Source: Candidatus Wolfebacteria bacterium GW2011_GWB1_47_1 (GTDB lineage: Bacteria > Patescibacteriota > Minisyncoccia > UBA6257 > UBA9933). Taken from it: 64,000 nucleotides of DNA. The notes beneath the pieces were generated by a model that was not told where the DNA came from, did no database searches, and saw nothing but the letters and a program-made list of their open reading frames with translations. This document shows, one piece after another, positions 1 to 64,000 of the stretch (positions within the stretch are counted from its first letter, which is position 1; every line of letters begins with the position of its first letter). Location: positions 484,970-548,969 of the forward strand of contig CP011209.1 in NCBI GenBank assembly GCA_001029635.1, in the 5' to 3' direction. A program made the translations under genes and the position numbers.

Positions 1-759
1 GACCTTATCCCGGCACTCCAGTACGAACTTGAGACGCTCGCCGCTAGCGAGGAGAAGATCCTTGAGGCGGGTGGCGACTCCGCCATGCAGGAGCGGATCC
101 GGTTTGGCCTGCTGATGGAGGAGATCAAGACGGCTCCCGCGACGAAGGAGGCTGCATCCGAACTGCTGCAGAGTTGTATCGACATGGGCCGCTTCCGGCT
201 TGCGATGGCGCAGGATGCCCCGAACTTCCGTACCGACAAGATCGGTGCCCAGAAGTTCGACGACCGCGTTTACATCCCCCTGCTTGACAGCCGGAAGGAC
301 TCCGGCCAGTACGCCCTTGAGGAGGAGCTGGGAAAGTACCTTGCCAAGGTTGGCGAGGTAATTGCCCTGGAAGCGAAAGCCCGATTGGAGGATACTCTGC
401 GGGCAGGAGACCCGCGACTCGACCGCATGGCCGACGGCATGGTCGGCACGTACGTGCTGCGCTTTCCTGAGCGCATCGCGAGCGGTAAGCCGGCACTCTC
501 CGCAGGCGTAGGTCTCGTATCCATCGAGAGTAAGATCAGAAGTGGTGGCGGCAAACTGACGATCATCAAGATCGTTTCCGGCGCTGGGCGCCTGTCCTGG
601 ATGGACGATTACCGGGGCTCCTGGATCTCATTCGGCTCGTTCAAGCGTGGGCTGTCCGATGCTAATCTCGAGGACGGGTTGCGTCTCATGTCGGACCGCT
701 TGATCCGTACACTCTCGGACGCCAGTAAGCTCTGGAATAAATCGTCCTACCGGCGGTAG
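1..759 (+). CDS. Hypothetical protein, 5'-truncated at the window edge (frame is open back to position 1). GC-rich relative to neighbours.
   Basis: Open frame from position 1 to the stop at 757-759. Codon and GC composition differs from the downstream secDF genes. No recognisable motif. Confidence 0.4.
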   Translation, partial: DLIPALQYELETLAASEEKILEAGGDSAMQERIRFGLLMEEIKTAPATKEAASELLQSCIDMGRFRLAMAQDAPNFRTDKIGAQKFDDRVYIPLLDSRKDSGQYALEEELGKYLAKVGEVIALEAKARLEDTLRAGDPRLDRMADGMVGTYVLRFPERIASGKPALSAGVGLVSIESKIRSGGGKLTIIKIVSGAGRLSWMDDYRGSWISFGSFKRGLSDANLEDGLRLMSDRLIRTLSDASKLWNKSSYRR

Positions 760-865
760 TGGGCAGGGTGTGGTTTGTGATCAATTTTAGGGAGGCTCTA
801 GAGCCTTCCTTTTTTACGTTCATTTTCTTGCGCCAAGCGGTTTTTTGTGATATATTTTTTGCATT

Positions 866-2107
866 GTGAAAAAACAAGCCAAACTTATCCTAACCGGTAT
901 TGCTGTTGTTGCCGTCCTGGCAGCACTGTTTGTTCTCCCAATATCGAAAAAACCGTTTGATTTCGGTGGAAAGGTAGCCCCATGGAGACTGGGGCTCGAT
1001 CTTGTCGGCGGATCGCATCTGGTCTATGAAGTCGACATGTCTAATGTCGAAGCAAAAGATCGTGATTCGGTCATGGGCGGCTTGAAGGATGTCATTGAGC
1101 GTCGCGTGAACTTGTTTGGTGTCAGTGAGCCGCAAGTCATTACCGCAAAGGAAGGCGATTCCCATCGTTTAATTGTCGAACTCGCGGGTGTTCCTGTTGA
1201 GGAAGCAATTAAGCAGATCGGAGAAACTCCGATGCTTGATTTTCGTGAGGTGATTGAGATTGGTACATCGACTGCGTTTTTACCAACTCAACTCACTGGA
1301 CGTTACTTGAAGAAGGCCCAAATGACCTTCGACCAGACGCTTGGTACGCCGAGCGTAAGTCTCGAATTTAATGAAGAAGGGGGAAAACTTTTTGAGGAAT
1401 TGACCGCACGCAACATCGGCAAGCCCGTTGCCATCTTTTTGGATGGTCAGCCGATTGAAGTCCCGACCGTACAGGAGAAGATTTCCGGCGGAACAGCTCA
1501 AATCACGGGTAAATTTACTTCCGATGAAGCACGCAAGATGGTAGAGCGCTTCAATGCGGGCGCTTTGTCGGCACCAATGAGTCTCATGAGTCAGCAGACC
1601 GTTGGCGCTAGTCTTGGTCAGGAGTCTTTGAAAAAGGCAATCGATGCGGGCATTTATGGAACGCTTATCATCGTCTTGTTTATGTTGGTTTATTATCGTG
1701 GATTTGGTCTCTATGCTTCGCTTGCGCTTGTCGTCTATATTCTATTGACCGCAGCACTCTTCAAGTTCGGAGTAACTATGACCTTAGCAGGTATTGCAGG
1801 ATATATTCTTTCTATTGGTATGGCCGTTGACGCGAACATTCTTATCTTTGAGCGGACTAAAGAGGAACTGAAGCGCGGACTCTCGCGTTCGGCAGCTATC
1901 GAAGAAGGGTTCCGTCGCGCATGGTCTTCTATCCGCGACTCAAACATCTCAACCGGTATTACGTGCTTGATCTTGTTCGTGACAACGTCGAGCTTTGTGA
2001 AGGGCTTTGCGCTGACGCTTGGTATTGGTGTTTTGGTGAGTATGTTTTCGGCGATTACCGTAACCCGTCTTTTGATGTATGTGTTTTCGACGAAGGAACA
2101 CAAGTAA
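866..2107 (+). CDS. secD: Protein translocase subunit SecD
   Basis: N-terminal TM helix, periplasmic domain with LDLVGGSHLVYEVD and C-terminal 6-TM block typical of SecD. Immediately followed by secF. Confidence 0.9.
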   Translation: MKKQAKLILTGIAVVAVLAALFVLPISKKPFDFGGKVAPWRLGLDLVGGSHLVYEVDMSNVEAKDRDSVMGGLKDVIERRVNLFGVSEPQVITAKEGDSHRLIVELAGVPVEEAIKQIGETPMLDFREVIEIGTSTAFLPTQLTGRYLKKAQMTFDQTLGTPSVSLEFNEEGGKLFEELTARNIGKPVAIFLDGQPIEVPTVQEKISGGTAQITGKFTSDEARKMVERFNAGALSAPMSLMSQQTVGASLGQESLKKAIDAGIYGTLIIVLFMLVYYRGFGLYASLALVVYILLTAALFKFGVTMTLAGIAGYILSIGMAVDANILIFERTKEELKRGLSRSAAIEEGFRRAWSSIRDSNISTGITCLILFVTTSSFVKGFALTLGIGVLVSMFSAITVTRLLMYVFSTKEHK

Positions 2108-2126
2108 TCTTATCTATCATCAAACT

Positions 2127-3026
2127 ATGAATATCATAAAATACAAGTCAGTGTTTCTCGGCATCTCCGCCCTGCTGGTCTTGGCGAGTGTCATTGCCCT
2201 TTCTACCCTCGGCTTGAAAATCGGCATCGATTTCAAGGGAGGGGCGATGTGGCAGGTAAAGCAGGTGTCCGGTGACGTTGCGATGAACGAAGGCACATTG
2301 AAGGATTTCCTCGGCACCACACTGGAAGACAAGAATTTTGTCATGTTCCCTGCGGATGACGGCAGTTATCTAATTCGCATGAGCGCCATTTCGGAAGCAA
2401 CGCATCAGCAGTATCTGCAGGATCTTCGTGCTACATTTGGAACTATCGAAGAGGGCCAGTTCCAGTCTATCGGAGCAACTATCGGCGATGAGCTTCGTGC
2501 GAAGTCACTTTGGGCTATTGTGTATGTTGTTCTTGGTATTTCATTGTACGTAACGTATGCTTTCCGTAAGGTTTCCTATCCAGTCAAGTCATGGAAATAC
2601 GGCGTAATCACCTTGATCACCTTATTGCACGATGTTATTGTGCCGGCAGGATTCTTCGCCGTTTTGGGCTGGAAGTTTGGCGTTGAGATTGACACGAACT
2701 TCATCGTCGCATTGCTCGTGGTTATGGGATTTTCGGTACACGACACTATTGTCGTATTCGACCGTATTCGGGAAAATGTGCTCAACCATGGGGGGAATAC
2801 CAAATTTGAGGATATTGTGAACAAGAGCGTCAATCAAACGTTTGCTCGATCTATTAATACCTCATTAACCGTATTGATCGTACTTATTGCCATGTATTTC
2901 TTCGGACCGGCAACCTTGCAGTACTTTATTCTTACCCTGATCATTGGAATTGCGATGGGAACTTATTCGTCGATCTTCGTCGCTAGCCCGCTCTTGACAA
3001 TATCGCGGAAATTAAGTAGAGTTTAA
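2127..3026 (+). CDS. secF: Protein translocase subunit SecF
   Basis: IGIDFKGGAMWQVK motif and C-terminal multi-TM region. Start moved to ATG 2127 (MNIIKYK) because the 2079 start overlaps the secD stop. Confidence 0.9.
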   Translation: MNIIKYKSVFLGISALLVLASVIALSTLGLKIGIDFKGGAMWQVKQVSGDVAMNEGTLKDFLGTTLEDKNFVMFPADDGSYLIRMSAISEATHQQYLQDLRATFGTIEEGQFQSIGATIGDELRAKSLWAIVYVVLGISLYVTYAFRKVSYPVKSWKYGVITLITLLHDVIVPAGFFAVLGWKFGVEIDTNFIVALLVVMGFSVHDTIVVFDRIRENVLNHGGNTKFEDIVNKSVNQTFARSINTSLTVLIVLIAMYFFGPATLQYFILTLIIGIAMGTYSSIFVASPLLTISRKLSRV

Positions 3027-3056
3027 TCACACTAATTTACAGTAGGTTTAATCACT

Positions 3057-4085
3057 ATGAAGAACGTAGGCACCATCATTGAACGCGTAACCCATTCCCT
3101 GTCCGCCCGCCAGCGAGAGATCGTTGAGGAGCGTTTTGGGCTCCGTGATAACGAAGAAAAGACCCTCCAGGAATTGGGAGAGCGTAATGGGATTACCCGT
3201 GAGCGCGTCCGCCAGATCGAAGCCGAGGGGCTTCGTTTGGCACGGGAGCATTTTGCTGAGAGCGATGGGCAACAACTTGTTGACCTAGCCAAGAATCGCC
3301 TCGTAACCATGGGCGGTATTCGCAAGGAGAAGGATTTTGTTGCCGATATGCAGACTATTCTCAAGGATGATTCGGTGAACCAGTGCCAGTTGCGATTCTT
3401 ATTCAAGATCGCCGGAGAACCGATGCACTACGGAGAGGATGACGAATTCTACAGCTTCTGGTGTAATGACAAGGCTACCATCAAGAAGGCGACTACTTTT
3501 ATTGAGAAAGCAGTCAAGTTCTTCGGAGGGAAGAAGGAGGAGCTTGTGTTTAAAGGACAGTTTGACCAGTATTTCACACAGCTTGTCGCAACGGCGTCGC
3601 TCGACGTGGCTATTGGCATGAACTACCTCGGTATTTCCAAGAAGTTTAGTAATAACCCATATTCCGATTTTGGTCTTTCCCATTGGGAAGAGATCGCACC
3701 GAAGACGGCGCGCGCAAAGGCCTACTTGATCCTGCGAAAGCATGGCAAGCCGATGCATTTTCGTGATATTGCCCATACGATCAATAACACCGGTTTCGAT
3801 AAAAAGCCGGTCTATGCACAGACTATCCATAATGAACTCATTAAGGACAATCGATTCGTATTAGTAGGACGCGGCATGTACGGTCTGACCGAGCATGGAT
3901 TCTTTCCGGGCACTGCGAAGGATGTCATTAGGCAGATTCTCGTTGACGGAGGACCGTTGGCACAACAGGAAGTTGTGAAAATGGTTTCGGCACAGCGATT
4001 TCTTAAAGAGAATACCATTCTGCTCAACTTGCAGAATAAAAAGCATTTCAAGCGATTAGATAATGGAACGTATCACGTTGCATAA
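3057..4085 (+). CDS. Sigma-70 region 4 domain protein with a C-terminal HARE-HTH-like winged-helix domain
   Basis: N-terminus ARQREIVEERFGL...TLQELGERNGITRERVRQIEAEGLRLAR matches the sigma region-4 HTH. C-terminus PMHFRDIAHTINNTGFDKKPVYAQTIHNELIKDNRFVLVGRGMYGL resembles a HARE-HTH. Architecture is common in CPR genomes. Confidence 0.6.
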   Translation: MKNVGTIIERVTHSLSARQREIVEERFGLRDNEEKTLQELGERNGITRERVRQIEAEGLRLAREHFAESDGQQLVDLAKNRLVTMGGIRKEKDFVADMQTILKDDSVNQCQLRFLFKIAGEPMHYGEDDEFYSFWCNDKATIKKATTFIEKAVKFFGGKKEELVFKGQFDQYFTQLVATASLDVAIGMNYLGISKKFSNNPYSDFGLSHWEEIAPKTARAKAYLILRKHGKPMHFRDIAHTINNTGFDKKPVYAQTIHNELIKDNRFVLVGRGMYGLTEHGFFPGTAKDVIRQILVDGGPLAQQEVVKMVSAQRFLKENTILLNLQNKKHFKRLDNGTYHVA

Positions 4086-4112
4086 CTAACCGACAACCAA
4101 TAACGGAATACA

Positions 4113-4141
4113 AAAAAGAGACGCACGCGTCTCTTTTTTGT
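4113..4141 (+). terminator. Rho-independent terminator (aaaaaagagacgcacgcgtctcttttttg)
   Basis: Perfect GC-containing hairpin followed by a T-run, directly after the stop of the 3057..4085 gene. Confidence 0.7.
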
Positions 4142-4173
4142 TGGGCTATTTTGCGATATACTGGGATAGATAC

Positions 4174-5520
4174 ATGGAGAACATTTTGAAATCATTATTT
4201 GGAGACCTGCCTGCGTCTCCTGTCATTGGTGATATTGTACTTGGCGTCTTGCGGAGTATTTTTGAGGTGTTCGGATATGTTTGGTGGATTGTTATTCCGC
4301 TTGCACTTGCATTTTATCAGTGGGATTTATGGGTTGATGGTAACAAAAGTGCCTTTAAAAAGAAAATTAAATGGGTTGTATTGGAGATGCGTATTCCTAA
4401 AGAAAACCTGCGCAGTCCTAAAGCTATGGAGCAGGTGTTTGCCACCTTGCACACGACCTATTCCGGGGAGATCAGCTGGTGGGATCAGAATATCAAAGGC
4501 AAGACCGAAGGAACTATGTCGTTTGAGATGGTCGGGCGCAGTGGCGGTGTGCATTTCTATATGCGCATCCCGGCTGATCATCGTAACCTCGTAGAGGCCG
4601 CGATCTTTGGTCAATATCCCAATGCCGAGCTTGCTATTGTGGATGATTATGTCGAATTGGTTCCGGCTTCGTTGCCGAACCAAGTTTATGATGTTTGGGG
4701 AACCGACCTTGTTCTCGATAAGGATAGCGCGTATCCGATTAAGACGTATTTGTATTTTGAGGAAAAGGAAGAAGAGCAGCGACTTGATCCCTTGACGGTC
4801 ATCTTGGAGACCATGTCGAAGTTACAAGGAGAGGAGACCATCTGGCTACAGTATGTTATCAAACCGACTGGGGAGAAGACAAATGAGTATAAAAAGAAGG
4901 GGCAGGCGATCGTGGACAAGATGTTGGGACGCGAAGTAAAGGCGGTCGTTGAGCTGGGCGTGTTTGATCATCTGATTATATTGTTCGAAAACTTTTTTAC
5001 GGCATTTATAACCGAACCGAAGTGGCCTGAACCTCCTAAAAAAGTAGAAACAAATCCAAAAACGATTTCCTCCTTAAGCTTCACAGAAAAGGAAGTGCTT
5101 GAAGGGATAGAGGGGAAGATATCAAAGCTGTGCTACGAAGTAAGTATTCGGATGATCTATATCGACCGACAGGAGCTGTTCAATAAATCCTATACCGGCG
5201 CGCTTATCGGTTCGTTCAAGCAATTTGGATCGCACCACATCAATTCATTCAAAGGAAATAAGGATACATCAATTGCGCCACCTAAGGGATTTAAGGCGTG
5301 GCTGTTTCCTAAGTGGAAGAGCCATCAGGAGTATCTCAAGAAGCGTTCTATGTATGATTCCTATAAGGGTCGTGGCATGATTAAGAAGGCGCCTGTGTTT
5401 TCCATTGAAGAGCTTGCAACATTGTATCACGTCCCAACCTCGTTAGTAGGCGCTCCGAGTATGCGCCGTATTGAAGCGAAGAAGGGTGAGCCACCGGAGA
5501 ATCTCCCAATAGAGATGTAG
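4174..5520 (+). CDS. Hypothetical membrane protein (N-terminal TM hairpin plus large soluble domain). Partner of the downstream T4CP-like ATPase.
   Basis: The ORF-track start 4138 is a TTG inside the terminator T-run. The first ATG is 4174 (MENILKS). Two N-terminal hydrophobic helices, then a domain with no known motif. Confidence 0.55.
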   Translation: MENILKSLFGDLPASPVIGDIVLGVLRSIFEVFGYVWWIVIPLALAFYQWDLWVDGNKSAFKKKIKWVVLEMRIPKENLRSPKAMEQVFATLHTTYSGEISWWDQNIKGKTEGTMSFEMVGRSGGVHFYMRIPADHRNLVEAAIFGQYPNAELAIVDDYVELVPASLPNQVYDVWGTDLVLDKDSAYPIKTYLYFEEKEEEQRLDPLTVILETMSKLQGEETIWLQYVIKPTGEKTNEYKKKGQAIVDKMLGREVKAVVELGVFDHLIILFENFFTAFITEPKWPEPPKKVETNPKTISSLSFTEKEVLEGIEGKISKLCYEVSIRMIYIDRQELFNKSYTGALIGSFKQFGSHHINSFKGNKDTSIAPPKGFKAWLFPKWKSHQEYLKKRSMYDSYKGRGMIKKAPVFSIEELATLYHVPTSLVGAPSMRRIEAKKGEPPENLPIEM

Positions 5521-5528
5521 ATAGGTGC

Positions 5529-5560
5529 ATTGTCATTCCCGCGGAGGCGGGAATGACAAT
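5529..5560. repeat. Perfect 14-bp-arm palindrome attgtcattcccgc-ggag-gcgggaatgacaat (REP-like unit, copy 1)
   Basis: Perfect inverted repeat immediately after the stop at 5520. The core GTCATTCCCGCG recurs at 49945 and, diverged, inside tsaD at 39798-39868. Confidence 0.7.
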
Positions 5561-5613
5561 ATCATTTTAAATAGATTCCTCAGTCGTCTGACAGATGGAA
5601 ATGACAAAAGATA

Positions 5614-7512
5614 ATGAATAATAAAGAAGTCTCAATTTTTGCAAAAACAAATTTTCGCAACCAAAGCGTTAATTTTGGCATCAAGTCAGCTGATCGGCTT
5701 CGTCATATGTATGTCGTCGGCAAGAGCGGTACTGGTAAGACGACCATGATGAAGAATCTGATGATCAATGACATCAAGAATGGCTTCGGTGTTGCCGTGC
5801 TCGATCCCCATGGAGAATTTGTCGAGGAATTGCTTAAGCATGTACCCGAGGATCGCATCAAAGATGTAATCTACGTCAATCCCGCCGATATTGATAACCC
5901 TGTCGGATTTAATCCACTCGAGCGTGTTGGAGAAGAACATGCCCACTTGGTCGCTTCGGCGGTTATGGGTGTATTCCAAAAGATCTGGGTTGATGCCTGG
6001 TCTGCGCGTATGGAGTATATTCTCAATAATACCCTGCTGGCCCTTTTGGAATATCCGGGCACGACGTTATTGAGTATTATGCGCATGCTTGCGGAAAAGG
6101 AATATCGCCAGAAGGTCGTTTCGAATCTTAAGGATCCGGTCATCAAATCATTCTGGGAGAACGAGTTCGCAAAATATACGGACAAGTTTATGACCGAGGC
6201 TATCGCTCCGCTCCAGAACAAGGTCGGACAATTTAGTTCCAATCCAGTCATCCGCAATATTATCGGACAACCAAAGTCTACCATCGACATGCGCAAGGCG
6301 ATGGATGAAGGAAAGATTCTCATATGCAACCTCTCACAAGGCCGACTCGGAGAAGATAACTCGGCATTGCTCGGAGCTATGATCATCACCAAGATCCAGT
6401 TGGCTGCCATGAGTCGTATTGATACTCCTGAAGCGGAACGTCGACCATTCTTTTTGTACATCGACGAGTTCCAAAACTTTTCCACAGGAGCGTTCACCAA
6501 AATATTTGCCGAAGCCCGTAAGTATGGACTCGGTCTTACGCTTGCCCATCAGTACGTTGAGCAGCTTAAAAAGGAGGAAGGTCTCGCCGAGGCGATCGTC
6601 GGAAACATTGGTACCTTGGTATTATTTCGTGTAGGGGCGATCGATGCCGTTTTCTTCGAAAAGGAATTTGAGCCTGAATTTACTCCAGCCGATATGATCG
6701 GCTTGTCAAACAGGCATATTTACCTTAAATTGTTGGTTGACGGTCAGGCGTCTCGGCCCTTTTCAGCAGAAACGTTGCCGCCATATCCAATTCCACAGCC
6801 GAATTTTGAGGATGTTATCATAGCAAATTCCCGCAGACTGTATTCGATGCCGAAACCGCTCGTGGATGAAATGATCGCCAAGGAATATATGGGTTCAGGC
6901 AAGACGTCTATGGAGGATAAGGTCATGCGAAGGGATGAGCGGTCATTGGGATCTACATTAATTCCTCGCGCGCAAGCACCGAGGTCCTTCGGCTCTGGTC
7001 AGGATAAATCCTTCGGCCACCAGCCGGCGGCTCAGAGTAGATCCTTCGGCTCTACTCAGGACAAGCCCCTTGGATCCGCTCAGGACAGGCAGGCATTTGG
7101 CAGAGACCAGGGTAGGTCAGCCGATTCTAGGCCTGTCGCTCATGCGCCTTCGTCGCGCCCTGTCGCGCCCATTAATCGATCTGATGATTCAGGTAAAAAA
7201 GCACCTTTTCATGATTCGACTGCCTTTGAGAAGGTTGTAACCGGTGCCCCTGTGCTCGTAAAACCTGAGGTGGATCGACCGAAACATGTTTATGAAAAGA
7301 AGCCGGTTAATATCGATGACCTAAAAAAAGCGATAGAGGAGACATTGCAAAAACGAAAAGAACCAGTTCTTACCGACAAGTATTTAGGTTCCGTTCAGGA
7401 CGGGCCGGTGCAGCGGCCAAGGAATATTGAGCGCGATACGCAACCCCCTCCTATCGCCTCTCATAGTGATGATAAAGCGGTTGCTGTGCCGGAGAAAGAA
7501 CAGCATACGTAA
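5614..7512 (+). CDS. P-loop ATPase of the TraG/TraD/VirD4 (type IV coupling protein) / FtsK-HerA superfamily, with a low-complexity C-terminal tail
   Basis: Walker A VVGKSGTGKTT, VLDPHGEF, Walker-B-like FFLYIDEFQNF. A conjugative-coupling-protein-like core over about 430 aa. C-terminal 200 aa are a disordered SFGS-QDK repeat tail (about 45-bp DNA period at 6960-7080). Confidence 0.55.
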   Translation: MNNKEVSIFAKTNFRNQSVNFGIKSADRLRHMYVVGKSGTGKTTMMKNLMINDIKNGFGVAVLDPHGEFVEELLKHVPEDRIKDVIYVNPADIDNPVGFNPLERVGEEHAHLVASAVMGVFQKIWVDAWSARMEYILNNTLLALLEYPGTTLLSIMRMLAEKEYRQKVVSNLKDPVIKSFWENEFAKYTDKFMTEAIAPLQNKVGQFSSNPVIRNIIGQPKSTIDMRKAMDEGKILICNLSQGRLGEDNSALLGAMIITKIQLAAMSRIDTPEAERRPFFLYIDEFQNFSTGAFTKIFAEARKYGLGLTLAHQYVEQLKKEEGLAEAIVGNIGTLVLFRVGAIDAVFFEKEFEPEFTPADMIGLSNRHIYLKLLVDGQASRPFSAETLPPYPIPQPNFEDVIIANSRRLYSMPKPLVDEMIAKEYMGSGKTSMEDKVMRRDERSLGSTLIPRAQAPRSFGSGQDKSFGHQPAAQSRSFGSTQDKPLGSAQDRQAFGRDQGRSADSRPVAHAPSSRPVAPINRSDDSGKKAPFHDSTAFEKVVTGAPVLVKPEVDRPKHVYEKKPVNIDDLKKAIEETLQKRKEPVLTDKYLGSVQDGPVQRPRNIERDTQPPPIASHSDDKAVAVPEKEQHT

Positions 7513-7558
7513 TTATTAATAAAAATAACTTAGTAAGGAGGGTGATCAATTTTGTAAA

Positions 7559-8158
7559 TTGATAACTCCGTTCGCAAACAAAATTGGCATGTTAGATATA
7601 AACGATCTTGAAAAAGGAAGTTCTATTATTATGGACGGTGACCCGTTCAGCGTACTTGAAATTTCTCATCAGCACGTCGGACGAGGAGGTTCGTCTGTAC
7701 AAACAAAATTGAAGAATTTGCGTACCGGACAGGTGCTATCGCGCAACTTTAAGCCGGCTGACGAATTCGAAGAGGCAGAAGTCGAGGAGCTGAAGTCAAA
7801 ATACCTCTACGCGACCAAAGGGGAATTTTGGTTTTCCGAACAGGCTAATCCCGGTAAACGATTTAGCTTGACTGAAGATATTGTGGGTGATCAAAAGGAT
7901 TATCTTAAAGCAGATATGGAAGTTATTGCTCTGATCTTCAATGAGAAGATCTTTGGTGTACGGTTGCCGATCAAGATGGAATACGTAGTTACCGAGGCCC
8001 CTCCCGCAATCAAGGGTAATACTGCCCAAGGTGGAACAAAGGTTGTTGTTATTGAATCGGGCGCGAAGGTCAACGTGCCGATGTTTATTAATGAGGGTGA
8101 TAGTATCCGCGTAAACACGCAGACCGGCGAATACGGCGAGCGTGTAGAAAAAGCATAA
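7559..8158 (+). CDS. efp: Elongation factor P
   Basis: MLDINDLEKG...GRGGSSVQTKLKNLRTG matches the EF-P KOW-like N-domain and the rest aligns to EF-P. Start uncertain: TTG 7559 lies 17 nt after the RBS taaggaggg, ATG 7589 has no RBS. Confidence 0.85.
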   Translation: MITPFANKIGMLDINDLEKGSSIIMDGDPFSVLEISHQHVGRGGSSVQTKLKNLRTGQVLSRNFKPADEFEEAEVEELKSKYLYATKGEFWFSEQANPGKRFSLTEDIVGDQKDYLKADMEVIALIFNEKIFGVRLPIKMEYVVTEAPPAIKGNTAQGGTKVVVIESGAKVNVPMFINEGDSIRVNTQTGEYGERVEKA

Positions 8159-8171
8159 TCACCATATATCC

Positions 8172-8792
8172 ATGCAAGCACTCATAGCCAGTACCTGGTT
8201 CACTTTCGTGTTTACGTGGTTTACTCCTGCGGTACTTTTTGTCGTTGCGGTTACTGCGTGTATCGCATATTACCGACCGCTGTCTGATGTTCGTCGTACG
8301 CGAATCTACACATCGCTTGCTATTGGTGTCGTGGTGTTTCGATTATTTGCCGCCGGATTAAAAACGGGTTTGCAATATTATACCTGGACACTTACGGATG
8401 TTTCTAAATTCATGCTGCCGCCACACCAAAGCATCGGTGTCTTATTGCAGTACGTCTGGACACATTTTTGGCTCAATGCGGTGATCGCGATCGGGGCTGC
8501 CTTGCTGTTTTATATCGTTTTGCGATTGTTGCGTTCCCATAACGAACGGTATTTCGAAGAAGGGGAGGTTGAGCTCGGATTTTTAATGGCGCTTGTCGTT
8601 GGATGGCCGTATTTCGTCTTTTTTGTCCCATCCGTTTTTTTACTGGTTATCTTCCTGAGTATCATCCGAGGAGTATTTTTACATAAACCGTATACCACAC
8701 TCGGGGTGCCCTTTTTTCTCGGTGCCGTTATTGCGTATGGGGTAACCTCCTTTATAATGGACGCATATGGCTTGGTGCAGTTTTCCATCTGA
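8172..8792 (+). CDS. Polytopic membrane protein, possibly prepilin-peptidase (A24)-like
   Basis: Five to six predicted TM helices. EEGEVELGFLMALVVGWPYFV is weakly reminiscent of the GGGDVKLLAALGAWLG region of A24 peptidases. No N-terminal zinc-finger or methyltransferase part. Confidence 0.3.
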   Translation: MQALIASTWFTFVFTWFTPAVLFVVAVTACIAYYRPLSDVRRTRIYTSLAIGVVVFRLFAAGLKTGLQYYTWTLTDVSKFMLPPHQSIGVLLQYVWTHFWLNAVIAIGAALLFYIVLRLLRSHNERYFEEGEVELGFLMALVVGWPYFVFFVPSVFLLVIFLSIIRGVFLHKPYTTLGVPFFLGAVIAYGVTSFIMDAYGLVQFSI

Positions 8793-8832
8793 GTCTTGCA
8801 ATTTCGCTTTAGTCTGATAGGCTTTCGGTGTT

Positions 8833-9924
8833 ATGGAAACTCCTAGGCCAAAAGTATTCGTCATGATGTCGGGTGGCGTCGATTCGAGCGTCGCTGCTTT
8901 TTTGTTGCGTGAGCAAGGGTTGTATGACGTGGTTGGGGCATTTATCAAAGGCTACAACGTTGATGGGTGTCAGGATAGGGAGTCTGAGGATGCCCGCCGG
9001 GTTGCCGAGCATTTGGGTATCCCATTTTACGTCATTGATCTTGAAGAGGAATATAAGCAATTCGTTGTCGAGTATCTGGTCAACGGGTATCGCAACGGCA
9101 TTACGCCAAATCCGGATGTGATGTGTAATAAGGAGATCAAGTTTGGCGTGTTTCTGGAGAAGGCGCTTGCGCTGGGTGCCAATTTTGTAGCTACGGGGCA
9201 TTATGTAAGAATTTCAAATTTCAAATTTCAAATTTCTAATGAGGATACGAAGACCGTGTGTGCGTTGCAACAGGGGATTGATGATAACAAAGATCAAAGT
9301 TATTTTTTGTGGACGTTGCGACAGGGGCAGTTGAAACATTGCCTGTTTCCGATTGGCGCGTACACCAAGCCAGAGATTCGCGCCATCGCAACGAAGGCCG
9401 GATTATCTACCGCACAGAAGAAAGATTCTCAGGGAATCTGTTTTTTGGGGAACATATCGTTGCGTGAATTTTTGGAACAATATCTACCCAAGAAGCGCGG
9501 AGATATTATCACAGTTGACGGTAAGAAGGTCGGTGAGCATGATGGGGCCTGGTTCTACACTATCGGACAACGCCATGGTCTTGGTATTGGTGGCGGTCCG
9601 GCTTATTTTGTTGTTAAAAAAGATGTCCGTAATAATATCGTAACCGTGGCGCATACTGAAGGTTTGCTCGGACAGGCGATTGACCATATTGATCTTGTCG
9701 ATGTTAATTTTATGGGAATATATGCCGCGCAATGTCCGGAATCCATCCCGGTCATGGCACGGATCCGTTATCGTCAGGCATTGTTTTCGGCTGTTTTGAT
9801 CGCGGAAAAAAACGGAGTCTACCGATTACAGTTTGATGAGTTTCAGAAATTCATAGCACCTGGCCAGTCAGCCGTACTTTATGGTAATGATGGCGTTATG
9901 ATCGGAGGTGGGGTTATGGCATGA
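8833..9924 (+). CDS. mnmA: tRNA-specific 2-thiouridylase MnmA
   Basis: PP-loop MSGGVDSSVAA, CNKEIKFG, KDQSYFLW and ICFLG motifs. Contains an in-frame heptanucleotide tandem repeat (aatttca x4) at about 9207-9236. Confidence 0.9.
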   Translation: METPRPKVFVMMSGGVDSSVAAFLLREQGLYDVVGAFIKGYNVDGCQDRESEDARRVAEHLGIPFYVIDLEEEYKQFVVEYLVNGYRNGITPNPDVMCNKEIKFGVFLEKALALGANFVATGHYVRISNFKFQISNEDTKTVCALQQGIDDNKDQSYFLWTLRQGQLKHCLFPIGAYTKPEIRAIATKAGLSTAQKKDSQGICFLGNISLREFLEQYLPKKRGDIITVDGKKVGEHDGAWFYTIGQRHGLGIGGGPAYFVVKKDVRNNIVTVAHTEGLLGQAIDHIDLVDVNFMGIYAAQCPESIPVMARIRYRQALFSAVLIAEKNGVYRLQFDEFQKFIAPGQSAVLYGNDGVMIGGGVMA

Positions 9925-10084
9925 TCGAAAGAGAGGGGTGGCTAGAGAATTTCTAAGCTGGAGTGCGCGGCGATCTTTGATTTATGCAATAGGGTGGCGC
10001 GGGGCTTCCTATTTATAACATAGCCATTAGGTGGTACCATAAAAATGTATATAAAGGTCGCATTATTTTAGAAAAATAAATTAT

Positions 10085-10207
10085 ATGATGGGATATTATG
10101 GTATGGGTAGTGGCATGTTCTTTTTTGGCTGGATCATTTATGTGTTGGTATTGATCTTGCTTGTGCTTGGGATTGTCGCTTTGTGGAAATATATCAACAA
10201 GAAGTAA
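10085..10207 (+). CDS. Micro-ORF, 40-aa single-TM protein (MMGYYGMGSGMFFFGWIIYVLVLILLVLGIVALWKYINKK)
   Basis: Clean ATG...TAA frame with a hydrophobic core, followed by a terminator. Its 3' 43 bp are duplicated at 11134-11176. Confidence 0.4.
   Translation: MMGYYGMGSGMFFFGWIIYVLVLILLVLGIVALWKYINKK
10121..10163. repeat. 43-bp direct repeat, left copy (ttttttggctggatcatttatgtgttggtattgatcttgcttg)
   Basis: Identical 43-mer at 11134-11176. The two copies bracket the terminator-promoter-HExxH gene-terminator cassette. Confidence 0.85.
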
Positions 10208-10220
10208 TGTGCTTACAGTG

Positions 10221-10251
10221 CAAAAACCGCCTTTATACAGGCGGTTTTTGC
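10221..10251 (+). terminator. Rho-independent terminator (aaaaccgcctttatacaggcggttttt)
   Basis: Hairpin plus T-run after the micro-ORF. Confidence 0.7.
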
Positions 10252-10284
10252 ATAGCAGTGGCAATTTCCTTCCAACGGTAAGGT

Positions 10285-10354
10285 TGACAACTTTGTATAT
10301 ATATGTTATATATATTATAGAAACTTTAACCACTATAAAGAGGAGGAGGCATTT
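10285..10354 (+). promoter_or_regulatory. Strong sigma-70-like promoter (TTGACA, 17 nt, TATATA) plus RBS aagaggaggagg for the HExxH gene
   Basis: ggTTGACAactttgtatatatatgtTATATAtattatag... followed by AAGAGGAGGAGG 8 nt before ATG 10355. Confidence 0.55.
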
Positions 10355-11110
10355 ATGCATGCGAATGGAACGCATTGGGCTCGATTTTTTTCGAAAAACT
10401 GTCGCAATGAAATGATGCGTGAGTGTCGAGACCTCGGCATTGAACCGAGCGCAATCCGCAGGAGTATTCTATTGAGAAATATGATAGGACGGTTATGTCA
10501 TATTGTATTTCAATCACATCCTGGTAACATCATTTTTAGCCTCAGATCAAAAGAGGCTGCGAATGAGGCTGTAAAAAATTCGATCGCAAGTTATCGGAAA
10601 AAAACCAAAGAAACCGGTGGAGATTTTTTTCGGATCAATGTCGATCGGATTGGTGCTTACGATCTTCGACGCGATCCAATCGGCAGCTTGCATAAGGTAT
10701 CTATGTTCTCTAATTTTTCAGAAATCGATGATACGTATTCTTATGCCGAGCTTCCTGTTCCCAATGAATGGGTATTACTCATGGGGATGGCTGCTCACGA
10801 AGTTCGTCATCGCATGCAGTTTGTGCTGGGCGTAGATCTTGTTGCTGTAGATGGAGCAGCCTACAAAGGTTTTACCGACGGGATGCTCTCGCATAGCGTC
10901 TGGCTCGAAGCGCTTAATACTAAGCTTGCGCTCGAACGAATATACTGTGATACGGTGGGATATCATCCTAGAGTGCGAGATTGGTATGCTTCTGATGTTG
11001 AGTTTGATGCCCGCGCCGTGGAATCGTACATGATGCATGCCTTGCATCGTTATCCGAATCTGGACAACGAGGCACTGCGAAGTATTATGTTCTTGCATCC
11101 GTTTAGATGA
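10355..11110 (+). CDS. Hypothetical HExxH-motif protein (putative zinc metallopeptidase-like), cassette-borne
   Basis: MGMAAHEVRHRMQF carries an HEXXH signature. Own strong promoter, RBS and terminator. No wider family recognised. Confidence 0.5.
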   Translation: MHANGTHWARFFSKNCRNEMMRECRDLGIEPSAIRRSILLRNMIGRLCHIVFQSHPGNIIFSLRSKEAANEAVKNSIASYRKKTKETGGDFFRINVDRIGAYDLRRDPIGSLHKVSMFSNFSEIDDTYSYAELPVPNEWVLLMGMAAHEVRHRMQFVLGVDLVAVDGAAYKGFTDGMLSHSVWLEALNTKLALERIYCDTVGYHPRVRDWYASDVEFDARAVESYMMHALHRYPNLDNEALRSIMFLHPFR

Positions 11111-11112
11111 TC

Positions 11113-11141
11113 ACAGGGGTTAGCCCCTGTGTTTTTTTTGG
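11113..11141 (+). terminator. Rho-independent terminator (cacaggggttagcccctgtgtttttttt)
   Basis: Hairpin caggggt/tagc/cccctg plus an 8-T run. The T-run merges into the right direct-repeat copy. Confidence 0.7.
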
Positions 11142-11176
11142 CTGGATCATTTATGTGTTGGTATTGATCTTGCTTG
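11134..11176. repeat. 43-bp direct repeat, right copy. A start-less remnant of the micro-ORF 3' half.
   Basis: Perfect match to 10121-10163. In-frame continuation has no start codon and a stop upstream. Confidence 0.85.
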
Positions 11177-11324
11177 AATTAAAGGGGTCAGGTACCTTTA
11201 ATTTATCAGAAAATAAGCTTCCATTCGCAAGGCTTATTTTTATGGCTGGCGCTATGGGGCGATGTTGAAACCTTTTTAAACAAAAAAGCGACCAATGATG
11301 GCCGCCTCATGTAATGAAGAAAAG

Positions 11325-11795
11325 CTATAGTGCTGTTCCGTCGGGATTGAGGACTTCGTTGCGAAATGATTTCGGCGAGTGCTTTGGAGGGTCGGGTGTA
11401 AGTATTCCGCAACTTCGAGCGGATTTAAATGCAGTTTCACCTAACCACCAGCTGATAGTTGCCATCATAATGCAGATGATTGCTCCGAGCCAGACAGATT
11501 GCATCGGCCCAGGATCGAGGTTTGCCGCCAACGTAAGAACGATGGCAATAGCACCACTTACCATTTGCCCAGTCTGTTCAAAGTCAATATCATTCTTGGC
11601 TTGCCAAGAAGGATTTGCTTTGAGCAGGTAGTTACTTAGCGTTCTTTTGCTATAGAGCAGGTAGACGATCAGTAGGATGCTCGCGGGGATCTTGGCAAAG
11701 ATGCCGAGCCAAGGAAGGAGCAATAAAAAGACGATTGCTACCGTGAAACTCCACCCAGAGACGTGGTACAGATCTTCGAAGTAAACCTCTTTCAT
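11325..11795 (-). CDS. Hypothetical integral membrane protein
   Basis: 156-aa ORF on the minus strand with 4 predicted TM helices. No better-supported overlapping gene. The C-terminal 30 aa may be read-through. Confidence 0.45.
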   Translation of the reverse strand: MKEVYFEDLYHVSGWSFTVAIVFLLLLPWLGIFAKIPASILLIVYLLYSKRTLSNYLLKANPSWQAKNDIDFEQTGQMVSGAIAIVLTLAANLDPGPMQSVWLGAIICIMMATISWWLGETAFKSARSCGILTPDPPKHSPKSFRNEVLNPDGTAL

Positions 11796-11945
11796 AAAAG
11801 CCCTCTTATCTAATGTATTTAGTTTCTAATAAATCTGAATATACAATGCATTCTTTAGAAGCATTTGTAAAGGTTTGCTGGCAGTCATGGATTCGGACCC
11901 CGAGTGTTTTAAGGAATAGGCTGAATAGGGTATACTAAAGGCATT

Positions 11946-14123
11946 ATGATCCATGACCTATTAAGAGATCCCGTGATCGAATATACCTGTCCGATGCACG
12001 CCGATATCACCGCAGAGAATCCGGGCAATTGTCCTAAATGTGGCATGGCGCTGGTACTACGAGGGGTGATCGAACATGAGCTCCCGGGTGAACATGCGCC
12101 GATTCATGATAAACATGCCGGGCATACGGCAAGCTCGTTTTTGCGCAAATTTTGGATTGCGCTTGCACTAAGTATTCCCATTGTATTGTATTCTGAATTA
12201 CCCGGGGTACTGATCGGTAAGCGTATGCCGGCATTCCCGGGAATGCAATTTCTTGCGCCGATCCTTGGATCGATCGTTTTCTTTTATGCGGGGTGGATCT
12301 TCCTTGTCAGTGCTGTTCGCGAGATCCGCGCCAAGTTGCCCGGCATGATGACACTCATCTCTCTCGCGATTACTACTGCATATACGTATAGCATGTATGT
12401 GTTTGCTATGGGTGAAGAACATACGTTGTTTTGGGAGCTTTCGACCCTTGTTTCAATTATGCTTCTTGGTCATTACGTTGAAATGCGTTCTACCGATACG
12501 GCGAGTCGCGCTATGCAGGAGCTTGCCGTGTTACTCCCGGATGTTGCGGAAGTTGTTGTCGGTAAGGAAACCAAGACGGTTTCTCTTAATGAGTTAGTCG
12601 TCAATGATGTGTTCGTTGTAAAGCCGGGCGGAAAGGTGCCCGCTGATGGTGTGGTTATCGAAGGAGAATCTCTGGTCAATGAGTCAATGATCACGGGGGA
12701 ATCCACCCCTGTACAAAAACGCTTAGATAGCCAGATGGTTGCCGGAACAATCAACGGAGATGGCCGTTTAATTGTGCGGGTTACTCGTATCGGCTCTGAT
12801 ACATTTTTGGCAGGAGTTATGCGACTTGTCGCGGGAGCGCAAGCGTCAAAGTCTCGCATGCAGATCCTTGCGGACAAAGCAGCATCCTATCTGACCGGCA
12901 TTGCTATTTTTTCAGCGCTCACTACCGCAGTTGTCTGGGCGGTGGTATTTGATGCTTCGGCTTCGTTTACGCTGGGTCGTGTGGTTGCCGTTTTGGTGGT
13001 GGCGTGTCCGCATGCGTTGGGGCTTGCCGTTCCGCTTGTGGTTGCCATATCGACATCGCTTGCTTCGCGTAATGGATTATTTATTAAGGATCGCCTTGCG
13101 CTTGAGGCTGCCCGTACCATTGATATGGTCCTATTCGATAAAACGGGAACATTGACTACGGGTGAATATGGTATTTATAAAATTATTCCGTTTGAGCGAG
13201 AGATCGTAGAAGGTGATGACGGCGGTGTCGTGGAATCCCAGGTAGAAGAAAATATCTTGCGGCTCGCGGCTTCGATTGATACTGCCTCCGAGCATCCTGT
13301 TTCTCGTGCCATCGTATCAGAGGCGCGGCGACGAGAGATTGAATTGTTCCCGGTGACCGGATTCGAGCGGTTACCCGGTAAGGGGGTAAAGGGGACTGTG
13401 CGTGGGCTACATGTCCAGGTTGGCGGAGAATCTTTGATCGGCGCGAAGGTTATTGAGCAAACGCCACAGGTCATACGACAAGAAGTTGCCCTATTGGCAG
13501 GTAAGGGGCAAACCATCGTGTATGTGTTTGTCGATCATGCTCCGATCGGCGTCATTGCGCTTGCCGATACCATTCGTCCGGAATCGAAGGAGGCTATTAT
13601 CGCGTTGAAACGCCTTGGTATTAAGCCGGTTATGATGACCGGGGATTCCGAGGAAGTTGCCGAGTGGGTCGCCCAGGATCTTGGCATTGCCGATTATTTC
13701 TTCCGAGTTTCTCCTCATGAGAAGGTGGAGCGGGTTAAGGAATATCAAGACAAAGGCTTGCGTGTCGCCATGGTTGGTGATGGTATTAACGATGCGCCTG
13801 CCCTGATGCAGGCGAATGTTGGTATCGCGATTGGGGCCGGGACAAACGTCGCGATCGAATCAGCTGGTATTATTCTGGCCAAGAGTGATCCGCGTGATAT
13901 CGCCAAGATCTTTAAGCTGTCTCGATTGACGTATCGAAAAATGATCCAAAACCTGTATTGGGCAACGGGATATAACGTCCTTGCCATTCCGCTTGCCGGA
14001 GGGATCCTGTATTCCCAAGGTATCGTACTTTCTCCGGCTGTGTCTGCCGTGCTGATGTCTTTGAGTACGGTGATCGTTGCGGCAAACGCATTATTACTGC
14101 GCCGCAATCATGGACTACTTTGA
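11946..14123 (+). CDS. copB: Copper-translocating P1B-type ATPase (CopB-like, CPH motif) with an N-terminal CPxxxxCPxCGM metal-binding domain
   Basis: N-terminus YTCPMHADITAENPGNCPKCGM. TM6 VVACPHALGLAVP (CPH). DKTGTLT phosphorylation site. GDGINDAPAL hinge. Confidence 0.9.
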   Translation: MIHDLLRDPVIEYTCPMHADITAENPGNCPKCGMALVLRGVIEHELPGEHAPIHDKHAGHTASSFLRKFWIALALSIPIVLYSELPGVLIGKRMPAFPGMQFLAPILGSIVFFYAGWIFLVSAVREIRAKLPGMMTLISLAITTAYTYSMYVFAMGEEHTLFWELSTLVSIMLLGHYVEMRSTDTASRAMQELAVLLPDVAEVVVGKETKTVSLNELVVNDVFVVKPGGKVPADGVVIEGESLVNESMITGESTPVQKRLDSQMVAGTINGDGRLIVRVTRIGSDTFLAGVMRLVAGAQASKSRMQILADKAASYLTGIAIFSALTTAVVWAVVFDASASFTLGRVVAVLVVACPHALGLAVPLVVAISTSLASRNGLFIKDRLALEAARTIDMVLFDKTGTLTTGEYGIYKIIPFEREIVEGDDGGVVESQVEENILRLAASIDTASEHPVSRAIVSEARRREIELFPVTGFERLPGKGVKGTVRGLHVQVGGESLIGAKVIEQTPQVIRQEVALLAGKGQTIVYVFVDHAPIGVIALADTIRPESKEAIIALKRLGIKPVMMTGDSEEVAEWVAQDLGIADYFFRVSPHEKVERVKEYQDKGLRVAMVGDGINDAPALMQANVGIAIGAGTNVAIESAGIILAKSDPRDIAKIFKLSRLTYRKMIQNLYWATGYNVLAIPLAGGILYSQGIVLSPAVSAVLMSLSTVIVAANALLLRRNHGLL

Positions 14124-14128
14124 TTTTT

Positions 14129-14158
14129 AAAAGCCACTTTTACAAAAGTGGCTTTTTG
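14129..14158 (+). terminator. Rho-independent terminator (aaagccacttttacaaaagtggcttttt)
   Basis: Hairpin plus T-run right after the copB stop. Lies inside the ORF-track tyrS start, so tyrS must start downstream. Confidence 0.7.
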
Positions 14159-14173
14159 TATAATAATACAGGT

Positions 14174-15445
14174 ATGCATATTTTGGATGAATTAAAGGAA
14201 CGGGGGCTGATCTATCAGATTTCAAATGAAGAGGAGCTCAGGGCGCTTATAGACCGCAAAGACGGGTCCTTTTATATCGGGTTTGATCCGACCGCGTCTA
14301 GTCTGCATGTTGGCGGGTTACTGGGGATCGTTTTCGCTAAGCGCCTTGAAAATGCCGGCATGAAGCCGGTCATGCTCGTAGGGGGTGCAACGGGACGCAT
14401 TGGTGATCCGAGCGGCCGATCACAGGAGCGCGTACTGAATACAACTGATGTTGTCGAATCAATGACCGCGGGGCTTGAAAAGCAGATCAGTCAGTTTCAT
14501 TTCAAGCATGCGACTTATGTAAACAATTATGACTGGCTTGGTATGATGCCGCTTGTTGATTTTTTGCGTGATGCCGGAAAGTATTTTACGGTCAATGAAA
14601 TGCTTGCCAAGGAGTCGGTAAAGACGCGCATGGAAGACGGTATATCGTTCACCGAGTTTAGCTATCAGTTATTGCAGGCATATGATTTTTTAAAACTGTA
14701 TGAATCGCGTGGCGTTGAATTGCAATTGGGTGGTTCCGACCAGTGGGGGAATATTACTGCGGGCATTGAACTGGTAAGGAAGGTCAAGCACGTTGAAGTA
14801 ATTGGGCTGACTCATCCGCTTGTTACTCGTGCCGATGGAAAGAAGATGGGCAAGAGCGAGAGTGGGGCGGTTTGGCTTGATGCGACCATGACATCGCCGT
14901 ATCACTTGTATCAGTTTTGGCTGAATGTGGATGATTTGGACGTGGTCAAATTCTTGAAGTATTATACGTTTCTAACACTTACAGAGATCGCCGAGCTGGA
15001 GCAGTTTCTCCAAGAGGAGCCTGAAAAACGTGCGGCTCATAGGGCGCTCGCCGATGAGGTGACCGAGTTTGTGCATGGTAAGGACGCACTGGAACAGGCT
15101 CAGAAAATTTCTGAAGCACTTTTTGGCGGCGATATTTCCGGGATCATCGGGGAGAAAAAGAAGTGTGAGGCGTTGTTTGTCGGCAACCCGGCTGTGCAGC
15201 GGGTCGGCGATGAAGCGGTTGTCGGAGTTGGTATTGCGGATTTTCTTACCTCTCTGGCATGGAAGTCTCCATTATCTAAGCGACAGGCGCGTGAGGATGT
15301 GGAAGCCGGGGCGATCGAGTTGAATGGCAAGAAGATTGAATCATCTGAGCATATATTGATCGAAAGTGACATTTTGTTCGACCGATATATTATCGTGAAG
15401 CGAGGGAAGAAAAATTATCATTTTGTCGAAGTAATTGCCGAATGA
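14174..15445 (+). CDS. tyrS: Tyrosine--tRNA ligase
   Basis: HIGH-like FYIGFDPTASSLHVGGL, KMSKS-like KKMGKSESG, C-terminal S4 domain. Start set at ATG 14174 (MHILDELKERGLIYQ), after the terminator. Confidence 0.9.
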   Translation: MHILDELKERGLIYQISNEEELRALIDRKDGSFYIGFDPTASSLHVGGLLGIVFAKRLENAGMKPVMLVGGATGRIGDPSGRSQERVLNTTDVVESMTAGLEKQISQFHFKHATYVNNYDWLGMMPLVDFLRDAGKYFTVNEMLAKESVKTRMEDGISFTEFSYQLLQAYDFLKLYESRGVELQLGGSDQWGNITAGIELVRKVKHVEVIGLTHPLVTRADGKKMGKSESGAVWLDATMTSPYHLYQFWLNVDDLDVVKFLKYYTFLTLTEIAELEQFLQEEPEKRAAHRALADEVTEFVHGKDALEQAQKISEALFGGDISGIIGEKKKCEALFVGNPAVQRVGDEAVVGVGIADFLTSLAWKSPLSKRQAREDVEAGAIELNGKKIESSEHILIESDILFDRYIIVKRGKKNYHFVEVIAE

Positions 15446-15454
15446 TACAAAAGA

Positions 15455-15478
15455 CCGCCTACGGGCGGTTTTTGGGTT
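15455..15478 (+). terminator. Rho-independent terminator (gaccgcctacgggcggtttttgg)
   Basis: Hairpin plus T-run after the tyrS stop. Confidence 0.7.
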
Positions 15479-15524
15479 TGGTTGATTTTTCCTTGATTAT
15501 CCCTATAATAAAAAGGCTAAATCA

Positions 15525-15597
15525 GGGCCTGTAGTCTAGTGGTAGAACACGGCATTCGCATTGCTGAGACGCGAGTTCGATTCTCGCCAGGTCCACC
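15525..15597 (+). tRNA. tRNA-Ala (anticodon CGC)
   Basis: Folded by hand. Acceptor GGGCCUG/CAGGUCC with the G3:U70 Ala identity pair, D-arm, anticodon stem CGGCA/UGCUG, loop UUCGCAU, T-arm GCGAG-UUCGAUU-CUCGC. Confidence 0.8.
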
Positions 15598-15802
15598 CCC
15601 TCCGGTTAGAAATCTCGCAAGATGAGATTGTAAAATGGTGCCTTATAATAGGGCTTTCACGGACGCCGCCTTGCATGTGGCTATCTACTTGCATCACGTT
15701 GCTCTAGTCATCGCAAGTATCCTGTTCACCTATGCCGGAAGAATTTTACCAAAGGATGCCGCGAATTATATCGAGGTATCGAGGTGAAGCAAACAAAAAA
15801 CA

Positions 15803-15830
15803 AAAACACCCGCGCCGGGTGTTTTTGTTT
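15803..15830 (+). terminator. Rho-independent terminator (aacacccgcgccgggtgtttttgttttt)
   Basis: GC hairpin plus T-run, about 200 nt after tRNA-Ala. The intervening region has only a weak 50-aa ORF. Confidence 0.6.
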
Positions 15831-15878
15831 TTGGTGCGATTTTCGCTATAATGAATGTATTAGTTATATTCTATCTAC

Positions 15879-17597
15879 ATGGTCAATCAGGCACTTATTG
15901 ATGTGGTAAAAAATCAGCTTGCCGGCGGTATCGGTGAGCAAGAGATCCGGGAATTTCTTCGGCGACGAGGAACGAGTGACGATGAGGTTCAGGAAATATT
16001 TAAAGCACTCTCAGTACGTGTTCCTACGCTGAGTGAAATACCGGTTACCGAATCGGTTCCTGCCCTTCCAGAGCAATCATTGCCCGTTCCTGCTGCTCCA
16101 GAGATATCCGTTGCCCACGGTATCGAGCGAGAAATTCCGCCTTTACAGCCCAGTGCGCCGTTTGAGCCCCTTTCTTTGGAACCGGCTCCTGTACGGGAGG
16201 ATACTTCCTCGGGCATTGTGCTCCCTCCTGTGCTGAGTCGTGGGAAGCGGATCATACGCATCGGTTCCATTATCGCCTCCGTAGTCCTTGTTCTCGTAGG
16301 TGGGGCATATGCGTATACCGTTTATTTTGCATCACCAGAACAGATATTAGATCGGATGATCCTGCAAGTTCGAGACGTACGGGCTATGGCATTCGCTACC
16401 GAGATCAATGTGACGGCCAGTGGAGGGTCGTTGTTTGCAACGGCGGCATCTTCCACAAACCCTTTTGCGGGAATGCTTATGGGTCAGGAACAGCCGACGA
16501 AGTTGACTGTAACTTCCTCAGGTGCCTTTGATTTTCGCGATGAGGTGAGTCCGAAGGTTTCCATCTTATTCGAGGCCGATACGGATAAGTGGCCGTTGGG
16601 TGATTTTGCACTTGGAGCAGAATATCGGAATTTGGACAGAAAGAACTATGTCAAGGTCAACAACATTCCCGATCTTGGTTTTTTTAGCCTGAGCTTTTTA
16701 AAGAATAAATGGTTCGTCATCGAAGACAAAGAAGCAAAGACCCAATTAGGCGCTTCAACGGGGAGTTCTGAGACGGTCATCCCGGATATCACGCAGGAGC
16801 AACGGAATCAGTTGGCTGATGCGTGGGGTGATCATCGGTTCTTGACCGTCAACAAGCGTCTTTCGCCAGAGGAGATTGATGGTGTTGCCATGCATCATTT
16901 TTCGCTTGCTTTTGATAAGGAAAAATTTAAGGAATGGATTATTGTGACGGATGCGATCATGCAGAATGAGCCAACTGACGTAAGCGAGATGGATGAAACA
17001 CTTTCGTTTTTGAATGTTGATGCCATGGAGACATGGATTGGTAAGCGAGATTCGCTTCCGTATAAATACACAGCCCAGATCTCGCTTCGTGATAAGGTTG
17101 ACGCGAGTAGGATGACGACTATGAACATAGTCTTGACGGGAAAGAATTTTGGCAAGAATCAGGAGATTATAGCTCCTGATGGGGCGCAGTCATTTGAGGA
17201 AGTACTACAGGGTATTTTTGGACAGATGCTTGGGGCTGGCGCTCCGACGTCCGTACCGGCAACGCCACAGGCTCGTAATGATCAGCGAAGAAAGGATGTA
17301 ACGTTGATCGCCGACGCGATTAAAAAGAACGTCTCCGATAATGGCGGAACGTTTATGTGCGCTACCGGTCCGTTGCCTCAGAAGGCTACATTTCTCGGTG
17401 CAGCAGGATTTGGCATGAGCGGGTATGCCATTGAGTCTTGCCTCGTGCCTAAATACTTGCCGGCAATGCCAAAGGATCCTACTAAGGGTGGACTTGGTAT
17501 GAGTGGATATTCCGCATATTATGATTCAGTAACTAAGCGCATCACCGTGCGGGCACCGTATGCGGAAGAGGGATCTAAAATCACAATCACCAAGTAA
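15879..17597 (+). CDS. Membrane-anchored hypothetical protein: conserved about 45-aa N-terminal cytoplasmic domain, Pro-rich linker, TM, large extracytoplasmic domain ending in a pseudopilin (GspG)-like motif
   Basis: N-terminus LIDVVKNQLAGGIGEQEIREFLRRRGTSDDEVQEI is paralogous to the N-terminus of 17753..18085. C-terminal ARNDQRRKDVTLIADAIKKNVSDNGGTF resembles the ARDxQRxxD..I..AlE.Y..DNG.YP motif of type II/IV pilin-like proteins. Confidence 0.55.
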   Translation: MVNQALIDVVKNQLAGGIGEQEIREFLRRRGTSDDEVQEIFKALSVRVPTLSEIPVTESVPALPEQSLPVPAAPEISVAHGIEREIPPLQPSAPFEPLSLEPAPVREDTSSGIVLPPVLSRGKRIIRIGSIIASVVLVLVGGAYAYTVYFASPEQILDRMILQVRDVRAMAFATEINVTASGGSLFATAASSTNPFAGMLMGQEQPTKLTVTSSGAFDFRDEVSPKVSILFEADTDKWPLGDFALGAEYRNLDRKNYVKVNNIPDLGFFSLSFLKNKWFVIEDKEAKTQLGASTGSSETVIPDITQEQRNQLADAWGDHRFLTVNKRLSPEEIDGVAMHHFSLAFDKEKFKEWIIVTDAIMQNEPTDVSEMDETLSFLNVDAMETWIGKRDSLPYKYTAQISLRDKVDASRMTTMNIVLTGKNFGKNQEIIAPDGAQSFEEVLQGIFGQMLGAGAPTSVPATPQARNDQRRKDVTLIADAIKKNVSDNGGTFMCATGPLPQKATFLGAAGFGMSGYAIESCLVPKYLPAMPKDPTKGGLGMSGYSAYYDSVTKRITVRAPYAEEGSKITITK

Positions 17598-17718
17598 AAC
17601 GCATTAATTTTGTGAACTACTTTGTTGCGGGTCCCTGTTAATTCGGTCGGAGTACCGCTGTACGCCTTCCTCATTAACTTTCCCGCGTCGCGTATTTCAT
17701 TAAAATTCACGCGTTTTA
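17597..17718 (+). ncRNA. Structured intergenic element, copy A (candidate ncRNA or complex terminator family)
   Basis: Core TTGCGGGTCCC...GTAC-N4-GTAC...TTTCCCGCG shared with copies B-D. Outer stem aaaacgc/gcgtttt. Begins at the stop codon of the upstream gene. Confidence 0.5.
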
Positions 17719-17752
17719 TACTTATTCAAGTAATTCAAGGAGTATAAGATCA

Positions 17753-18085
17753 ATGGACAAGCAAAAACTTATTACAATCGCAAAGGATCAGCTTAAAGGA
17801 GGTATCGGAGAAGATCAAGTTCGGGAATTGTTGACGTATCGGGGAGTTGAAGCGAACGATGTTGCTGAAATTATGCAGGAGGTTTTGCGTGCAGAAACGC
17901 AGCCTGTTACAGCAGAGGCCGAAGATGTCGTCCAAAAAGCGGATATGGTAATTGCAGAACTTATCCCAGATGCGCCGACTCAGCCCGAATATATTAAAAA
18001 GGAGCGTAATATCCTCCTGTTATCCATCGCCGCATTATTCATCCTTTTGATTACGGGATCGGTCGTCTATTATTTTTATTTCTGA
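17753..18085 (+). CDS. Small membrane-anchored protein carrying the same N-terminal about 45-aa domain as 15879..17597
   Basis: MDKQKLITIAKDQLKGGIGEDQVRELLTYRGVEANDVAEIMQEV aligns with the N-terminus of the upstream 572-aa protein. C-terminal TM helix. Confidence 0.55.
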   Translation: MDKQKLITIAKDQLKGGIGEDQVRELLTYRGVEANDVAEIMQEVLRAETQPVTAEAEDVVQKADMVIAELIPDAPTQPEYIKKERNILLLSIAALFILLITGSVVYYFYF

Positions 18086-18086
18086 T

Positions 18087-18662
18087 ATGGAGCGTCGCGT
18101 ATTTATCATACATGGATGGGGTGCCGCCCCCGAGCGGGAGTGGTTCCCGTGGCTACGCGAGCAGCTTGAACATCACAATCTTGATGTCATCATTCCCGCG
18201 ATGCCTCATACGGAGCACCCTGTGATCGAAGAATGGGTTGCGATGCTGCGTACCGTTGCGGGAGCGCTTCGTCCTACGGATATCTTTGTCGGACATAGCG
18301 TCGGGTGTCAGGCCATCATGCGTTTTTTTGAACAAGAGAATGTATCCTCCGTTGCTGGGTTTATTTGTGTTGCCGGATGGTTTACCTTGCGAGGTGTTGA
18401 AACGGGAGAGGAGTGGGCGATTGCCAAGCCGTGGCTTGATACGCCGATCGATCTTGCGATGGTTAAACGCACTGCTGGTTCGATTACCGCAATCTTTTCC
18501 GAATCTGATCCGTATGTTGATCTTGCTATTAATCGAGATATGTTCGAGCAGCAACTGGGTGCACGGATTATCATCGAACATGATAAGGGGCATTTTAGCG
18601 AGGATAATGGCATCTATGAATTGCCAATCGTTCGGGATACTATTTTAACACTGATACAGTAA
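18087..18662 (+). CDS. Alpha/beta-hydrolase, RBBP9/YdeN-like serine hydrolase
   Basis: IIHGWGAAPEREWFPWL and nucleophile elbow VGHSVGC. About 190 aa, typical for this family. Confidence 0.65.
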   Translation: MERRVFIIHGWGAAPEREWFPWLREQLEHHNLDVIIPAMPHTEHPVIEEWVAMLRTVAGALRPTDIFVGHSVGCQAIMRFFEQENVSSVAGFICVAGWFTLRGVETGEEWAIAKPWLDTPIDLAMVKRTAGSITAIFSESDPYVDLAINRDMFEQQLGARIIIEHDKGHFSEDNGIYELPIVRDTILTLIQ

Positions 18663-18667
18663 ACCAT

Positions 18668-19354
18668 ATGAACAAGCCATTACGATTTGGGCACCGGGGA
18701 GCATCCGGTTATTTCCCGGAAAACACACTCGCAGCTTTTCAAAAGGCTATTGATCTTGGAGTTGATATGGTCGAATTGGATGTGCATCGGTGTAAGACGG
18801 GGGAGATCGTCGTGATGCATGATGACACGGTCGATCGGACTACGAACGGGTATGGGCGTGTCGCCGATCTTGCTCTGGACGCATTGCGAATGCTCGATGC
18901 CGGGCAGGGGGAGCGGGTCGTTACGCTCGAGGAAGTCCTTGATATGCTCGATCATCGGGTTGGAGCCGTTGTCGAGTTGAAAGAAGCGGAAGTCATCGAA
19001 CCAACCGCGGAGATCATCAATCGGTACATTTCTGAAAAGGGCTGGGCAGTCGACCAATTCTCAGTGACCGCATTTGATCATTATCTGTTGCGAACGTTTC
19101 ATAAATTGTGTCCACGAGTACGCCTGGGTGCGATCTTGGCCGGCAACCCTATCGGCTATGCGGAATTCGGACAGCGTCTTGGGGCCGCTTCGGTTAATAT
19201 GGCTCACCCATTTTTGACCCAGGAATTCGTATATGATGCCCATGAGCGTGGATTACAGGTGTTTGCCTGGCCTGTAGACGAGCCGCGGGATATCGAACGC
19301 ATGAAATCGATAGGCGTGGATGGGATTTTTTCCAATTTTCCTGATAGAATCTAA
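18668..19354 (+). CDS. Glycerophosphodiester phosphodiesterase
   Basis: FGHRGASGYFPENTLAAFQKAIDLGVDMVELDVHRCKTGEIVVMHDDT matches the GDPD catalytic motif pattern. Confidence 0.85.
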   Translation: MNKPLRFGHRGASGYFPENTLAAFQKAIDLGVDMVELDVHRCKTGEIVVMHDDTVDRTTNGYGRVADLALDALRMLDAGQGERVVTLEEVLDMLDHRVGAVVELKEAEVIEPTAEIINRYISEKGWAVDQFSVTAFDHYLLRTFHKLCPRVRLGAILAGNPIGYAEFGQRLGAASVNMAHPFLTQEFVYDAHERGLQVFAWPVDEPRDIERMKSIGVDGIFSNFPDRI

Positions 19355-19491
19355 GCCAGGTTTACCTTGTATTCGAAATTCGTCGCGTCCATCTATCTAC
19401 TGGCGGGCGAACGTAAAATATATCCGTTTTGCAGGGTGAATTCGTACTCTCGGGTTGACATTTTCTGGGTCTTCGGGTATCTTTAACTGAT

Positions 19492-19815
19492 ATGAAATTC
19501 GCAGTCATCGAAACAGGGGGAAAGCAATATAAGGTTTCCGCCGGACAAAAATTGAAGGTTGAGAAATTGGAAGTCGAGATCGGACAGCAGTTCGTCTTCG
19601 ACAAAGTGCTCCTCGTCGCCGATGAGCAGAAGGACAGCGCCGATGCGACCATCGGAGCTCCGTATGTCACTAACGCGAAGGTTGAGGCAACCGTGTTGAG
19701 CAAGGATCGCGACGACAAGAAGATCGTCTTCCGCTACCACAATAAGAACCGCTACCGAAAGTTTAAGACGCATAGGCAGCATTATACTGAGGTGGAAATT
19801 AACACCATTGGCTAA
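19492..19815 (+). CDS. rplU: 50S ribosomal protein L21
   Basis: MKFAVIETGGKQYKVSAGQKLKVEKLE canonical L21 N-terminus. About 110-nt 5' leader upstream with a TTGACA box at about 19465. Confidence 0.9.
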   Translation: MKFAVIETGGKQYKVSAGQKLKVEKLEVEIGQQFVFDKVLLVADEQKDSADATIGAPYVTNAKVEATVLSKDRDDKKIVFRYHNKNRYRKFKTHRQHYTEVEINTIG

Positions 19816-19940
19816 AATTCTTCGCCATTTTGCGAGCTGTTGTGTTGCGGGTCCCTGTTGGTTCGGTCGATGTACCAGTAAGTACATCCTCCTCCCCACC
19901 TTTCCCGCGCCTTACATCTCATCAAAATTGCAAACAATTT
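19816..19940 (+). ncRNA. Structured intergenic element, copy B
   Basis: Same core as A/C (ttgcgggtccctgttggttcggtcgatgtaccagtaagtac...tttcccgcgcc). Outer imperfect stem aaaattcttcgccattttg / caaaattgcaaacaatttt. Begins right after the rplU stop. Confidence 0.5.
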
Positions 19941-20026
19941 TCCAGAAAGAATCGTCGGATAAAAACCGGCGATTTTTTGTCGGTTGAAAGAAAAATTATA
20001 GCGAAAACGTAGTATACTGTATCTAT

Positions 20027-20617
20027 ATGATCGAGCATGGGCATTGTGCCGAAAAAACCGATGAGGAATTGGTCGCGCTTACTCTCCAAGACCGGGAAAT
20101 GTACGCGTGCCTGATTCGTCGATATGAAGCGCCGCTTGCGCGGTATGTTTGGCGCATCTCGGGTTATTCTGATGATGACATTGCCGATATTTTGCAAAAT
20201 GCGTTTATCAGCGCGTACCGTAATTTGAACGACTTTGATCCGTCGCTCAAGTTTTCTTCATGGTTGTATCGAATCGCACATAATGAAACGATATCTCAGC
20301 ATCGCAAGCGGCATGCCCGCCCGCAGACCATTGCAGTCGAGGAGGGAGATGATGTATTCGAGCTGCTTGCGTCCGAGGTTGATGTCGTACGTGATGCGGA
20401 TCGAAAGATGACTGCGCGCCGGATCCGCGAGGTGCTTGAAACAATGGATCCGAAGTATCGCGATGTGTTGGTGTTGAAGTTTCTTGAGGATAAGGATTAT
20501 CGTGAAATATCGGATATTCTTCAGAAGCCGATGGGCACCATTGCGACGCTTATCAATCGCGCGAAAAAACAGTTCCGAGAACGGGTTGAAGCAGGAGGGA
20601 TACTATTAACGAATTAA
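20027..20617 (+). CDS. ECF-type RNA polymerase sigma-70 family factor
   Basis: Region 2 (ILQNAFISAYRNLNDFDP...SWLYRIAHNETISQHRKR) and a region 4 HTH at the C-terminus. Confidence 0.8.
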   Translation: MIEHGHCAEKTDEELVALTLQDREMYACLIRRYEAPLARYVWRISGYSDDDIADILQNAFISAYRNLNDFDPSLKFSSWLYRIAHNETISQHRKRHARPQTIAVEEGDDVFELLASEVDVVRDADRKMTARRIREVLETMDPKYRDVLVLKFLEDKDYREISDILQKPMGTIATLINRAKKQFRERVEAGGILLTN

Positions 20618-21438
20618 TGATTATGAAAGATTTTTCTAAAGACATATTACATACCATAGAGGAGCGGGACATTGCGCCGTTGCCACGATGGATCTTTTTG
20701 ATGCGCCAAACCGCTTTGCTTGGCGGCTTTGTACTCTCGGTGTTAATCGGCGGAGTTTCTGTTTCCGTCATCTTGTTTGCATTAGGAGACATCGACCCGG
20801 GAGCGGAACGTATGATACGTATGCATCCCGGACCATTCTTGATTACGTATTTGCCGTATGTGTGGGTTTTAACTATGATCGCGTTTGGTATTATTGCGTA
20901 TTACGACATGCGCAGCATTAAAGGAGCGTATCGCTACCGCGCTGTCACAATCCTTAGTGCAAGCATTGTCGCGAGTATTATTGTCGGTGGCGTATTGCAT
21001 ACTGTTGGAGCGGGGCGTATTGCCGAGCGGCGATTTGCCGATGTAGTGCCGCAGTATCAAGCGTTTGAAACGCGCAAAATGCATCTTTGGATGCGTCCGG
21101 AGGATGGCATGCTTGCAGGCGTGATCGTCTCTGGATCGGCGACATCGACCCTTGTGTTGGAAGATTTTTCGGGAATACGATGGACTGTTGATGTTTCCGA
21201 TGCGGTGCAGCGAGGATTGATCTTAGGAGACTTTGGAGAGCGCGTGCGTGTGGCTGGTTCTCTTACTGGACCCGCGGTATTTCATGCGACCGATATATTC
21301 CCGTGGACCCGGCGTGGCTCTGTAATAAATCGAGAGCAAGGTATGATACGAGACGAAGTTTTTTCACGCCGATTTCCGGATGAATCTGGGCAACAAGGAA
21401 TGATGCTGCGTGAAAGAAATTTGCATCTTGCCCCGTAA
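20617..21438 (+). CDS. Putative anti-sigma factor / membrane protein, start overlaps the sigma gene stop (ATGA)
   Basis: Translationally coupled to the ECF sigma. Two to three TM helices after a short cytoplasmic N-terminus, the usual anti-sigma layout. Confidence 0.5.
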   Translation: MIMKDFSKDILHTIEERDIAPLPRWIFLMRQTALLGGFVLSVLIGGVSVSVILFALGDIDPGAERMIRMHPGPFLITYLPYVWVLTMIAFGIIAYYDMRSIKGAYRYRAVTILSASIVASIIVGGVLHTVGAGRIAERRFADVVPQYQAFETRKMHLWMRPEDGMLAGVIVSGSATSTLVLEDFSGIRWTVDVSDAVQRGLILGDFGERVRVAGSLTGPAVFHATDIFPWTRRGSVINREQGMIRDEVFSRRFPDESGQQGMMLRERNLHLAP

Positions 21439-21526
21439 TAATATATGAAGGCCTTGCTGTTTGATCTGCAACCGTGCACATTGTTTGGTCCTGTAGCTTT
21501 GCCTGAAATATAAAACAGTTATTATT

Positions 21527-21964
21527 ATGAACAAAAAAATTACAGTAGGAATTATTGGATTGGCTGTTGTTGCGGGCGTCGCGGGAATCGCGGCGAGCAC
21601 GACGTATGCCAAAGGTGGTATGATGAATGGGCGCGGTATGGGTAATGCTACATCAACCGCCGCCATTGCGGCGCAGCGGGAGGTTATGGATGCTCATCGC
21701 GAAACGGTTGATAAGGCCATTCAGGCGGGAGATTATACGGCCTGGAAGGCTGCTATGAGCACGCTTCCCGGCAACGGACGAGGATCTGATATGACTAGCG
21801 TCATCACCGAAGCTAATTTTCCTCGACTCGTAGAAATGCACAAGCTTATGACCCAGGCCGATGCCATCCGGCAGGAGCTTGGCTTGAACGAGCGGGGAGG
21901 TATGGGAATGCATGGGCGCGGACAAGGTAGGGGCATGCATATTCAAGTTACTAGCACCCAATAA
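21527..21964 (+). CDS. Secreted Gly/Met/His-rich protein (signal peptide plus GMGMHGRGQGRGMH-type motifs)
   Basis: N-terminal signal peptide MNKKITVGIIGLAVVAGVAGIAAS. Repeated M/G/H clusters reminiscent of Cu(I)-binding Met motifs. Confidence 0.45.
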   Translation: MNKKITVGIIGLAVVAGVAGIAASTTYAKGGMMNGRGMGNATSTAAIAAQREVMDAHRETVDKAIQAGDYTAWKAAMSTLPGNGRGSDMTSVITEANFPRLVEMHKLMTQADAIRQELGLNERGGMGMHGRGQGRGMHIQVTSTQ

Positions 21965-21981
21965 AAATTTATTACCAATAT

Positions 21982-22015
21982 AAAAACACGGCGCGTGAGG
22001 CGCCGTGTTTTTTTG
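21982..22015 (+). terminator. Rho-independent terminator aaaaacacggcgcgtgaggcgccgtgtttttttg (copy 1 of an identical pair)
   Basis: Perfect palindrome cacggcgc-gtgag-gcgccgtg flanked by A- and T-runs. An identical 34-mer sits at 22772-22805. Confidence 0.8.
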
Positions 22016-22017
22016 TT

Positions 22018-22758
22018 ATGGATATGATATATAATTCAACTATGAAAATTGTTAAGAAAATCGTATTAGCCTTGCGTTTTATTTTATTAGACCAGGTATT
22101 TTCGATGAAAATAAAAAAGATGAGCGGGGGAGATTATTTTATTGCCGAAACAATTCCATATCAGTGCCAATTTGCCACTCCTGAGTTGGTAGCGGATATA
22201 TTGGAAAAACGTATAAAAGGAGAAGACGACCCTAATTGGAATAATTTCGGGTTTCCTGATAGAGAAGAGTATGCATATTGGAGTTGGCGGGCGTGTGGGG
22301 TTGCCTGTCTTAAAATGGTGGTTGATTTTTATGCGTTGGCGGGGAAAACCATTGGCGAACTAACGTATGAAGGAGTTAAACTTGGCGGTTATGACGTGAG
22401 TGCTGATAGAGGGTGGTTTTACAAGCCCTTACTTAATCAAGCTCAGAATTATGGATTGACTGGATATACCGTTTCGCATTTCGGCATCGCTTCCATTTGT
22501 GAGCTGATGAAGAAAAAGCGTTTCTTCGTTGCTTCTGTGAATCCATCTTTGATCCGCTTTGATAAGACCGGTGTTAATGAAGAGCCGGGCGGGCACCTTG
22601 TTTTAGTGATTGGCTGCAGGGTAAAGAGTGGGGCTATCGAAGGCTTCTTTATTCATAACCCATCGGGCAAGCTAGATGAAACGAGAAGAAAAACATTTAT
22701 ACCTATAGATGTTTTTAATAAGGCATATAGTAAAAAAGGAATTGCCATCTGGAGATAA
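22018..22758 (+). CDS. Papain-like cysteine peptidase, C39-like (Peptidase_C39_2-type) domain protein. AT-rich cassette gene.
   Basis: YWSWRACGVACLKMV (candidate catalytic Cys) and GGHLVLVIGC (candidate His). Markedly lower GC than neighbours. Bracketed by identical 34-bp terminator copies. Confidence 0.45.
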   Translation: MDMIYNSTMKIVKKIVLALRFILLDQVFSMKIKKMSGGDYFIAETIPYQCQFATPELVADILEKRIKGEDDPNWNNFGFPDREEYAYWSWRACGVACLKMVVDFYALAGKTIGELTYEGVKLGGYDVSADRGWFYKPLLNQAQNYGLTGYTVSHFGIASICELMKKKRFFVASVNPSLIRFDKTGVNEEPGGHLVLVIGCRVKSGAIEGFFIHNPSGKLDETRRKTFIPIDVFNKAYSKKGIAIWR

Positions 22759-22771
22759 GAGGCGCTATATA

Positions 22772-22805
22772 AAAAACACGGCGCGTGAGGCGCCGTGTTT
22801 TTTTG
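22772..22805. terminator. Identical second copy of the 34-bp palindromic terminator. Bidirectional, also serves recR on the minus strand.
   Basis: 100% identical to 21982-22015. The recR stop codon abuts it at 22807. Confidence 0.8.
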
Positions 22806-22806
22806 C

Positions 22807-23406
22807 TTAAATGCGTCGCTCTAGGGCTTGTTCGAGCGTGTCCTCGTCGGCAAACTCTATTTCGCCACCCGTGGGAATACCTCGGCCAAGGCGAGTGAAT
22901 TTCTTTGCGTAGCCCTCGAGTTCATTTTTGATGACCATGGCATTGAGATCGCCGTATGTCGTCGGGTTGGTTGCGATAATTACTTCGTCGGCCTGGCCGT
23001 CCAGCTTTTTCCCGATAATGTTCTTGAGGTGGCTCATGCGCAACTTTTGGGTCGCATCGAGGATGCCACCCTTGGTCAGCTCACCAATGATCAGATAGCG
23101 ACCATTAAACCTCCTTGTTCGTTCGATAGACATGAGGTCGGTTTCTTTCTCAACTATCATGATGATATTCTGCACTCGGTGTGGATTTTCGCAGATACCA
23201 CAGAGGCTTCCTTCGTTGGAATGAATGAAGAAACAATTAGTACATACCTTGATGGAGGCGAGGTCGATGATGCCCCGTGCCGCTTCGTTAATCTTACTTT
23301 TACCGCTTCCGATCAAAAAGAAGGCGAGCCGTGTCGCTTGCCGTGGTCCAATACCTGGCAATTTTGCAAATACGTCGATGAAGTTGCGGATTTGTTGTGG
23401 GAGCAT
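22807..23406 (-). CDS. recR: Recombination protein RecR
   Basis: N-terminal helix-hairpin-helix (LPGIGPRQATRLAFFL), Cys4 zinc finger CTNCFFIHSNEGSLCGIC, Toprim domain. Confidence 0.9.
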   Translation of the reverse strand: MLPQQIRNFIDVFAKLPGIGPRQATRLAFFLIGSGKSKINEAARGIIDLASIKVCTNCFFIHSNEGSLCGICENPHRVQNIIMIVEKETDLMSIERTRRFNGRYLIIGELTKGGILDATQKLRMSHLKNIIGKKLDGQADEVIIATNPTTYGDLNAMVIKNELEGYAKKFTRLGRGIPTGGEIEFADEDTLEQALERRI

Positions 23407-23513
23407 AAGGAATGGGGTTGGAGATTAGAGGTGAGAGGTATGAAAATAAAAATGCGTCGCCTGAGCGGCTCCCTGATTTTTGCCTCGTACCCCCGGTCTC
23501 ATATCTCGTAATA

Positions 23514-24860
23514 TCAAATTGTATGTACCGTGTCCACCTCAGTAAAGGAAACCTTTTCCGGATTCCAAAGAAGTGGAACATCTCCGAGCGGGCCGTTGCG
23601 GTGCTTGGTTACGAGTAGCGCTGATCTGTTCTTTTCTTCTGCCGACATCAAGTCTTTGACGTCGCGATTGTATCGGTGGATGAACATGACGACATCCGCG
23701 TCTTGTTCCCACGAACCGGTTTCGCGTAGGTCGGAAAGTTTTGGTTCTCCACCGCGGGATTCGATGTTGCGGCTGAGCTGCGACAAGGCAAGTACTGGGA
23801 CGTTGAGTTCGCGGGCTAGACCTTTGATACCATGCGAAATTTCGGTGAACTGTTGGACGCTGTTATCACCATGGCGACTCGGTTGAATGAGTTGTACGTA
23901 GTCGATCACGATCAGGTCAAGCTCATGTTCCATCTTGAGTTTGCGGGCCATTGAGCGAATTTGTAGAACCGTTGGGGATGGCGTGTCGTCGACATAGATC
24001 TTCATGCGGGAAAGGCGGTCGAGTGCCGCCTGGATCATCTGGAAGTCCATCTCGTCAGTAATACGGCCAGAGCGCAGGTTCCATAATGGAACGCCTGATT
24101 CGGTCGAGATAAGGCGGTCAATGATCTGTTCCTTGGACATTTCGAGCGAGAATACAGCAACTGATGCGCCGGCCTTTGCGGCACCACGCACCATGTCGAG
24201 TGTAACCGCGGTTTTACCCATAGATGGTCGAGCCCCGAGGATGATCATGTCGGACTTTTGGAATCCTGAGAGTAAATTATCGAGCCCCTTGAAGCCTGAG
24301 CTTGTTCCTGAAAGGCCTTCCATACCGAGGTTTCGTTCCATGCGCTCGTATGCCGCCTTGAGATGATCGGAGATTGGGGTAAATGCGTACGTTTTTGACT
24401 TTTGATTGATCGCAAAGATCTTCTGCTCGATCATATCGAGCATTTCGTCCGGATCTTCCTGGTTTTGGAACACGTCTTCGCTGATGCGCGCCGCAGTGGT
24501 TAATAGTTCGCGTAAGACTTTCTTTTGCTTTACTATGCCGCCATAGTGGTCTACGTGCGCGGAAGAAGGTACCGAGTTGATAAGCTCGGTTAAGTAAGAT
24601 GAGCCGCCGACGGCGTCCATCTGGTTTTTATCCTTAAGCTTATTAGTTACGGTTAGGACGTCGATTGGTTGATTCTTCTCAAACAGTTCGACTATTGACG
24701 TGAAGATCTTTTGGTGTGCGGGTACATAAAAATCTTTCTCTTCGAGAAAGTCCACAACGCGCAATATAGAGTTTTTATCGAGCATAAGTGCACCAAGAAC
24801 TGACTTCTCTGCGTCGAGATCTTGAGGCGGCACTTTCGGGTCGAGATTTCCTTTTGCCAT
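23514..24860 (-). CDS. dnaB: Replicative DNA helicase DnaB
   Basis: Walker A GARPSMGKTAVTLDM, LEMSKEQ, Walker B DLIVIDYVQL and the DnaB N-terminal domain. Confidence 0.9.
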   Translation of the reverse strand: MAKGNLDPKVPPQDLDAEKSVLGALMLDKNSILRVVDFLEEKDFYVPAHQKIFTSIVELFEKNQPIDVLTVTNKLKDKNQMDAVGGSSYLTELINSVPSSAHVDHYGGIVKQKKVLRELLTTAARISEDVFQNQEDPDEMLDMIEQKIFAINQKSKTYAFTPISDHLKAAYERMERNLGMEGLSGTSSGFKGLDNLLSGFQKSDMIILGARPSMGKTAVTLDMVRGAAKAGASVAVFSLEMSKEQIIDRLISTESGVPLWNLRSGRITDEMDFQMIQAALDRLSRMKIYVDDTPSPTVLQIRSMARKLKMEHELDLIVIDYVQLIQPSRHGDNSVQQFTEISHGIKGLARELNVPVLALSQLSRNIESRGGEPKLSDLRETGSWEQDADVVMFIHRYNRDVKDLMSAEEKNRSALLVTKHRNGPLGDVPLLWNPEKVSFTEVDTVHTI

Positions 24861-24991
24861 AGTCGTTCGTATACTCCATTGTATGGTAAGCAGCTGCGGT
24901 TGCCAAGTAGTTTGACAGGGCTAATAAAATGGGTCTATATACATCTTTTACATATTGCTTTTTATCTGTGAATACTATTAAATTATTTCTA

Positions 24992-25603
24992 ATGATGCGA
25001 ACGCTCTATTTTAAGGTTCCTCGGAAAATGCGCCTATTTGTGGTCCTTTTGATCATGATGTTTCTGGCATATTTTGTCGGGCGGTTTTTGCTTGCCCAGA
25101 CGAAGACCGTCCCGGGTGATTTTATGCAGGCTCGACAAGATGCTTCGCTTATTGCTCAGAATATCGTCGGCATGTCCAAAGAGTCGGCAAAGCGCATTGG
25201 CGACATTTCCGCATTGAACAACGAGAGAAAATATCCTGAGGCGCTTGAGTTAGTCAAACAGGAAATCGAACGGAATCGGCAGATCAGGGATAAGGCGATA
25301 GCCTTGTCTGGGTATCTACAGACCATGACCGTAAATGTTTCGGGCATTGAACCGAGGGTTTCTGCGGAAACAGCCCTGGAGGCTGTGAGTACCGAAGTTA
25401 CGCTTATTGGACATCTGCTGACATATAATGATTATTTGAATCAGCTGCTCGTTGCCATCAAGGGGCAGATCATGGGTGACGGTGATGTATCCGCAGAGAC
25501 CATTTCTGATCTGGTCAAGAAGATCAATGACGAATCCATTGTGGTTAATGTGATGAATGATAAGTTTAATGAACAGATGACAAAGTTCGATCGAGGATTT
25601 TAA
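24992..25603 (+). CDS. Hypothetical membrane-anchored protein (one TM plus a coiled soluble domain)
   Basis: The ORF-track start 24929 lies upstream of a promoter-like TTGACA-17-TATATA (24912-24940). The first plausible start is ATG 24992 (MMRTLYF). No family recognised. Confidence 0.4.
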   Translation: MMRTLYFKVPRKMRLFVVLLIMMFLAYFVGRFLLAQTKTVPGDFMQARQDASLIAQNIVGMSKESAKRIGDISALNNERKYPEALELVKQEIERNRQIRDKAIALSGYLQTMTVNVSGIEPRVSAETALEAVSTEVTLIGHLLTYNDYLNQLLVAIKGQIMGDGDVSAETISDLVKKINDESIVVNVMNDKFNEQMTKFDRGF

Positions 25604-25662
25604 TACATACAGAATATGAAACCTGTCCGAGTGGGCAGGTTTTTTGGTATACTAAAAGCACT

Positions 25663-28146
25663 ATGGCAATGGACAATCAGATACAAAAAGACGAATCCGA
25701 TCAGCACCAGATGATACAAAAGCAGGAAGCTATTCGCCTTGGGTTTTTTGAAAGCATGGATCAGGTTAATCGGGCCATACAGGGGGCAAGTGATCTTGAA
25801 CAGATGCTCGGTGGCGTTTTGGAAAAAGTATTCTCCATCTTTAATTGTGACCGCGCATGGCTTCTTTATCCGTGTGATCCTGATGCCGCATCATTTCGTG
25901 TGCCGATGGAGGTTACTCGACCCGAATATCCGGGCGCCAAAATTTTGAATGTGGATGTACCAATGAACCCGGATGTAGCTCAGAATATGCGTGAGGCGCT
26001 GGTATCTCCCGAACCGGTAGTTTATATTGCCGGTACGGATCGGCCCATTAATAAAGTTACTGCAGAACAATTTGGCGTCCAATCTCAGATATTCACTCCG
26101 GTATATCCCAAAGAGGGAAAGCCTTGGATTTTTGGCATGCATCAGTGCTCATTTCCTCGGGTGTGGACAGAGGAGGAACAACAACTTTTTCAGGAGATAA
26201 GTCGACGACTGGCTGATGGGTTAACCAGTCTATTGGCATATCGTGATATTCAGGAAAAGGAGCGATATTTCCGTGCGTTGTTTTACAACATGCTTACCGG
26301 ACTTGCTCATTGCGAGATGATTTTTAATGACCAAGGAGCTCCTGTTGATTTTCGTTATTTGGACGTCAATCCCGTATTTGAGAAGTTGACCGGACTGAAG
26401 GATGTTGTTGGTAAGTTGGTATCAGAAGTGATCCCGGGTATTAAGGAGAGTGATCCCAAATTGTTTGAAATCTATGGACGCGTAGCTTCGGGCGGCGAAC
26501 CTGAGCAATTTGAGATTTATCTCGAAGCGCTCAAAATATGGTTTTCGATTTCCGTGTTTAGTATGCAGAAAGGATTTTTCACCGCAGTATTCGACAATAT
26601 TACGGAGCAAAAAAATCGAGAATTGCAATTGAGTAAGGCGATGAACGAGCTGAAAAATGTCGTTGATGCATTGCCAAGCATCATATATGTGCTTGATACG
26701 AAATCCAATTTAATTAAATGGAACCGTCGAGCGGAGATAGCGACTGGATATTCAGCCAATGAATTAAAACAAAAGCTTTCTCTTGAGCTTATTGCAGATC
26801 ATGACCAGCCTTCGTTCATTGGAGCGATCAACGATGCGTATGATAAAGAATACGTCGAGGTTGATGCACACCTTGTTAGAAAGGATGGATCAAAACTTCC
26901 TTATCGTTGGTCAGCAGCACCGATGCGCGATGCGCACGGGGCTGATATTGGTATCATTGGCATCGGTTGGGATCTAACCGATCAGATCAAGAGTGCAGCT
27001 AAAATCGCTGCATATCAAGAACAGCAGCGCGTTATCTTGGATTCGGTTCCCGATATCATATGGATGAAGGATGTTAACGGAGTATATCTTTCCGTTAATG
27101 AAGCGTATCTTTCACGTATTGGCAAGCAAAGAGAAGAAATCATCGGAAAGACTGACCTTGATCTTTGGCCTAAAGAATTCGCCGATAAGTATCGAGCTGA
27201 TGATAAGAAAGTCACGGAAAGTGGTTTGCAGAAGCGGATGGAAGAAACCGCCCCTGACCTTAATGGGAATATTATCTGGGTTGAGACAATCAAAATTCCC
27301 GTATATGATGATGCTGGCTTATTACGTGGTATTGCAGGTGTCGCACGCGATATTACCGAGCAGAAGCAGATACGCGAGGCGCTTGAAAAGCAGGAGCTGA
27401 TCAACACGGTCGTTTCAAATAATCTGCCGATCGGCTATGCGATCAACACCATTTCTGACGGGAAGGCCATCTTTATCAATAAAAAGTTTGAAGAGATCTA
27501 TGGATGGCCGCGAGAGACTCTGACGAGCGTGGATGCATTCTTTGAGCATGTGTATCCTAACCCTGAGTTTCGTAAGAAAATAAAGGAGCAGGTAACTATT
27601 GATATCATGAGCGGAGATCCCGTACGTATGGTGTGGGAAAAATTACCTATCGTAAGGCAGTCAGGAGAGACTGCTTACATTACTGCCCGGAATATACCTC
27701 TTACTGAATATGATCTTATGGTCTCTACGGTGCTCGATGTGACTCATCAAGTGAAGGTCGAGAAGGCGTTACGTGAGAGCGAGGGGTTGCAACGGTCGAT
27801 CCTGAATACTATGCCCGAGTTGGTATTCGTTAAGGATACGGAGGGTAGATACATCACTGCCAATAAGGCATGGCTTGCGTTTGTGCATAAAGAACTCGAC
27901 GAGATTATTGGGAAGACGGATCCCGCCATTTTTCCTAAGGAGTACGCGGATACATATCGAGCTGATGATGAGGCGGTTATCAAGACAGGTTCCACAAAGC
28001 GTATCGAGGAAGCGAGCGTCGATGGCGCAGGGGTGACGGCGTGGTTTGAGACAACAAAGGCGCCTTTCTATAACGATGAGAACACAATTGTCGGTATCGT
28101 CGGCATTGCTCGGGACATCACAAGCCAGAAATCGCAACAACAGTAG
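25663..28146 (+). CDS. Multi-PAS/PAC sensory-box protein with no recognisable output domain
   Basis: At least four PAS/PAC repeats with GIARDITEQK-type endings (GVARDITEQKQ, GIARDITSQK). Ends without a kinase, GGDEF or EAL domain. Confidence 0.7.
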   Translation: MAMDNQIQKDESDQHQMIQKQEAIRLGFFESMDQVNRAIQGASDLEQMLGGVLEKVFSIFNCDRAWLLYPCDPDAASFRVPMEVTRPEYPGAKILNVDVPMNPDVAQNMREALVSPEPVVYIAGTDRPINKVTAEQFGVQSQIFTPVYPKEGKPWIFGMHQCSFPRVWTEEEQQLFQEISRRLADGLTSLLAYRDIQEKERYFRALFYNMLTGLAHCEMIFNDQGAPVDFRYLDVNPVFEKLTGLKDVVGKLVSEVIPGIKESDPKLFEIYGRVASGGEPEQFEIYLEALKIWFSISVFSMQKGFFTAVFDNITEQKNRELQLSKAMNELKNVVDALPSIIYVLDTKSNLIKWNRRAEIATGYSANELKQKLSLELIADHDQPSFIGAINDAYDKEYVEVDAHLVRKDGSKLPYRWSAAPMRDAHGADIGIIGIGWDLTDQIKSAAKIAAYQEQQRVILDSVPDIIWMKDVNGVYLSVNEAYLSRIGKQREEIIGKTDLDLWPKEFADKYRADDKKVTESGLQKRMEETAPDLNGNIIWVETIKIPVYDDAGLLRGIAGVARDITEQKQIREALEKQELINTVVSNNLPIGYAINTISDGKAIFINKKFEEIYGWPRETLTSVDAFFEHVYPNPEFRKKIKEQVTIDIMSGDPVRMVWEKLPIVRQSGETAYITARNIPLTEYDLMVSTVLDVTHQVKVEKALRESEGLQRSILNTMPELVFVKDTEGRYITANKAWLAFVHKELDEIIGKTDPAIFPKEYADTYRADDEAVIKTGSTKRIEEASVDGAGVTAWFETTKAPFYNDENTIVGIVGIARDITSQKSQQQ

Positions 28147-28183
28147 AAAGAAAAAACCTTTGATTTTTTGAACATGCTTTCAT

Positions 28184-28882
28184 GTGCTATATATGATGAA
28201 ACGAGCAGTACTTATTTCCGGATATGACGATGTACACATCAAGCCCTTATTAGTGAAGGCTGGTTTTTCTATTGTTGAAACTGACCCTGACCTTGTAATA
28301 AGTTATGGCGGGGATGGCACCTTAATGCGCGCGGAGATTGCATGGCCGGGTATACCGAAGCTAATCATCAAGGGAAGTACTATTTGCAAGTTGTGTAATC
28401 CGCTTCCGAATGAGGAGGTTTTGCGCCGGGTTACCGTAGGTGAATATACAATTCGCGATGTTTGGAAATTAGAGGCGGCCGTTGGCGATGCTGTTTTGAT
28501 TGGTTTGAATGATATTGTTCTTCATAATGAAAATCCGCGACATGCGATCCGATATCGGTTGGATATTTCCGGGCAAGGAGATCTTGGACATGAGATTATT
28601 GGCGATGGAATTGTAGTTGCGACACCATTTGGATCGACTGGCTATTATCGGAGTATTACGCACAGTTTTTTTGAGGTGGGGGTCGGACTTGCGTTCAATA
28701 ATAGCACCGAGCGTTTCGATCACATGGTGCTTCGTGACAATTCCATTATTACGGCTACGATTGTGCGCGGCCCTGCCGCAATCTATGCGGATAATCATAT
28801 GGATGTTCGCGTGTTGCATGAAGGCGATTTGATCACGATTCGCAGATCGGATCAATTCGCACGCATCATTACCGTTGTGTGA
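28184..28882 (+). CDS. nadK: NAD(+) kinase
   Basis: GGDGTLM and DGIVVATPFGSTGYYRS motifs. The start could be 28184, 28193 or 28196. Confidence 0.8.
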   Translation: MLYMMKRAVLISGYDDVHIKPLLVKAGFSIVETDPDLVISYGGDGTLMRAEIAWPGIPKLIIKGSTICKLCNPLPNEEVLRRVTVGEYTIRDVWKLEAAVGDAVLIGLNDIVLHNENPRHAIRYRLDISGQGDLGHEIIGDGIVVATPFGSTGYYRSITHSFFEVGVGLAFNNSTERFDHMVLRDNSIITATIVRGPAAIYADNHMDVRVLHEGDLITIRRSDQFARIITVV

Positions 28883-28920
28883 TCTATGAATATAAAAGTG
28901 GCATAAATCGTTTTTGGTCG

Positions 28921-29156
28921 TTGTGCCCCCGCTAGGTGCCCGCTTCGCTGCACTGCGTTCCGCTTGGGGGCAGGGCGCGCAGAAGAATAATGCGCGCCCT
29001 GCATTCCGTCGCGTTGCACGCTCTCCGTCGGCTGACGGATCGCTAGCAACGACCCAAGTCACAGCTCAATCGGACTGTGCCTTCGGCGTCCGATTCCTAG
29101 GGGTAAATCATAAAACACCCCGTAAGGAGTGTTTTATGATTTGTGCCCCCGCTAGG
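28921..29156. repeat. GC-rich multi-hairpin segment bracketed by 16-bp direct repeats (ttgtgcccccgctagg at 28921-28936 and 29141-29156). Candidate ncRNA or mobile-element remnant.
   Basis: Sharp GC rise versus flanks. Hairpins cagggcgcgca/tgcgcgccctg (28967-29003), cgtc-ggct-gacg, aatcggac/gtccgatt with an internal gccTTCGgc, and a roughly 28-bp stem 29090-29166 (cgattcctaggggtaaatcataaaacac / gtgttttatgatttgtgcccccgctaggaatcg). Confidence 0.5.
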
Positions 29157-29278
29157 AATCGGACCTAGATTGGGAGATTAGAAGTCTCCAGTTCTATCCA
29201 TTGAACTACAGGGGCGGTCAGGTACATTTACTTTTGCAACTATTTCAGTATACTAAGAAAGCAATAAACTGCAACAAA

Positions 29279-29349
29279 CGGAGAGTAGTATAGTGGTAGT
29301 ATGTATGCTTTGGGAGCATATGGTCCGGGTTCGATTCCCGGCTCTCCGA
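29279..29349 (+). tRNA. tRNA-Pro (anticodon UGG)
   Basis: Acceptor CGGAGAG/CUCUCCG, anticodon stem UAUGC/GCAUA, loop UUUGGGA with G37, T-arm CCGGG-UUCGAUU-CCCGG. Confidence 0.75.
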
Positions 29350-29463
29350 CTAAGATAATACACAATCAATAACATATAACCAACAACAGGGTATTAGGCG
29401 GGGGGGGAAGTATTGATTCTGATTGGCAATCTGTGTATACTTGAAAAGCAAATTTGGAAAGCC

Positions 29464-29538
29464 GCCGCGGTAGCTCAGCGGTAGAGCGTTGCCCTGAAGA
29501 GGCAAGCGTCGGGGGTTCAACTCCCTCCCGCGGCACCA
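29464..29538 (+). tRNA. tRNA-Phe (anticodon GAA), CCA encoded
   Basis: Acceptor GCCGCGG/CCGCGGC, D-arm GCUC-AGCGGUA-GAGC, anticodon stem UUGCC/GGCAA, loop CUGAAGA, T-arm GGGGG-UUCAACU-CCCUC, 3' ACCA. Confidence 0.85.
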
Positions 29539-29659
29539 ATAGGGATTTGATTAAACAGAAAGAGGCTTTTGTGAGGAAAGCCTCTTTTTGTTCCCCATTG
29601 ACTTTTCTTGTTTTTTATTACAAAACTAAATTAGTATTATTCCAACTGAGGAGGTTTCA

Positions 29660-30253
29660 ATGAATGTATTCAGGAAAGAACTTCAAGCACTTCTCAAGGC
29701 CGCACGGCGGGAGTCTGCGGTTGGAGGGCGAGCCGCTTTAGATAAGCGGGCTCGCAAGCTTTTCGACATGTACCTCGGAGGAGGGGATATTTATGCGACG
29801 GACGAGTCCGTTTGCGGAGAGCTCCTTCATATAACCGTCGATCCCAAAGGGGTTGCCGTTATGTACCATGTGGGTGGTAGACTCTGGCGCCGGGATGCCG
29901 GCGGTAGGATCTACTACGAGACGTTGGGCGGTCCGGGGAGGTCCTTTAAATTCATGCCGCATTTAGAGGATGATGTTGTTACGGCGGCTGATTTCTTCGC
30001 GGTCGGATTTCCGTATTTGGAAGAACGACTCGCGTTGGTCCCAATGGATGAAGGGACAGTCGCCGTAGTCAAGGGGGACGTTCATCCCATCTTCTCCATT
30101 GACGCCCTCGATCGGGTAACTCCCGACAGCATTCATGACATGCGTATATTCTCGTCCGGAGAACTGGCCGACAAGGTCTGCCTCTTGTTCGAGGAGCTCG
30201 TATCTGACGCAGACGGGGCGTGGGACAGGGTGTTCTACGCCCTCAATTCCTGA
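29660..30253 (+). CDS. Hypothetical protein, GC-rich island gene 1 (paralog of 30376..31059)
   Basis: Good RBS (gaggagg). Shares an F-x-x-YLGGGD / FLGGED block and overall pattern with the next gene. Composition atypical for the window. Confidence 0.5.
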   Translation: MNVFRKELQALLKAARRESAVGGRAALDKRARKLFDMYLGGGDIYATDESVCGELLHITVDPKGVAVMYHVGGRLWRRDAGGRIYYETLGGPGRSFKFMPHLEDDVVTAADFFAVGFPYLEERLALVPMDEGTVAVVKGDVHPIFSIDALDRVTPDSIHDMRIFSSGELADKVCLLFEELVSDADGAWDRVFYALNS

Positions 30254-30269
30254 CCTGCGTTGGAAATGT

Positions 30270-30305
30270 GAACAAACCCCGACACCGTAAGGTGTCGGGC
30301 CTTTT
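30270..30305 (+). terminator. Rho-independent terminator (ccccgacaccgtaaggtgtcgggcctttt)
   Basis: Perfect hairpin plus T-run after the 29660..30253 gene. Confidence 0.7.
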
Positions 30306-30375
30306 AATTGACTTTACCATCTTTTTATTGCAAGAATAGACCCAGTACTATTTCACGGCATTTCAAGGGAGGGTA

Positions 30376-31059
30376 ATGATGTCGCGCACACAATTAAGAG
30401 ACTTGTTGATTTCGGCTTTGTCGTTCAGTGACAGCAAAGGAGCCAAACTTTGGGAGAAGCATCTTGTCACTGGCTTCGATGCATTTTTGGGCGGAGAGGA
30501 CGTCTTTGACGCCGCCTACAACGATCGACCAGTCGCATACATGCTCGCGACCATAGTTGAGCGTTCATCTGTTCGTTTTGCCATATACTGCGGAGGATCG
30601 TTCCATGCCGATACGATTTTAGCTGACAGGGTCGGTTATGTGATCACCGGCAAGGGTCTTTCCGTTCGCTATCTGCGAGGAGACCATGAGGAGGTCCGGG
30701 GTGAAATAGCCGACGGCTATCATGCGGCACTCGATCATTTTGGAGCTGATGCATTCCGGGAAATGTTCAACAAGATGATTCTTTATAGCGCCATAAATGA
30801 TGCGTCCCTGCTTGATGTCGATCGGGGCGTTGTGGAGAGTATCCTCATAGTTCCGGGTGGTGTTATAAGCGATCCACTACGGCTTGAGGTGCCTCGCGTG
30901 AGTCGCTTGCGGTCTGGAACGTACTACGACCTGCGCAGCTACGATAACCGCGAAGACCTGGTTAACGGTGTCTATGGGGCGTGGACGGCTCTTGTCTCGT
31001 CTCGGGAACAGGACTGGGCTCGGTTTCTCGAGCTTATCCAGCCTGTCTTTGGCGACTAG
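30376..31059 (+). CDS. Hypothetical protein, GC-rich island gene 2 (paralog of 29660..30253)
   Basis: RBS gggaggg. Aligns loosely with island gene 1. No known motif. Confidence 0.5.
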   Translation: MMSRTQLRDLLISALSFSDSKGAKLWEKHLVTGFDAFLGGEDVFDAAYNDRPVAYMLATIVERSSVRFAIYCGGSFHADTILADRVGYVITGKGLSVRYLRGDHEEVRGEIADGYHAALDHFGADAFREMFNKMILYSAINDASLLDVDRGVVESILIVPGGVISDPLRLEVPRVSRLRSGTYYDLRSYDNREDLVNGVYGAWTALVSSREQDWARFLELIQPVFGD

Positions 31060-31077
31060 GGCTATATCACTTCAACA

Positions 31078-31100
31078 GAGAGGGCGGGATATTCCGCCCT
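31078..31100 (+). terminator. Rho-independent terminator (agagggcgggatattccgccctctttttt)
   Basis: Hairpin plus T-run after island gene 2. Confidence 0.7.
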
Positions 31101-31158
31101 CTTTTTTCTCCTTGAAATAATATTCGGAATGGGTTATTATAAAAACCACGTTGAACAT

Positions 31159-31233
31159 GGTGCCCATAGTTCAGTGGTAGAACGTCGGTTTGTGGTACCG
31201 AAGGTCGAGGGTTCGATACCCTCTGGGCACCCA
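31159..31233 (+). tRNA. tRNA-His (anticodon GUG) with an encoded G-1
   Basis: Extra 5' G pairing with the discriminator C, acceptor GUGCCCA/UGGGCAC, D-arm GUUC-AGUGGUA-GAAC, anticodon stem UCGGU/ACCGA, loop UUGUGGU, T-arm GAGGG-UUCGAUA-CCCUC. Confidence 0.85.
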
Positions 31234-31372
31234 AGTGATAATTAAATAGGGAATGTCTTGTATTTGAGCCGTAAACTTGGTTCGAGTATATTTTTTTATT
31301 TATGGATAAGTTTATGGTCTATGGCGACGAATTGCGAGAGATGCGCGATGTCTATATAATAAAATTAATACT

Positions 31373-32206
31373 ATGGATAGTTTTAAAAATATAGTCATTA
31401 TCTCGGGTATCTCTGGGACCATTGGAAACGCTCTTTTTCAAGAGTTTGTTTTTGATAAAGATACGCTAATTTTCGGAATTTCTCGGCGCGGGATAAAAAA
31501 CCTTAAAACATTACCCCATTATACTTGCATAGTAGATGTGAATCTTGAGGATAAAAAAGATATCGCAAACTTCTCTAAGAAGGTTTTTAGCCTTAACCCA
31601 GAGAGTATTTCCTATATCCATTGTATTGGTCCCTTTAAGACCGAACTTGATAGGGTTACGCTGCAAAGAAAAATAGAAATAGATGACGATGGTGATGGAC
31701 TTGATGATGAGATATATAAAAATATATTTATTCTGGCAAAAAATATGGCGGTTGGCTTAATAAGCCAAAGACAGAATAGCCCTATCCATTTAAGTTTTGT
31801 AAATATAGGATCATTAGTAGAGAATTATGACATATCTATTTTTAGGTCGTGGACAGGCGTGAGGAGGTTGGTGCGGGAAGAATTTAAACGATTAGCTTCT
31901 GATTTTAAAGATATTTCTTCAATAGATATTGTCGTTTCAAGTATTCTTTCGGTGACTGAGCTGATTGCTCGACCTTATGTTTTGGGGACGGATAATGATC
32001 CGCGATATTGGTTAAAACCGCAAGATTTAGCTAAACGTGTTAAAGCCATTATTCTAAAAAGGAAGGATGGTTTTCGACAATACAAAATATTTCATAAAGC
32101 ACCTGGAGTATCACACGATCGATTTAAGGAGAGTGAAATGGTTAAAAGGCGATTATTTGAGCATTATGGGCTCATAAAGAGTGAACCGCGCAAGAAATTT
32201 AAATGA
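31373..32206 (+). CDS. Rossmann-fold SDR / NAD-dependent epimerase-like protein (AT-rich, foreign-looking)
   Basis: N-terminal glycine-rich dinucleotide motif IIISGISGTIGNALFQEF. Very AT-rich compared with the core genes. Sits immediately after tRNA-His. Confidence 0.45.
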   Translation: MDSFKNIVIISGISGTIGNALFQEFVFDKDTLIFGISRRGIKNLKTLPHYTCIVDVNLEDKKDIANFSKKVFSLNPESISYIHCIGPFKTELDRVTLQRKIEIDDDGDGLDDEIYKNIFILAKNMAVGLISQRQNSPIHLSFVNIGSLVENYDISIFRSWTGVRRLVREEFKRLASDFKDISSIDIVVSSILSVTELIARPYVLGTDNDPRYWLKPQDLAKRVKAIILKRKDGFRQYKIFHKAPGVSHDRFKESEMVKRRLFEHYGLIKSEPRKKFK

Positions 32207-32397
32207 TATTTGCCGGTATAAAAGTAGGAATATAAATACTCGCATCATTCTTCCGCGCAAACACAGTTCGAACATCTTCTACTACGGCACCCCAAGAAAT
32301 GCAAAAAATCCCGTGAGGGATTTTTTGTTGCACGTGGAAGTATGCCGCTTGCTTGTGGTACTATATATTCATAACAATAATTAATCCTTATTATCGT

Positions 32398-32820
32398 ATG
32401 AATACATTTGTATGGTCTCCGGAATATAGCGTTGGCGTGCAGTTGGTAGATGAGCAGCATCAGCATTTTTTCTCCATCGCAAACACGCTTGTGGCGATCT
32501 CTCGAGAAGATGATCCTGATCGGGAGTCGCTGCTTAATTTGTTTGGCGAATTGGGGGATTATGCTCTGTATCATTTAAGCACGGAGGAAAGTTTTTTCAG
32601 AGGATTTGAGTACGAAGATGCCGCGGAGCATGTCGCGGCACACGATGCCTATCGAGAGATGATCGCAAGTCGTTTTACGAACGAGATGCAAAAACCCGAT
32701 GCGGATATGAAAAAACTTGCCGAAGAAATGGCTGTGTATTCTGGCACGTGGCTCCAAGACCATATCTTGGGCATGGATAAAAAATTTACCGCGTTCTTTA
32801 ACGTGCATGGGTTTAAATAA
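32398..32820 (+). CDS. Hemerythrin-like (bacteriohemerythrin / HHE cation-binding) protein
   Basis: W-x5-VGV-x3-D-x-QHQ-x-F N-terminal signature, plus further His/Glu ligand positions (YALYHLSTEESFF, EHVAAHDAYRE, WLQDHILGMDKKF). Start at ATG 32398. Confidence 0.7.
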   Translation: MNTFVWSPEYSVGVQLVDEQHQHFFSIANTLVAISREDDPDRESLLNLFGELGDYALYHLSTEESFFRGFEYEDAAEHVAAHDAYREMIASRFTNEMQKPDADMKKLAEEMAVYSGTWLQDHILGMDKKFTAFFNVHGFK

Positions 32821-32929
32821 TTATCAGAACACAACGGCGTATGTATTGCATGCGCCGTTTTGTTTGTGGGTTGCTTGGTGTATACTATTATCTAGAGTTC
32901 AGAATAATCACGTAACCATATCAGAACGT

Positions 32930-33214
32930 ATGAAACGATGGGAATGTCAGAAATGTGGGCATGTTTATAACGGCATGGTGCCGCCGGCGGAATGTCCGAA
33001 CTGCGGATCGCCGCGGGAGCAATTCACGGAATTGGAATTCGAACCGGAGGGGAAGGTGTTTGTCGCCGAGGAGCATATCCCGCAGCATCCAAAGCGCTGG
33101 GAATGTGATAACTGTGGACTTATTGCGTTGAAGGAAGAAGCCCCTGCTGAATGTCCGAGTTGCGGAGCTCCTAAGGAACGGTTTCATCAATTAAACGGCG
33201 AACCAGTCGGATAA
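32930..33214 (+). CDS. Tandem rubredoxin-like zinc-ribbon protein (two CxxC...CPxCG modules)
   Basis: WECQKCGHVY...CPNCGSP and WECDNCGLIA...CPSCGAP. Start at ATG 32930 (MKRWEC). The upstream part of the ORF-track frame overlaps the hemerythrin gene. Confidence 0.65.
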   Translation: MKRWECQKCGHVYNGMVPPAECPNCGSPREQFTELEFEPEGKVFVAEEHIPQHPKRWECDNCGLIALKEEAPAECPSCGAPKERFHQLNGEPVG

Positions 33215-33283
33215 TATACCTATAATTTGTTCTCTGCGCGTCTGTCTCTATTGGCTGCGATGCGCATATATGATCTGCCATAT

Positions 33284-33472
33284 ATGAAACAATATATTAC
33301 ATGGAGATGCGACCGTTGTAACGCGATTTTCAAATTTGATACCGACATCGCGCCATTGCGTTGCCCAGACTGCCTGTCTCCTAAGGAGCATTTGCATCAG
33401 GAGTCGAATGAATATTTATTTGGTAAAAAAATAAGTGAAGGGGACGCTAATGATTCCCATGCTGTCGAATGA
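33284..33472 (+). CDS. Rubredoxin-like zinc-ribbon protein (third module)
   Basis: WRCDRCNAIF...CPDCLSPKE. Start at ATG 33284 (MKQYITW). Confidence 0.55.
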   Translation: MKQYITWRCDRCNAIFKFDTDIAPLRCPDCLSPKEHLHQESNEYLFGKKISEGDANDSHAVE

Positions 33473-34054
33473 TCTTATGCGCAACACCACTACCTGTCAT
33501 GGGTGGTGTTGTTGATTTTACGTGTATTTTTTTGTAGCGCGATTGTAGTAGTTTGCAGCATCTCTTTGAGATCTGCGGGAGGATTTATGCGCAAGCGGAG
33601 GCGATCACAAAAATTTACGCATGGCGGAAGAAAGATCGAGCGAGTCGAGTTGATCAGTGTATGAGATAATTTTATCGGAACATGCATTCTGGTCCTTGGG
33701 GTCTGCGTATGTGGATTCGCATATTGTGTCGCGATCATGTTCGGATTAGGGTTTTATTTGTTCGGCGGATAGTATTTTTTTAAGGCTGGGATGGGTCTAG
33801 GGCGAGGGACGTGGCAACGCGTCCCTTTTATGTTTCTAACGAAAAACCCCAGGCGTAAGCTCGTGGGAGTTTTATATACGGTATTATTTTGTACGGGTCC
33901 GTTAGCCGACCGATTCGGCACAGGATGTTTTTACTTAAGTGATATAGTGTGTATTACACGTATAATTCCCCGAAGAACCATTTTTTTATTGGGCAAAATG
34001 GTGTATAATGAGCCATAACACCAGTAATAAATTCAATAAGAATCCATCATTGTC

Positions 34055-36511
34055 ATGAGTAATATTTATATTCGGAAAATGGACCAGGTCGGCATCAAGG
34101 ATGTTGGCGAGGTCGGAGGTAAAAACGCTTCGCTTGGCGAAATGCTGCAGTATTTGGTCCCGCAGGGGGTCAACATCCCGGGCGGTTTTGTGGTCACCGC
34201 AAGCGCATATCGTTATTTTTTGGAAGAAACCGGCTTAAAAGAACTGATCAAAACAACACTGACCGGGTTGAATTCAAAAAACATCCCGCAATTGCAGAAA
34301 AAGTGTAAACTGATTCGTGAGGCCATCAAGAAGGCCGAGTTTCCTGCCGATATGCAAAAGCAGATCGAGGACGCATATCGCGATATGGAGAAGACCTATG
34401 GTAAGAATGTTGACGTTGCCGTGCGTTCATCAGCGACCGCAGAAGACCTTCCTGGCGCATCGTTTGCCGGAGAGCATGAAACGTTCTTAAACATCCGTGG
34501 AGCAAAGGATGTTGCGGTTGCCGTGCGCGCAGCTATGGCATCGCTCTTTACTGATCGAGCGACCAGCTATCGTGTCGATAAGGGATTTGACCACTTTCAA
34601 GTGGCATTATCCGTTGGTGTGCAGAAGATGGTCCGCTCCGATCTTGGTAGTTCGGGTGTCATGTTCTCAATTGATACCGAGTCAGGATTTAAGGATACGG
34701 TTGTGGTTAACGCCGTATGGGGATTAGGAGAAATGATCGTGCAGGGAGAAGTCACGCCTGACGAATTCCTTGTATTTAAGCCGACGTTGAAGACTATGGT
34801 TGGTGGCAAGAATGCAGCCATGAATCCGATCATCGACAAGAAACTTGCCCTAAAAGATGCGAAGATGATCTATGACACGGGCGCAAAGGCCGTGCAGCAG
34901 ACCAAGATCATCAAGACGACTCCAAAGGAGCGCGATTCGTTCGTATTGGGCGATAAGGAAATATTGCAGCTCTCCCAGTGGGGCGTATTGATTGAAGATC
35001 ACTATACCAAGGTACATGGCAAGTGGACTCCGATGGATATGGAATGGGCACGTGACGGAAAGACCGGCGAATTGTTTATTGTGCAGGCTCGACCGGAGAC
35101 CATTCATGCAGAGCGCGATTTCTCCAAGGTGAAGGAATACGTCCTTGAAGAAAAGGCGACTCCTATCGTGACGGGTATTTCTGTTGGTAGTAAGATCGCG
35201 AATGGCAAGGTGCACATGATCATGAGCGTAAAGAATATTACCCAATTCAAACAGGGAGAAGTGCTCGTGACTGACATGACCGACCCTGATTGGGAACCGA
35301 TCATGAAGATCGCTTCGGCAATCGTGACTGACAAGGGTGGGCGCACATCGCACGCTGCGATCGTGTCCCGCGAACTTGGTATCCCGTGTATTGTTGGAAG
35401 TCTTGACGCAACCAAAAAGCTTAAGAGTGGTAAAATGATCACCGTTGATACGACCGGTACCGAAGGATATGTCTACGACGGCGCAGTGAAGTTTAGCGTG
35501 CGCGAGCATGACATCAAGAAGATCGCAAAGCCGAAGACCAAGATCACGATGAACATCGCGACCCCGGATACGGCATTTGAAAAGTCGTTCCTTCCGAATG
35601 ACGGCGTCGGATTGCTTCGCGAAGAATTTATTATCGCAGGATCGATCGGCATTCATCCAAACGCGCTTTTGAACTATAAGAAGCTGCAGGCGCAAGCAAA
35701 GAAGAACGATAAAGTTGCCAAGAAGATCGTCGCTGAGATCGATAAGAAGACCGTTGGCTACGATGATAAGGTGCAATTCTATATTGACAAGCTTTCCTAT
35801 GGTATCGGCAAGATTGGAGCAGCATTCTATCCGAAGCAGGTCATCGTTCGTTTTTCGGACTTTAAGACAAACGAATACCGTACATTAATTGGCGGAGAGC
35901 TTTATGAGCCGAAGGAAGAAAATCCAATGATCGGATGGCGTGGTGCTTCCCGATACTATCATCCGGATTTTTCTGACGCATTTGTGCTTGAGCTAAAGGC
36001 TATCAAGAAGGTGCGTGAAACGATGGGCTTGGATAACGTTCACGTCATGATCCCGTTCTGCCGTACGGTCGAAGAGGGAAAGAAGAACCTTGCGATTATG
36101 GAGGCAAATGGCCTCGGCAAGAAGACTGGCATTAAGACGTACGTTATGTGCGAGATCCCGGCAAACGTCATTCTTGCGGATAAGTTCCTCGACATCTTTG
36201 ACGGTATGAGTATTGGGTCGAATGACTTGACTCAGCTTACGGTGGGCATTGATCGCGACGGAAACGAGAAGATCAAATATATCACCAATGAAAAGGACGA
36301 ATCGGTCAAGGTGCTTATCCAGGATGTCATTAAAAAGTGTCGTGCGCGTGGAAAGTATATCGGCATTTGCGGACAGGCGCCGAGCGACTATCCTGATTTC
36401 GCCCAGTTTCTCGTGGAGGCAGGCATCGAGACTATTTCGCTTAACCCGGATACGGTTGTGAAGACCACGATGGCGATTGCAGAAAAAGAAGCTTCGTTAA
36501 AAAAGAAGTAA
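34055..36511 (+). CDS. ppsA: Phosphoenolpyruvate synthase / pyruvate, water dikinase
   Basis: N-terminal ATP-grasp (VGGKNASLGEM), central phospho-His domain TDKGGRTSHAAIVSRELGIPCIVG, C-terminal PEP-utilising TIM barrel. Confidence 0.9.
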   Translation: MSNIYIRKMDQVGIKDVGEVGGKNASLGEMLQYLVPQGVNIPGGFVVTASAYRYFLEETGLKELIKTTLTGLNSKNIPQLQKKCKLIREAIKKAEFPADMQKQIEDAYRDMEKTYGKNVDVAVRSSATAEDLPGASFAGEHETFLNIRGAKDVAVAVRAAMASLFTDRATSYRVDKGFDHFQVALSVGVQKMVRSDLGSSGVMFSIDTESGFKDTVVVNAVWGLGEMIVQGEVTPDEFLVFKPTLKTMVGGKNAAMNPIIDKKLALKDAKMIYDTGAKAVQQTKIIKTTPKERDSFVLGDKEILQLSQWGVLIEDHYTKVHGKWTPMDMEWARDGKTGELFIVQARPETIHAERDFSKVKEYVLEEKATPIVTGISVGSKIANGKVHMIMSVKNITQFKQGEVLVTDMTDPDWEPIMKIASAIVTDKGGRTSHAAIVSRELGIPCIVGSLDATKKLKSGKMITVDTTGTEGYVYDGAVKFSVREHDIKKIAKPKTKITMNIATPDTAFEKSFLPNDGVGLLREEFIIAGSIGIHPNALLNYKKLQAQAKKNDKVAKKIVAEIDKKTVGYDDKVQFYIDKLSYGIGKIGAAFYPKQVIVRFSDFKTNEYRTLIGGELYEPKEENPMIGWRGASRYYHPDFSDAFVLELKAIKKVRETMGLDNVHVMIPFCRTVEEGKKNLAIMEANGLGKKTGIKTYVMCEIPANVILADKFLDIFDGMSIGSNDLTQLTVGIDRDGNEKIKYITNEKDESVKVLIQDVIKKCRARGKYIGICGQAPSDYPDFAQFLVEAGIETISLNPDTVVKTTMAIAEKEASLKKK

Positions 36512-36512
36512 G

Positions 36513-36642
36513 TATAAAAACCGTTCGCTTCGCGAATTACTGCGTTGCGGGTCCCCGGCGCTTCGGTCGTCGTACCAGTAAGTACGCTTTCCTTGCGTCG
36601 CTCCCGCGCCTCGTACTTCATCAAAGTGAACGGTTTTTATAC
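36513..36642 (+). ncRNA. Structured intergenic element, copy C
   Basis: Core ttgcgggtcccc...gtaccagtaagtac...ctcccgcgcc. Perfect 14-bp outer stem tataaaaaccgttc / gaacggtttttata. Starts 2 nt after the ppsA stop. Confidence 0.55.
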
Positions 36643-36685
36643 CTTTCTGCGATTTCTGGTAAAATTATATTTAATCTAGAAAAAC

Positions 36686-36979
36686 GTGATCGACTTTACT
36701 CAAATACTCGCAGTAGTGGCAGGGTTCATGGGGATTCTTATGGGCTTCGCTAACATTCCGCAGGCGCTAAAAATCTATAGGACTCGGAGTGCTAAGGATG
36801 TTTCGGGGCTTACCTACGGCATCCTGTCGGGCGGATATTTTGTGTTGCTATTGTATAGTATTTCGCTCGACAACTTCGCGCTGGTTGTCACGAATCTATT
36901 CGGCCTATTGGGCGTAGGTCTGGTGCTTTCCGGCATCATCCGCTATGAAAAGAAAGGGAAGAGACATCGGGGAATATGA
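36686..36979 (+). CDS. SemiSWEET-family small sugar transporter (3-TM PQ-loop protein)
   Basis: 97 aa with three TM helices and the PQ motif (ANIPQALKIYRTRSAKDVS) at the end of TM1, as in bacterial SemiSWEETs. Confidence 0.55.
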   Translation: MIDFTQILAVVAGFMGILMGFANIPQALKIYRTRSAKDVSGLTYGILSGGYFVLLLYSISLDNFALVVTNLFGLLGVGLVLSGIIRYEKKGKRHRGI

Positions 36980-37063
36980 AGGAGAGATAGTTAGTTCTCC
37001 AGAAGGGAAGTTTGTTAGGGTATATAATGCGTGTAACGCTTTGTTTTTGAGAACGTATACTAT

Positions 37064-37621
37064 ATGAAGAATGACACAATGAATCAGGCTAGTGAACAGT
37101 TTAAAACAATGGCAGCCCGGCTCAAGCGGGGCGATATTGGCGCAGGCGAGGAGGCATTCACTTATTTTAGCCCGCTTTTGTACCGCTTCTTTCTGGCGCG
37201 TCTTACTCATCGGACTATCGCCGAAGATCTGACGCAGGACGTATTTTTTAAGATTATTGCGAAGATTGATACATTTGACGAAGAGAAGGGTAATTTCCCC
37301 GGGTGGATCTGGCAGATTGCGCGCAATACGCTCATCGATCATTATCGGGATAAAAAGGAGATCGCGTTCGCGGATGCCGGCGAGGGCATTGAGGAGATCG
37401 CCTCCGCTGTCGATGATGTCGATCAACGTATGCGCGTGCAGAATATTATGCTTGCGGTGCATCAGCTGAGCGAGGAAGAGCAGGAATTGTTCTCGTTGCG
37501 GTATGTATCAGATGTTTCCTATAAGGATATGAGCGGCATGTTGGGCAGATCGGAATCGGCGTTGCGCGTCGCGGTGCACCGGCTCAACATTAAAGTAAAA
37601 GACATTATCATCGAATCATGA
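37064..37621 (+). CDS. ECF-type RNA polymerase sigma-70 family factor
   Basis: Region 2 (DLTQDVFFKIIAKIDTFDEEKGNFPGWIWQIARNTLIDHYRDKKE) and region 4 (ELFSLRYVSDVSYKDMSGMLGRSESALRVAVHRL). Confidence 0.8.
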   Translation: MKNDTMNQASEQFKTMAARLKRGDIGAGEEAFTYFSPLLYRFFLARLTHRTIAEDLTQDVFFKIIAKIDTFDEEKGNFPGWIWQIARNTLIDHYRDKKEIAFADAGEGIEEIASAVDDVDQRMRVQNIMLAVHQLSEEEQELFSLRYVSDVSYKDMSGMLGRSESALRVAVHRLNIKVKDIIIES

Positions 37622-38502
37622 AAATAGTGGTAGATACAATTAAGGAAGTGCAATCTCGTCGACTATTGAAGCGTTCCTTTGCGCCGCGTGAAGAATTCAT
37701 GAACAACACACGTGAGCTGTTTTTGGCCGAGGTTGCCAAGCGTCGCGTTGCACCGTACGCGCCGCAGCTTGCATGGTATATGTTTGGCATGCGCACGCTG
37801 CGGTATTCTATTGCGTTTGCCGTTATAGCTCTCGTTGGTACGTCGGGGCTTGTCGCTTATGCTGACGGTACGAATGTTGCCGTAGATAGTCCTCTGTATT
37901 CGTTAAAGCGTGTAGGGGAACAGGTTCGTTTGACCGTTGCACCTGCGGCAAAGGAGGTTGAGGTTTATCGGGAATTGGCCGAACGCCGGGCAAATGAATT
38001 CATTCAGATCGAAACAAAAAAGAAGCCAGACAATAGTGATACCCTGGATGCATTACGCAAATTGGAGGATACGGAAAAAGAGCTTCGTTCCGCCTTTCGC
38101 AAAAATATTGAAGCGCTCAATGATTATAGTGATTTGCGTAACACTGTTCCAGCTACTGTTGACTTTGGTCTTTGTCAGGCGGCGCAGCTCGTCGATCGGC
38201 GCGGGGACAATGGCAAGTCGGATCAATACAAGCGATTTGAAGACCAATGCGAACGGCTTATGGGGGATAATTTTAACGATAACCGCGATCGTAGTATGCG
38301 AGCGGGAGGCGATTCGCGTACCACTTCCCCTGTTGATCTAATAGACGATCGTGGAGGGGAAAATAATAATCGTGTAATCGACAATCCATCTGCTCGAACT
38401 TCGGGCAGGGGCGATCCTATTCGTCAGGACGACAGTAAGGATCGTGATCGAGGAGGGAGTAGAACAAACAACCATGATGAGATTCGTGAAGAAAGGGATT
38501 GA
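37618..38502 (+). CDS. Putative anti-sigma / DUF5667-like membrane protein with an Asp/Arg-rich C-terminal tail
   Basis: Overlaps the sigma stop (ATGA). One TM (IAFAVIALVGTSGLVAYA), then an extracytoplasmic helical region and a low-complexity D/R/G/N tail. Confidence 0.45.
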   Translation: MKIVVDTIKEVQSRRLLKRSFAPREEFMNNTRELFLAEVAKRRVAPYAPQLAWYMFGMRTLRYSIAFAVIALVGTSGLVAYADGTNVAVDSPLYSLKRVGEQVRLTVAPAAKEVEVYRELAERRANEFIQIETKKKPDNSDTLDALRKLEDTEKELRSAFRKNIEALNDYSDLRNTVPATVDFGLCQAAQLVDRRGDNGKSDQYKRFEDQCERLMGDNFNDNRDRSMRAGGDSRTTSPVDLIDDRGGENNNRVIDNPSARTSGRGDPIRQDDSKDRDRGGSRTNNHDEIREERD

Positions 38503-38616
38503 TCTATGTATAAAAACACACACCTATGGTGTGCGTTTTGTTGACGGTTGAGTATCAACTATGGTACATACAAAGAAGCACTATTCAATAATCAAGGTAC
38601 TGCAAGGAGGCTCCTG

Positions 38617-39009
38617 ATGTCTTTTAAGAAAGTGAAGAACAGCTCGCATTTAGATGAATTCCGAAGGCGGGCGCAATTGAAATTGATGCCGCATGCTCCG
38701 ATGATCAGGCTGCATCGAGAGTCGGCGCGATCCCAGTACGGGCATTTGCCCACCATAGAATCGCTCGCAGTCTTGACCCCTCTGGGGCATTACAAGACCA
38801 AGGCACTGGAGCTTGGATGGGACCCGCAGATCATCATGTGTGCCGTCGCTGCTTATTTGACTCAGCATGCCAACAATCACGCGTTCCATAACCAGAACGA
38901 CCAGCCGATCGGCAGTCGTATGTATGAGGCAATGCGGGAAATTATCGGCGAGCGATGCTGCGGGAAGAGGGATCAGATGCGTATCTTCAACGAAACGTTT
39001 ATACTCTAA
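38617..39009 (+). CDS. Hypothetical protein
   Basis: ATG 38617 is preceded by RBS aaggagg (8-nt spacer). The earlier ORF-track start lacks an RBS. Confidence 0.45.
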   Translation: MSFKKVKNSSHLDEFRRRAQLKLMPHAPMIRLHRESARSQYGHLPTIESLAVLTPLGHYKTKALELGWDPQIIMCAVAAYLTQHANNHAFHNQNDQPIGSRMYEAMREIIGERCCGKRDQMRIFNETFIL

Positions 39010-39026
39010 CCTAGGAGGAGAGTATT

Positions 39027-39482
39027 ATGTTCAAGCGCAATAATCAGTTCGTCATTTCGCAATCCGATCGACCGGTAGGGTTGTATCGTTTAGTGCGAGA
39101 GCAGTCGCACGCTGTTCTTATTCCCACTGTTCCGCTCGAGTACGTCGTGGCGGATCTTCATCGGCTCATTCGTGAAAACGACGTTGCTCATTTGCAGCTG
39201 ACGTCGTTCGGGGCCCTTCTGGAGTCGATCAAAGCCGTACCGGTAGCACTCGACATTATTGCGTACAAGCTGTTTCTTTATGTCGATACCGATATGAGCT
39301 TCCACCAGTTTTTGGCACACTACGCCCGCGTTCCCGACCGGTGTCCCGCTTGTCAGCGCGCGATCGACCGCTTCGTCATTGATGAGCGGCTCGAGCACAT
39401 CATTGCATGTCAGCGACGTAGCATTCGCTCGGTTGTTGTGGCAGTTGCCAAGGGGTTGGAGCGGCCGCGATCGTCGACCTGA
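39027..39482 (+). CDS. Hypothetical protein with a CPACQ zinc-knuckle-like motif
   Basis: RBS ctaggaggagag precedes the ATG. Co-directional with the previous gene, 17 bp away. Followed by a strong terminator. Confidence 0.45.
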   Translation: MFKRNNQFVISQSDRPVGLYRLVREQSHAVLIPTVPLEYVVADLHRLIRENDVAHLQLTSFGALLESIKAVPVALDIIAYKLFLYVDTDMSFHQFLAHYARVPDRCPACQRAIDRFVIDERLEHIIACQRRSIRSVVVAVAKGLERPRSST

Positions 39483-39485
39483 GAT

Positions 39486-39522
39486 TGTCCGTAGGGGGGG
39501 TGCTATACACCCCCCTTTTTGT
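39486..39522 (+). terminator. Rho-independent terminator (gtagggggggtgctatacacccccctttttg)
   Basis: Long G/C stem plus T-run. Confidence 0.7.
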
Positions 39523-39562
39523 ATCTTGGGATAAAGTGCGATATGCTGGAGCATAGCGTTTT

Positions 39563-40714
39563 ATGTCTACGGAGAAGAAAGAACGGGTGAATATTCTATC
39601 GATCGAAACGAGCTGTGACGAAACGGCGCTTTCTTTTGTTACGGCAAGCGGGGGATTGGAAAAGCCGACATTTACGGTTCATGGCGACGTGGTCGCTTCG
39701 CAGATCAAATTGCATCAGCCATATGGAGGGGTTGTTCCGGCACTCGCAAAGCGAGCGCATTTGGAGAACTTGCCGCTATTGTTTGCTCAAGTTGTTCGAG
39801 GGGGTGTCACCCCGGCGGAGGCCGGGGTCCAGGAGGGTTTAGATTCCGGCCTCCGCCGGAATGACAACAGTGAGATATCGGCGCAAGAAGTTGAGCAGTT
39901 TATGGAGCAATTGGACTTTATCACGGTGACTGTTGGTCCCGGATTAGAGCCTGCATTGTGGGCGGGTATCGAGTTTGCAAAGCAGCTTGCGGAGAAGCAT
40001 AGTAAGCCGCTTATCGGAACAAACCATTTGGAAGGTCATTTGTATAGTATCCTTGTCTCTACGAAGCAATACGATGTTGCATCGATCTTTCCCGCAATCG
40101 CATTGATTGTAAGTGGAGGGCACACGTTGTTGCTCAAGATGGATGATTTGACGACATTTAAGAAGATTGGCGAGACCGTAGATGATGCCGTTGGCGAAGC
40201 GTTCGATAAGGTCGCGCGCATGATCGACTTGCCGTATCCGGGCGGACCGGAAATAGAACGATTAGCAAAGGAGGGTAACGCGATGGCGATCGATTTCCCG
40301 CGTCCGATGATCGGGCATAAAAATTATAACTTCAGTTTTTCAGGGTTAAAGACATCGGTATTGTATCATTTGCGTGACCTTGCAAAGGCGGGTAAGGAAA
40401 TCCCGAAGGCGGATGTCGCTGCAAGCTTTCAAAAAGCGGCTTCTGATGTGTTAATCAAAAAGACGTTGCGCGCTGCCGAAGAATTTGACGCCAAATCGAT
40501 CATGATCTCGGGCGGCGTGTCCGCGAACCGCACCTTGCGTGCATCGTTTGCCGATGCGATCGAAAAGAAATTCAAAGCGAAAAAGGATAAGCCGATCCTT
40601 ATTGTCAGTGAATTTTCTACCGACAATGCACTGATGATCGCGGCTTCGGGATACATCGATTATCTGAGAGGGAAGAAGTATAAGTTGGAGGCCAACGGTA
40701 ATCTTAATCTGTGA
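39563..40714 (+). CDS. tsaD: tRNA N6-adenosine threonylcarbamoyltransferase TsaD (Kae1/Gcp family) with an about 25-aa palindromic insertion
   Basis: LSIETSCDETALSFV, HLEGHLYS and GGVSAN motifs. Insertion GGVTPAEAGVQEGLDSGLRRND between the first His region and the VTVGPGL block. Confidence 0.85.
   Translation: MSTEKKERVNILSIETSCDETALSFVTASGGLEKPTFTVHGDVVASQIKLHQPYGGVVPALAKRAHLENLPLLFAQVVRGGVTPAEAGVQEGLDSGLRRNDNSEISAQEVEQFMEQLDFITVTVGPGLEPALWAGIEFAKQLAEKHSKPLIGTNHLEGHLYSILVSTKQYDVASIFPAIALIVSGGHTLLLKMDDLTTFKKIGETVDDAVGEAFDKVARMIDLPYPGGPEIERLAKEGNAMAIDFPRPMIGHKNYNFSFSGLKTSVLYHLRDLAKAGKEIPKADVAASFQKAASDVLIKKTLRAAEEFDAKSIMISGGVSANRTLRASFADAIEKKFKAKKDKPILIVSEFSTDNALMIAASGYIDYLRGKKYKLEANGNLNL
39798..39868. 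repeat. REP-like palindromic unit inserted in-frame inside tsaD
   Basis: gtcaccccggcggaggccgg ... ccggcctccgccggaatgacaa. The arms are 14-bp perfect inverted repeats and share the GTCAYYCCSGCGGAGGCSGGRATGACAA consensus with 5529-5560. Local GC spike. Confidence 0.6.
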
Positions 40715-40761
40715 GCATGTACGTCTTGCGATGACGTACATGGCTATGAAATGAAACATAC

Positions 40762-41835
40762 ATGTTTTCTTATCTACGACATTTTGATTGGAAGTTGAAC
40801 GGCGCGGTTGCGCTTCTTTCGCTTGCGAGTCTTGTTGGTTTGGCGAGTATTAGTATGGATTTGTTCTGGAAACAGCTGCTATTTATCGTAATCGGCCTTG
40901 TGCTTATGCTGTTCGTTACCTATTTCGACTGGCGGTCATTTGCAAATTATCGAGGTGTTATTTTGGGCGTGTATGGAGTGGCTATTTTTTTGCTGATATT
41001 AACGCTTATTATCGCTCCTGAAATTCGCGGGAATAAGGCGTGGATCCCTATCGGACCATTTCAATTCCAGGCATCGGTGTTTGCGAATCTTGCGCTCATC
41101 ATCGTCCTGGCGAGTTTTTTCCGTAAAGGGCATCGGAGTATTGCTCATCTTTCTACCTTGGCGAAATCATTTATATATTTCGCCATTCCTGCCGGGTTGG
41201 TCTATCTGCAACCTGACCTCGGATCTGTATTACTTATGTTCTCGGTATGGTTCGGATTTGTACTGGTTTCGGGTATTCGATGGCGTCATTTGGTCGCCGC
41301 GTTCATGATCTTCGCCGTTATTGGCGCTCTGGGCTGGGCGGTATTTCTTAAGCCGTATCAGAAGGATCGCATCGTGGGCGTATTCTTCCCTGACCGTGAT
41401 GTTTTAGGGGTTAATTATAATGTGATTCAGGCAAAAATCGCCATCGGATCGGCGGGATTGTTTGGAAAAGGGTTTGGGCAAGGTACGCAGGTGCAACTTG
41501 GGTTTTTGCCTGAAGCACATACGGATTTTATCTTTTCTGGCATTACCGAAGAATGGGGATTGATCACCGGGTTTCTCCTAATCGGTGCATTTTTCTGGAT
41601 AATCGTGCGTATTGTTGCTATCGGACTTGTTGAGCGGAATAGCTTCAGTCAGTTTATTTGTCTAGGGATAGCACTGTTTCTGTTGGCAAACTTTGTATTC
41701 AATACCGGCTCAAATATCGGACTCGTTCCGGTTATCGGTGTCCCGTATCCGTTCTTGAGCTATGGCGGATCCCATATCCTCGCAGAATTCATCTTATTGG
41801 GTATGATCCAATCGATCAAATTACGAAACGCATGA
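40762..41835 (+). CDS. FtsW/RodA/SpoVE (SEDS) family peptidoglycan glycosyltransferase
   Basis: 10-TM layout. PEAHTDFIFSGITEEWGLITG and YGGSHIL motifs typical of SEDS proteins. Confidence 0.85.
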   Translation: MFSYLRHFDWKLNGAVALLSLASLVGLASISMDLFWKQLLFIVIGLVLMLFVTYFDWRSFANYRGVILGVYGVAIFLLILTLIIAPEIRGNKAWIPIGPFQFQASVFANLALIIVLASFFRKGHRSIAHLSTLAKSFIYFAIPAGLVYLQPDLGSVLLMFSVWFGFVLVSGIRWRHLVAAFMIFAVIGALGWAVFLKPYQKDRIVGVFFPDRDVLGVNYNVIQAKIAIGSAGLFGKGFGQGTQVQLGFLPEAHTDFIFSGITEEWGLITGFLLIGAFFWIIVRIVAIGLVERNSFSQFICLGIALFLLANFVFNTGSNIGLVPVIGVPYPFLSYGGSHILAEFILLGMIQSIKLRNA

Positions 41836-42869
41836 ATATATTATTTACATTACTAAAGCGGTTTTTTTCCGTAAGTCTCCTTTTTTTCGGTATCATGGTC
41901 ATATTGCTCGCTTGGGTTCTTTTTGCTCGCGAGCTTAAGCCTATGGCTATGGATGAGATTACGGAATATACCATTGAATACACTGTTCGTCCGGGCATGG
42001 GGCTTCGTGACATTGCGAAAGAATTGGAAGACCAGCACATTATCCGATCTAAGTATGCATTTCAAACGTATTCAGTCCTGAGGCAGAAGGCGAATGGATT
42101 CCAGCCGGGAATCTATACGGTAGGACCTGCCCAATCCGTCTCTGAGATCGTCTCTCTATTAACCAAGGGCCCGCTTGAGGTTGAGATACTCATCACGCCA
42201 GGTATGACTATGATCGAGATTGAAGACATAATGGTCGTTTCGAATGTACTTGAAGAAGGGGATCTAACTAGGTTTCCCGTAGACATGATCCGGGAGCAAT
42301 ATCCTTTTCTTGGTAATGCGCAGATCCTCGAAGGATTCCTTTTCCCGGACACCTATCGATTCTATCCACATTCCGACCCTTTGATCGTCGTGGGCAAGAT
42401 TTTAGACCATTTTGAGTCTCAGGTAGGACCCCTCTTGACAGACTTGCGTAATTCTAAAAATAATGATACTATTCATTGGCTTATCCTCGCATCAATATTA
42501 GAGAAGGAAGTGACAAACAAAAAAGAGGCCCAAACAGTCGCCGGTATCTTTGAGAAACGGTTGGCAATAGGCATGCCGCTGCAGGTCGACGCATCGATTA
42601 TCTATGCGAAATGCAGACGGTTTATTAGTTGCCCCACATTGACCCGAGCTGATTTTAAGATTGAGTCTCCGTATAACACCTACTTACACAAGGGGTTACC
42701 ACCTACGCCAATTACCAACCCCGGACTTGATGCGATAAGCGCGGCACGTTCACCAGTTCGTTCGAATTACCTGTATTACTTGTCTGATCCTCAGACCAAG
42801 AAAACCATATTCTCGAAATCGTTTGACGAACACAATGCGAACCGAACTAAATACTTACTCAACCAATAA
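41832..42869 (+). CDS. mltG: Endolytic murein transglycosylase MltG (YceG-like)
   Basis: N-terminal TM, YceG domain with GLPPTPITNPGLDAI. Start ATG 41832 overlaps the ftsW stop. The ORF-track start 41658 is inside ftsW. Confidence 0.8.
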   Translation: MNILFTLLKRFFSVSLLFFGIMVILLAWVLFARELKPMAMDEITEYTIEYTVRPGMGLRDIAKELEDQHIIRSKYAFQTYSVLRQKANGFQPGIYTVGPAQSVSEIVSLLTKGPLEVEILITPGMTMIEIEDIMVVSNVLEEGDLTRFPVDMIREQYPFLGNAQILEGFLFPDTYRFYPHSDPLIVVGKILDHFESQVGPLLTDLRNSKNNDTIHWLILASILEKEVTNKKEAQTVAGIFEKRLAIGMPLQVDASIIYAKCRRFISCPTLTRADFKIESPYNTYLHKGLPPTPITNPGLDAISAARSPVRSNYLYYLSDPQTKKTIFSKSFDEHNANRTKYLLNQ

Positions 42870-42905
42870 CTCGTAAAAGCCGTCGAATAACGGTTATTTG
42901 TTTTT

Positions 42906-45900
42906 ATGGCAAAACAGCTTCCAACAAAAGTTTTTTCAAAACACCCCGGCTCGTTCATCGAGCAGCCGTATCTTGCCACACTCCAGGCCGAATCTTGGGA
43001 CTGGTTTGTGAAGAAAGGTCTGCGCGAACTCTTTGACGAGATTTCTCCGATCAAGGATTACACCGGCAATGAGGTAGAACTGCACTTTCTTGATTATCAC
43101 TTCGATGAACCGCGTTACGACGAGGAAACAACCCGCTTGAAGGGATTGACCTACGAAGCCCCGTTGCGCGTCAATGTGAAACTCATCAATAAGGTCTTGA
43201 ACGACGAAAAGGAACAGGAAGTATACCTGGGAGATTTCCCGATCATGACTAGTCGCCACACGTTTATCATGAACGGAGTTGAGCGCGTTATGGTTTCTCA
43301 ATTGATCCGCTCTAGCGGCGTGTACTTTAGCGCAAGCATGTTGCGGGGAAAGAAATTGTTTGGTGCGAAGATTATCCCGAACCGTGGAAGCTGGTTAGAA
43401 TTCGAAACCGAGATCGACGGCTTTATTGGCGTAAAGATTGATCGACATCGTAAGGCTCCGGTCACCGAACTGCTGCGCGTATTTGCCAACCAGGTAAATA
43501 TTACGTTAACCAACGAGAAGATCCTCGAAATGTTTGCCGACATCGACAAGGGTGCCGTGAAGCATATCGAAGCGACTTTAAAGAAGGATGCGGCAAAAAC
43601 CGCCTCTGAATCATATGTAGAAATTTACAAGCGGTTGCGACCGGGCGATTTGGCGACTCCGGAAAACGCACAGAGCTTGATTGACTCCATGTTTCAGCGC
43701 GACGACCGTTATAGCTTGTCCCGCGTAGGACGCTTTAAGGTGAATCAGCGCTTGGAATTGAAGTCTAAAGAATCGACACTGCTCGACCTCGAGGATGTCG
43801 TGCAGATTGTACGCGAGCTTATTCGCTTGAACAACGACAAGCACGCGGAGCCTGATGATATCGATCACTTGGGCAACCGACGCATCCGCGCCGTCGGTGA
43901 ATTGTTGCAGGGCCGTCTGTATGTTGGTTTTGCGCGCATGCGCCGCGCCATCCAGGACAAGATTTCGACCGCAGAAGCGGATGTTGTCTTAACTCCGGTG
44001 CAGCTTATCAACGGACGACCGCTTGTCGCCGTTATGAAGGAATTTTTGACATCTTCCCAGCTGTCGCAATTTATGGACCAGGTAAACCCGTTGGCTGAGA
44101 TCGAGCACAAGCGTCGTTTGTCTTTGCTTGGACCGGGTGGATTAACCCGTGAGCACGCAGGCTTCGAAGTCCGCGATGTTCACCCGTCCCACTATGGCCG
44201 CATCTGTCCGATTGAAACTCCTGAAGGACAATCCATCGGTTTAGTTAACCACCTCTCCAACTATTCTCGCATCAATGAATTTGGGTTTTTGGAGACGCCG
44301 TATGCAAAGGTAAAAAATGGCAAAGTTACCAACGAGATCGAATGGATGAACGCCTTGGAAGAAACCAAGTACAAGATCGCACACGGCGGAAACCGTCTTG
44401 ATGCGAATAATAGAATTGTAGACGACGTCGTCGGCGCACGTATCAAGGGCGAGCCGCGCACCTGTGATCGCGAGGAAGTAGACTTCATGGACGTTTCAAA
44501 CGACCAAACCGTCGCCGCTGCGACCGCACTTATTCCATTTTTGGAACATAACCCGGCAAACCGCGCGCTCATGGGAGCGAATATGCAACGCCAGGCCGTA
44601 CCGCCGGTACGTCCGCAGGCTCCGCTTGTCGGAACCGGCATCGAAGACAAAATTGCTCGCGATTCCGCGCGCGCCGTTGTCGCACCGGAAGATGGCGAGA
44701 TCATAGAAGTCGATTCGAACCATATCGTATTGAAGACCAAGAGCGAATTGAAGCATTTTGAATTGACCAAGTTCCAGCGTTCCAATAAATATACAAACAT
44801 TTCCCAACACCCAATCATTAACAAAGGTGACAAGGTTAAGAAGGGTGATGTACTCGCCGATGGCCCATCCATGGATCATGGAACATTGGCACTCGGACAG
44901 AATATGCGAGTTGCATTTATGTCCTGGGAAGGGCGCAACTTCGAGGACGCCATTATTTTGTCTGATCGTGTTGTGAAGAATGATATCTTCTCATCCATCC
45001 AGATCAAGGACTTTGTGTGCGATGTTCGCGACACAAAGCTTGGACCGGAAATTACCACCAATGACATTCCGAACGTGTCGGAAGAGAAGTTAAGAAATCT
45101 TGATGAGGAGGGAATCATCCGCATCGGAGCCGAAGTGCGCGCAGGAGATATCCTAGTCGGAAAGGTTTCCCCGAAAGGCGAGACTGAATTGACCGCAGAA
45201 GAAAAGCTGCTCCGTGCTATCTTTGAAGAAAAGGCGCGCGACGTAAAGGATACGTCTTTGTCCGTCCCGCACGGTGAATCCGGACGGGTTATCGGCATCA
45301 AAATCTTCTCCCGTGATCGCGGCGACAAACTTGAGCCGGGTGTTATTAAGCGCATTCAGATCGAACTTGCGGAACTTCGCAAGGTTCGCGCCGGAGATAA
45401 GCTTGCCGGACGTTATGGAAACAAGGGTGTTATCTCGAAGATCTGCCCGGCAGAAGACATGCCGTACTTGGCAGACGGAACCCCGGTTGATGTTATCTTG
45501 AACCCATTGGGCGTGCCGTCCCGCATGAACTTGGGACAGGTATTGGAAGTACATCTTGGTCTTGCGGCAAATAAGCTTGGCTATCGCGCAGTGACGCCGG
45601 TATTCGCGAGTGCAACCGAAGATGATGTACGAGCTGAATTGAAGAAAGCCGGTTATCCGGAAGATGGAAAATTGGAATTGTATGATGGACGAACGGGCGA
45701 GAAATTTGTCAGCCCGGTGACCGTCGGATTTATGTATATGATCAAGCTTGACCACATGGTCGAAGACAAGATCCATATGCGCGCGACCGGTCCGTACTCA
45801 TTAATCACACAACAACCGCTCGGAGGAAAGGCGCAGTTCGGCGGACAACGTTTTGGAGAAATGGAAGTGTGGGCCTTGGAAGGATACGGCGCAGCGTATA

Positions 45901-46124
45901 CCTTGCAAGAAATGCTCACAATCAAATCCGATGACGTATTCGGACGTGCCGCTACCTATGAAAGCATTATTCGAGGTGAGAAGATTAAGAGTCCAAACAT
46001 CCCGTCCGCATTCAACGTGCTTGTGAACGAAATTAAATCGCTCGGTATCTCTGTTGAGAAGGAGGAGGTCGAACCGGAAGAAGGCGAGGAATTACACGCA
46101 ACCGCCTCGCGAATCGAAGAATAA
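42906..46124 (+). CDS. rpoB: DNA-directed RNA polymerase subunit beta
   Basis: Canonical rpoB blocks throughout (GNRRIR..., [33 protein letters not shown]). 1072 aa, short but complete. Confidence 0.95.
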
Positions 46125-46127
46125 GCG

Positions 46128-46250
46128 ATAACGAATAGGGGTCGGCAAACTGCTGCGTTACGGGGCCCCGTTGGCTTGGTTGAAGTGCTACTTGCACATC
46201 TTCCTCGCCAACTTCCCCCGTACTTTGCATTTCATCCAACCCTATCCGTT
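46128..46250 (+). ncRNA. Structured intergenic element, copy D (rpoB-rpoC spacer). Diverged copy with compensatory stem changes.
   Basis: ttacggggcccc...gtgc-tactt-gcac...cttcccccgta. Both conserved stems are kept by paired substitutions relative to A-C. Outer stem aacgaataggggtcggcaaactgc / gcatttcatccaaccctatccgtt. Confidence 0.5.
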
Positions 46251-46287
46251 CTCGGCATTTTCGAAATCTATTTATAAATTCTACCCT

Positions 46288-49200
46288 ATGAATTTCAACG
46301 CCATTAAATTGAAAGTTGCCTCACCGGAAGAGATCCTAAAGTGGTCCCATGGTGAGATCACCAAACCGGAAACGATCAACTACCGGACCCAGCGTCCGGA
46401 AAAGGATGGTCTGTTTTCCGAGCGTATCTTCGGACCGACGAAAGATTATGAGTGCTATTGCGGAAAGTACCGACGCGTTCGCTATAAAGGACTTACCTGT
46501 GATAAGTGTGGTGTGGAAGTGACTCATTCCAGCGTTCGCCGAGAGCGCATGGGGCATATTTCGCTTGCCGCTCCCGTCGCGCATATTTGGTTCTTGAAGG
46601 TTGTTCCGTCCCGCTTGTCCCTCTTTTTGGACATCCCGGTACAAAAGCTCGAAAAGGTTGTGTACTACGCAGCCTATGTCATCACGCACGTCAACGACGA
46701 CGCTCGCAAGCGCGTCTTGAAGGAGCTCGAAGACGAAGTGAAGATGAAGAAGAAGGAGTTTGAGGATAACAAGGATAAGGCAAAACTTGTTGAAGAAAAG
46801 GCAGAACAGATCAAGAAGCAGTTAAAGTCCTTAAAGGAAGGGCAGATTCTTGCCGAAGCAGAATACTTTGAATTGTCCCGCAAATACGGCGATGTGCTCG
46901 AAGCACTTTCTGGTGCGGGAGCCGTACGCCAGTTGCTCGAAAAGATCGATCTGAAGAAGTTTCTTGTTCAAACCGAAAAGGAATTGGAGGAGACTGGAGA
47001 TGAGGGTCAGAAAAAGAAGTTGCTTATGCGCTTGCGCTTGATCCATGCCTTCACTCGACACCAGATGCGTCCCGAGTGGATGGTCATGACTCAATTGCCG
47101 GTATTGCCGCCTGAAATCCGACCGATGGTTGCGCTCGACGGAGGCCGTTATGCGACTTCCGACTTGAATGATTTATATCGTCGTGTTATCAACCGCAACA
47201 ATCGCTTGAAGAAGCTCATGGAGTTGCATGCACCGGAAATCATTGTGGTCAACGAAAAGCGCATGCTTCAGGAAGCCGTCGACGCATTGATCGACAACGC
47301 TAGCCGTGGAGGCAGTGCTGTGCAATTGTCCGCCCAGAAGCGGCCGTTGCGCTCGCTCGCTGATATTTTGAAGGGTAAGCAGGGACGCTTCCGACAGAAC
47401 TTGCTCGGAAAGCGCGTAGACTATTCCGGACGTTCCGTTATTATCGTCGGACCGGAATTGCCGTTGAACTGCTGTGGCTTGCCGAAGAAGATGGCCTTGG
47501 AACTCTTTAAGCCGTTTGTCATTAGCCGCATTATTAGCGACGGACTTGCACATACCATCAAGAATGCGACTCGATTGATTGAGCAGGCACCTGCAGAAGT
47601 GTGGGCGATCCTCGAAGAGGTCATTAAAGATAAGAAGGTATTATTGAACCGTGCGCCGACATTGCACCGCTTGGGTATCCAGGCCTTTAAGCCGGTATTG
47701 CACGAAGAACTTGCGATCAAGATTCCGCCGATGGTATGTTCTGCTTTTAACGCAGACTTCGATGGAGACCAAATGGCTGTTCACTTGCCGTTGTCCGATG
47801 AAGCTCAGAAGGAAGCGACCGAGCTTATGCTCGCAAGTCGTAATATTTTGAAGCCGGCGGATGGAGCCCCTGTGGCATCACCGTCGCTCGACATCGTGTT
47901 GGGCTGCTACTATCTGACGAGCATCATCGATGATGCGAAGGGAGTGGGACATATATTTTCATCCGCTGATGAAGCGAAGATTGCTTTTGAAGCTGGTTAT
48001 GTTGCCATTAACGCACCGGTCAAGGTATTGATGGGTAAAGGAAATATCGTAGAGACTAGCGTAGGACGACTCATGTTTAATGAGGCATTACCGGAGAACT
48101 TCGGATTTGTAAATGCCGTCATGAATAAGAAGGGATTGCAGAAAGTCGTGTCTACCGTTACCAGTGAATATGGTATCGATAACACATGGACTGTACTCGA
48201 TTCCATTAAGGAACTTGGATTCAAGTATGCGACATTGTCCGCCACTACGTGGGCGATGGCTGATCTGATTATCCCGACTGAAAAGAAGGGTATTCTTGCT
48301 CAAGCCGAGAAGGAGGTTGATGTTATTGAAAACCAGTATGAAGAAGGGTTCCTGACCACTGAAGAGCGCCGTGAGCGTGTTATCGAGATTTGGGAAGACA
48401 CCACAAAAAAGTTGTCCGAGGTTGTCCCGAACGCCTTGAAAGCTGCAGGACCTTCGAACTCCGTGTTCTCGATTGTGGATTCCGGATCTCGCGGATCATG
48501 GGCACAGCCGATGCAGATGGTTGGTATGAAAGGTTTGGTGCAGAACCCGCAAGGGGATATCATTGAGCTCCCGATCAAGTCCTCCTACAAGGAAGGGCTG
48601 AACGTGCTTGAATTCTTCATCAACTCGCACGGTGCGCGTAAAGGTTTGACCGATACCGCACTTAAGACCGCAGAAGCAGGATACCTGACGCGTAAACTAG
48701 TCGACGTGTCCCAGAACCTGATCATTCGTGAGGAGGATTGTAAGACCAGTGAAGGAGTCGATATGTATCGTTCCGACGGGGATGAATATGGATATGCATT
48801 CGGAACCCGCTTGTATAGCCGAACCGTCCTTGAGGATGTAAAAGTTGGCAACAAAGTGATCGTGAAGGCGGGCGATAGCGTTACCCGCGAAGCAGCCGAA
48901 GCGATTAATAATGAACCAAAAATTGAGAAGGTTCGATTGCGTTCTCCGTTACGTTGTAAAACGCTCTACGGCGTTTGCTCGAAGTGCTATGGTTACGACT
49001 TGGGTCGCGGCGAAATGATCAAGAGTGGCGAAGCCATCGGTGTCATCGCCGCACAGTCCATCGGAGAGCCGGGAACCCAGCTCACGCTCCGCACCTTCCA
49101 CAAGGGAGGTATTGCGGGGGTTGATATCACGCACGGTTTGCCGCGCGTCCAGGAAATCTTCGAGTGTCGCGTGCCAAAAGGTAAAGCGATCCTCGCTGAA

Positions 49201-49869
49201 GATGACGGTGTGATTACCGAGATCGAAGACAAGGAAGCCTTGAAGGCGATCCGCCTCACAACCACCAAGGGTAAAAAGGCTAAGACCATTGAATATCTGG
49301 TCCCGCGCAGTATTCGTCTCTTTGTAAGGCAGGGGGATGAGGTTACCAAGGGAACCCAGTTGTGCGAAGGAAGTCTTGATTTAAAGGAATTGTTCGAATA
49401 CCAGGGTATTGAAGCGGTAGAACGCTACGCGGTGAACGAAATCCAGCGCATCTATGTACCGGAAGGTAACACGATTAACGACAAACATATTGAGATTATC
49501 GTGAAACAGATGTTCTCACGCGTCATGATTAAGGAACCGGGAGAGACTGATTTCGTCACCGGAGAGGTGATCGAAAAGTCCCGTTTCCTGGAGATTAATC
49601 GCGAGGTGCGCAAGGCAGGCAAAGCGCCAGCAAAGGCGAAACAGCTTCTCTTGGGTATCGCACGGGTATCGCTTTCCACCGAAAGCTTCCTGTCCAGTGC
49701 GTCCTTCCAGGAAACTAACCGTGTACTCGTCGCCGCTGCTACGGAGGGTAAGGAGGACCGATTGCGAGGACTTAAGGAAAACGTCATCATCGGTAAGTTG
49801 ATTCCTGCGGGAACCGGCTACCATTTGACGGGAACCGAAGAGTTTCTTGAAGAGGAAGTACTTGAATAA
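46288..49869 (+). CDS. rpoC: DNA-directed RNA polymerase subunit beta'
   Basis: Zinc-binding [27 protein letters not shown] catalytic loop, trigger loop and bridge helix regions. True start ATG 46288 (MNFNAIKLK). The 46171 start would read through element D. Confidence 0.95.
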
Positions 49870-49904
49870 TTACTAATTTGTAATTACTAATTACTAAAAA
49901 AATA

Positions 49905-49938
49905 CAAAAGCCGTCGGCTTTGGGCCGGCGGCTTTTGT
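49905..49938 (+). terminator. Rho-independent terminator after rpoC (aaagccgtcggctttgggccggcggcttttgtg)
   Basis: Imperfect GC stem plus T-run. Followed by a REP-like fragment tgtcattcccgcg at 49945-49957. Confidence 0.6.
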
Positions 49939-50282
49939 GTATTCTGTCATTCCCGCGCAGGTCGGAATCCACTTCTATTTTTTAAATAATATTTCCTGTA
50001 CTTTTTCCAGAAAAAGTACCAAAAAGCTTGCGAGCGAAATAAAAAAGCGGAATGCTCTTGAAAATTCCTTACGAATCCGAGGGGTGCGCCCGTTTGCTAA
50101 CGGGACCCCGCACCTCGGATTCTGTGGGAATTTTTTGCGTTCATTCTGATCGCTTTTTTACAGCTCGCGAAGGAATGCGGGGAAACTTATACTCCTTTAT
50201 TCACTATCCTTTTTGCATGCGCAAATAGTAGAAATAAAAAAAGACGGGCGCTGGGGAGCGACCGTCGGGGTGGTACTTCGGA

Positions 50283-50480
50283 CTAAAGAGGGTTGTGTCC
50301 GAAGTGGCGCATGTCGCCCGGATGAGCGACCTTGTCGTAGTGGCAGAAGGAGCACTGCGGCGGGGGTAACGGCCTGCTCGCGAGAACCTCGTTGATTTTC
50401 GCGCTGATCCCTATAAAGGCTATCGTCAGAATAAAGCAGGACATTGCGTTTTTATGATATTGAATCGGCATACACCCCAT
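50283..50480 (-). CDS. Small Cys-containing hypothetical protein (65 aa)
   Basis: RBS aaaggag 7 nt before the ATG. Terminator hairpin gacgggcgc/gcgaccgtc plus A/T-run downstream on the minus strand (50229-50262). Confidence 0.45.
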   Translation of the reverse strand: MGCMPIQYHKNAMSCFILTIAFIGISAKINEVLASRPLPPPQCSFCHYDKVAHPGDMRHFGHNPL

Positions 50481-50634
50481 GGGAAATCTCCTTTTTACAT
50501 GGTGCCCGTAGGTGAATTTAAGTTTCTGTATATATTATATACCACATTATATATATTTGTCAACCCCTCCGCAAAATAACGAAGAGGGGTTTAAAAAATA
50601 GCGGACCGAGGTCCGCTATTGAGGGGCGTTGCCG

Positions 50635-50898
50635 TTACGCCGGTACGCATTTGATGAATGCAGGAGCGGGGTCGTGCGACGGGTGATTGCGTTCGATTGC
50701 GGTTGCTGTCTCGAAGGCACCGCTGAAACCGTCGCAGACGATGAGCATATCTCCTATCTCGATCTTACCGGGGTTGTTGGGCATCTCGTCAACAAGAGCT
50801 CTTCTTGTTGATATAAGCGCCCATCTGCGCCCACCTTTGAGATTGCGAACGAAATCCTTGTAGTCTTTTCTACTCAGAATCACCATTTTCCCAGACAT
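50635..50898 (-). CDS. Hypothetical protein (87 aa)
   Basis: Minus-strand ORF with a downstream terminator (tagcggacc-gag-gtccgcta plus T-run at 50590-50630). No motif recognised. Confidence 0.4.
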   Translation of the reverse strand: MSGKMVILSRKDYKDFVRNLKGGRRWALISTRRALVDEMPNNPGKIEIGDMLIVCDGFSGAFETATAIERNHPSHDPAPAFIKCVPA

Positions 50899-51049
50899 TG
50901 TGCCTCCTTATCTGTATACCTACCCGATGAAGTTTCTAAGGGCATCTTATGTCATATTTGTATAATTTGTCAATATTTTGAGCAAAGATAGAGGGGGCAG
51001 ATAGTCATTTCGTTTGACATTGTGGGGCTTATCTAGTACATTAAAACCT

Positions 51050-51478
51050 ATGGAACAGCAAGTAAAAAAATATGAAATCGGGTTTTTGGTAAGGGAAGAG
51101 TCCGAAGTCGACGAAATTAAGAATGCCCTCGCAGCCGTCAAGGCCGAGGTCGTCTCTGAAGGTCGATTAAAGAAGATTCGCTTATCCTATCCTATCTTAA
51201 AGGAAACAGTAGCCCATTTCGGTTATTACTGGTTCAACGCTGATACTCAGGCCATTAAGGTTATGGACGCGTCATTGCGCCTTAACTCTAAAGTGTTGCG
51301 ACATATTATTATCGCAGCGCCGGTCGAGCTCAACGAAGAACGAGTACCCGGAGTGCGTGGCGAAAAGACCGAGAAGACTCGAGAGCGTTCTGCTGAGAAG
51401 CCTGTAAAGAAATCTCCGGATTCCGATGCAGTTGACAATGCTGTGCTCGAGAAGACTCTCGAAGAGATTCTTAAATAA
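51050..51478 (+). CDS. rpsF: 30S ribosomal protein S6, with a Lys/Glu-rich C-terminal extension
   Basis: KYEIGFLVREESEVDEIKNA... S6 fold. Operon rpsF-ssb-rpsR. Confidence 0.8.
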   Translation: MEQQVKKYEIGFLVREESEVDEIKNALAAVKAEVVSEGRLKKIRLSYPILKETVAHFGYYWFNADTQAIKVMDASLRLNSKVLRHIIIAAPVELNEERVPGVRGEKTEKTRERSAEKPVKKSPDSDAVDNAVLEKTLEEILK

Positions 51479-51494
51479 TCACTAATCATACTCT

Positions 51495-51974
51495 ATGAAT
51501 CTCAATAAAGTATTCGTAGCAGGGCGCCTGACCGCAGATCCCATATTAAAGACTACGCCGCAAGGCCAGTCTGTTGCAACCTTTTCGATTGCAACCAACA
51601 GTATGTGGACCGACAAAAGCGGTGCTCGCAAAGAGGAAGTCGAATACCACAATATCGTGGTATGGGGAAGACAGGCGGAAACATCCTCGCAGTATCTTGC
51701 CAAAGGAGCGATCGCACTCGTCGAAGGACGATTGAAGACGCGCTCGTGGCAGAACCAACAAGGGCAGACCGTTAAGACCACCGAGATCATCGCAGACCGA
51801 GTAAACTTCGGACCGCGTGCAGGAGGAGGGGGAGGTATGGCACCGCGAGGAGCCGATCTCGACCAGCCAACACATGATGATTTTGGAGGAGGCTCGTCTT
51901 CGCTCGAAGAAGAAGCCCTTCCGCAGATCGATATCGACGAAGAGGATATCAAGCCGGAAGATCTTCCATTCTAA
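51495..51974 (+). CDS. ssb: Single-stranded DNA-binding protein
   Basis: OB-fold MNLNKVFVAGRLTADP...VEYHNIVVWG. Gly-rich linker and acidic C-terminal tail ending DLPF. Confidence 0.9.
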   Translation: MNLNKVFVAGRLTADPILKTTPQGQSVATFSIATNSMWTDKSGARKEEVEYHNIVVWGRQAETSSQYLAKGAIALVEGRLKTRSWQNQQGQTVKTTEIIADRVNFGPRAGGGGGMAPRGADLDQPTHDDFGGGSSSLEEEALPQIDIDEEDIKPEDLPF

Positions 51975-52059
51975 TAGGAGTTGATACGTTTGCCGGTTCG
52001 CCGAACCAATGGCGACCAAACAACGTTCCATTACCAATCAACTAATACTAACTACTAAT

Positions 52060-52266
52060 ATGATCACCAAGCAATGCTTTTTCTGTTCTCAGAATTTGAA
52101 AACGATCGACTATAAAGAGGTCGATTTGCTGAAGCGCTTCATTTCGGGACAGGCTAAGATCATCGATCCGCGCCATACCGGAACCTGTGCAAAGCACCAG
52201 CGCATGATTGCGTCCGCTGTAAAGCGTTCACGCTTCATGGGGCTTCTTCCGTTCGTGAAGCGGTGA
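52060..52266 (+). CDS. rpsR: 30S ribosomal protein S18
   Basis: CFFCSQNLKTIDYKEVDLLKRFISGQAKIIDPRHTGTCAKHQRMIASAVKRSRFMGLLPF aligns along the full length of S18. Start at ATG 52060. Confidence 0.85.
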   Translation: MITKQCFFCSQNLKTIDYKEVDLLKRFISGQAKIIDPRHTGTCAKHQRMIASAVKRSRFMGLLPFVKR

Positions 52267-52274
52267 GTCCAGAT

Positions 52275-52302
52275 GAAAGCCGCCCAAAGGGCGGCTTTTT
52301 GT
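52275..52302 (+). terminator. Rho-independent terminator (aagccgcccaaagggcggctttttg)
   Basis: Hairpin plus T-run after rpsR. Confidence 0.75.
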
Positions 52303-52393
52303 TGACATCTGATATGGGAATGGCAATACTACTAAATAGTTACTTTAACGCGCAGGGCTGTATAGTTGCAGGCGACATAAAAGGAGGTGTCCG

Positions 52394-52963
52394 ATGGTGC
52401 AAAGGATGATTGGGTTTCTTATAGTCGTTTTCTGTTTTGTGTTTAGTTTCTGCTCCACCTCGATCGCGGCACCTAGCCGTTGTACGGGGGCGATTAGTCG
52501 TATTACCGAGTTGCATAGCCTTGGCAATATTGGTGTTGCAAAGTTACTTGTCGATTCTGCTATTGGCGATCCCGTTTCGATTGGGTGTTCTCCGGGGCAA
52601 TATGCTCAGCTGCGTGCGTTGCGCGATAGTGTCTATCTGGAGTGCATTATAAAACAACTGGATGATGCACGCGCTGACGTACTTGAGCGCGATGATGGTC
52701 TTGCCGCGCTGGAAGGGATTCGAAAGGCTGTTTTTATGGCGCATGTAATCGATGTTTCTCTAGAGGGTATCAATAAGTTGTTCGGATTTGCGTACTTTGT
52801 CGCCGCTGCACAGACGCTCGAAATGGCGAATGAGGCAAAACACGAAGGAGATTTTGAGAACGCTGAATATTTGATCAGAAAGACCGTTGATTTCTTGGAG
52901 AAAGCACGCATGTTGGACGATCGCATCGATGCGATCATGCGGAACAACGGTTTAACAAAATGA
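52394..52963 (+). CDS. Secreted hypothetical protein (signal peptide)
   Basis: N-terminus MVQRMIGFLIVVFCFVFSFCSTSIAAP is signal-peptide-like, followed by a helical domain. No motif. Confidence 0.45.
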   Translation: MVQRMIGFLIVVFCFVFSFCSTSIAAPSRCTGAISRITELHSLGNIGVAKLLVDSAIGDPVSIGCSPGQYAQLRALRDSVYLECIIKQLDDARADVLERDDGLAALEGIRKAVFMAHVIDVSLEGINKLFGFAYFVAAAQTLEMANEAKHEGDFENAEYLIRKTVDFLEKARMLDDRIDAIMRNNGLTK

Positions 52964-53028
52964 CGCTTAGTAGTGTCTGATCACAGGGGAGGGCAATATG
53001 CCCTCCCTATTTTTGAACAGGCTATACT

Positions 53029-53958
53029 ATGCTATACTGGTATTTACGAACTATGACACTGTATACCCATAAAGATGAAAATATCAGAAAGACCTGGCTA
53101 TTGTTTTCCGCATTTCTTATTGTGGTTATTGGCATAGGTTGGTTCTTTTCCTATCTCTATCAAAACTCTGTTATCCTGTATGGTGTGGTTGCGTTTGCCG
53201 TCTTTATGAACATCTTTTCCTACTGGTTTTCGGACAAGATTGTATTGTCTATGGCGCATGCTCAGCCGATCGAAAAGAAAGATAATCCCGATTTATACAA
53301 CCTAGTGGAGAATCTTTGCATCACTGCGGGGCTGCCTATGCCTCGCGTATATATCGTGCATGAGGAGCAACCAAATGCATTTGCGACCGGGCGTGATCCG
53401 AAGCATGCGGTCGTCGCTGTGACGCAGGGATTACTTGATCGACTCAATCGTTCTGAGCTTGAGGGTGTTATTGCACATGAACTTTCTCATGTTGGTAATC
53501 GCGATATGCTGCTTTCGACTGCTGTCGTGGTCCTCGTAGGCTTTATTTCAATTCTTTCTGACATGTTCATGCGGTCCGCATTATGGGGAAGCTTCTCGAA
53601 CCGCGACGATCGCGAAGGAGGGCAGGCGGGTACTGTCTTGCTTATTATTGGGATTGTTGTTTCCATTCTTGCTCCGATATCTGCTCAGCTAATGCATTTG
53701 GCCATTTCGCGCAAGCGTGAATTTCTTGCGGATGCTTCGGGAGCCTTGTTGACCCGATACCCCGAGGGTCTTGCGAGTGCGCTCGAAAAGATATCTCAAA
53801 GTACTACGCCGATGTCTGTCGCAAGTAGTACCACGGCCCATTTATGGCTCGATGACCCCTTCAAAGGAGCTCAGAAGACCAGTTGGTTGCATAAGATATT
53901 TATGACTCATCCACCCGCGGAAGATCGCATCGCCGTGTTGCGCGGTATGCACATTTGA
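53029..53958 (+). CDS. htpX: Zinc metalloprotease HtpX (M48 family)
   Basis: HELSHVGNRDM (HExxH), 4 TM helices, EFLAD downstream glutamate region. Confidence 0.85.
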   Translation: MLYWYLRTMTLYTHKDENIRKTWLLFSAFLIVVIGIGWFFSYLYQNSVILYGVVAFAVFMNIFSYWFSDKIVLSMAHAQPIEKKDNPDLYNLVENLCITAGLPMPRVYIVHEEQPNAFATGRDPKHAVVAVTQGLLDRLNRSELEGVIAHELSHVGNRDMLLSTAVVVLVGFISILSDMFMRSALWGSFSNRDDREGGQAGTVLLIIGIVVSILAPISAQLMHLAISRKREFLADASGALLTRYPEGLASALEKISQSTTPMSVASSTTAHLWLDDPFKGAQKTSWLHKIFMTHPPAEDRIAVLRGMHI

Positions 53959-54620
53959 TCCTCATGCAACATATGCAGCAGCACATCAACCAGTTAAAGA
54001 GTGATATCCGGCAGCTAAAGAAGCAGTTGTCGATTGTTGAGGCAGAGCGTACTAAATTTCAACGGATTGCCGAGCGGGATTTTTTGACCGATCTATACAA
54101 CCGGCATGGATTCATTCGTGAGGCGGATCGGTTTCTCTCTCAAATGAAATCAGATCGTAAGGCGGGACAGCGTCGCAAAGATGCTGTTGTGCGCAATATG
54201 GCAATCGTGTTTATTGACGTTGATGATTTAAAGGTGGTTAATGATGGATTGGGACATAAGAAAGGGGATAAATATCTGCAATTGGTCGGGCGTGCACTTT
54301 CTGCTACTGTTCGTACAATCGATATTGTCGGGCGATGGGGAGGGGATGAGTTCGTCGTCGCGCTAATCAATGTCACTAATGATGAAGCGCTTGCGATCGC
54401 GCGGAAGCTGCATCTAAAGATCGCTCGCATATCGCTTGGTAAAGGCGCTTCTGATTTTGTTGCCAGTGCCAGCTTCGGATTGATTTCCACTGATGGTTCG
54501 CGTCAGCATCCAAACTATGGACTACATGACCTGATTGAAAAAGCGGACAAGGCTATGTATGAAGCAAAAACGAAGAAAGGAAAAGGTGTTATCGTTTCCT
54601 TTTCTGAAATAACCGAGTAA
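53955..54620 (+). CDS. GGDEF-domain diguanylate cyclase with an N-terminal coiled coil
   Basis: DLYNRHGF, FIDVDDLKVVND, RWGGDEFVVAL (GGDEF) motifs. Confidence 0.8.
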   Translation: MILMQHMQQHINQLKSDIRQLKKQLSIVEAERTKFQRIAERDFLTDLYNRHGFIREADRFLSQMKSDRKAGQRRKDAVVRNMAIVFIDVDDLKVVNDGLGHKKGDKYLQLVGRALSATVRTIDIVGRWGGDEFVVALINVTNDEALAIARKLHLKIARISLGKGASDFVASASFGLISTDGSRQHPNYGLHDLIEKADKAMYEAKTKKGKGVIVSFSEITE

Positions 54621-54632
54621 ACTATATAGGAT

Positions 54633-54899
54633 ATGGCATTTTCATTATTCCGCGTGAAATACGTCCCCATCTATACGGTTTCCAATGCCAATCTCGCATG
54701 GATCATGCAGGATTATTTGTTGGGTAATGGCATTAGCGCAAATATCGAGGTTGAGCCGTGCGAATCCGGCAAGCGGATTTGCAATGCACTTCCCGCATAC
54801 AGTGTATGCGTACCGGGGAGCAGGGCAGATGAGGCGAAGCGACTTGCCGATGCATGCGAGGCGGTCAAGATCTCGGGATTTCTTTCTGCACAATTGTAA
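54633..54899 (+). CDS. Hypothetical small protein
   Basis: 88-aa ORF, co-directional, with a terminator-like region after it. No motif. Confidence 0.35.
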   Translation: MAFSLFRVKYVPIYTVSNANLAWIMQDYLLGNGISANIEVEPCESGKRICNALPAYSVCVPGSRADEAKRLADACEAVKISGFLSAQL

Positions 54900-54988
54900 C
54901 ACAAAGAACGACCTCTCGGGGGTCATTTTTTGTTGACAATATAAAATACTTGCTATATACTTGATTAGTCAAGTAAATAAACTTCACT

Positions 54989-55420
54989 ATGAAAACCCCT
55001 ATCAGTTCGTCATTACAATTTTTTTTAGATCTCGCCAAGTTACAGGCTATTATGAGTCGGCGTTTCGATCGAGGGCTTGGCGGTTTAGGTCTGAATGAAT
55101 TCATAATTCTTTTGCATCTTAGTCAGGCTCCCGAGACTAAAATGAGGCGCATTGATCTTGCCGAGAGGGTTGGTCTCACTGCATCGGGAGTTACGCGTAT
55201 TTTGCTCCCGATGGAAAAGATTGGTTTGATTTCCAAGGAGGTTAACGAATATGATGCGCGCGTCAGTTTGGTTATGCTTGCCCCAGGTGGTGCGCGTAAA
55301 CTTGAGGAGGGTCTGGAACGCGCCGAGTTGTTGTGCTCCGAACTTGCTTTCGGAGATCGCAGTAGAGAAATTGCCATGTTGGCTGAGATACTCGGCATCG
55401 CGGGAAGATCTGTTTTGTAA
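54989..55420 (+). CDS. MarR-family transcriptional regulator
   Basis: Winged HTH LNEFIILLHLSQAPETKMRRIDLAERVGLTASGVTRILLPMEKIGLISKE. Confidence 0.7.
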   Translation: MKTPISSSLQFFLDLAKLQAIMSRRFDRGLGGLGLNEFIILLHLSQAPETKMRRIDLAERVGLTASGVTRILLPMEKIGLISKEVNEYDARVSLVMLAPGGARKLEEGLERAELLCSELAFGDRSREIAMLAEILGIAGRSVL

Positions 55421-55526
55421 ATAAAAAATCGGTTTGAAAGTTGCCAAAACCCTACATTTCCCTTACAATACGGGAGTATTTTGAACCTACATTGTTGGTT
55501 ATTGTTCGTGGGTTGCTGGTTAATTT

Positions 55527-55611
55527 GGAGGGTTCGCATAGTGGCCGATTGCGCTCGCTTGGAAAGCGGGTATACCGCAAGGTATCAAGAGTTCGAATCT
55601 CTTACCCTCCG
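55527..55611 (+). tRNA. tRNA-Ser (anticodon GGA), long variable arm
   Basis: Acceptor GGAGGGU/ACCCUCC, anticodon stem CUCGC/GCGGG, loop UUGGAAA, variable stem-loop AUACC-GCAA-GGUAU, T-arm AAGAG-UUCGAAU-CUCUU. Confidence 0.8.
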
Positions 55612-55664
55612 CTCGTTGGGAAATAAAGCCGTCGAGTTCCATAAAAATCGATACTATTTATCAT

Positions 55665-55916
55665 ATGGTCGAAAAAGGACTTGCTACCGGAACGGTACAT
55701 ACATTGCCGGATGATTTTCGGAAAGCGCTTATTGCAAATCCTGCGGCGCGCGCACTATGGGGAAATATTACACCGCTTGCTCGCAATGAGTGGATCTGTT
55801 GGGTTACGTCCGGTAAGAAGGCGGAGACAAGAAGTATTCGTATCAATAAGGCACTTTCAAAGCTGAAAGGTGGTATACGTAGGCCTTGTTGCTGGGCTGG
55901 CTGTATTCATCGGTAA
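55665..55916 (+). CDS. YdeI/OmpD-associated (YdhG-like) family protein
   Basis: ALWGNITPLARNEWICWVTSGKKAETRSIRINKALSKLKGG matches the conserved core of this family. Confidence 0.5.
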   Translation: MVEKGLATGTVHTLPDDFRKALIANPAARALWGNITPLARNEWICWVTSGKKAETRSIRINKALSKLKGGIRRPCCWAGCIHR

Positions 55917-55968
55917 CATAAACATATACTAAATCCGCTCTTTACGGAGCGGTTTTAGTAGTGATACG

Positions 55969-56685
55969 ATGCATTATATGAAAGTGCCGGGAAGTACATT
56001 TGATAAACAGGAGCAGCGACTACTGACGTTGTGGGCTGCTGATTGTGCCGATCGTGTTTTGAAGCGTTTTGAAATGGAATGCCCGGGCGACGGGCGGCCC
56101 CGCTGGGCGCTCGTCGTTGCGCGTGCGTGGGCGAAGAGCGATCTACCGATGCAGATGGCCGAGATTCGTTGCGCCGCACTTGCGGCTCATGCAGCGGCAC
56201 GGAGTGTCGAAAACGTTGTCGCACGGGCGGCTGCCCGCGCGGCAGGGCATGCGGTTGCGACGGTCCATGTCTCCGAACATGCGCGCGGTGCCGCCGATTA
56301 TGCGGTCAAGGCGATAGAGGCAAAGAATGTTCTCAAGGAGCGCGCATGGCAATATAGCCATCTCCCGATCAGTATTCGCGAGAAGATGTTTTATCATCTG
56401 GTCTATGCCACTGTGGCACATATTCCCAAAGGAAGAGTTGCTACGTATGGGCAGTTAGCAAAGCTGGCTGGGAATCCGCGTGGTGCGCGTGCCGTGGGGA
56501 TGGCGATGAAGCGCAACCCTAATATTAAAGGTGTGCCGTGTTATCGCGTGGTTACATCGGATGGTGCGTTGACCGGCTATGCGTTCGGTCGGGGGACTAC
56601 GACTAAAAAGAAATTACTGATGGGTGAGGGTGTGCAGTTCATCGGCGATCGAGTTGATCTACGGGTCTCAGGATGGAAAAAATAA
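55969..56685 (+). CDS. Methylated-DNA-protein-cysteine methyltransferase (MGMT/Ogt-like) DNA-binding domain fused to an N-terminal Ala-rich helical domain of unknown function. GC-rich.
   Basis: C-terminal VATYGQLAKLAGNPRGARAVGMAMKRNPNIKGVPCYRVV (PCxR active-site-like). The N-terminal about 130 aa are an unrecognised helical domain. Confidence 0.6.
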   Translation: MHYMKVPGSTFDKQEQRLLTLWAADCADRVLKRFEMECPGDGRPRWALVVARAWAKSDLPMQMAEIRCAALAAHAAARSVENVVARAAARAAGHAVATVHVSEHARGAADYAVKAIEAKNVLKERAWQYSHLPISIREKMFYHLVYATVAHIPKGRVATYGQLAKLAGNPRGARAVGMAMKRNPNIKGVPCYRVVTSDGALTGYAFGRGTTTKKKLLMGEGVQFIGDRVDLRVSGWKK

Positions 56686-56701
56686 GAATATAATAAATTA
56701 T

Positions 56702-57073
56702 ATGGAACACATGTCAGAACAAAAAAAGACGCTTGAGATAGCGAAGGAATTTCTTGGAAAGAACGTCCATGTCGTGTTCGATCGGCCGCTTGGATCCAAG
56801 CATCCGAAACATGGTTTTATATACGAGGTTAATTATGGATATATTCCCGGTATCATGGCCGCAGATGGAGAAGAGCTTGACGTCTATTTCTTGGGAATTG
56901 AAGATGCACTTGAACAGACTGATGGTACAGTGATCGCTATCATTCACCGCGAGGATGACGACGATGACAAACTAGTTGTCGTACCTCACGGAATCGAGAT
57001 CGATGACGAGGCGATTATGCAAGCAGTGGCATTTCAGGAGCAATATTTTAAGTCGAGTGTCATACGGAAATAA
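56702..57073 (+). CDS. Inorganic pyrophosphatase-family protein (short)
   Basis: FDRPLGSKHPKHGFIYEVNYGYIPGIMAADGEELDVYFLG...DDDDDKLVVVP follows the PPase pattern (NYGFIP..DGDPLDVLVL...DDKIIAV). Confidence 0.55.
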   Translation: MEHMSEQKKTLEIAKEFLGKNVHVVFDRPLGSKHPKHGFIYEVNYGYIPGIMAADGEELDVYFLGIEDALEQTDGTVIAIIHREDDDDDKLVVVPHGIEIDDEAIMQAVAFQEQYFKSSVIRK

Positions 57074-57079
57074 AAAAGG

Positions 57080-57112
57080 CCCTGCATCAGTGGGGCCTTG
57101 TCATTTATCTGT
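57080..57112. terminator. Bidirectional terminator (aaaaaaggccctgcatcagtggggccttgtcattt)
   Basis: Hairpin aggcccc/ggggcct flanked by A- and T-runs between convergent genes. Confidence 0.65.
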
Positions 57113-57606
57113 CAGTAGAGGGCGATTGTATCCCCGAGTTTGCGCGTATTGGGTTCGGTGCCACCATGGACACCGTTTAACTTTAGCAGGATGAGCCGCT
57201 CTGCAACTACGAAGAGTTGTTGTGGTTCGTCAATGAGTCTGCGCGCGAAAGGCCCATCACTCATGCGTCTTAGTTTGCTGTACAGCTGAAGCTCTTTTTT
57301 CTGGGGCAGGTATATGAATACTGCCATTTGGGACGTTCCGGCTTCTGATGTGTAAAAAACCATCGCCTTAACCCATTCCATCCATTCGAAGTGCCATTCC
57401 TGCGAGTATGTGCGTGGTTTTCCGTTCATTCTCTGGGTTGCTCTGGCATCTATTGGTATCTCGCATCTGTTCGATTTGTGCAATAACCTGTCTTGCACGG
57501 TGGTAGCAAAGATTCTCGGGCAGATCGCCCAGATTTTTTTTGCGTTTGCGATCTGACTCGGTTCGCAGTGGGCGATGGTGTGCCACATACCCGTCTGAAT
57601 TTCCAT
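57112..57606 (-). CDS. Hypothetical protein
   Basis: 164-aa minus-strand ORF between convergent and divergent neighbours. No motif recognised. Confidence 0.4.
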   Translation of the reverse strand: MEIQTGMWHTIAHCEPSQIANAKKIWAICPRIFATTVQDRLLHKSNRCEIPIDARATQRMNGKPRTYSQEWHFEWMEWVKAMVFYTSEAGTSQMAVFIYLPQKKELQLYSKLRRMSDGPFARRLIDEPQQLFVVAERLILLKLNGVHGGTEPNTRKLGDTIALY

Positions 57607-57776
57607 GAGCGAGCCTCCTTATCGTGTAAACATATTGTATGATTGGATCTGTATATAGGTTGCATCTTTCATTGTGTATTGTCAAATAGTATATAGGCTG
57701 GTAATTGACTCCTGCTTCCGTTTCTGGTATTTCTTGAATAGAATCTTACCGAAAGCAAACAAAAAAGGGGGTGTCT

Positions 57777-58223
57777 ATGTTACATCCGATCTGGAGGGAA
57801 ATAAACCCACAGGACAAAAAGCTGTATGGAGAGACTCGCGCTTTGGTGGAACTTATCCCGGATGACATTGGTCTTGGCTCAGACTACAACGGCAAACGCG
57901 TCGAGCTTTCATGTCATATCGTCGCGCGGGCATTCGCCAACGTTTTTTCGGATCATGTCCGGTGCGTCGACGGGTATTTTTCTGCAGGGTTCCCGCATTC
58001 GTGGCTGGAGACGGAAGACTTCGCGCTCATCGACACCTTCCCGGTGCAGATGATTGGGGGCCCGTTGTTGTTTTGGAAGCACCCGCTCTTTCACATGAAG
58101 GTTACTTACGCTCTTTATCAGGAGGAGCCTAGCGTTATGCACGGCGTGTACAAAAACGTTGGTAAGTGGCAGTTCGATCGAGCTGTCGGTATTCTTACGG
58201 ATCTTCTCATCGCACTCCATTAG
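57777..58223 (+). CDS. Hypothetical protein
   Basis: RBS-like aaaagggggtg upstream. No motif recognised. Confidence 0.4.
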   Translation: MLHPIWREINPQDKKLYGETRALVELIPDDIGLGSDYNGKRVELSCHIVARAFANVFSDHVRCVDGYFSAGFPHSWLETEDFALIDTFPVQMIGGPLLFWKHPLFHMKVTYALYQEEPSVMHGVYKNVGKWQFDRAVGILTDLLIALH

Positions 58224-58327
58224 TTTGCGAGCCCCGGAACCCCGGGGTTTTTTACTACCGTATTAGAAAACCCCGCACGATCCATTCGTCGTGGTAAGAG
58301 TAGATGATGGGAGTGTAAGGAGGACTC

Positions 58328-60069
58328 CGTTGTGCTATCATGGGTACACATTTATGACCCAAGATGAGGCATTTGCAATCTTAAAGACCGGGACGAACGT
58401 ATTTTTGACGGGAGAGCCGGGGAGCGGTAAGTCGCATATGGTTAATCGCTATGTGGAGTATTTGCGATCTTGCGGGGTCGAGCCGTCGATCACGGCATCC
58501 ACGGGTATCGCCGCGACCCACATCGGCGGCATGACGCTGCATGCCTGGTGCGGCATCGGCGTGCGCACCCACCTTACCGATCACGACCTGGAATTGATGC
58601 TCGACAAGGATCGACTAGTCAAGCGACTTCGGGTCGCGCGCGTATTGATTATCGACGAAGTCTCGATGCTTTCGGGAGACACGCTCGCGCTCGTCGAGCA
58701 GGTTTGCCGGGTCCTGCGCGACTCGGCAGAGCCCTTTGGCGGCCTCCAGGTGGTCCTGGTTGGGGACTTTTTCCAGCTGCCACCCATTATGCCAAAAGCC
58801 GATTCGGAGCGCGTAAAAACAATTTCTCTCGACGGGGAAGACCAGTGGTCACCCTTCGCATTCATCGGTTCGGCATGGGCCAAGGCCGACCCGACCATCT
58901 GTTATCTGACGGAGCAACACCGCCAAGAAGATCCTGCTTTTTTGCAGGCGCTTTCGGCCATCCGCCGGGGCGAAGTGACCGACGCAGTGCGCGATTGCCT
59001 TAACGGGCGCTGTACTACGCCACCGTCCGAGGACGAATATACCAAGCTCTATGCGCATAATTTTGCGGTCGATCGGATCAACGATGCTTATCTGCGCAAG
59101 TTGCCTGGCGAGCAGCGTAATTTTGCCATGACGAGCTCGGGCATTACCGCGATCGTCGATGGTTTGAAGCGCGGATGTCTTTCGCCCGAAACGCTTTCGC
59201 TCAAGGTTGGAGCGAAGGTCATGTTCACGCGCAACAGTACCGAGGGCAAGTTCGTCAACGGGACCACGGGAGTGGTCTCCGGGTTTTCGCTTGTTACGGG
59301 CAATCCGCAGGTGACGTTGCATAATGGCAAGACGATCGAGGCAGAGCAGGGCGAATGGAGCATCTTCGACGGCATGAAGTGTTTGGGCATGATCAAGCAG
59401 ATCCCGTTGCGGCTTGCATGGGCGATCACGATTCATAAGAGTCAGGGGATGTCGCTCGATGCCGCGATCATCGACCTTTCGCAAGCGTTCGAATTCGGGC
59501 AGGGGTATGTTGCGTTGTCGCGTGTGCGCACGCTCGCTGGATTGTATCTGTTGGGGTATAACGAACGCGCACTCGAAGTGCATCCCGATGTGTTCGCGCA
59601 AGATATTCAGTTCCGTGCGGCATCCGAGCAGGCTCGTTACAACTTCGCCGCACTAGGTGAGGAGCAGATCGCGAATCTGCAATCCCAGTTCATCGATTCG
59701 ATCGGTGGTGCCGTAGGCATGGGCATGCAGGCGCCTGCGTCCAAAGTTTCGACCTACGATGCAACGGCCGAACTGGTGGCGCAACAGATGTCGATTGCTG
59801 AAATGGCAGAGCATCGCGGGGTGTCCGAGGGTACGCTCATTACGCATCTAGAAAAGCTTGTCGCCAGCGGTACGCTTAACCCCGAGCATGATCTGGAATA
59901 TCTTAAGCCCGAGCGCCGACGATTTGTGACCATGCAGGCCGCATTGGAGCAGACGTATAAAAAGAAGGGGAGTATGTTGCTATCTCCCGCCCAGGCAATG
60001 TTGGGGTCAGACTTTACCTTTGAGGAGCTGCGGGTTGTACGGTTGTTTTTGGGGAAATCCGAGGGATGA
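58328..60069 (+). CDS. PIF1/RecD-like ATP-dependent DNA helicase (AAA_30 / Pif1 family) with a C-terminal helical HTH-like extension
   Basis: Walker A TGEPGSGKSH, IIDEVSM, GDFFQLPPI, ITIHKSQG, YVALSRVR motifs. Start set at TTG 58328, 6 nt after RBS aggagg. GTG 58291 or ATG 58354 are alternatives. Confidence 0.75.
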
Positions 60070-60157
60070 AAAATGGTGACTGACTCCATTAATACTCTAT
60101 AATGATATTGAAGCTAGAATAATCGTTTTGGTTACTATTTTTTGATATAATTTATCT

Positions 60158-61045
60158 ATGGAAATACCAACCGCTCGAAGAGGTGAATATCTTCAAACTG
60201 TATTTAGAATTATTGAAAAAAATGGTGGCAGTTTGCCATTGCGTGAAATTCTAGTCGAGATGCCAAAGTCACTTATATTTAATGAGTATGAGGCTGGGCA
60301 TTATGAAAAGACGGGGTATGTGAGGTGGAGATCGATGATGTACTTGTATTCCATCGACTGTGTAAAAGCGGGCTGGTTGGTTAAAAATAAAGGCACCTGG
60401 TCTATTACTGAAGAGGGTAGAAAAACCCTACAATTTTCTCCGGAAGAATTTATTAGGATAGCTACTCAGAAATATAGGGAATGGAAACGGCAGAAGGATT
60501 TCGTTGAGTTGGTTGCGGAAGATGAGAGAGGAGCGGATATTGCCGAGCGCGAGGCGACTATTGGCTATGAGCAGGCTGCAGAGATTGCGCGGAATGAAAT
60601 AGTTGAGCATATTCGAGCTTTAAATCCATATGAGTTTCAGGATCTTGCTGCGGCACTATTACGCGGTATGGGATATTATGTTTCTGAGGTTGCGGCACCC
60701 GGTCCTGATGGGGGTGTTGATATTCGAGCCTATAAAGACCCTCTTGGAGTCGAAGGTGCTCGTATTAAGGTTCAAGTAAAGCATAGGAAGGATACTAAAG
60801 TTACGAATAGTGAAGTTTCTGCGCTGAATGGATTATTGAGAAATGGGGATGTTGGCTTAATTGTTTCTAGCGGGGGATTTACCCGAGAAGCAGTTAAGGA
60901 GATGAGGAATTCCAATAACCATATCGAAAAAATTGACCTTGATGATTTGATTGATTTTTGGGAAGAATATTATGATAAATTACGCGAAGAAGATAAGTTA
61001 CTATTACCCTTGCGTCGAATTGCTTTTCTTGCTCCCAATAAATAA
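60158..61045 (+). CDS. mrr: Mrr-family restriction endonuclease (N-terminal winged helix plus Mrr catalytic domain). AT-rich.
   Basis: Catalytic-domain motifs GPDGGVDIRAY and KVQVKHRK (PD-(D/E)xK type), N-terminal Mrr_N-like domain. Confidence 0.75.
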   Translation: MEIPTARRGEYLQTVFRIIEKNGGSLPLREILVEMPKSLIFNEYEAGHYEKTGYVRWRSMMYLYSIDCVKAGWLVKNKGTWSITEEGRKTLQFSPEEFIRIATQKYREWKRQKDFVELVAEDERGADIAEREATIGYEQAAEIARNEIVEHIRALNPYEFQDLAAALLRGMGYYVSEVAAPGPDGGVDIRAYKDPLGVEGARIKVQVKHRKDTKVTNSEVSALNGLLRNGDVGLIVSSGGFTREAVKEMRNSNNHIEKIDLDDLIDFWEEYYDKLREEDKLLLPLRRIAFLAPNK

Positions 61046-61137
61046 TAACTAATTTATTTTTCCGTAACGCTTAAATATCTGAACCTGGACGCGCTGAAGT
61101 CATCCTGTGACGTGGCGTGTGATGTAATTAATGCACT

Positions 61138-61551
61138 ATGGTTTTGTCGAAAGAGGAATCGGTCAATATCCCATTAGTTGGAGCTGCGCCGTGCGGTACG
61201 CCGCTTTTCGCCGAAGAAAATATCGAGCAACTAATCCCGGTGCCAAAGGAGAAGTTACAAAGCGGGCTGCGATATTTTATTTTGCGAGCGACCGGTGATT
61301 CGATGAATAAGGCCGGGATTAACGACGGAGATCTAATTTTATGCAAGCAAAAACTTACTGCGAGGGAGAATGATTTGGTTGTTGCGTTGATTGATGACGA
61401 GGCGACAGTTAAAGAATTTCATCTTGAGGGCGATACTATTGTGCTTAAACCGCGCTCGACGAATCCGGAACACCAGCCACGTTATTTTACAAAAGGTGAG
61501 AATTTGAAGATCCAAGGGATTGTTCAGGAGGTCGTGCGGCTTTTTGCATAA
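61138..61551 (+). CDS. S24 (LexA/UmuD-like) peptidase lacking an N-terminal DNA-binding domain
   Basis: Cleavage-site region IPLVGAAPCG, catalytic ATGDSM (Ser) and downstream Lys (LKPRSTN). Upstream in-frame TAA at 61129 rules out a longer N-terminus. Confidence 0.7.
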   Translation: MVLSKEESVNIPLVGAAPCGTPLFAEENIEQLIPVPKEKLQSGLRYFILRATGDSMNKAGINDGDLILCKQKLTARENDLVVALIDDEATVKEFHLEGDTIVLKPRSTNPEHQPRYFTKGENLKIQGIVQEVVRLFA

Positions 61552-61688
61552 TATAATCTATTACGTTTATTTACGTTTATATTGAGTTTAGAACATCTAT
61601 ATAAAGGTGTTTGATATAATACCATACGCATTTGGATTAATGGGGTTAGATGCCATTAATTTGGCGCGATTCATGATATAATTAACCC

Positions 61689-62750
61689 ATGAAGTTCAAC
61701 ACTGCACTCAAAGTGTTTGTCGCAATTATAATCGCCGAACTTGCGGGGGTTATTGGTTTGTTCTTCGCCGCAAACTCGGTATCGACCTGGTATGCAACTC
61801 AACTTGTGAGGCCGTCTTGGAATCCGTCTTCGTGGGTGTTTGGTCCTGTGTGGATCACGTTGTATGCGATGATGGGTATCACATCGTATTTGGTTTGGTC
61901 TGCTGCTACCAAGCGAACCATGGAAGGGGGTGTACAGAAGGCAAGCCTTCGCAAGCGGGTGCGCGGCGCGTTGACCATCTATGGCATGCAACTTGCTTTA
62001 AATGCCGCTTGGTCCATTATCTTCTTCGGTCTACGGAGCCCGGGATGGGCGTTTGTCGAGATCGTCTTTTTGTGGATCGCTATCGTTGCCACGATCGGCG
62101 TGTTTTGGCGCATTTCGAAGCCTGCCGCATGGCTGTTGGTCCCGTACATTCTTTGGGTCAGCTTCGCGGGGTATTTGAATTATACAATCTGGTCCTTGAA
62201 TCAGGGTGGATCTACGGTGCAGCCGTATTGCACCATGGAAGCGAAAGTGTGCCCTGATGGATCGTCTGTTGGGCGCAGTGGGCCGAAGTGTGAATTTGCT
62301 GCATGTCCTGAATCGCGATACGATACAACTTGGAAGACGGCAACTGACGAAGAAAAGGGAATCACATTCCGCTACCCAGAAGATCTTGGAACCACCTACA
62401 TGCGTGCGTATGATTGGCCTCCGCAGGTTGCCATCACCAACGGACCGTTTGAATGTACCGATGCTGGCTCTGAGATCGAGCGCGCCGGAAGGACGCATCC
62501 ATGGAAGATCGATGACCGAACGTACTGTGTGACCGAAGTTGTGCAGGGCGCTGCGGGGAGTATGTATACGCAATATGCGTATGCGGTAGAGCGCGGCCCA
62601 CAGGTTTGGATCTTCACTGCGACGGTGCGTGCCACGCAGTGTGGCAACTACGATGAGCCGCATATGACAGAATGTCAGGCAGAGCGCGATACCTTTGACT
62701 TTGATACCGTTATGGATCGCATTATTCGAACCGCAACGACGATACGTTGA
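61689..62750 (+). CDS. TspO/MBR (tryptophan-rich sensory protein) N-terminal 5-TM domain fused to a Cys-rich C-terminal domain
   Basis: Trp-rich TM core (WYATQLVRPSWNPSSWVFGPVWITLY...NAAWSIIFFG...LLVPYILWVSFAGYLN). The C-terminal about 190 aa have 8 Cys. Confidence 0.6.
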   Translation: MKFNTALKVFVAIIIAELAGVIGLFFAANSVSTWYATQLVRPSWNPSSWVFGPVWITLYAMMGITSYLVWSAATKRTMEGGVQKASLRKRVRGALTIYGMQLALNAAWSIIFFGLRSPGWAFVEIVFLWIAIVATIGVFWRISKPAAWLLVPYILWVSFAGYLNYTIWSLNQGGSTVQPYCTMEAKVCPDGSSVGRSGPKCEFAACPESRYDTTWKTATDEEKGITFRYPEDLGTTYMRAYDWPPQVAITNGPFECTDAGSEIERAGRTHPWKIDDRTYCVTEVVQGAAGSMYTQYAYAVERGPQVWIFTATVRATQCGNYDEPHMTECQAERDTFDFDTVMDRIIRTATTIR

Positions 62751-63265
62751 TCGATATGCAGCATACGATTGTTGAAGTGAGCGATATCATGCAAAGCGGA
62801 TATCGCTATACGTTGGTGGAACCGATGGGGAAGAATTTTGACCCAGCCTTTGCGCCCGAATTAACACCCAAAGAAATGCTTCGTTTGGGTGTTTTTGGTG
62901 GGAAGTATATGACCGATTGTGCATATGAATTTCCGGCTGATTGGTATGCCAAGGCGAAGTTGTGTCCCGAGCGACACGACCCGAAGCTGAACTATTTTGG
63001 GGTGAACGCATCGCAACCGCTTTCGGTTTGGCGGGCGAAGGGATGGATCCACCTCGACGATCCGCGCGGATGGTTCCAATGGTATTGCCGCTATTATATG
63101 GGGCGGCGTATGCCTGATGAAGATAAGAAGCAGATTCGCCGATGGAAGGCCATCGGGCGGCATATCGCGCAGGTGCGGAAGAATTGCCCTAAGGGCGATG
63201 CAACCTGCCGACCTAGGCAACGGCAAGCTATTTTGCATTGGGCGTATGACGCTCGGGAATTATAA
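62747..63265 (+). CDS. Hypothetical protein, start overlaps the previous stop
   Basis: 172-aa ORF, Trp/Arg-rich (GWFQWYCRYYMGRRMPDEDKKQIRRWKAIGRH). No family recognised. Confidence 0.4.
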   Translation: MIDMQHTIVEVSDIMQSGYRYTLVEPMGKNFDPAFAPELTPKEMLRLGVFGGKYMTDCAYEFPADWYAKAKLCPERHDPKLNYFGVNASQPLSVWRAKGWIHLDDPRGWFQWYCRYYMGRRMPDEDKKQIRRWKAIGRHIAQVRKNCPKGDATCRPRQRQAILHWAYDAREL

Positions 63266-63349
63266 CAAAACACCCTGCTGCCGCAGGAGTGTTTTTTAAC
63301 GATGTTTTGTTTGATCCGATAGTATTCTTGACCCTTCTCGAATCGCGTC

Positions 63350-63525
63350 TCGATGCTATGTTTATTTGCGTGCATGTATGCATATATACCTGCGCGTTTG
63401 TATATGCGCATACTTGTACGGATGTAGATACATGTTTGTGCGTATGGTATGTATGTGTATATACGTACGCATGTATGTGTATGTATGTGTATATACGTAC
63501 GCATGTATGTGTATGTATGTATCCG
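63350..63525. repeat. Low-complexity GT/AT-rich tandem repeat (about 32-bp unit tacgtacgcatgtatgtgtatgtatgtgtata, 2 full copies plus degenerate copies)
   Basis: Direct inspection: gtatatacgtacgcatgtatgtgtatgtatgtgtatatacgtacgcatgtatgtgtatgtatgtatcc. The ORFs called across it on both strands are artefacts. Confidence 0.8.
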
Positions 63526-63546
63526 GATAGTTGCAAGGTATCAATT

Positions 63547-63582
63547 TACTTTTATCTGACGACCGTCAGATAAAAGTAAAAT
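63547..63582. promoter_or_regulatory. Perfect 16-bp inverted repeat ttacttttatctgacg-ac-cgtcagataaaagtaa (terminator or operator) upstream of the last gene
   Basis: Perfect palindrome with a 2-nt loop, AT-rich. Confidence 0.6.
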
Positions 63583-63628
63583 GCTATTGGTTGTGCTACA
63601 CTAGTGCTATATGGCAAAAGGAGACCTT

Positions 63629-64000
63629 ATGTGGGGAATATTGGCCGTTATTGGCATGGGTGTTATGTCTGTTATAGAAGTGTCTGATATTATTCTCGAA
63701 ACTCCGTACAAGGGCACTGGCGGGGGACGCGGTAAAGCAGCCAATATAACCTTATCTCCACAAGACGCAAAGCGAGCTCAGCGCAGGCGTTATGATAATT
63801 TGGTCTACCGATTAAAACAACAGGGATTACTCGAGGAAGTCGAGAAGGAAGGAAAGAAGTTCTTTCGGCTCACTGCTGAGGGGAAAAGAAAATTAACAAA
63901 ATCAAAAGAAAGCCCGTCTTTGCCATCCCTCTATTATGAAAAGGAGAAAGATGAGCGATTTGTTATCGTAATGTTTGACATACCCGAACAAGACAGGAAG
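63629..64000 (+). CDS. Partial CDS (3'-truncated): N-terminal TM plus a winged-helix (PadR/PaaX-like) regulator-type segment
   Basis: MWGILAVIGMGVMSV TM helix, then NLVYRLKQQGLLEEVEKEGKKFFRLTAEGKRKL (wHTH recognition helix and wing pattern). Runs off the window end. Confidence 0.35.
   Translation, partial: MWGILAVIGMGVMSVIEVSDIILETPYKGTGGGRGKAANITLSPQDAKRAQRRRYDNLVYRLKQQGLLEEVEKEGKKFFRLTAEGKRKLTKSKESPSLPSLYYEKEKDERFVIVMFDIPEQDRK

Follow-up and report, generated by a model that had tools for sequence, protein, structure and literature searches.

The window analysed here, a 64-kb stretch of the ~1-Mb genome of a Candidatus Wolfebacteria (CPR) bacterium, carries a palindromic repeat unit, TGTC-ATTCCSGC-loop-GCSGGAAT-CCA, at three sites. 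Two of them, at 5529–5560 (site 1) and 49945–49971 (site 3), are extragenic, and the other, at 39805–39866, lies within tsaD; together they comprise 4–5 units. With ≤3 mismatches, the 23-mer core GTCATTCCCGCGGAGGCGGGAAT matches the window three times against 0.00 expected from 100 shuffles, and the pattern ATTCC-N10-GGAAT has three matches against 0.20 expected; a chance origin of the three sites is excluded. A fourth 12-mer match, at 18189, was rejected as chance because it sits inside a serine-hydrolase ORF and has no partner arm. The TGTC tags are found at 5531–5534, 39805–39808, 39863–39866 (reverse strand) and 49945–49948. The 8-bp stems in the window (ATTCCCGC/GCGGGAAT, ATTCCGGC/GCCGGAAT and ACCCCGGC/GCCGGGGT) come with loops GGAG, CTCC and GCAG, and the tails read CCA at 39829–31 and 49969–71, and CTA (reverse strand) at 39840–42.

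Site 1, a CGTC-1-type REP unit, is, as the first-pass annotation had described, a perfect palindrome with 14-bp arms, ATTGTCATTCCCGC-GGAG-GCGGGAATGACAAT, just behind a stop codon; it begins 8 nt after the stop (5518–5520) of ORF 4138–5520 and lies upstream of a VirD4-like ORF (5614–7512). The TGTC tag is readable in both directions, and a mirrored GAC tag stands in place of the 3-nt tail. The RNA fold has an energy of −26 kcal/mol (z = −7.1) and scores as terminator-like, with 14 pairs followed by ATCATTTTAA. A probable degenerate partner unit, read from the sequence, follows on the reverse strand at 5575–5609 (GATTCC-TCAGTCGTCTGACAGAT-GGAAATGACAA). Its stem is weak; its GATTCC...GGAATGACAA ends and its ...TTTA/ATA-GATTCC junction recur in the tsaD dimer and at 11330–11403 of a related locus, L003. 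Together with site 1 it would make up a dimer, about 80 bp long, with the tags facing outward.

Site 3 (forward strand, TGTC-ATTCCCGC-GCAG-GTCGGAAT-CCA) is a degenerate unit in the NTS orientation. The core does recur, as had been noted, directly behind the rpoC terminator hairpin (about 49902–49941), in the rpoC–rpsF spacer, with six Watson-Crick pairs and one G-T out of eight in the stem. In L003, hairpin units are found at 20807, 20847 and 20878 of the orthologous spacer (20600–21091), and as many as 6 units of the ATTCC type were counted over 21 kb of this relative. A further role as 3'-end hairpins, either as terminators or as mRNA stabilisers, is probable for the extragenic copies at 5529 and 49945.

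The gene tsaD (39563–40714, forward strand) encodes a t6A transferase subunit of 383 aa (Pfam TsaD, E = 1.2e-73; PDB TsaD matches at E = 6e-73), and its copy of the repeat is a tags-outward (HH) dimer. Unit A (39805–39831, forward strand) has its stem ACCCCGGC/GCCGGGGT at 39809–16/39821–28 around the loop GGAG, with a second stem pair that is C-G instead of A-T, and is translated as VTPAEAGVQ. The inverted unit B (39840–39866, reverse strand) reads, on the forward strand, from the tail TAG through the stem ATTCCGGC/GCCGGAAT at 39843–50/39855–62 and the loop CTCC to the tag GACA, and is translated as DSGLRRND. The two are joined by GGAGGGTT, and the dimer, with arms of 21 nt that are 90% complementary, folds at −47 kcal/mol (z = −4.9). 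Of the features that define a MITE, inverted ends are seen (TGTCAYYCC...GGAATGACA), and no consistent flanking direct repeat or target-site duplication is evident at the tsaD dimer. The first-pass annotation took this copy for a diverged duplicate of the site 1 unit; it is instead built from two other sequence types.

The extra segment (39803–39904, aa 81–114) consists of the REP dimer and a 13-aa tail (NSEISAQEVEQFM). It corresponds to 30 codons missing from 353-aa alleles, rather than the roughly 25 residues first estimated, plus four codons (GLDS) that align with native GMDP. The added codons stay in frame and contain no stop, as had been claimed. The boundaries are ambiguous, in that native GGN-ATG-GAY-CC (GMDP) lines up with unit B on its tail side. 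The segment takes the place of T. maritima TsaD residues 65–71. The AF2 model has a confident TsaD fold (pLDDT 92.3; Foldseek TM 0.86–0.88 against TsaD chains in solved TsaD-TsaB complexes), with low confidence limited to residues 81–100 (pLDDT 51 for 81–90 and 48 for 91–100) and values <50 only at 86–96; the insert tail at 107–116 is modelled as a confident helix. The model thus supports the earlier suggestion that the insert marks a tolerated loop of TsaD.

The repeat type already has names: CGTC-1 REP, dRS3, and NTS/SRM. The CGTC-1 REP family, which includes Neisseria dRS3 and Rickettsia RPE-6 (Di Nocera 2013, BMC Genomics 14:522; PMC3733652), has an unpaired 4-nt tag CGTC (variants TGTC, CCTC), an 8-bp stem starting from A-T, a 4-nt loop and an unpaired 3-nt tail, mostly CCA, and HH dimers predominate. 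The window units agree with it in tag, stem, loop, tail and dimer arrangement, which bears out the initial description of a REP-like unit, and differ in the C-G pair of unit A, the mirrored tag and missing tail of site 1, and two imperfect stem pairs in site 3. According to the same survey, which covered >80 species in 8 phyla and predates CPR genomes, these REPs number from tens to thousands of units per genome and lie mostly just downstream of ORFs, while intragenic single units and dimers encode 20–30 aa, with DNA polymerase I and tRNA enzymes among the affected proteins (PMC3733652).

A second relation is to NTS/SRM sequences, which are cut as ssDNA by small GIY-YIG SsnA nucleases (Chenal 2025, Nat Commun 16:2388; PMC11893778); that report makes no mention of intragenic or in-frame copies, or of Patescibacteria. 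The window units are close to the NTS consensus CGTCATTCCCGCGMAVGCGGGAATCYRG, sharing the ATTCCC-N8-GGGAAT core and the oriented flanks (C/T)GTCATTCC...GGAATCC(A/R), at a density (3 sites in 64 kb) far under that of pathogenic Neisseria. SsnA binding needs a cytosine after the palindrome (PMC11893778). This base is present at 49969 (GGAAT-C), at 39829 (GGGGT-C) and in unit B on the reverse strand (GGAAT-C); site 1 lacks it, with GGAAT-G on either strand. The strict SRM search pattern, HGTCWYN(0-2)YYVSBRHN(0-5)WNVSBRGN(0-2)RNCYNB (PMC11893778), has no match in the window (shuffle mean 0.15), where the units fail through the G in the GGAG loop or through stem mismatches. In relatives it matches at L001 6915–6942, L003 20878–20906 and L007 3423–3450, the last being the insert of the TsaD allele P0020 at loop site 1.

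A precedent for the tsaD insert is provided by the Rickettsia palindromic elements (RPEs), which, as summarised in later papers, stand in frame in functional housekeeping genes and are translated as extra surface segments (Ogata 2000, Science 290:347, via PMC10969869 and PMC3733652). The tsaD insert is likewise in frame and compatible with the fold; in the same accounts, classic RPE-1 differs in its length of 100–150 bp, its own consensus and its obligate intracellular alphaproteobacterial hosts. RPE-6 is a CGTC-1 REP and RPE-4 a CGTC-4 REP; this equivalence is taken from PMC3733652, and the tie to Rickettsia in our data consists of exact 23-mer matches in Rickettsiaceae MAGs. In-frame palindromic insertions had been called rare. 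However, they are documented in the same superfamily, for RPE-4/RPE-6, Opitutus and others (PMC3733652), and we found in-frame copies in CPR PolA, PrmC, SpoU methylase, Wzy_C and DUF4012 proteins.

Related Wolfebacteria loci carry further copies, as do hundreds of public contigs. The exact 23-mer of site 1 recurs in at least 120 GTDB stretches, drawn from many phyla, and in 23 IMG/VR (viral) contigs, and that of unit B, ATTCCGGCCTCCGCCGGAATGAC, in at least 120 metagenome stretches. Of the 130 metagenome copies of unit B among the matches listed, 34 carry a second, inverted unit upstream, most commonly GTCACCCCGGCGAAGGCCGGGGTCCAG, which is one loop base away from unit A (GAAG for GGAG), and the tag is mostly CGTC (G after GAC in 101 of the 130). 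The exact unit A sequence is present in L233, and HH dimers are also seen at L003 11330–11403 and in L049, L061, L086 and L103. The repeat is thus distributed over many bacterial phyla, both as extragenic copies just downstream of genes and as in-frame intragenic copies. When 114 distinct units were chosen by their outer flanks only, all three inner stem pairs were complementary in 101, across at least 10 stem types, against 41.7 on average and at most 58 with shuffled partners, showing that the hairpin is conserved via compensatory changes.

The 353-aa TsaD alleles and most close relatives have no insert. The nearest allele, P0004 (86% identical), is empty; alleles about 80% identical are filled, so that the insert is not confined to this lineage. 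The relatives with the same insert, P0002 and P0003, also have the repeat DNA. Neither of the two counter-findings named at the outset, an insert shared without the repeat or a motif lacking further copies, was thus borne out. On the neighbour-joining (NJ) tree the filled alleles occupy three separate positions, and this scatter, together with the empty 353-aa alleles, supports an insertion rather than an ancestral loop. No nearly identical pair of filled and empty alleles was found, the nearest empty allele being the 86% identical one, and mobility is therefore read from the phylogenetic pattern. At the DNA level, codons 81–100 are 96.7% identical between the window and L001/L005, compared with 52–93% per 20-codon window elsewhere in tsaD and about 75% overall. 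Third positions are 87.5% identical over codons 81–104, 33–62% in the flanking gene segments and 22% in the 9-codon tail. This high identity could reflect recent recombination rather than constraint.

We therefore favour, with a probability of about 0.8 for family identity and mechanism taken jointly, the view that the unit belongs to the CGTC-tagged REP superfamily (type CGTC-1, TGTC variant; kin of dRS3/NTS, SRM and RPE-6) and arrived in tsaD as a ready-made dimer. The unit combines a 4-nt tag, an 8-bp stem opening with A-T, a loop of 4 nt rich in G and a CCA-like tail of 3 nt, and occurs singly or as HH dimers of 60–80 bp. Its hairpin would fold on ssDNA and be recognised in trans by a small single-domain GIY-YIG (Ssn-type) nuclease, and copies may have spread or been homogenised through recombination or gene conversion at the ssDNA level. 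An HH dimer that already existed as such would then have landed in, or recombined into, the TsaD loop between helix α1 and strand β3, with the surviving insert translated as a disordered loop. Since five of the six reading frames of the unit are open, any insert with a length divisible by three could survive selection in a tolerant surface loop; every TsaD allele seen has such a length and is free of stops.

The Ssn-type partner is the step most exposed to an alternative. Neither the window nor any of the Wolfebacteria loci searched yielded a GIY-YIG/Ssn ORF, and CGTC REPs had no known dedicated enzyme in 2013 (PMC3733652). The mover or maker might instead be an IS200/IS605-type (RAYT-like) tyrosine transposase or a REP-targeting IS110-type recombinase; plain homologous recombination between lineages or an immobile relic could also account for the copies. 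GTAG REPs, REPINs and BIMEs resemble the window units as short extragenic hairpins with inverted dimers, 3' UTR positions and ssDNA hairpin recognition. The LLFA residues immediately before the insert are common to P0002/P0003, whereas P0004 is the nearer match for the remainder of the gene; this suggests a recombination patch. However, GTAG REPs and REPINs are defined by a GTAG tag and an IS200/IS605-type Y1 transposase (RAYT), whereas the tag here is TGTC/CGTC, and none of the 17 window ORFs scanned with Pfam is a transposase. Furthermore, small GIY-YIG ORFs (roughly 85–135 aa; called by Pfam PF01541, the SsnA reference class being cd10448) adjoin exact copies of the unit in L268, where copies lie on both sides of the ORF, and in L161; in L048 the ORF is 72 bp from an exact copy. 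Such flanked small genes of putative Ssn type, and the wide occurrence across phyla, are further likenesses to the NTS/SRM system. A GIY-YIG ORF lies 2.6 kb from a repeat copy in L045 (Paceibacterota), another is split into two ORF fragments in L260, the L153 contig also has one, and homologues are common in Patescibacteria. An origin independent of Ssn is accordingly possible, but we consider it the less likely course.

Could the insert be an adaptive, selected peptide module, such as a CPR-specific partner-binding loop, rather than neutral selfish DNA? It is kept in 31 contigs of the species and in the alleles about 80% identical, its tail (aa 107–116) is modelled as a confident helix, and it is located at the end of helix α1. 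In the E. coli and Salmonella structures, α1 is part of the TsaD-TsaB interface. Against this, the nearest relatives manage without the insert, disorder is predicted for its core, and other CPR genes read the unit in all five open frames. Moreover, it is the DNA that is conserved, third codon positions included, whereas the tail of the peptide has diverged (48–52% nt identity). We thus regard a selected module as improbable.

An ordinary hypervariable loop, with a coincidental or convergent likeness to the hairpin, would fit the wide length range in 116 Parcubacteria TsaD sequences (11–46 residues at loop site 1 and 8–36 at loop site 2). As the sole explanation it is already contradicted, and very improbable, by the shuffle test above, by the exact unit B 23-mer in at least 120 unrelated metagenome stretches, by the single loop base that separates unit A from the commonest partner there among the matches listed, and by the long variants of both loops, which are mostly recognisable repeat-derived peptides. 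Loop variability and repeat insertion are compatible: repeats land in the TsaD loop, and this makes it variable. It is equally hard to credit an intervening-sequence reading, in which the hairpin is taken out of the mRNA or protein and never present in mature TsaD. Such a stable hairpin inside an essential gene, and one assembly's gene call (P0242) that begins exactly after the insert, at MEQLDF, might point that way. Removal, however, would make the frame constraint unnecessary, so the uniformly in-frame, stop-free lengths count against it, and no intein or intron signatures and no Rfam match were found there. Finally, although palindromes can cause misassembly, nothing specific points to an assembly or chimera artefact, which is most improbable given that 31 contigs of several origins, one of them a 984,447-bp record, encode the identical 383-aa protein (P0241), and that related inserts occur in independent JGI, ENA and Logan assemblies.

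Returning to the CGTC-1 reading, the phenomenon itself is already known; what is new here is the host group, Wolfebacteria, and the target gene, tsaD. The two TsaD loops are recurrent landing places for the CGTC-type unit and for other short repeats across Parcubacteria.

The first-pass annotation had reported three copies of a palindromic repeat, and the window sequence carries all of them where it placed them. DNA site 1 (5529–5560), ATTGTCATTCCCGC-GGAG-GCGGGAATGACAAT, is a hairpin whose 14-bp arms pair perfectly; it begins 8 nt past the stop of ORF 4138–5520 and received a terminator-like score in a simple scan. DNA site 3 (49945–49971) reads TGTC-ATTCCCGC-GCAG-GTCGGAAT-CCA, a unit with an imperfect stem that lies immediately past the strong terminator hairpin of rpoC. 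The copy inside tsaD (39805–39866) is a pair of inverted units whose 21-nt arms show 90% complementarity; it folds at −47 kcal/mol. Searching the window with the 23-mer core at ≤3 mismatches gave matches at exactly these three places (0.00 expected from shuffles), and ATTCC-N10-GGAAT matched three times against 0.2 expected. A 12-mer match with one mismatch at 18189 was taken as chance because it is coding sequence within a serine-hydrolase ORF and lacks a partner arm. Rfam returned only tRNAs from the window at the gathering threshold, and no credible match for 49870–50660 at E ≤ 1. The extragenic copies may serve as 3′-end hairpins.

Some features of the surrounding DNA are recorded here. 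Just downstream of DNA site 1, ORF 5614–7512 encodes a VirD4/TrwB/TraG-like coupling ATPase (Pfam TrwB_AAD_bind, T4SS-DNA_transf) surrounded by the housekeeping genes for SecD, SecF, EF-P and MnmA; the 460-aa ORF 4138–5520 upstream of it has no Pfam match. The six tRNA genes of the window (15525–15595, 29144–29535, 31160–31231 and 55527–55611, with three clustered at 29.1–29.5 kb) are unrelated to the repeat.

Both the element and the phenomenon are already known. Di Nocera et al. (2013; PMC3733652) defined ‘CGTC-tagged REPs’ by a CGTC, often TGTC, tag, a stem of 8–9 bp beginning with A-T pairs, a loop of 4–5 nt and a tail that is mostly CCA; dimers with the tags outside (‘HH’) predominate, intragenic units and dimers occur, and the family CGTC-1 corresponds to Neisseria dRS3 and Rickettsia conorii RPE-6 (PMC3733652). 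The window units have the features of CGTC-1 so defined. Chenal et al. (2025; PMC11893778) extended dRS3 to the oriented Neisseria motif NTS, CGTCATTCCCGCGMAVGCGGGAATCYRG, and to a degenerate ‘Ssn-related motif’ (SRM). The strict SRM pattern of that study is narrowly missed by the window units (0 matches in the window), which are therefore not filed as SRM by that criterion; among relatives it does find copies, one of them the tsaD insert of allele P0020 in contig L007. In related Wolfebacteria loci, the outer parts of the unit are constant, TGTC-ATTCC...GGAAT-C(C/T)(A/G), and the inner stem varies yet is always complementary. The hairpin is also conserved more widely: in the 2.0 Mb of DNA collected, selection on the outer flanks alone gave 114 distinct units, of which 101 had complementary bases at all three free inner pairs, with at least ten stem types; with shuffled partners this number averaged 41.7 and never exceeded 58. 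The loops are G-rich and orientation-dependent (GGAG, GAAG, GAAA, GCAG).

The tsaD gene (39563–40714; Pfam TsaD, E = 1e-73) carries 30 extra codons at the protein loop between helix α1 and strand β3 (TsaD loop site 1), where relatives that are 77–87% identical, most of them 345–362 aa long, read ...VDG-GMDP-EQLDF.... The extra segment spans 39803–39904 (aa 81–114), with junction sequences VVRGGVTPAEAGVQEGLDSGLR and NDNSEISAQEVEQFMEQLDFITVTVGPGLEPALWAGIEFAK. The earlier reading of a repeat inserted in frame into tsaD was essentially right, with its size revised from about 25 residues to 30 codons by alignment to relatives. The identical protein (P0241; AKM78280.1 among others; Candidatus Wolfebacteria) is encoded on 31 contigs, one of them a 984,447-bp record, so the insert is not an assembly accident. 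No presence/absence polymorphism was seen within the species, since every cluster member spanning the site carries the insert. In P0242 (KKU74385.1), from the same 90% cluster, the called gene opens at MEQLDF..., exactly where the insert ends; this late start could reflect the end of a contig, a frameshift within the hairpin or the choice of the gene caller.

It had also been proposed that the insert marks a tolerated surface loop. An AlphaFold model based on a 116-sequence alignment has a pLDDT of 92.3, with a single low-confidence segment at residues 81–100 (below 50 at residues 86–96); the tail 107–116 is modelled as a helix leading into strand 119–125. Against the TsaD subunit of solved TsaD–TsaB and TsaBDE complexes, the model superposes with TM scores of 0.86–0.88, and residues 77–114 replace residues 65–71 of T. 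maritima TsaD. Low confidence confined to the insert, the retained fold and this replacement support, at the level of the model, the assignment as a tolerated loop.

Where did the insert come from? The first-pass annotation regarded it as a diverged duplicate of DNA site 1. However, the exact 23-mer of its second, inverted half (unit B, 39840–39866, minus strand; ATTCCGGCCTCCGCCGGAATGAC) occurs in at least 120 metagenome stretches and, among the metagenome matches listed, 34 of 130 unit-B copies have an inverted partner upstream. The commonest such partner among these matches, GTCACCCCGGCGAAGGCCGGGGTCCAG, is one loop base off the first half (unit A, 39805–39831, plus strand), whose exact sequence is present in another contig (L233) with a longer spacer. 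The tsaD insert is therefore one instance of an HH heterodimer that is widespread, and not a diverged duplicate of DNA site 1. The exact 23-mer of DNA site 1 (ATTCCCGCCTCCGCGGGAATGAC) is itself found in 23 IMG/VR contigs and in at least 120 stretches of GTDB genomes, and the GTDB matches listed cross phylum boundaries: Patescibacteria groups, Proteobacteria, Rickettsiaceae, Planctomycetes, Chloroflexota, Nitrospirota, Cloacimonas, Aminicenantes and others. In two other Patescibacteria contigs, a unit or dimer lies just upstream of a start codon, apparently in a non-coding 5′-UTR, of an atpD-like ORF (L061, 4838–4933) and a Sua5/TsaC-like ORF (L063, 1618–1640).

The same dimer is common to the window allele and alleles P0002/P0003 (~80% identical), and other versions of the insert occur in P0011 and P0020 (DSRLRGND..., RLHGND...). 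P0029 (57% identical) has an independent SRM-type insert in the same loop. On a neighbour-joining tree of 323 ungapped columns, alleles filled at loop site 1 fall in three separate places, and the window allele is nested among empty alleles, beside P0004; this scattered polymorphism requires several gains, losses or recombination patches. When filled and empty alleles were aligned, the result as to a target-site duplication and exact insert boundaries was ambiguous, because the native GMDP codons resemble the tail side of the element. In the downstream region, ftsW is split into two ORFs in L005 (5744–6816), is intact in L002 and L004, and has no call in the NCBI record of L003 (11146–12566); the tsaD–ftsW spacer holds an HH dimer in L003 and L005.

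Compared as DNA between the window and L001/L005, no part of the tsaD gene is as well conserved as the dimer. Codons 81–100 are 96.7% identical, compared with 52–93% for other 20-codon windows and 75% overall. Third codon positions are 87.5% identical in codons 81–104, versus 33–62% in flanking gene segments and 22% across the nine codons of the tail; past the dimer, the peptide tail is only ~50% identical. Such strikingly conserved hairpin DNA inside coding sequence is new, and a near-invariant hairpin in a diverging essential gene offers a natural test case for DNA-level selection versus repeated copying.

A candidate for the machinery comes from Neisseria, where SsnA, a 94-aa single-domain GIY-YIG nuclease, binds the motif as an ssDNA hairpin and cleaves just 5′ of it, and where the ssnA gene is typically flanked by the motif (PMC11893778). 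Small Pfam GIY-YIG ORFs adjoin exact copies of the unit in L161 and in L268, the latter with copies on either side; a further one, in two ORF fragments, is present in L260, and another lies 72 bp from an exact copy in L048. In L045 (Paceibacterota), the GIY-YIG ORF is 2.6 kb from a copy, and its homologues are common in Patescibacteria; L153 has one on the contig, at an unchecked distance. None of the small ORFs received an informative name from NCBIfam. No GIY-YIG was found in the window or the Wolfebacteria loci searched, by regular expression and then by an HMM built from three of the found ORFs plus the E. coli YhbQ sequence. The unit hairpin may be recognised as ssDNA by an Ssn-type nuclease acting in trans, and copies may be spread or homogenised by recombination.

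tsaD is not the only gene with such a copy. Five of the six reading frames of the unit are open (the sixth contains TGA), and in-frame copies in other Patescibacteria genes, namely those for a PolA 3′–5′ exonuclease domain (L065), PrmC (L066), a SpoU methylase (L145), a Wzy_C protein (L045) and a DUF4012 protein (L049), together use all five. This use of every open frame in varied genes speaks against a selected peptide and in favour of tolerated selfish DNA. REPs of the CGTC and GTAG types, including dimers that encode 20–30 aa, have been described inside the genes for PolA, Uvr proteins and tRNA enzymes (PMC3733652), and Rickettsia RPEs are the classic case of in-frame palindromes.

Nor is this unit alone in TsaD. 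Across the alignment of 116 Parcubacteria TsaD, both loops (window aa 77–117 and 164–176) are length-hypervariable. Loop site 2, after HLYSxLVS, is filled by one CGTC unit in P0011 and P0017 and by a longer version in P0018; other relatives carry different repeat-derived peptides there, among them GDTRYEIR, SNYEFKITN and KHEARNSK...FGFRNSDF. Non-CGTC peptides across the two loops also include ISNFQFPISN...NSKFQILN, KHEARNSKQKSFGFRNSDF and SKIKNQKSK. These sequences suggest that other palindromic families also insert in both loops. A second short repeat of the window, AATTACTAATTTGTAATTACTAAT (49868–49891), overlaps the rpoC stop and matches 21/24 positions of AATTACGAATTTAAAATTACTAAT (L007, 3648–3671), which is in frame (NYEFKITN) in loop 2 of P0020 and P0013. 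The rpoC–rpsF spacer (49870–51013) measures ~1.15 kb in the window, 128 bp in L010 and ~490 bp in L003. In the window it contains a long hairpin (~50068–50130), an ORF-free GC-rich stretch without Rfam match (~50230–50400) and a small minus-strand ORF (50635–50898, 87 aa) with a strong Shine–Dalgarno and its own terminator (~50596–50622). In L003 (Wolfebacteria RIFOXYB1_FULL_54_12), at the position orthologous to DNA site 3, five hairpin units of mixed type (20700–20910) resemble a BIME-like hotspot.

We raise, at roughly one chance in four, the broader possibility that CGTC/SRM hairpin dimers and at least five other short palindromic families are an ongoing, general source of lineage-specific loop insertions in essential CPR proteins, with the same loops repeatedly targeted, copies held near-invariant and hairpins serving as control points. 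Targeting might proceed through microhomology, since the native GGN-ATG-GAY-CC resembles the CTG-GAT-TCC tail side of the element. Hairpin-specific machinery, either Ssn-type nucleases or gene conversion, would keep copies near-invariant even inside coding sequence, and the hairpins might also act as recombination or transformation control points inside core genes.

Literature searches returned no description of this element class in Patescibacteria; CPR as a host group, tsaD as a target and the recurrence of several repeat families in two TsaD loops are new. The finding joins three literatures on one element class, namely REP classification, the protein-coding palindromes of Rickettsia and the Ssn nucleases of 2025. 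For annotation, CPR peptides such as DSRLRGND, VIPAEAGIQ, SFPRRRES and CHSRGGGN should be read as translated REP units. For the biology of CPR, it flags the two TsaD loops as permissive sites and provides a concrete explanation for some unexplained insertions in conserved proteins.

Follow-up and report, generated by a model that had tools for sequence, protein, structure and literature searches.

The paired 43-bp direct repeats between mnmA and copA in one Candidatus Wolfebacteria species are read here, with a probability of about 0.5, as part of a flexible genomic islet in which the right copy is a recombination scar and not the footprint of a transposition. This islet would comprise the gene of a 40-aa micro-protein, an orphan gene whose product carries an HExxH motif, and a cassette that varies between strains. 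Positions are those of the window, the whole stretch of DNA that was analysed (64 kb). The left copy lies inside the micro-protein gene, and we read the right copy as a displaced, non-functional duplicate of part of that gene, namely its central segment, which codes for the transmembrane region.

Within the 64-kb window the 43-mer is present exactly twice, at 10121-10163 and 11134-11176, with 43/43 identity and no mismatches, as the initial annotation had reported; the number of matches expected in shuffled sequence is 0.00, even when three mismatches are allowed. Both boundaries are sharp. Local alignment scores of the flanks lie below the shuffle means, leaving no residual similarity; the comparison of 10164-10360 with 11177-11340 scores 15, where shuffles average 16.7. 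Decay of a larger duplication was rejected, as neither flank pair retains similarity. Because at least six independent assemblies, some built at k = 141 and one a closed genome, agree on the repeat-cassette arrangement, it is not an artefact, which answers at the assembly level the concern that reads had been collapsed or duplicated at the repeat. Five contigs carry both copies with unique flanks, and among the contigs with both copies are MEGAHIT k141 contigs, for which k exceeds the repeat length. A mis-joining of reads that created the repeat or misplaced the cassette is extremely unlikely: an older contig (LCMT01000001.1) does stop 16 bp short of the right copy and two SNP-variant contigs stop at 10256, but both copies and their unique flanks are identical in JGI, ENA, NCBI TPA, ANAN16 and MEGAHIT k141 contigs, and the same arrangement is found in the closed, curated 984,447-bp genome. 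The contig ends at 10256 (two contigs) and 10229 (one contig) were also considered as a hidden cassette boundary and rejected, as no repeat or branch explains them; these ends may stem from one read set.

The left copy occupies codons 13-26 (FFGWIIYVLVLILL) and the first base of codon 27 of the micro-protein gene (10085-10207, plus strand), whose product has a single transmembrane segment. That this micro-ORF is real is supported by the ORF list and by homologue and profile searches, and the 43-mer begins exactly at its codon 13. A first search returned 16 homologues and a profile search 587 clusters at E<=1; on sequence evidence, the protein belongs, as an intact representative, to an uncharacterised and unnamed Patescibacteria family that is large and has a modal length of 44 aa. 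The hallmarks of this family, an N-terminal MM[DG]YN-Gly-rich segment, one transmembrane helix and a conserved C-terminus, are all present in the window ORF, which aligns over its full length and is identical to the consensus at the C-terminus. This C-terminus (LL[VI]LGI[VA]ALWKYINKK) is near-invariant in at least 120 clusters among those listed, with 85-96% conservation of its columns, and it (LLVLGIVALWKYINKK) is encoded by the 14 codons directly 3' of the left copy. The corresponding DNA carries many synonymous differences between lineages, a pattern that points to selection on the micro-protein. Since the left copy sits in an intact family member and is followed by a C-terminus that is near-invariant in protein and synonymously diverged in DNA, the copy and both of its flanks are native. 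The micro-protein has no match in Pfam or NCBIfam, and at five micro-ORF loci of other lineages neither partial micro-ORF duplicates nor elements were found. The gene is followed by a predicted intrinsic terminator (10218-10253, plus strand; -27.3 kcal/mol, z = -6.0), which could work in both directions because its hairpin, a near-perfect 17+17 palindrome (94% complementary), carries A and T runs.

The repeat pair encloses, in order, this terminator, a promoter-like site, a ribosome-binding site, a 251-aa ORF and a second terminator, bearing out the earlier description of the ~970 bp between the repeats as a self-contained transcription unit. The putative promoter (10284-10312, plus strand), found by direct reading, has a perfect -35 hexamer (TTGACA, 10284-10289), a 17-bp spacer and the sequence TGtTATATA, with an extended -10 TG and a -10 hexamer that matches the consensus at 4/6 positions. 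It corresponds to the TTGACA-17-TATATA promoter of the initial annotation, and is omitted by a consensus promoter scan because its -10 has no T at position 6. The strong ribosome-binding site noted earlier is the Shine-Dalgarno sequence GAGGAGGAGG (10340-10349, plus strand), five bases 5' of the ATG at 10355. The ORF itself (10355-11110, plus strand) is the sole coding-like frame of six, with a coding score of 0.118 against -0.21 to -0.82 in the others. Its codon usage is atypical (z = -1.9 against host genes; GC3 0.417 against 0.51), and its product is predicted to be soluble, with 0 transmembrane segments. The gene ends in a further intrinsic terminator, listed by the scan at 11112-11139 (plus strand; -17.2 kcal/mol, z = -3.4), with an 8-bp GC-rich stem (11112-11131), a 4-nt loop and eight T's at 11132-11139. 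Both this hairpin with its T-run and that at 10218-10253 have the features of intrinsic terminators, and termination is predicted at each. The right copy begins with the last six of the eight T's, so that, as described before, the terminator merges into the repeat, which supplies 6/8 U's of the transcript's U-tract.

The 251-aa protein is an orphan. Its only match was itself, both among 5.8e9 clustered proteins in a word-indexed search and among 1.84e9 representatives in a full phmmer search, and sequence searches of Pfam, PHROG and PDB returned no match. An HEVRH motif is present at residues 148-152 (nt 10796-10810), and the ORF and motif of the initial annotation stand; the zinc-peptidase label attached to them derives from the motif, with no family match behind it. 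The best NCBIfam match, at the motif, is the metalloprotease model NF038122 (E=0.099; 12.7 bits against a cut-off of 80), and shuffles of this His-rich protein (12/251 His) yield the motif 3.2% of the time. Membership of the zincin metallopeptidases is not supported, as neither Pfam nor PDB gives a family-level sequence match and NF038122 is sub-threshold. In common with zincins, the HExxH lies within a predicted helix and Glu residues occur in the next predicted helices of a low-confidence model. Unlike zincins, the protein matches no family profile above threshold and has no usable structure model; single-sequence AlphaFold2 gave a pLDDT of 33, too low for a meaningful fold search. Two population variants were seen, V115E and a 48-bp in-frame gap. 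The latter was rejected as a real variant and is probably a scaffold artefact, as similar gaps occur in tyrS and an intergenic region of the same contig.

The right copy (11134-11176, plus strand) lies between the hairpin of the HExxH terminator and a second hairpin, hp1 (AATTAAAGG-GGTCAGGTA-CCTTTAATT; 11177-11203, plus strand), which starts at the first base after the repeat. An AT-rich terminator-like hairpin and T-run (11209-11245, plus strand) follow and are common to both alleles described below. No known RNA family was identified at the locus with Rfam, which found tRNAs elsewhere in the window. Beyond these hairpins, allele comparison defined a strain-variable segment (11276-11873). In the window it holds a minus-strand gene for a 156-aa membrane protein (11325-11795; terminator at 11308-11285) with a codon-usage z of -3.4; in a co-occurring allele, L084, this gene is replaced by a plus-strand NUDIX hydrolase gene. 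The NUDIX allele is present on five contigs and has its flanks in common with the membrane-protein allele, which demonstrates that the region right of the right copy has been exchanged between co-occurring strains. L084 retains the HExxH terminator hairpin with small indels, and the 170 bp right of the HExxH stop have diverged by ~3.5% while HExxH itself is identical. As this diverged allele carries the right copy at 42/43 identity (last base G>A), the right copy predates the allele split and is not a very recent private insertion. In L084 a second hp1 copy is located 3' of the NUDIX gene; its loop is unchanged, and its stem carries a compensatory substitution.

The initial annotation proposed, as its first option, the insertion of a cargo gene with duplication of its target, and the locus speaks against this: the left copy is native on both sides and the empty site breaks the conserved C-terminus. 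Removal of the insert and one copy does not restore an uninterrupted target, since the micro-protein C-terminus is lost; translation of the predicted empty site would yield an aberrant fusion of 55 aa, in which the C-terminus VLGIVALWKYINKK becomes ELKGSGTFNL..., read through two hairpins. The sequence beyond the right copy holds no native 3' end displaced from the micro-ORF. No transposase is present in or beside the element, the only ORF between the repeats being the orphan without a family; no terminal inverted repeats join 10164-10200 with 11100-11133; and neither a second copy of the cassette, nor relatives at other sites, nor a homologue was found. A transposable element with target-site duplication is not supported by these findings. 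The data do fit the second option of the annotation, in which the segment was duplicated or captured. Its statement that no recombinase is nearby also held, within +/-10 kb and for ten further ORFs tested, and no integrase was found among the window ORFs examined. The neighbours within +/-10 kb are SecDF, a sigma factor, a VirD4-like ATPase, EF-P, MnmA, CopA and TyrRS.

A cassette-less arrangement had also been predicted, and one contig, L091, is exactly the product of a deletion from repeat to repeat, with flanks 100% identical to the window. It derives from one k=31 assembly, in which k is shorter than the repeat, and may represent either a true allele or a collapse of the assembly graph. 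A scan of JGI metagenomes for the empty-site junction gave 0 matches, and a scan with a 34-mer core recovered only one further metagenome contig, the L084 variant, at the same locus. The junction expected of a circle or tandem form (hairpin, 43-mer, TGCTTGGGATTG) would encode a peptide that is absent from the collection. The search for an empty site in relatives, proposed earlier, found none close enough: across 185,579 GTDB species genomes the best MnmA match is 60% identical, and none of 80 MnmA-anchored loci has the micro-ORF, the HExxH gene or the 156-aa gene. A viral origin was rejected, as IMG/VR viral contigs contain neither the 43-mer core, nor the 34-nt terminator described below, nor any member of the micro-protein family; the hairpin motif has four matches there, below the ~28 estimated for chance.

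How the right copy might have arisen as a scar can be outlined from its junctions. At the left junction, the U-tract of the HExxH terminator would have been joined illegitimately to codons 13-14 of the micro-ORF (TTTTTT), the T-runs of the two providing the microhomology. Either of two routes may have led there. A unit of 1,013 bp could have undergone tandem duplication or a template switch, or a donor fragment with micro-ORF and HExxH gene could have been joined 5' of the recipient's own copy of the segment by homology-facilitated illegitimate recombination. At the right junction, the sequence after the second copy would have been truncated where the hairpin-bounded variable cassette region begins, at hp1. 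In support of this reading, the left edge of the right copy is a hairpin and T-run and its right edge is hp1, at the very next base. The two copies would then constitute 43 bp of perfect homology, through which recombination could delete 1,013 bp, with loss of HExxH and replacement of the micro-protein C-terminus to give the 55-aa fusion. Against the scar reading, the relatives searched include none close enough to show the ancestral state, the right junction lacks microhomology and each scenario that was constructed takes at least two steps. The 27-34-bp repeats around two more genes, described next, could reflect one dedicated insertion mechanism in place of independent scars, and if L091 is real and ancestral, an insertion-type history gains weight.

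An alternative with some plausibility, although on balance unlikely, is that a mobile single-gene cassette integrated through long flanking repeats, by att-type recombination or by staggered cleavage directed by a hairpin or terminator, with the enzyme acting in trans; as with gene-integrating phages, the cassette would bring its own replacement 3' end for the micro-protein gene. Perfect 43-bp direct repeats, here with sharp boundaries at both ends, are what attL/attR identity segments typically look like; the cargo brings a promoter and terminators of its own and is atypical in codon usage, and L091 has the exact form predicted for the cassette-less site. Integrase-less att-flanked elements (CIMEs) are known (PMC5704250). 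Two further genes show a comparable arrangement: in the window, a C39-like peptidase gene (GC3 0.389), situated between the ORF at 21527-21964 and recR, lies within perfect 34-bp terminator repeats, and in L084 the NUDIX gene lies between 27-nt hairpin repeats, so that one species has three repeat-bracketed single genes (repeat-HExxH-repeat, terminator-C39 peptidase-terminator and hairpin-NUDIX-hairpin). Set against this are the absence of an integrase or transposase from the +/-10 kb and the other ORFs tested, the lack of a native 3' end displaced to beyond the right copy, an empty site that is a broken gene, a cassette and protein found nowhere else among 15 billion proteins, and the missing circle or tandem junction peptide and 0 matches in the JGI scan. 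In addition, in the HExxH and NUDIX arrangements ~70-93 bp of native or shared sequence lie between the left copy and the foreign gene, a spacer that target-site duplication does not predict. The two other genes in 27-34-bp repeats hint at a recurrent process, but a general mode of single-gene acquisition in Patescibacteria, independent of a recombinase or served by one in trans and leaving 27-43-bp direct repeats, is a doubtful proposition; its repeat would derive from a terminator or hairpin, or from the bases immediately 5' of one, and L091 would represent a genuine empty site for the HExxH unit.

A one-step templated patch, in which a single strand of the micro-ORF annealed at the T-run behind a pre-existing HExxH terminator and was incorporated during replication, by short-patch double illegitimate recombination or template switching, also appears improbable. 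The 37-43 bp concerned fall within the range of SPDIR microindels (3 to ~100 bp; bioRxiv 10.1101/2023.11.22.568220), the left junction has a T6-T8 microhomology, and the source, on the same strand, is just 1 kb distant. The right junction has no such microhomology, SPDIR occurs at <1e-12 in wild-type Acinetobacter baylyi (bioRxiv 10.1101/2023.11.22.568220), and the repeats around the two other genes are left unexplained. Retention of the right copy for a function is very unlikely. The copy would either contribute to a membrane peptide of 53 aa whose translation is coupled to HExxH, or act as a 43-nt antisense RNA on the micro-protein mRNA, with pairing that might resemble that of type I toxin-antitoxin systems. 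An ORF of 53 aa does run through the terminator and the right copy (11107-11268, plus strand; ORF list; GenBank AKM78247.1). Its ATG at 11107, in an ATGA overlap with the HExxH stop, is in frame with the repeat, which corrects the earlier view of the right copy as start-less; the ORF has a 22-residue hydrophobic stretch, and the micro-protein, by inference from size and shape, is like small hydrophobic toxins. However, the L084 indels shift the frame, leaving 23 aa and then a stop. Because of this frameshift the 53-aa ORF is probably not a gene, and the right copy is not maintained as coding sequence. An efficient-looking terminator lies within the first 11 codons of the ORF, no minus-strand promoter was found in 11177-11320, the 156-aa gene has its minus-strand terminator upstream of the repeat, Rfam gives no match, and no other micro-protein family member examined has a partial copy nearby.

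If the reading of the right copy as a scar is true, the locus is an ordinary but unusually clean case of islet remodelling without mobile-element enzymes in the tiny genomes of CPR bacteria (Patescibacteria), and a natural deletion substrate with which gene loss could be tracked in groundwater time series. The micro-protein family, large, unannotated in Patescibacteria and almost invariant at its C-terminus, merits naming and a test of its function. The HExxH protein stands as a true orphan in a set of 15 billion proteins; its expression signals are clear, and it is on that account a candidate for a gene of very recent origin or for extreme divergence. The three bracketed single genes in one species allow a shared acquisition mechanism, and this is testable.

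Several known systems resemble the locus in part. Phage morons are units of promoter, gene and terminator inserted between two genes, and flanking repeats are not a defining feature of them. The HExxH unit is likewise an autonomous single gene between terminators with a composition unlike that of its neighbours, but its context is chromosomal and no viral relatives were found. In flexible genomic islets, and in the minimal mobile elements (MMEs) of Neisseria, cassettes are replaced between conserved flanks by homologous recombination. The locus shares with these the conserved mnmA and copA flanks, alternative unrelated genes (156-aa membrane protein or NUDIX), atypical codon usage and the lack of a dedicated recombinase. 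It differs in that those systems have no 43-bp internal duplicate of a neighbouring gene, and exchange of the HExxH unit was not seen here, except possibly in contig L091. Some prophages and integrative elements integrate within protein-coding genes and provide a substitute 3' end for them, as e14 and phage 21 do at icd. CIMEs are integrase-less derivatives of integrative elements (PMC5704250). Shared with both are direct repeats of tens of bp, one inside an intact gene, with cargo between; the lack of an integrase is shared with CIMEs. In contrast, the unit here is only ~1 kb, its repeat is internal to the gene and falls short of the stop codon, and no displaced 3' remnant, related integrase-bearing element or excision junction was found. 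Elements of the IS1549/IS1634 type generate long and variable target duplications of 8-514 bp (PMC2266710). Unusually long direct repeats of variable length (27, 34 and 43 bp) also surround the inserts here, but there is no transposase, there are no terminal inverted repeats, the unit is single-copy and the 'target' would be a broken gene. To our knowledge, experimental proof of homology-facilitated illegitimate recombination and SPDIR comes only from transformable model bacteria. In SPDIR, microindels arise when ectopic intragenomic single strands anneal at microhomologies (bioRxiv 10.1101/2023.11.22.568220). Although the event here is not reconstructable without the ancestral sequence, it resembles these processes in its join at a T-run microhomology, its ectopic intragenomic template, its independence of a site-specific enzyme and a patch size inside the reported range.

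Two copies of the 43-mer TTTTTTGGCTGGATCATTTATGTGTTGGTATTGATCTTGCTTG, and no more, are present in the window (left copy, 10121-10163; right copy, 11134-11176); both are perfect and none would be expected by chance, even at three mismatches. The edges of the repeat are sharp: when the two upstream flanks, or the two downstream flanks, are aligned locally, the score falls below the shuffled-control mean. This bears out the perfect direct repeats around a single-gene unit described in the initial annotation. The locus (proteins AKM78245-AKM78248 of GW2011_GWB1_47_1; longest contig 984,447 bp) derives from a groundwater population of Candidatus Wolfebacteria (Patescibacteria, CPR), and the same repeat-cassette-repeat arrangement is found in a JGI contig, an NCBI TPA assembly, an ANAN16 scaffold and two MEGAHIT k141 contigs, these five being 100% identical to the window at the locus or 2-3 SNPs apart. 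As k = 141 exceeds the 43 bp of the repeat, the k141 contigs anchor both copies to unique flanks, thus providing support across them at the assembly level, and an assembly artefact, whose probability is close to nil, is rejected as the origin of the arrangement.

Some contigs end within the cassette. An older GW2011 contig (L003) stops at window 11118, 16 bp short of the right copy, and three short contigs from SNP-variant strains stop at base 10256 (L101 and L102, from two assemblies) and at 10229 (L103), at or just past the micro-ORF terminator hairpin. No repeat accounts for these ends; possible causes are a drop in coverage over the hairpin and the AT-rich promoter, one read set common to the contigs, or an alternative junction that has gone unseen. 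Relative to the window, a further contig, L092 (LCNK01000008.1), from a GW2011 bin, carries no SNPs and shows three clean gaps of 42-48 bp (10972-11019, 11835-11876 and 14705-14750). One of the gaps takes 16 aa in frame out of the HExxH gene and another falls inside the essential tyrS; most likely they are artefacts of scaffold gaps and not natural alleles.

All parts of the self-contained unit claimed for the interval between the repeats were recovered. The left copy is followed by the last 14 codons of the 40-aa micro-ORF (10085-10207), its strong terminator hairpin (10218-10253; -27.3 kcal/mol, z = -6.0), a promoter-like site read from the sequence, TTGACA-17-TGtTATATA (10284-10312; omitted by the promoter scan because its -10 is without the final T), a ribosome-binding sequence, GAGGAGGAGG, five bases ahead of the ATG, the 251-aa ORF itself (10355-11110) with HEVRH at residues 148-152, and a terminator (11112-11131) whose T8 shares six T's with the right copy. 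That copy, previously called start-less, is not strictly so, since an ATG at 11107, overlapping the stop of the 251-aa ORF, opens a 53-aa frame that reads through it. This frame is shifted in the co-occurring L084 allele, so it is not maintained and was rejected as a gene.

The frame of the 251-aa ORF is clearly the coding one (score 0.118, with the other five frames at -0.21 to -0.82), and what the data show is an orphan accessory gene whose expression signals are good. Relative to the genome its codon usage is atypical (z = -1.9; GC3 0.417 versus 0.51), that of the 156-aa membrane-protein gene more so still (z = -3.4). Among 5.8 billion clustered proteins, and with phmmer run in full on 1.84 billion representatives, the protein matched only itself, and it has no Pfam, PHROG or PDB relative; the single weak signal, the NCBIfam metalloprotease NF038122 over the motif (E = 0.099), reaches 12.7 bits against a cut-off of 80. 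An AlphaFold2 model made without an alignment has a pLDDT of 33. The protein is His-rich and HExxH arises in 3.2% of its shuffles, which, coupled with the absence of a family match, makes a zinc peptidase a hypothesis drawn from the zinc-peptidase-like motif that the initial annotation noted.

Conservation of the micro-ORF decides the main question of how the repeat arose. A first search returned 16 relatives, every one ending LLVLGIVALWKYINKK, and a profile search gave 587 clusters at E<=1, mostly of 43-44 aa (modal 44), with an N-terminal MMDYN-Gly-rich segment, one transmembrane helix, the central part of which varies, and a near-invariant C-terminus whose columns are 85-96% conserved. Many synonymous DNA differences between lineages in this C-terminus imply that selection acts on the protein. 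Judged from these comparisons, the micro-ORF is a real, conserved gene of a large unannotated Patescibacteria micro-protein family, seen at window 10085-10207 and at loci L086-L090 and L095-L100. This family is covered by neither a Pfam nor an NCBIfam model and lacks viral relatives. The gene contexts are unrelated (directly upstream of rpsL, beside radical SAM or DAO genes, in a metal-resistance cluster), and none of the other-lineage family loci examined holds a partial duplicate.

The 43-mer comprises micro-ORF codons 13-26 and the conserved C-terminus begins directly after it; the left copy is therefore natively flanked on both sides. Insertion of a cargo with long target duplication, as initially envisaged, predicts that in the ancestor the left flank ran through one 43-mer straight into the right flank; such a site would encode MGYYGMGSGMFFFGWIIYVLVLILL-ELKGSGTFNL..., without the family C-terminus and running through two hairpins. 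The displaced native 3' end expected to the right of the right copy, had the element supplied a replacement, is absent; the cassette has no terminal inverted repeats and, in agreement with the annotation, no recombinase was encountered in the +/-10 kb around it or in the ten further ORFs that were tested. Together with the aberrant empty site predicted, these absences leave a transposon-type insertion unsupported. A VirD4/TraG-type coupling-protein ATPase (5614-7512) and a DUF8128 protein (4138-5520) are encoded 2.5-6 kb upstream among housekeeping genes, with no other conjugation or integration genes seen near them.

To the right, a hairpin termed hp1 (AATTAAAGG-GGTCAGGTA-CCTTTAATT, 11177-11203) begins at the base directly after the repeat and is followed by an AT-rich terminator-like hairpin. 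The L084 allele, on a contig of 1,057 bp in the same JGI sample, matches the window at every base of the final 120 bp of the HExxH gene and has six differences over the next ~170 bp, including terminator indels and a G>A change in the right copy's last base. In place of the minus-strand 156-aa membrane-protein gene of the window, it then carries a NUDIX hydrolase gene on the plus strand (Pfam 5.5e-12), before the sequence rejoins upstream of copA. This NUDIX allele is present on five short contigs, and its co-occurrence with the membrane-protein allele identifies the interval as a strain-variable islet; as L084 still carries the right copy, that copy must be older than the split of these alleles. 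Its NUDIX gene lies between two hp1 copies (L084 174-200 and 845-871) that match at 25/27 positions, share the loop GGTCAGGTA and differ only by compensatory stem changes, suggesting that cassette boundaries or mRNA 3' ends carry a structured element.

We consider the right copy to be a recombination scar, with a probability of about 0.5. The left junction would be an illegitimate join by T-run microhomology, between the U-tract of the HExxH terminator and TTTTTT of micro-ORF codons 13-14. It could have formed by tandem duplication or template switch of a 1,013-bp unit, or by homology-facilitated illegitimate recombination, in which a donor fragment of micro-ORF and HExxH gene was joined just upstream of the recipient's copy of the segment; the right junction would fall at the start of the hairpin-bounded variable region. 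The right copy now provides most of the HExxH terminator U-tract, and the 43-bp homology it created offers a route for loss of the 1,013-bp unit. A cassette-less contig does exist: in L091 (Logan SRR6486454_464, 1,306 bp) window 9285-10163 continues directly into 11177-11603 with one 43-mer at the join, both flanks matching the window at 100% identity, and a cluster look-up of the 53-aa ORF yielded a protein of 55 aa identical to the fusion that was predicted. This matches the expected product of homologous recombination between the two copies. Logan assemblies are built with k = 31, shorter than the repeat, and L091 would equally fit a low-coverage graph collapse after loss of both cassette branches. 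A JGI scan for the cassette-less junction gave no matches; exact look-ups of alternative-start versions and of the circle/tandem junction peptide were negative.

L091 also favours a dedicated cassette-integration process, an unlikely alternative to the scar, as do three repeat-bracketed genes. Besides the HExxH and NUDIX genes these include a C39-like peptidase gene (22018-22758; Pfam 2.8e-6; GC3 0.389; z = -1.7) between an upstream plus-strand gene and convergent recR, bracketed by the second perfect direct repeat pair of the window, a 34-nt bidirectional terminator (AAAAACACGGCGCGTGAGGCGCCGTGTTTTTTTG; 21982-22015 and 22772-22805); the gene appears to have entered a single terminator or to have been acquired along with a copy of it. 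Between the left repeat and the foreign gene lie ~93 bp (HExxH) and ~72 bp (NUDIX) of sequence that is native or shared and contains a terminator, which is not what target-site duplication predicts. That all three bracketed genes reflect an undescribed acquisition mechanism is improbable. An SPDIR-type patch, templated in a single step, is an improbable alternative to the scar; its size would fall within the reported range of 3 to ~100 bp (bioRxiv 10.1101/2023.11.22.568220). A functional peptide or antisense role for the right copy is very improbable.

Elsewhere in the window, a ~57-nt intergenic element with core TTGCGGGTCCC...TTCGGTCG..GTACC and no Rfam match at the gathering threshold occurs in four diverged copies (61-82% identity; 17609-17665, 19829-19885, 36529-36585, 46142-46198), each just past a long ORF. 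A 277-aa ORF without a Pfam match (31373-32206), 140 bp downstream of a tRNA gene (31160-31231), has very low GC (0.355; GC3 0.302) and the lowest codon score in the window, and may likewise have been acquired. At the end of the window (63372-63532), a 32-nt GTATGTATGTGTATATACGTACGCATGTATGT unit is repeated in a short tandem array.

Among known systems, the locus resembles CIMEs, att-flanked integrase-less elements (PMC5704250), but differs in what defines them, having no integrase, related element or displaced 3' end. Its repeats likewise recall the long, variable duplications of 8-514 bp made by IS1549/IS1634 (PMC2266710), although it is a single copy with neither transposase nor terminal inverted repeats and its predicted empty site is non-functional. 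In its behaviour the locus is like a flexible islet of the replacement type, and we provisionally class it as an illegitimate-recombination scar within such an islet.

Follow-up and report, generated by a model that had tools for sequence, protein, structure and literature searches.

Dispersed hairpin repeats of defined orientation in Candidatus Wolfebacteria: a previously undescribed family

Four hairpin elements in a 64-kb window

The stretch of DNA analyzed here, which covers 64 kb and which we refer to as the window, contained 4 copies of a hairpin-forming element. Copy A (17594..17719, + strand; core 17606-17706) scored 98.8 bits with a covariance model, and the base of its hairpin included the TAA stop codon of an upstream ORF of 572 amino acids, for which no Pfam match was obtained. 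Copy B (19809..19944, + strand; core 19826-19928; 107.5 bits) began at the TAA stop codon of rplU, the gene for L21. A separate, canonical intrinsic terminator was read from the sequence downstream of copy B at 19951..19979 on the + strand (ATCGTCGG-ATAAAAA-CCGGCGAT-TTTTTT) and was kept in the related contigs L024 and L019, which places copy B within the 3'UTR of rplU. Copy C (36512..36642, + strand; core 36526-36627; 90.9 bits) followed ppsA, and its outer stem, ATAAAAACCGTTCGC/GTGAACGGTTTTTAT, had a terminator-like arrangement of A-tract, stem and T-tract. Copy D (46126..46254, + strand; core 46139-46241; 95.3 bits) was located in the spacer between rpoB and rpoC, where the ATG start codon of rpoC lies at 46288. 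The genes named in the earlier note were identified correctly: copies B, C and D lie downstream of the gene for L21, of that for a PEP synthase/PPDK-type enzyme and of rpoB, respectively, and copy D lies upstream of rpoC.

The pattern TTRCGGGKCCC-N6-YTYGGTYG had 4 matches in the window, all on the + strand and all corresponding to copies A to D, with 0.19 expected by chance, and none of 100 shuffled sequences attained 4 matches to the degenerate core pattern. A repeat search of the window likewise returned copies A to D as the top family. When the whole window was searched with the covariance model and the filters turned off, the 4 copies scored 91 to 108 bits, followed by their own weak echoes on the reverse strand (19 to 27 bits) and then by matches of about 12 bits with an E-value of about 1. 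Given these low scores, the window contains only these 4 copies and no additional degenerate ones, in agreement with the number and positions reported previously.

The paired changes that the earlier note reported in copy D, GTTACGGGG...CCCCGTAC and GTGC/GCAC, were found to be real. The outer stems, as had also been claimed, differed in sequence among the copies and yet were self-complementary, adding 9 to 19 pairs beyond the core. The suggestion that a T-run follows each outer stem applied to copies A (TTTT, directly 3' of the 3' arm), B (TTTT, weak) and C (TTTTT), but not to copy D, the stem of which had no T-run. All copies in the window were co-oriented with the upstream gene, which carries little weight here because nearly all genes are located on the + strand and the GC skew is positive throughout.

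A coding function was rejected, since the distances from the stop codon to the core were 27, 29, 33 and 33 nt and thereby do not share one frame. On the reverse strand, ATGAAA, the complement of the conserved TTTCAT motif, opened frames that ran for 8 codons in copy A and for 15 in copy D before a stop.

Copies in related genomes and searches for known families

Contigs from related Wolfebacteria and one proteobacterium-like contig yielded 7 further distinct intact copies, resulting in a total of 11. The element consisted of a conserved core of about 100 nt closed by a locus-specific outer stem, and was about 125 to 135 nt long overall. Three of the additional copies were orthologs of those in the window: copy K (contig L024) of copy B, copy J1 (contig L015) of copy C and copy I (contig L013) of copy D. 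The outer stems of copies B and K were homologous, and both copies had the same terminator downstream. Copy J1 was followed by 8 T after the stem, and copy H, located between rpsB and tsf, by 6 T. Copy F was antisense to mraZ-rsmH in contig L002, a non-CPR contig that appears to be proteobacterium-like, judging from its gene content and from a SpoVR protein about 55% identical to alphaproteobacterial homologs.

The pairwise identity between copies ranged from 58% to 78% and the relationships were star-like; no pair was nearly identical, and recent transposition is therefore unsupported. The model scored 78 to 112 bits on the + strand of the copies and 20 to 29 bits on the reverse strand, and with this large difference the orientation of the element is well defined. 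A strict 26-nt pattern used to scan genome and metagenome collections matched just 7 of the 11 known copies, so that the true range of the family is underestimated. A search in the window and in all loci for variants with the basal module alone yielded nothing beyond the known copies.

The element matched no Rfam family, in line with the earlier note, which had been unable to place it among the RNA families it knew. At the gathering threshold, Rfam 15 gave 6 tRNAs only in the window, and scans of contigs L001, L002 and L006 gave tRNAs only; with E-values of up to 10, copies B, C and D had chance matches to miRNAs and sRNAs far below threshold. The conserved motifs were by eye unlike those of the tRNA T-arm, SRP RNA, group II intron domain V and the k-turn, none of which was reported by Rfam for the element. 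A phage or plasmid origin was rejected, as blastn searches against 50,697 phage and 72,556 plasmid records gave no match, and a single pattern match in IMG/VR was located inside a coding region and represents chance. Homology to ERIC or REP sequences was not indicated, as 5,426 complete E. coli genomes searched with blastn in distant mode gave no match. The hairpin repeat family is previously undescribed.

A conserved fold under selection at orthologous sites

The fold is a single imperfect hairpin of 45 to 54 bp in which the internal loops are conserved in sequence. Across the 11 distinct copies, 94.4% of the cells were paired, compared with 82.9% in shuffles, and 19 of the 31 core pairs had changed on both sides, which strongly supports the single long hairpin; slid controls fell to 34% to 50% paired. 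An independent alignment and fold with MAFFT and RNAalifold gave the same hairpin with 45 pairs, and all intact copies folded alike, with z-scores of -3 to -9. Conservation peaked in the center and faded gradually outward without a sharp boundary. The ends were the least conserved part, with outer arms entirely different between non-orthologous copies. Pyrimidine-rich loop motifs were conserved in every copy, and the apical loop varied in length and sequence.

The orthologous pairs, located after ppsA (C/J1), rpoB (D/I) and rplU (B/K), have been retained in place although synonymous sites are near saturation, with fourfold-site identities of 0.52 for C/J1, 0.55 for D/I and 0.36 to 0.59 for B/K. 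We counted 4, 9 and 7 double compensatory changes for C/J1, D/I and B/K, respectively, whereas 3, 3 and 4 pairs were unpaired in one of the 2 copies. A total of 20 double compensatory substitutions despite near-saturated synonymous sites shows that the structure is under selection in place.

Losses, replacements and resemblance to dispersed repeats

The element was absent after rpoB in contigs L009, L014 and L010-L012, after ppsA in L010, L011 and L016-L018, and after rplU in L019-L023. Close relatives lacking it at orthologous sites had flanking proteins that were 89% to 92% identical, and one such site kept a remnant. The element is thus dispensable and can be absent at orthologous sites in close relatives. 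A second repeat family replaced it after rpoB in contig L008 and, in relatives, filled the spacers that follow rpoB and ppsA. One spacer contained a tandem array that included a degenerate and an expanded copy. At the site of copy B, which is filled in the window and in L024 but empty in L019, the indel corresponded to the whole hairpin including the outer stem, from the stop codon to ...AATTT. Comparison of the filled and empty sites revealed no direct repeat indicative of a target-site duplication, and loss in the L019 lineage fits better than gain.

A conserved association with orthologous genes, such as is characteristic of a gene-tied cis-regulatory RNA, was not found at the rpoB, ppsA and rplU sites across the contigs. 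The element is best read as behaving like a dispersed intergenic repeat of the REP/ERIC/SPRITE/bcr1 type and not like a gene-specific regulatory RNA. The earlier note had argued that conserved pairing speaks against a selfish repeat, but this reasoning fails, since transcribed mobile repeats such as bcr1 share the same signature (PMC3184786). Repeat-like behavior was also evident from the absences, the replacement, the tandem, degenerate and expanded copies, the star-like relationships and the antisense copy.

Among known systems, the SPRITE elements (PMC3049150) are similar in being dispersed repeats of about 105 nt with a long duplex and A-run/T-run ends, in being enriched at the 3' ends of coding sequences without an established target-site duplication or a known matching IS, and in clustering with other repeat families; they have been proposed to be co-opted as terminators. 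SPRITEs are AT-rich and fold loosely, their duplex measuring 18 bp and their tail being U-rich, and no sequence relationship is known, whereas the Wolfebacteria element is a tight hairpin of 45 to 54 bp with a GC-rich conserved core, variable ends and strong covariation, and has some copies inside operons without a T-run. The bcr1 repeats of the Bacillus cereus group (Okstad 2004; Klevan 2007; reviewed in PMC3184786) are likewise dispersed, intergenic and transcribed, about 150 bp long, not conserved in distribution among related strains, and maintained in their RNA fold by compensatory changes. They differ in having flanking 5-bp direct repeats and a two-hairpin, cruciform-like fold, as opposed to the single hairpin without duplication described here. 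The enterobacterial ERIC/IRU and REP/BIME sequences and the REPINs (PMC3116915) share the imperfect palindromes and the location in transcribed intergenic regions, often just 3' of stop codons, and the known effects of such repeats include stabilization of the upstream mRNA. REPs, in contrast, are about 35 nt long, best conserved in the palindrome, present in hundreds per genome and linked to RAYTs, none of which was seen for the Wolfebacteria element. Instead of GC-rich palindromes of 20 to 40 nt, often arranged as inverted doublets and present in hundreds of near-identical copies, we found a single core of about 100 nt with 4 copies in 64 kb.

Several copies resemble intrinsic terminators in their succession of A-tract, stem and T-run, as in the ordinary terminators of the genome, but the hairpin is 5 to 10 times longer, its core is conserved between loci, and copies D, I and E have no T-run. 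Integron attC sites are also located directly after stop codons, co-oriented with the upstream gene and conserved in structure above sequence. They differ in having a conserved stem base (R''/R' sites), in belonging to mobile cassettes and in requiring an integrase, whereas here the core is conserved and the neighbors are housekeeping genes. An attC site was rejected, as the stem bases were variable A/T-rich sequences without RYYYAAC...GTTRRRY and no integrase was found in the window.

Orientation and position in transcripts

At 7 of 8 independent sites the element was co-oriented with the upstream gene (binomial P of about 0.035), and 4 of the 8 followed rpoB or the genes for L21, S2 or L33; an orientation relative to genes is here indistinguishable from one relative to replication. 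Copies B, K and E were preceded by a stop codon and followed by a canonical terminator, copies D and I were located between rpoB and rpoC, and copy H between rpsB and tsf, positions that fall within transcripts. T-runs of 4 to 8 followed copies A, C, G, H and J1, whereas the outer stems of D, I and E had none. The ordinary terminators of the genome, with their A-tract, stem and T-tract, resembled the outer stems. A simple terminator scan did not call the element hairpins because their loop exceeds the limit of the scan.

The number of G·U pairs in the whole hairpins was 35 versus 34 between strands. In the core, G·U outnumbered A·C by 17 to 6, but 10 of the 17 came from a single column, and strand assignment by such counts was therefore rejected as uninformative. 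The reverse strand folded slightly better in 9 of the 11 copies. Of the functional RNA structure proposed in the earlier note, the fold is real and under selection, but G·U usage is symmetric and the + strand is not favored. A single-stranded DNA hairpin would fit the G·U and folding counts equally well, and it is the context of the copies that argues for RNA.

Possible functions and origins

We consider it an even chance that these new dispersed, orientation-defined hairpin repeats of Candidatus Wolfebacteria act as a cis-acting RNA 3'-end module, a mode of action that we infer. The family would have spread to many intergenic sites long ago, and its copies now lie in 3'UTRs or intercistronic spacers directly after a TAA stop codon, a position within the transcript of the upstream gene; selection holds the fold at individual loci, and any single copy can be lost. 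The hairpins that have a T-run after the outer stem (A, C, G, H and J1) are putative oversized intrinsic terminators. For copies in operons (rpoB-rpoC, rpsB-tsf) and copies followed by a separate terminator (B, K and E), the hairpin may shield the upstream cistron against 3' exonucleases or, alternatively, be a putative double-strand processing site. Ribosomes that terminate have to open the stem, since the stop codon is part of it or lies at its base. Several points count against this explanation: an exonuclease block or a terminator alone would not need conserved internal-loop sequences, copy F has an antisense orientation to mraZ-rsmH and belongs to a contig from outside the CPR, the G·U and folding counts do not favor the + strand, the orientation may equally be tied to replication, and the element is dispensable.

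The genomes of CPR/Patescibacteria are extremely compact, and to our knowledge almost nothing is known about their non-coding RNAs or repeats. An element of about 125 nt is unlikely to be neutral filler, since it is kept in compact genomes with a fold held across near-saturated synonymous divergence. If it sets the 3' ends or the stability of mRNAs, it would be among the first RNA control elements known to be specific to a CPR lineage. We tentatively entertain a host-selected, group-specific RNA module in place of a passive repeat, the internal loops of which would bind a dedicated protein or nuclease and set the 3' ends, stability or operon stoichiometry of core-expression mRNAs (rpoB, L21, S2, L33, ppsA and transketolase); an ultra-small CPR genome would then have a shared device for post-transcriptional control.

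A rather unlikely alternative is that the element is selfish throughout, a non-autonomous mobile DNA of the MITE/REPIN/PATE kind whose single-stranded hairpin would be mobilized in trans by, for example, an HUH/RAYT-like transposase, with fold and loops kept for the enzyme and no gain for the host. Multiple dispersed, star-like copies with 58% to 78% identity, presence or absence at orthologous sites, the second repeat family in the same spacers, the tandem array, the oppositely oriented copy in the proteobacterium-like contig and strand-symmetric G·U usage would all be accounted for, as would the lack of a target-site duplication, which is typical of HUH-type elements. Selection for mobility cannot, however, hold pairing at a fixed locus, as the 20 double compensatory changes demand. 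Moreover, no conserved terminal inverted repeats like those of MITEs were found; the outer arms differ and the center is most conserved, the opposite of TIR-bearing MITEs and REPINs. The lack of nearly identical copies gives no sign of recent transposition, the site of copy B suggests loss over gain, and no transposase domain was found in 40 ORFs of the window. In the case of a mobile hairpin, elements of this kind would still be present and tolerated in the streamlined genomes of episymbionts, and the one copy from a proteobacterium-like genome would suggest DNA exchange across phyla. We regard it as improbable that only the core of about 100 nt is the element, inserted in the loops of existing intrinsic terminators whose stems became the outer stems. 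IS1397 inserts into the hairpin loops of palindromic units in E. coli, a precedent for such insertion, and copies C, G, H and J1 without their cores are near-perfect palindromes of A-tract, stem and T-tract like ordinary terminators; but the indel at the site of copy B spans the outer stem and leaves the downstream terminator intact in the window, L024 and L019, the outer stems of D, I and E lack a T-run, and conservation fades without a sharp core boundary.

Trans-acting small RNAs derived from 3'UTRs, with unpaired C-rich motifs (GUCCC, CUUCCUC) that pair with the Shine-Dalgarno regions of their targets, seem very improbable. Staphylococcal Rsa RNAs carry C-rich seeds of this type, all copies have kept the pyrimidine-rich loop motifs, and the copies are located at mRNA 3' ends, some with a terminator-like end of their own. 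The motifs nevertheless occupy small internal loops within a long and stable helix instead of loops that are accessible, the apical loop is variable, and the copies located in operons lack a separate 3' end. Least credible of all, in our view, is a signal at the DNA level, that is, a cruciform or protein-binding site for replication, segregation, recombination or uptake, including an attC-like site. The strand-symmetric pairing statistics and the attC-like preference for structure over sequence after stop codons would agree with it, but conservation resides in the center and not in the stem base, the ends lack RYYYAAC/GTTRRRY core sites, the upstream genes are housekeeping genes and not cassettes, and no integrase or recombinase was found among the window ORFs. 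The density of about 1 copy per 16 kb is far too sparse for uptake signals.

Copies of the element within and beyond the window

The four elements described in the earlier note were recovered at the positions given there. With the spans taken for the hairpins here, copy A (17594-17719) follows a 572-aa ORF with no Pfam hit, copy B (19809-19944) follows rplU, copy C (36512-36642) follows ppsA, and copy D (46126-46254) lies between rpoB and rpoC. Pfam searches identified the neighboring genes as L21, a PEP synthase/PPDK-type enzyme, rpoB and rpoC, in agreement with the previous gene assignments, and no transposase domain was detected in the 40 ORFs of the window. The degenerate core pattern matched the window at the four element sites only (chance expectation 0.19). 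When the entire window was searched with covariance model R1 with the filters turned off, the four copies scored 91 to 108 bits, and apart from their own weak reverse-strand echoes of 19 to 27 bits, nothing else had an E value below about 1.

Searches with rpoB, ppsA, and L21 assigned the window to Candidatus Wolfebacteria. Seven further distinct intact copies came from scanning the genome and metagenome collections once each with an exact pattern and then searching the fetched contigs by covariance model. These were located 3' of a transketolase C-terminal gene in Wolfebacteria GW2011_GWE2_44_13 (copy E), after rpmG (L33) and in the rpsB-tsf spacer of a single 7-kb locus (copies G and H), in the rpoB-rpoC spacer of contig L013 (copy I), after ppsA in contig L015 (copy J1), and after rplU in contigs L024 to L026 (copy K). 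Copy F (78 bits) was found at positions 338-450 (+) of contig L002, lying antisense between mraZ and rsmH and directly adjoining the start codon of the latter. This contig has a GC content of 61% and carries genes for SpoVR, DUF444, MraZ, and RsmH, of which SpoVR is about 55% identical to alphaproteobacterial homologs, which suggests either a cross-phylum transfer or a family wider than what the strict pattern was able to detect.

A layered hairpin supported by covariation

Each copy forms a single long, imperfect hairpin; for the four window copies, the z-scores relative to shuffled sequences are -4.6 to -5.8. From the outside inward, the parts of the hairpin are a locus-specific outer stem of 9 to 19 pairs, a basal module (UUUUGCGAAYURCUG...GCCUUGYAUUUCAUCAAAA), a GCGGG/CCCGC helix, a variable helix of 4 to 6 bp, a segment with GG/CC and CG/CG pairs flanking a pyrimidine 2x2 loop (GGUCG against CUUCC), and an apical GUAC/GUAC stem with an unconserved loop of 4 to 7 nt. 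The unpaired nucleotides of the internal loops rank among the best conserved positions of the element. In every copy, the TAA stop codon of the upstream gene is located inside the base of the stem or 0 to 8 nt from it.

In the model-fitted alignment of 11 copies, standard pairs occupied 94.4% of the cells, as compared to 82.9% in shuffled alignments, and the observed value was reached by none of 500 shuffles. Changes on both sides were seen in 19 of 31 pairs. The paired substitutions reported earlier for copy D are real. When the partners were slid by 1 to 3 columns, pairing fell to 34% to 50%, with at most 4 double-changed pairs. When RNAalifold was applied to a MAFFT alignment made without fitting to the model, it returned the same hairpin, extended through the outer stem to 45 pairs, 32 of which contained double changes. 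Since the relationships among the copies are star-like, with identities of 58% to 78%, shared ancestry inflates these counts less than usual.

Gain, loss, and selection at orthologous sites

The comparison of orthologous sites is the most informative one. At the rpoB site, the element was present in the window (copy D) and in L013 (copy I), while the rpoB-rpoC spacer of L008, as close a relative, contained a different palindromic repeat in its place. The identical 38-nt spacers of L009 (4569-4606) and L014 (4134-4171) retain ATTCATCCAACC, which matches the 3' end of copy D at 11 of 11 positions and resembles a scar left when the remainder of the element was deleted. The corresponding spacers in L010 to L012 are 22 to 49 nt long. 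The rpoC start lacks a Shine-Dalgarno sequence in the window (46280-46290), L013 (4324-4334), L008 (7507-7517), and L009 (4599-4609). These 4 lineages share CCTATG at this start, within ACCCTATG in the window, L013 and L008 and within ATCCTATG in L009, although the remaining spacer has turned over.

At the ppsA site, the element was present in the window (copy C) and L015 (copy J1); L018 had no spacer at all, L016 had no element, and L017 had other hairpins instead. One of these (L017, 12474-12546) is a different 73-nt hairpin, in which a perfect 17-bp outer stem (GCAAAATGCCCATGTGG) surrounds an AGGAGGA/TCCTCCT inner hairpin, and long hairpins there therefore seem to have been replaced rather than simply lost. 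The copy after the 572-aa ORF was found in the window only, among the relatives compared.

At the rplU site, the outer stems of copies B and K are recognizably homologous and both copies are followed by the same terminator, and in L019 to L023 the whole hairpin is absent and the terminator is kept. Gain or loss therefore involves the hairpin as a complete unit, without target duplication. Of the 5 shared proteins, 3 place the window nearer to L019 than to L024, so that a loss on the L019 branch gives the simpler history of this site.

Divergence between the copy-sharing genomes is large, with identities at fourfold sites of 0.55 (D/I), 0.52 (C/J1), and 0.36 to 0.59 (B/K). Nevertheless, core identities of the orthologous pairs were 66% to 78%, with 9, 4, and 7 double compensatory substitutions and 3, 3, and 4 pairs that were unpaired in one of the two copies, respectively. 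Purifying selection therefore acts on the fold and part of the sequence at fixed loci.

Strand and transcriptional context

The model clearly discriminated orientation (78 to 112 bits versus 20 to 29 bits in reverse), and the element was co-oriented with the upstream gene at 7 of 8 independent sites. Copies B, K, and E are each preceded by a stop codon and followed by a canonical terminator, and other copies are internal to the rpoB-rpoC and rpsB-tsf operons, a context that places the + strand version in the predicted transcripts. The element may instead act as a single-stranded DNA hairpin. G·U pairs were no more common on the + strand over the whole hairpins (35 against 34), and where an excess seems to exist, in the core (17 against 6), it is owed to a single column; gene orientation is inseparable from replication direction because the window is a single leading-strand stretch, and copy F is antisense.

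A T-run of 4 to 8 follows the outer stem in A, C, G, H, J1, and the aberrant copies J2 and J3 beside it, is weak in B, and is missing in E and in the rpoB-rpoC copies D and I. Such a pattern is expected if the hairpin is fitted to its transcriptional context, in which case it would serve as a terminator at operon ends and as a 3' hairpin without termination inside operons. In C, G, H, and J1, the outer stems share the A-tract/stem/T-tract layout of the ordinary terminators of the genome, which fits the idea that only the core inserts into the loops of pre-existing terminators, but this is contradicted by site B. For the hairpin as a whole, the specific RNA-level role is inferred.

Relation to known repeats

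The Rfam search was negative, consistent with the earlier failure to match any known RNA family, and no phage, plasmid, or E. coli match was obtained. Full-text literature searches returned no account of such an element in CPR bacteria. The family is real and not previously described. Two known kinds come nearest. In S. pneumoniae, the SPRITE repeat resembles a terminator, sits at coding-sequence 3' ends, and ends in A/T-runs, and no duplication is established for it (PMC3049150). In the B. cereus group, the bcr1 repeat is transcribed, has a nonconserved distribution, and shows compensatory changes (PMC3184786). The earlier note had taken conservation of pairing as an argument against a selfish DNA repeat; this argument fails, since bcr1 repeats also show compensatory changes, and pairing therefore cannot separate a functional RNA from a dispersed repeat. 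The element is best grouped, as a new member, with dispersed hairpin repeats that lie between genes and are carried in transcripts. It is distinguished by its conserved center, free-running ends, strict stop-codon placement, and selection on the fold that can be demonstrated in place within a very small genome. Neither the conserved terminal repeats nor the target duplication that define MITEs were found, and the defining features of REP/REPIN and attC sites were likewise missing.

Repeat-like behavior is seen in the ppsA spacer of L015, which contains 3 tandem elements, with J1 intact. J2 (12477-12565) is degenerate, with an internal deletion and loss of folding (z = -1.0), and J3 (12600-12775) is an expanded variant of 175 nt in which the basal module and helices are preserved and 2 extra apical hairpins are present; J2 and J3 are each followed by their own T-run. 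A second palindromic family, TGTCATTCC...GGAATGACA, was found in the same kinds of spacer, after stop codons and in the rpoB-rpoC spacer of L008 (7369-7482) and the ppsA spacer of L017 (12528-12636), as well as at 5531-5606 and 49945-49970 in the window. Its layout is TGTCATTCCCGC-N-GCGGGAATGACA ... AAATAGATTCCTC ... GGGAATGACA, and the first hairpin fits ATTCCC-N8-GGGAAT.

Other features of the window

Two sequence-identical 34-nt terminators (AAAAACACGGCGCGTGAGGCGCCGTGTTTTTTTG; 21982-22015 and 22772-22805) are located on either side of a Peptidase_C39-like ORF (22018-22758). An exact 43-nt direct repeat (10121-10163 and 11134-11176, spacing 1013 nt), with partial copies nearby, surrounds an ORF without Pfam hits (10355-11110) and may represent a duplication or insertion boundaries. 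The gene-poor 1.1 kb after rpoC (49870-51013), where relatives run directly into rpsF, contains a terminator, a repeat of the second family, a long near-perfect hairpin (50066-50120), small minus-strand ORFs, and a perfect minus-strand TTGACA-18-TATAAT promoter (50563-50534). A short tandem or degenerate array of GTATGTATGTGTATATACGTACGCATGTATGT units is located close to the window end (63372-63532).
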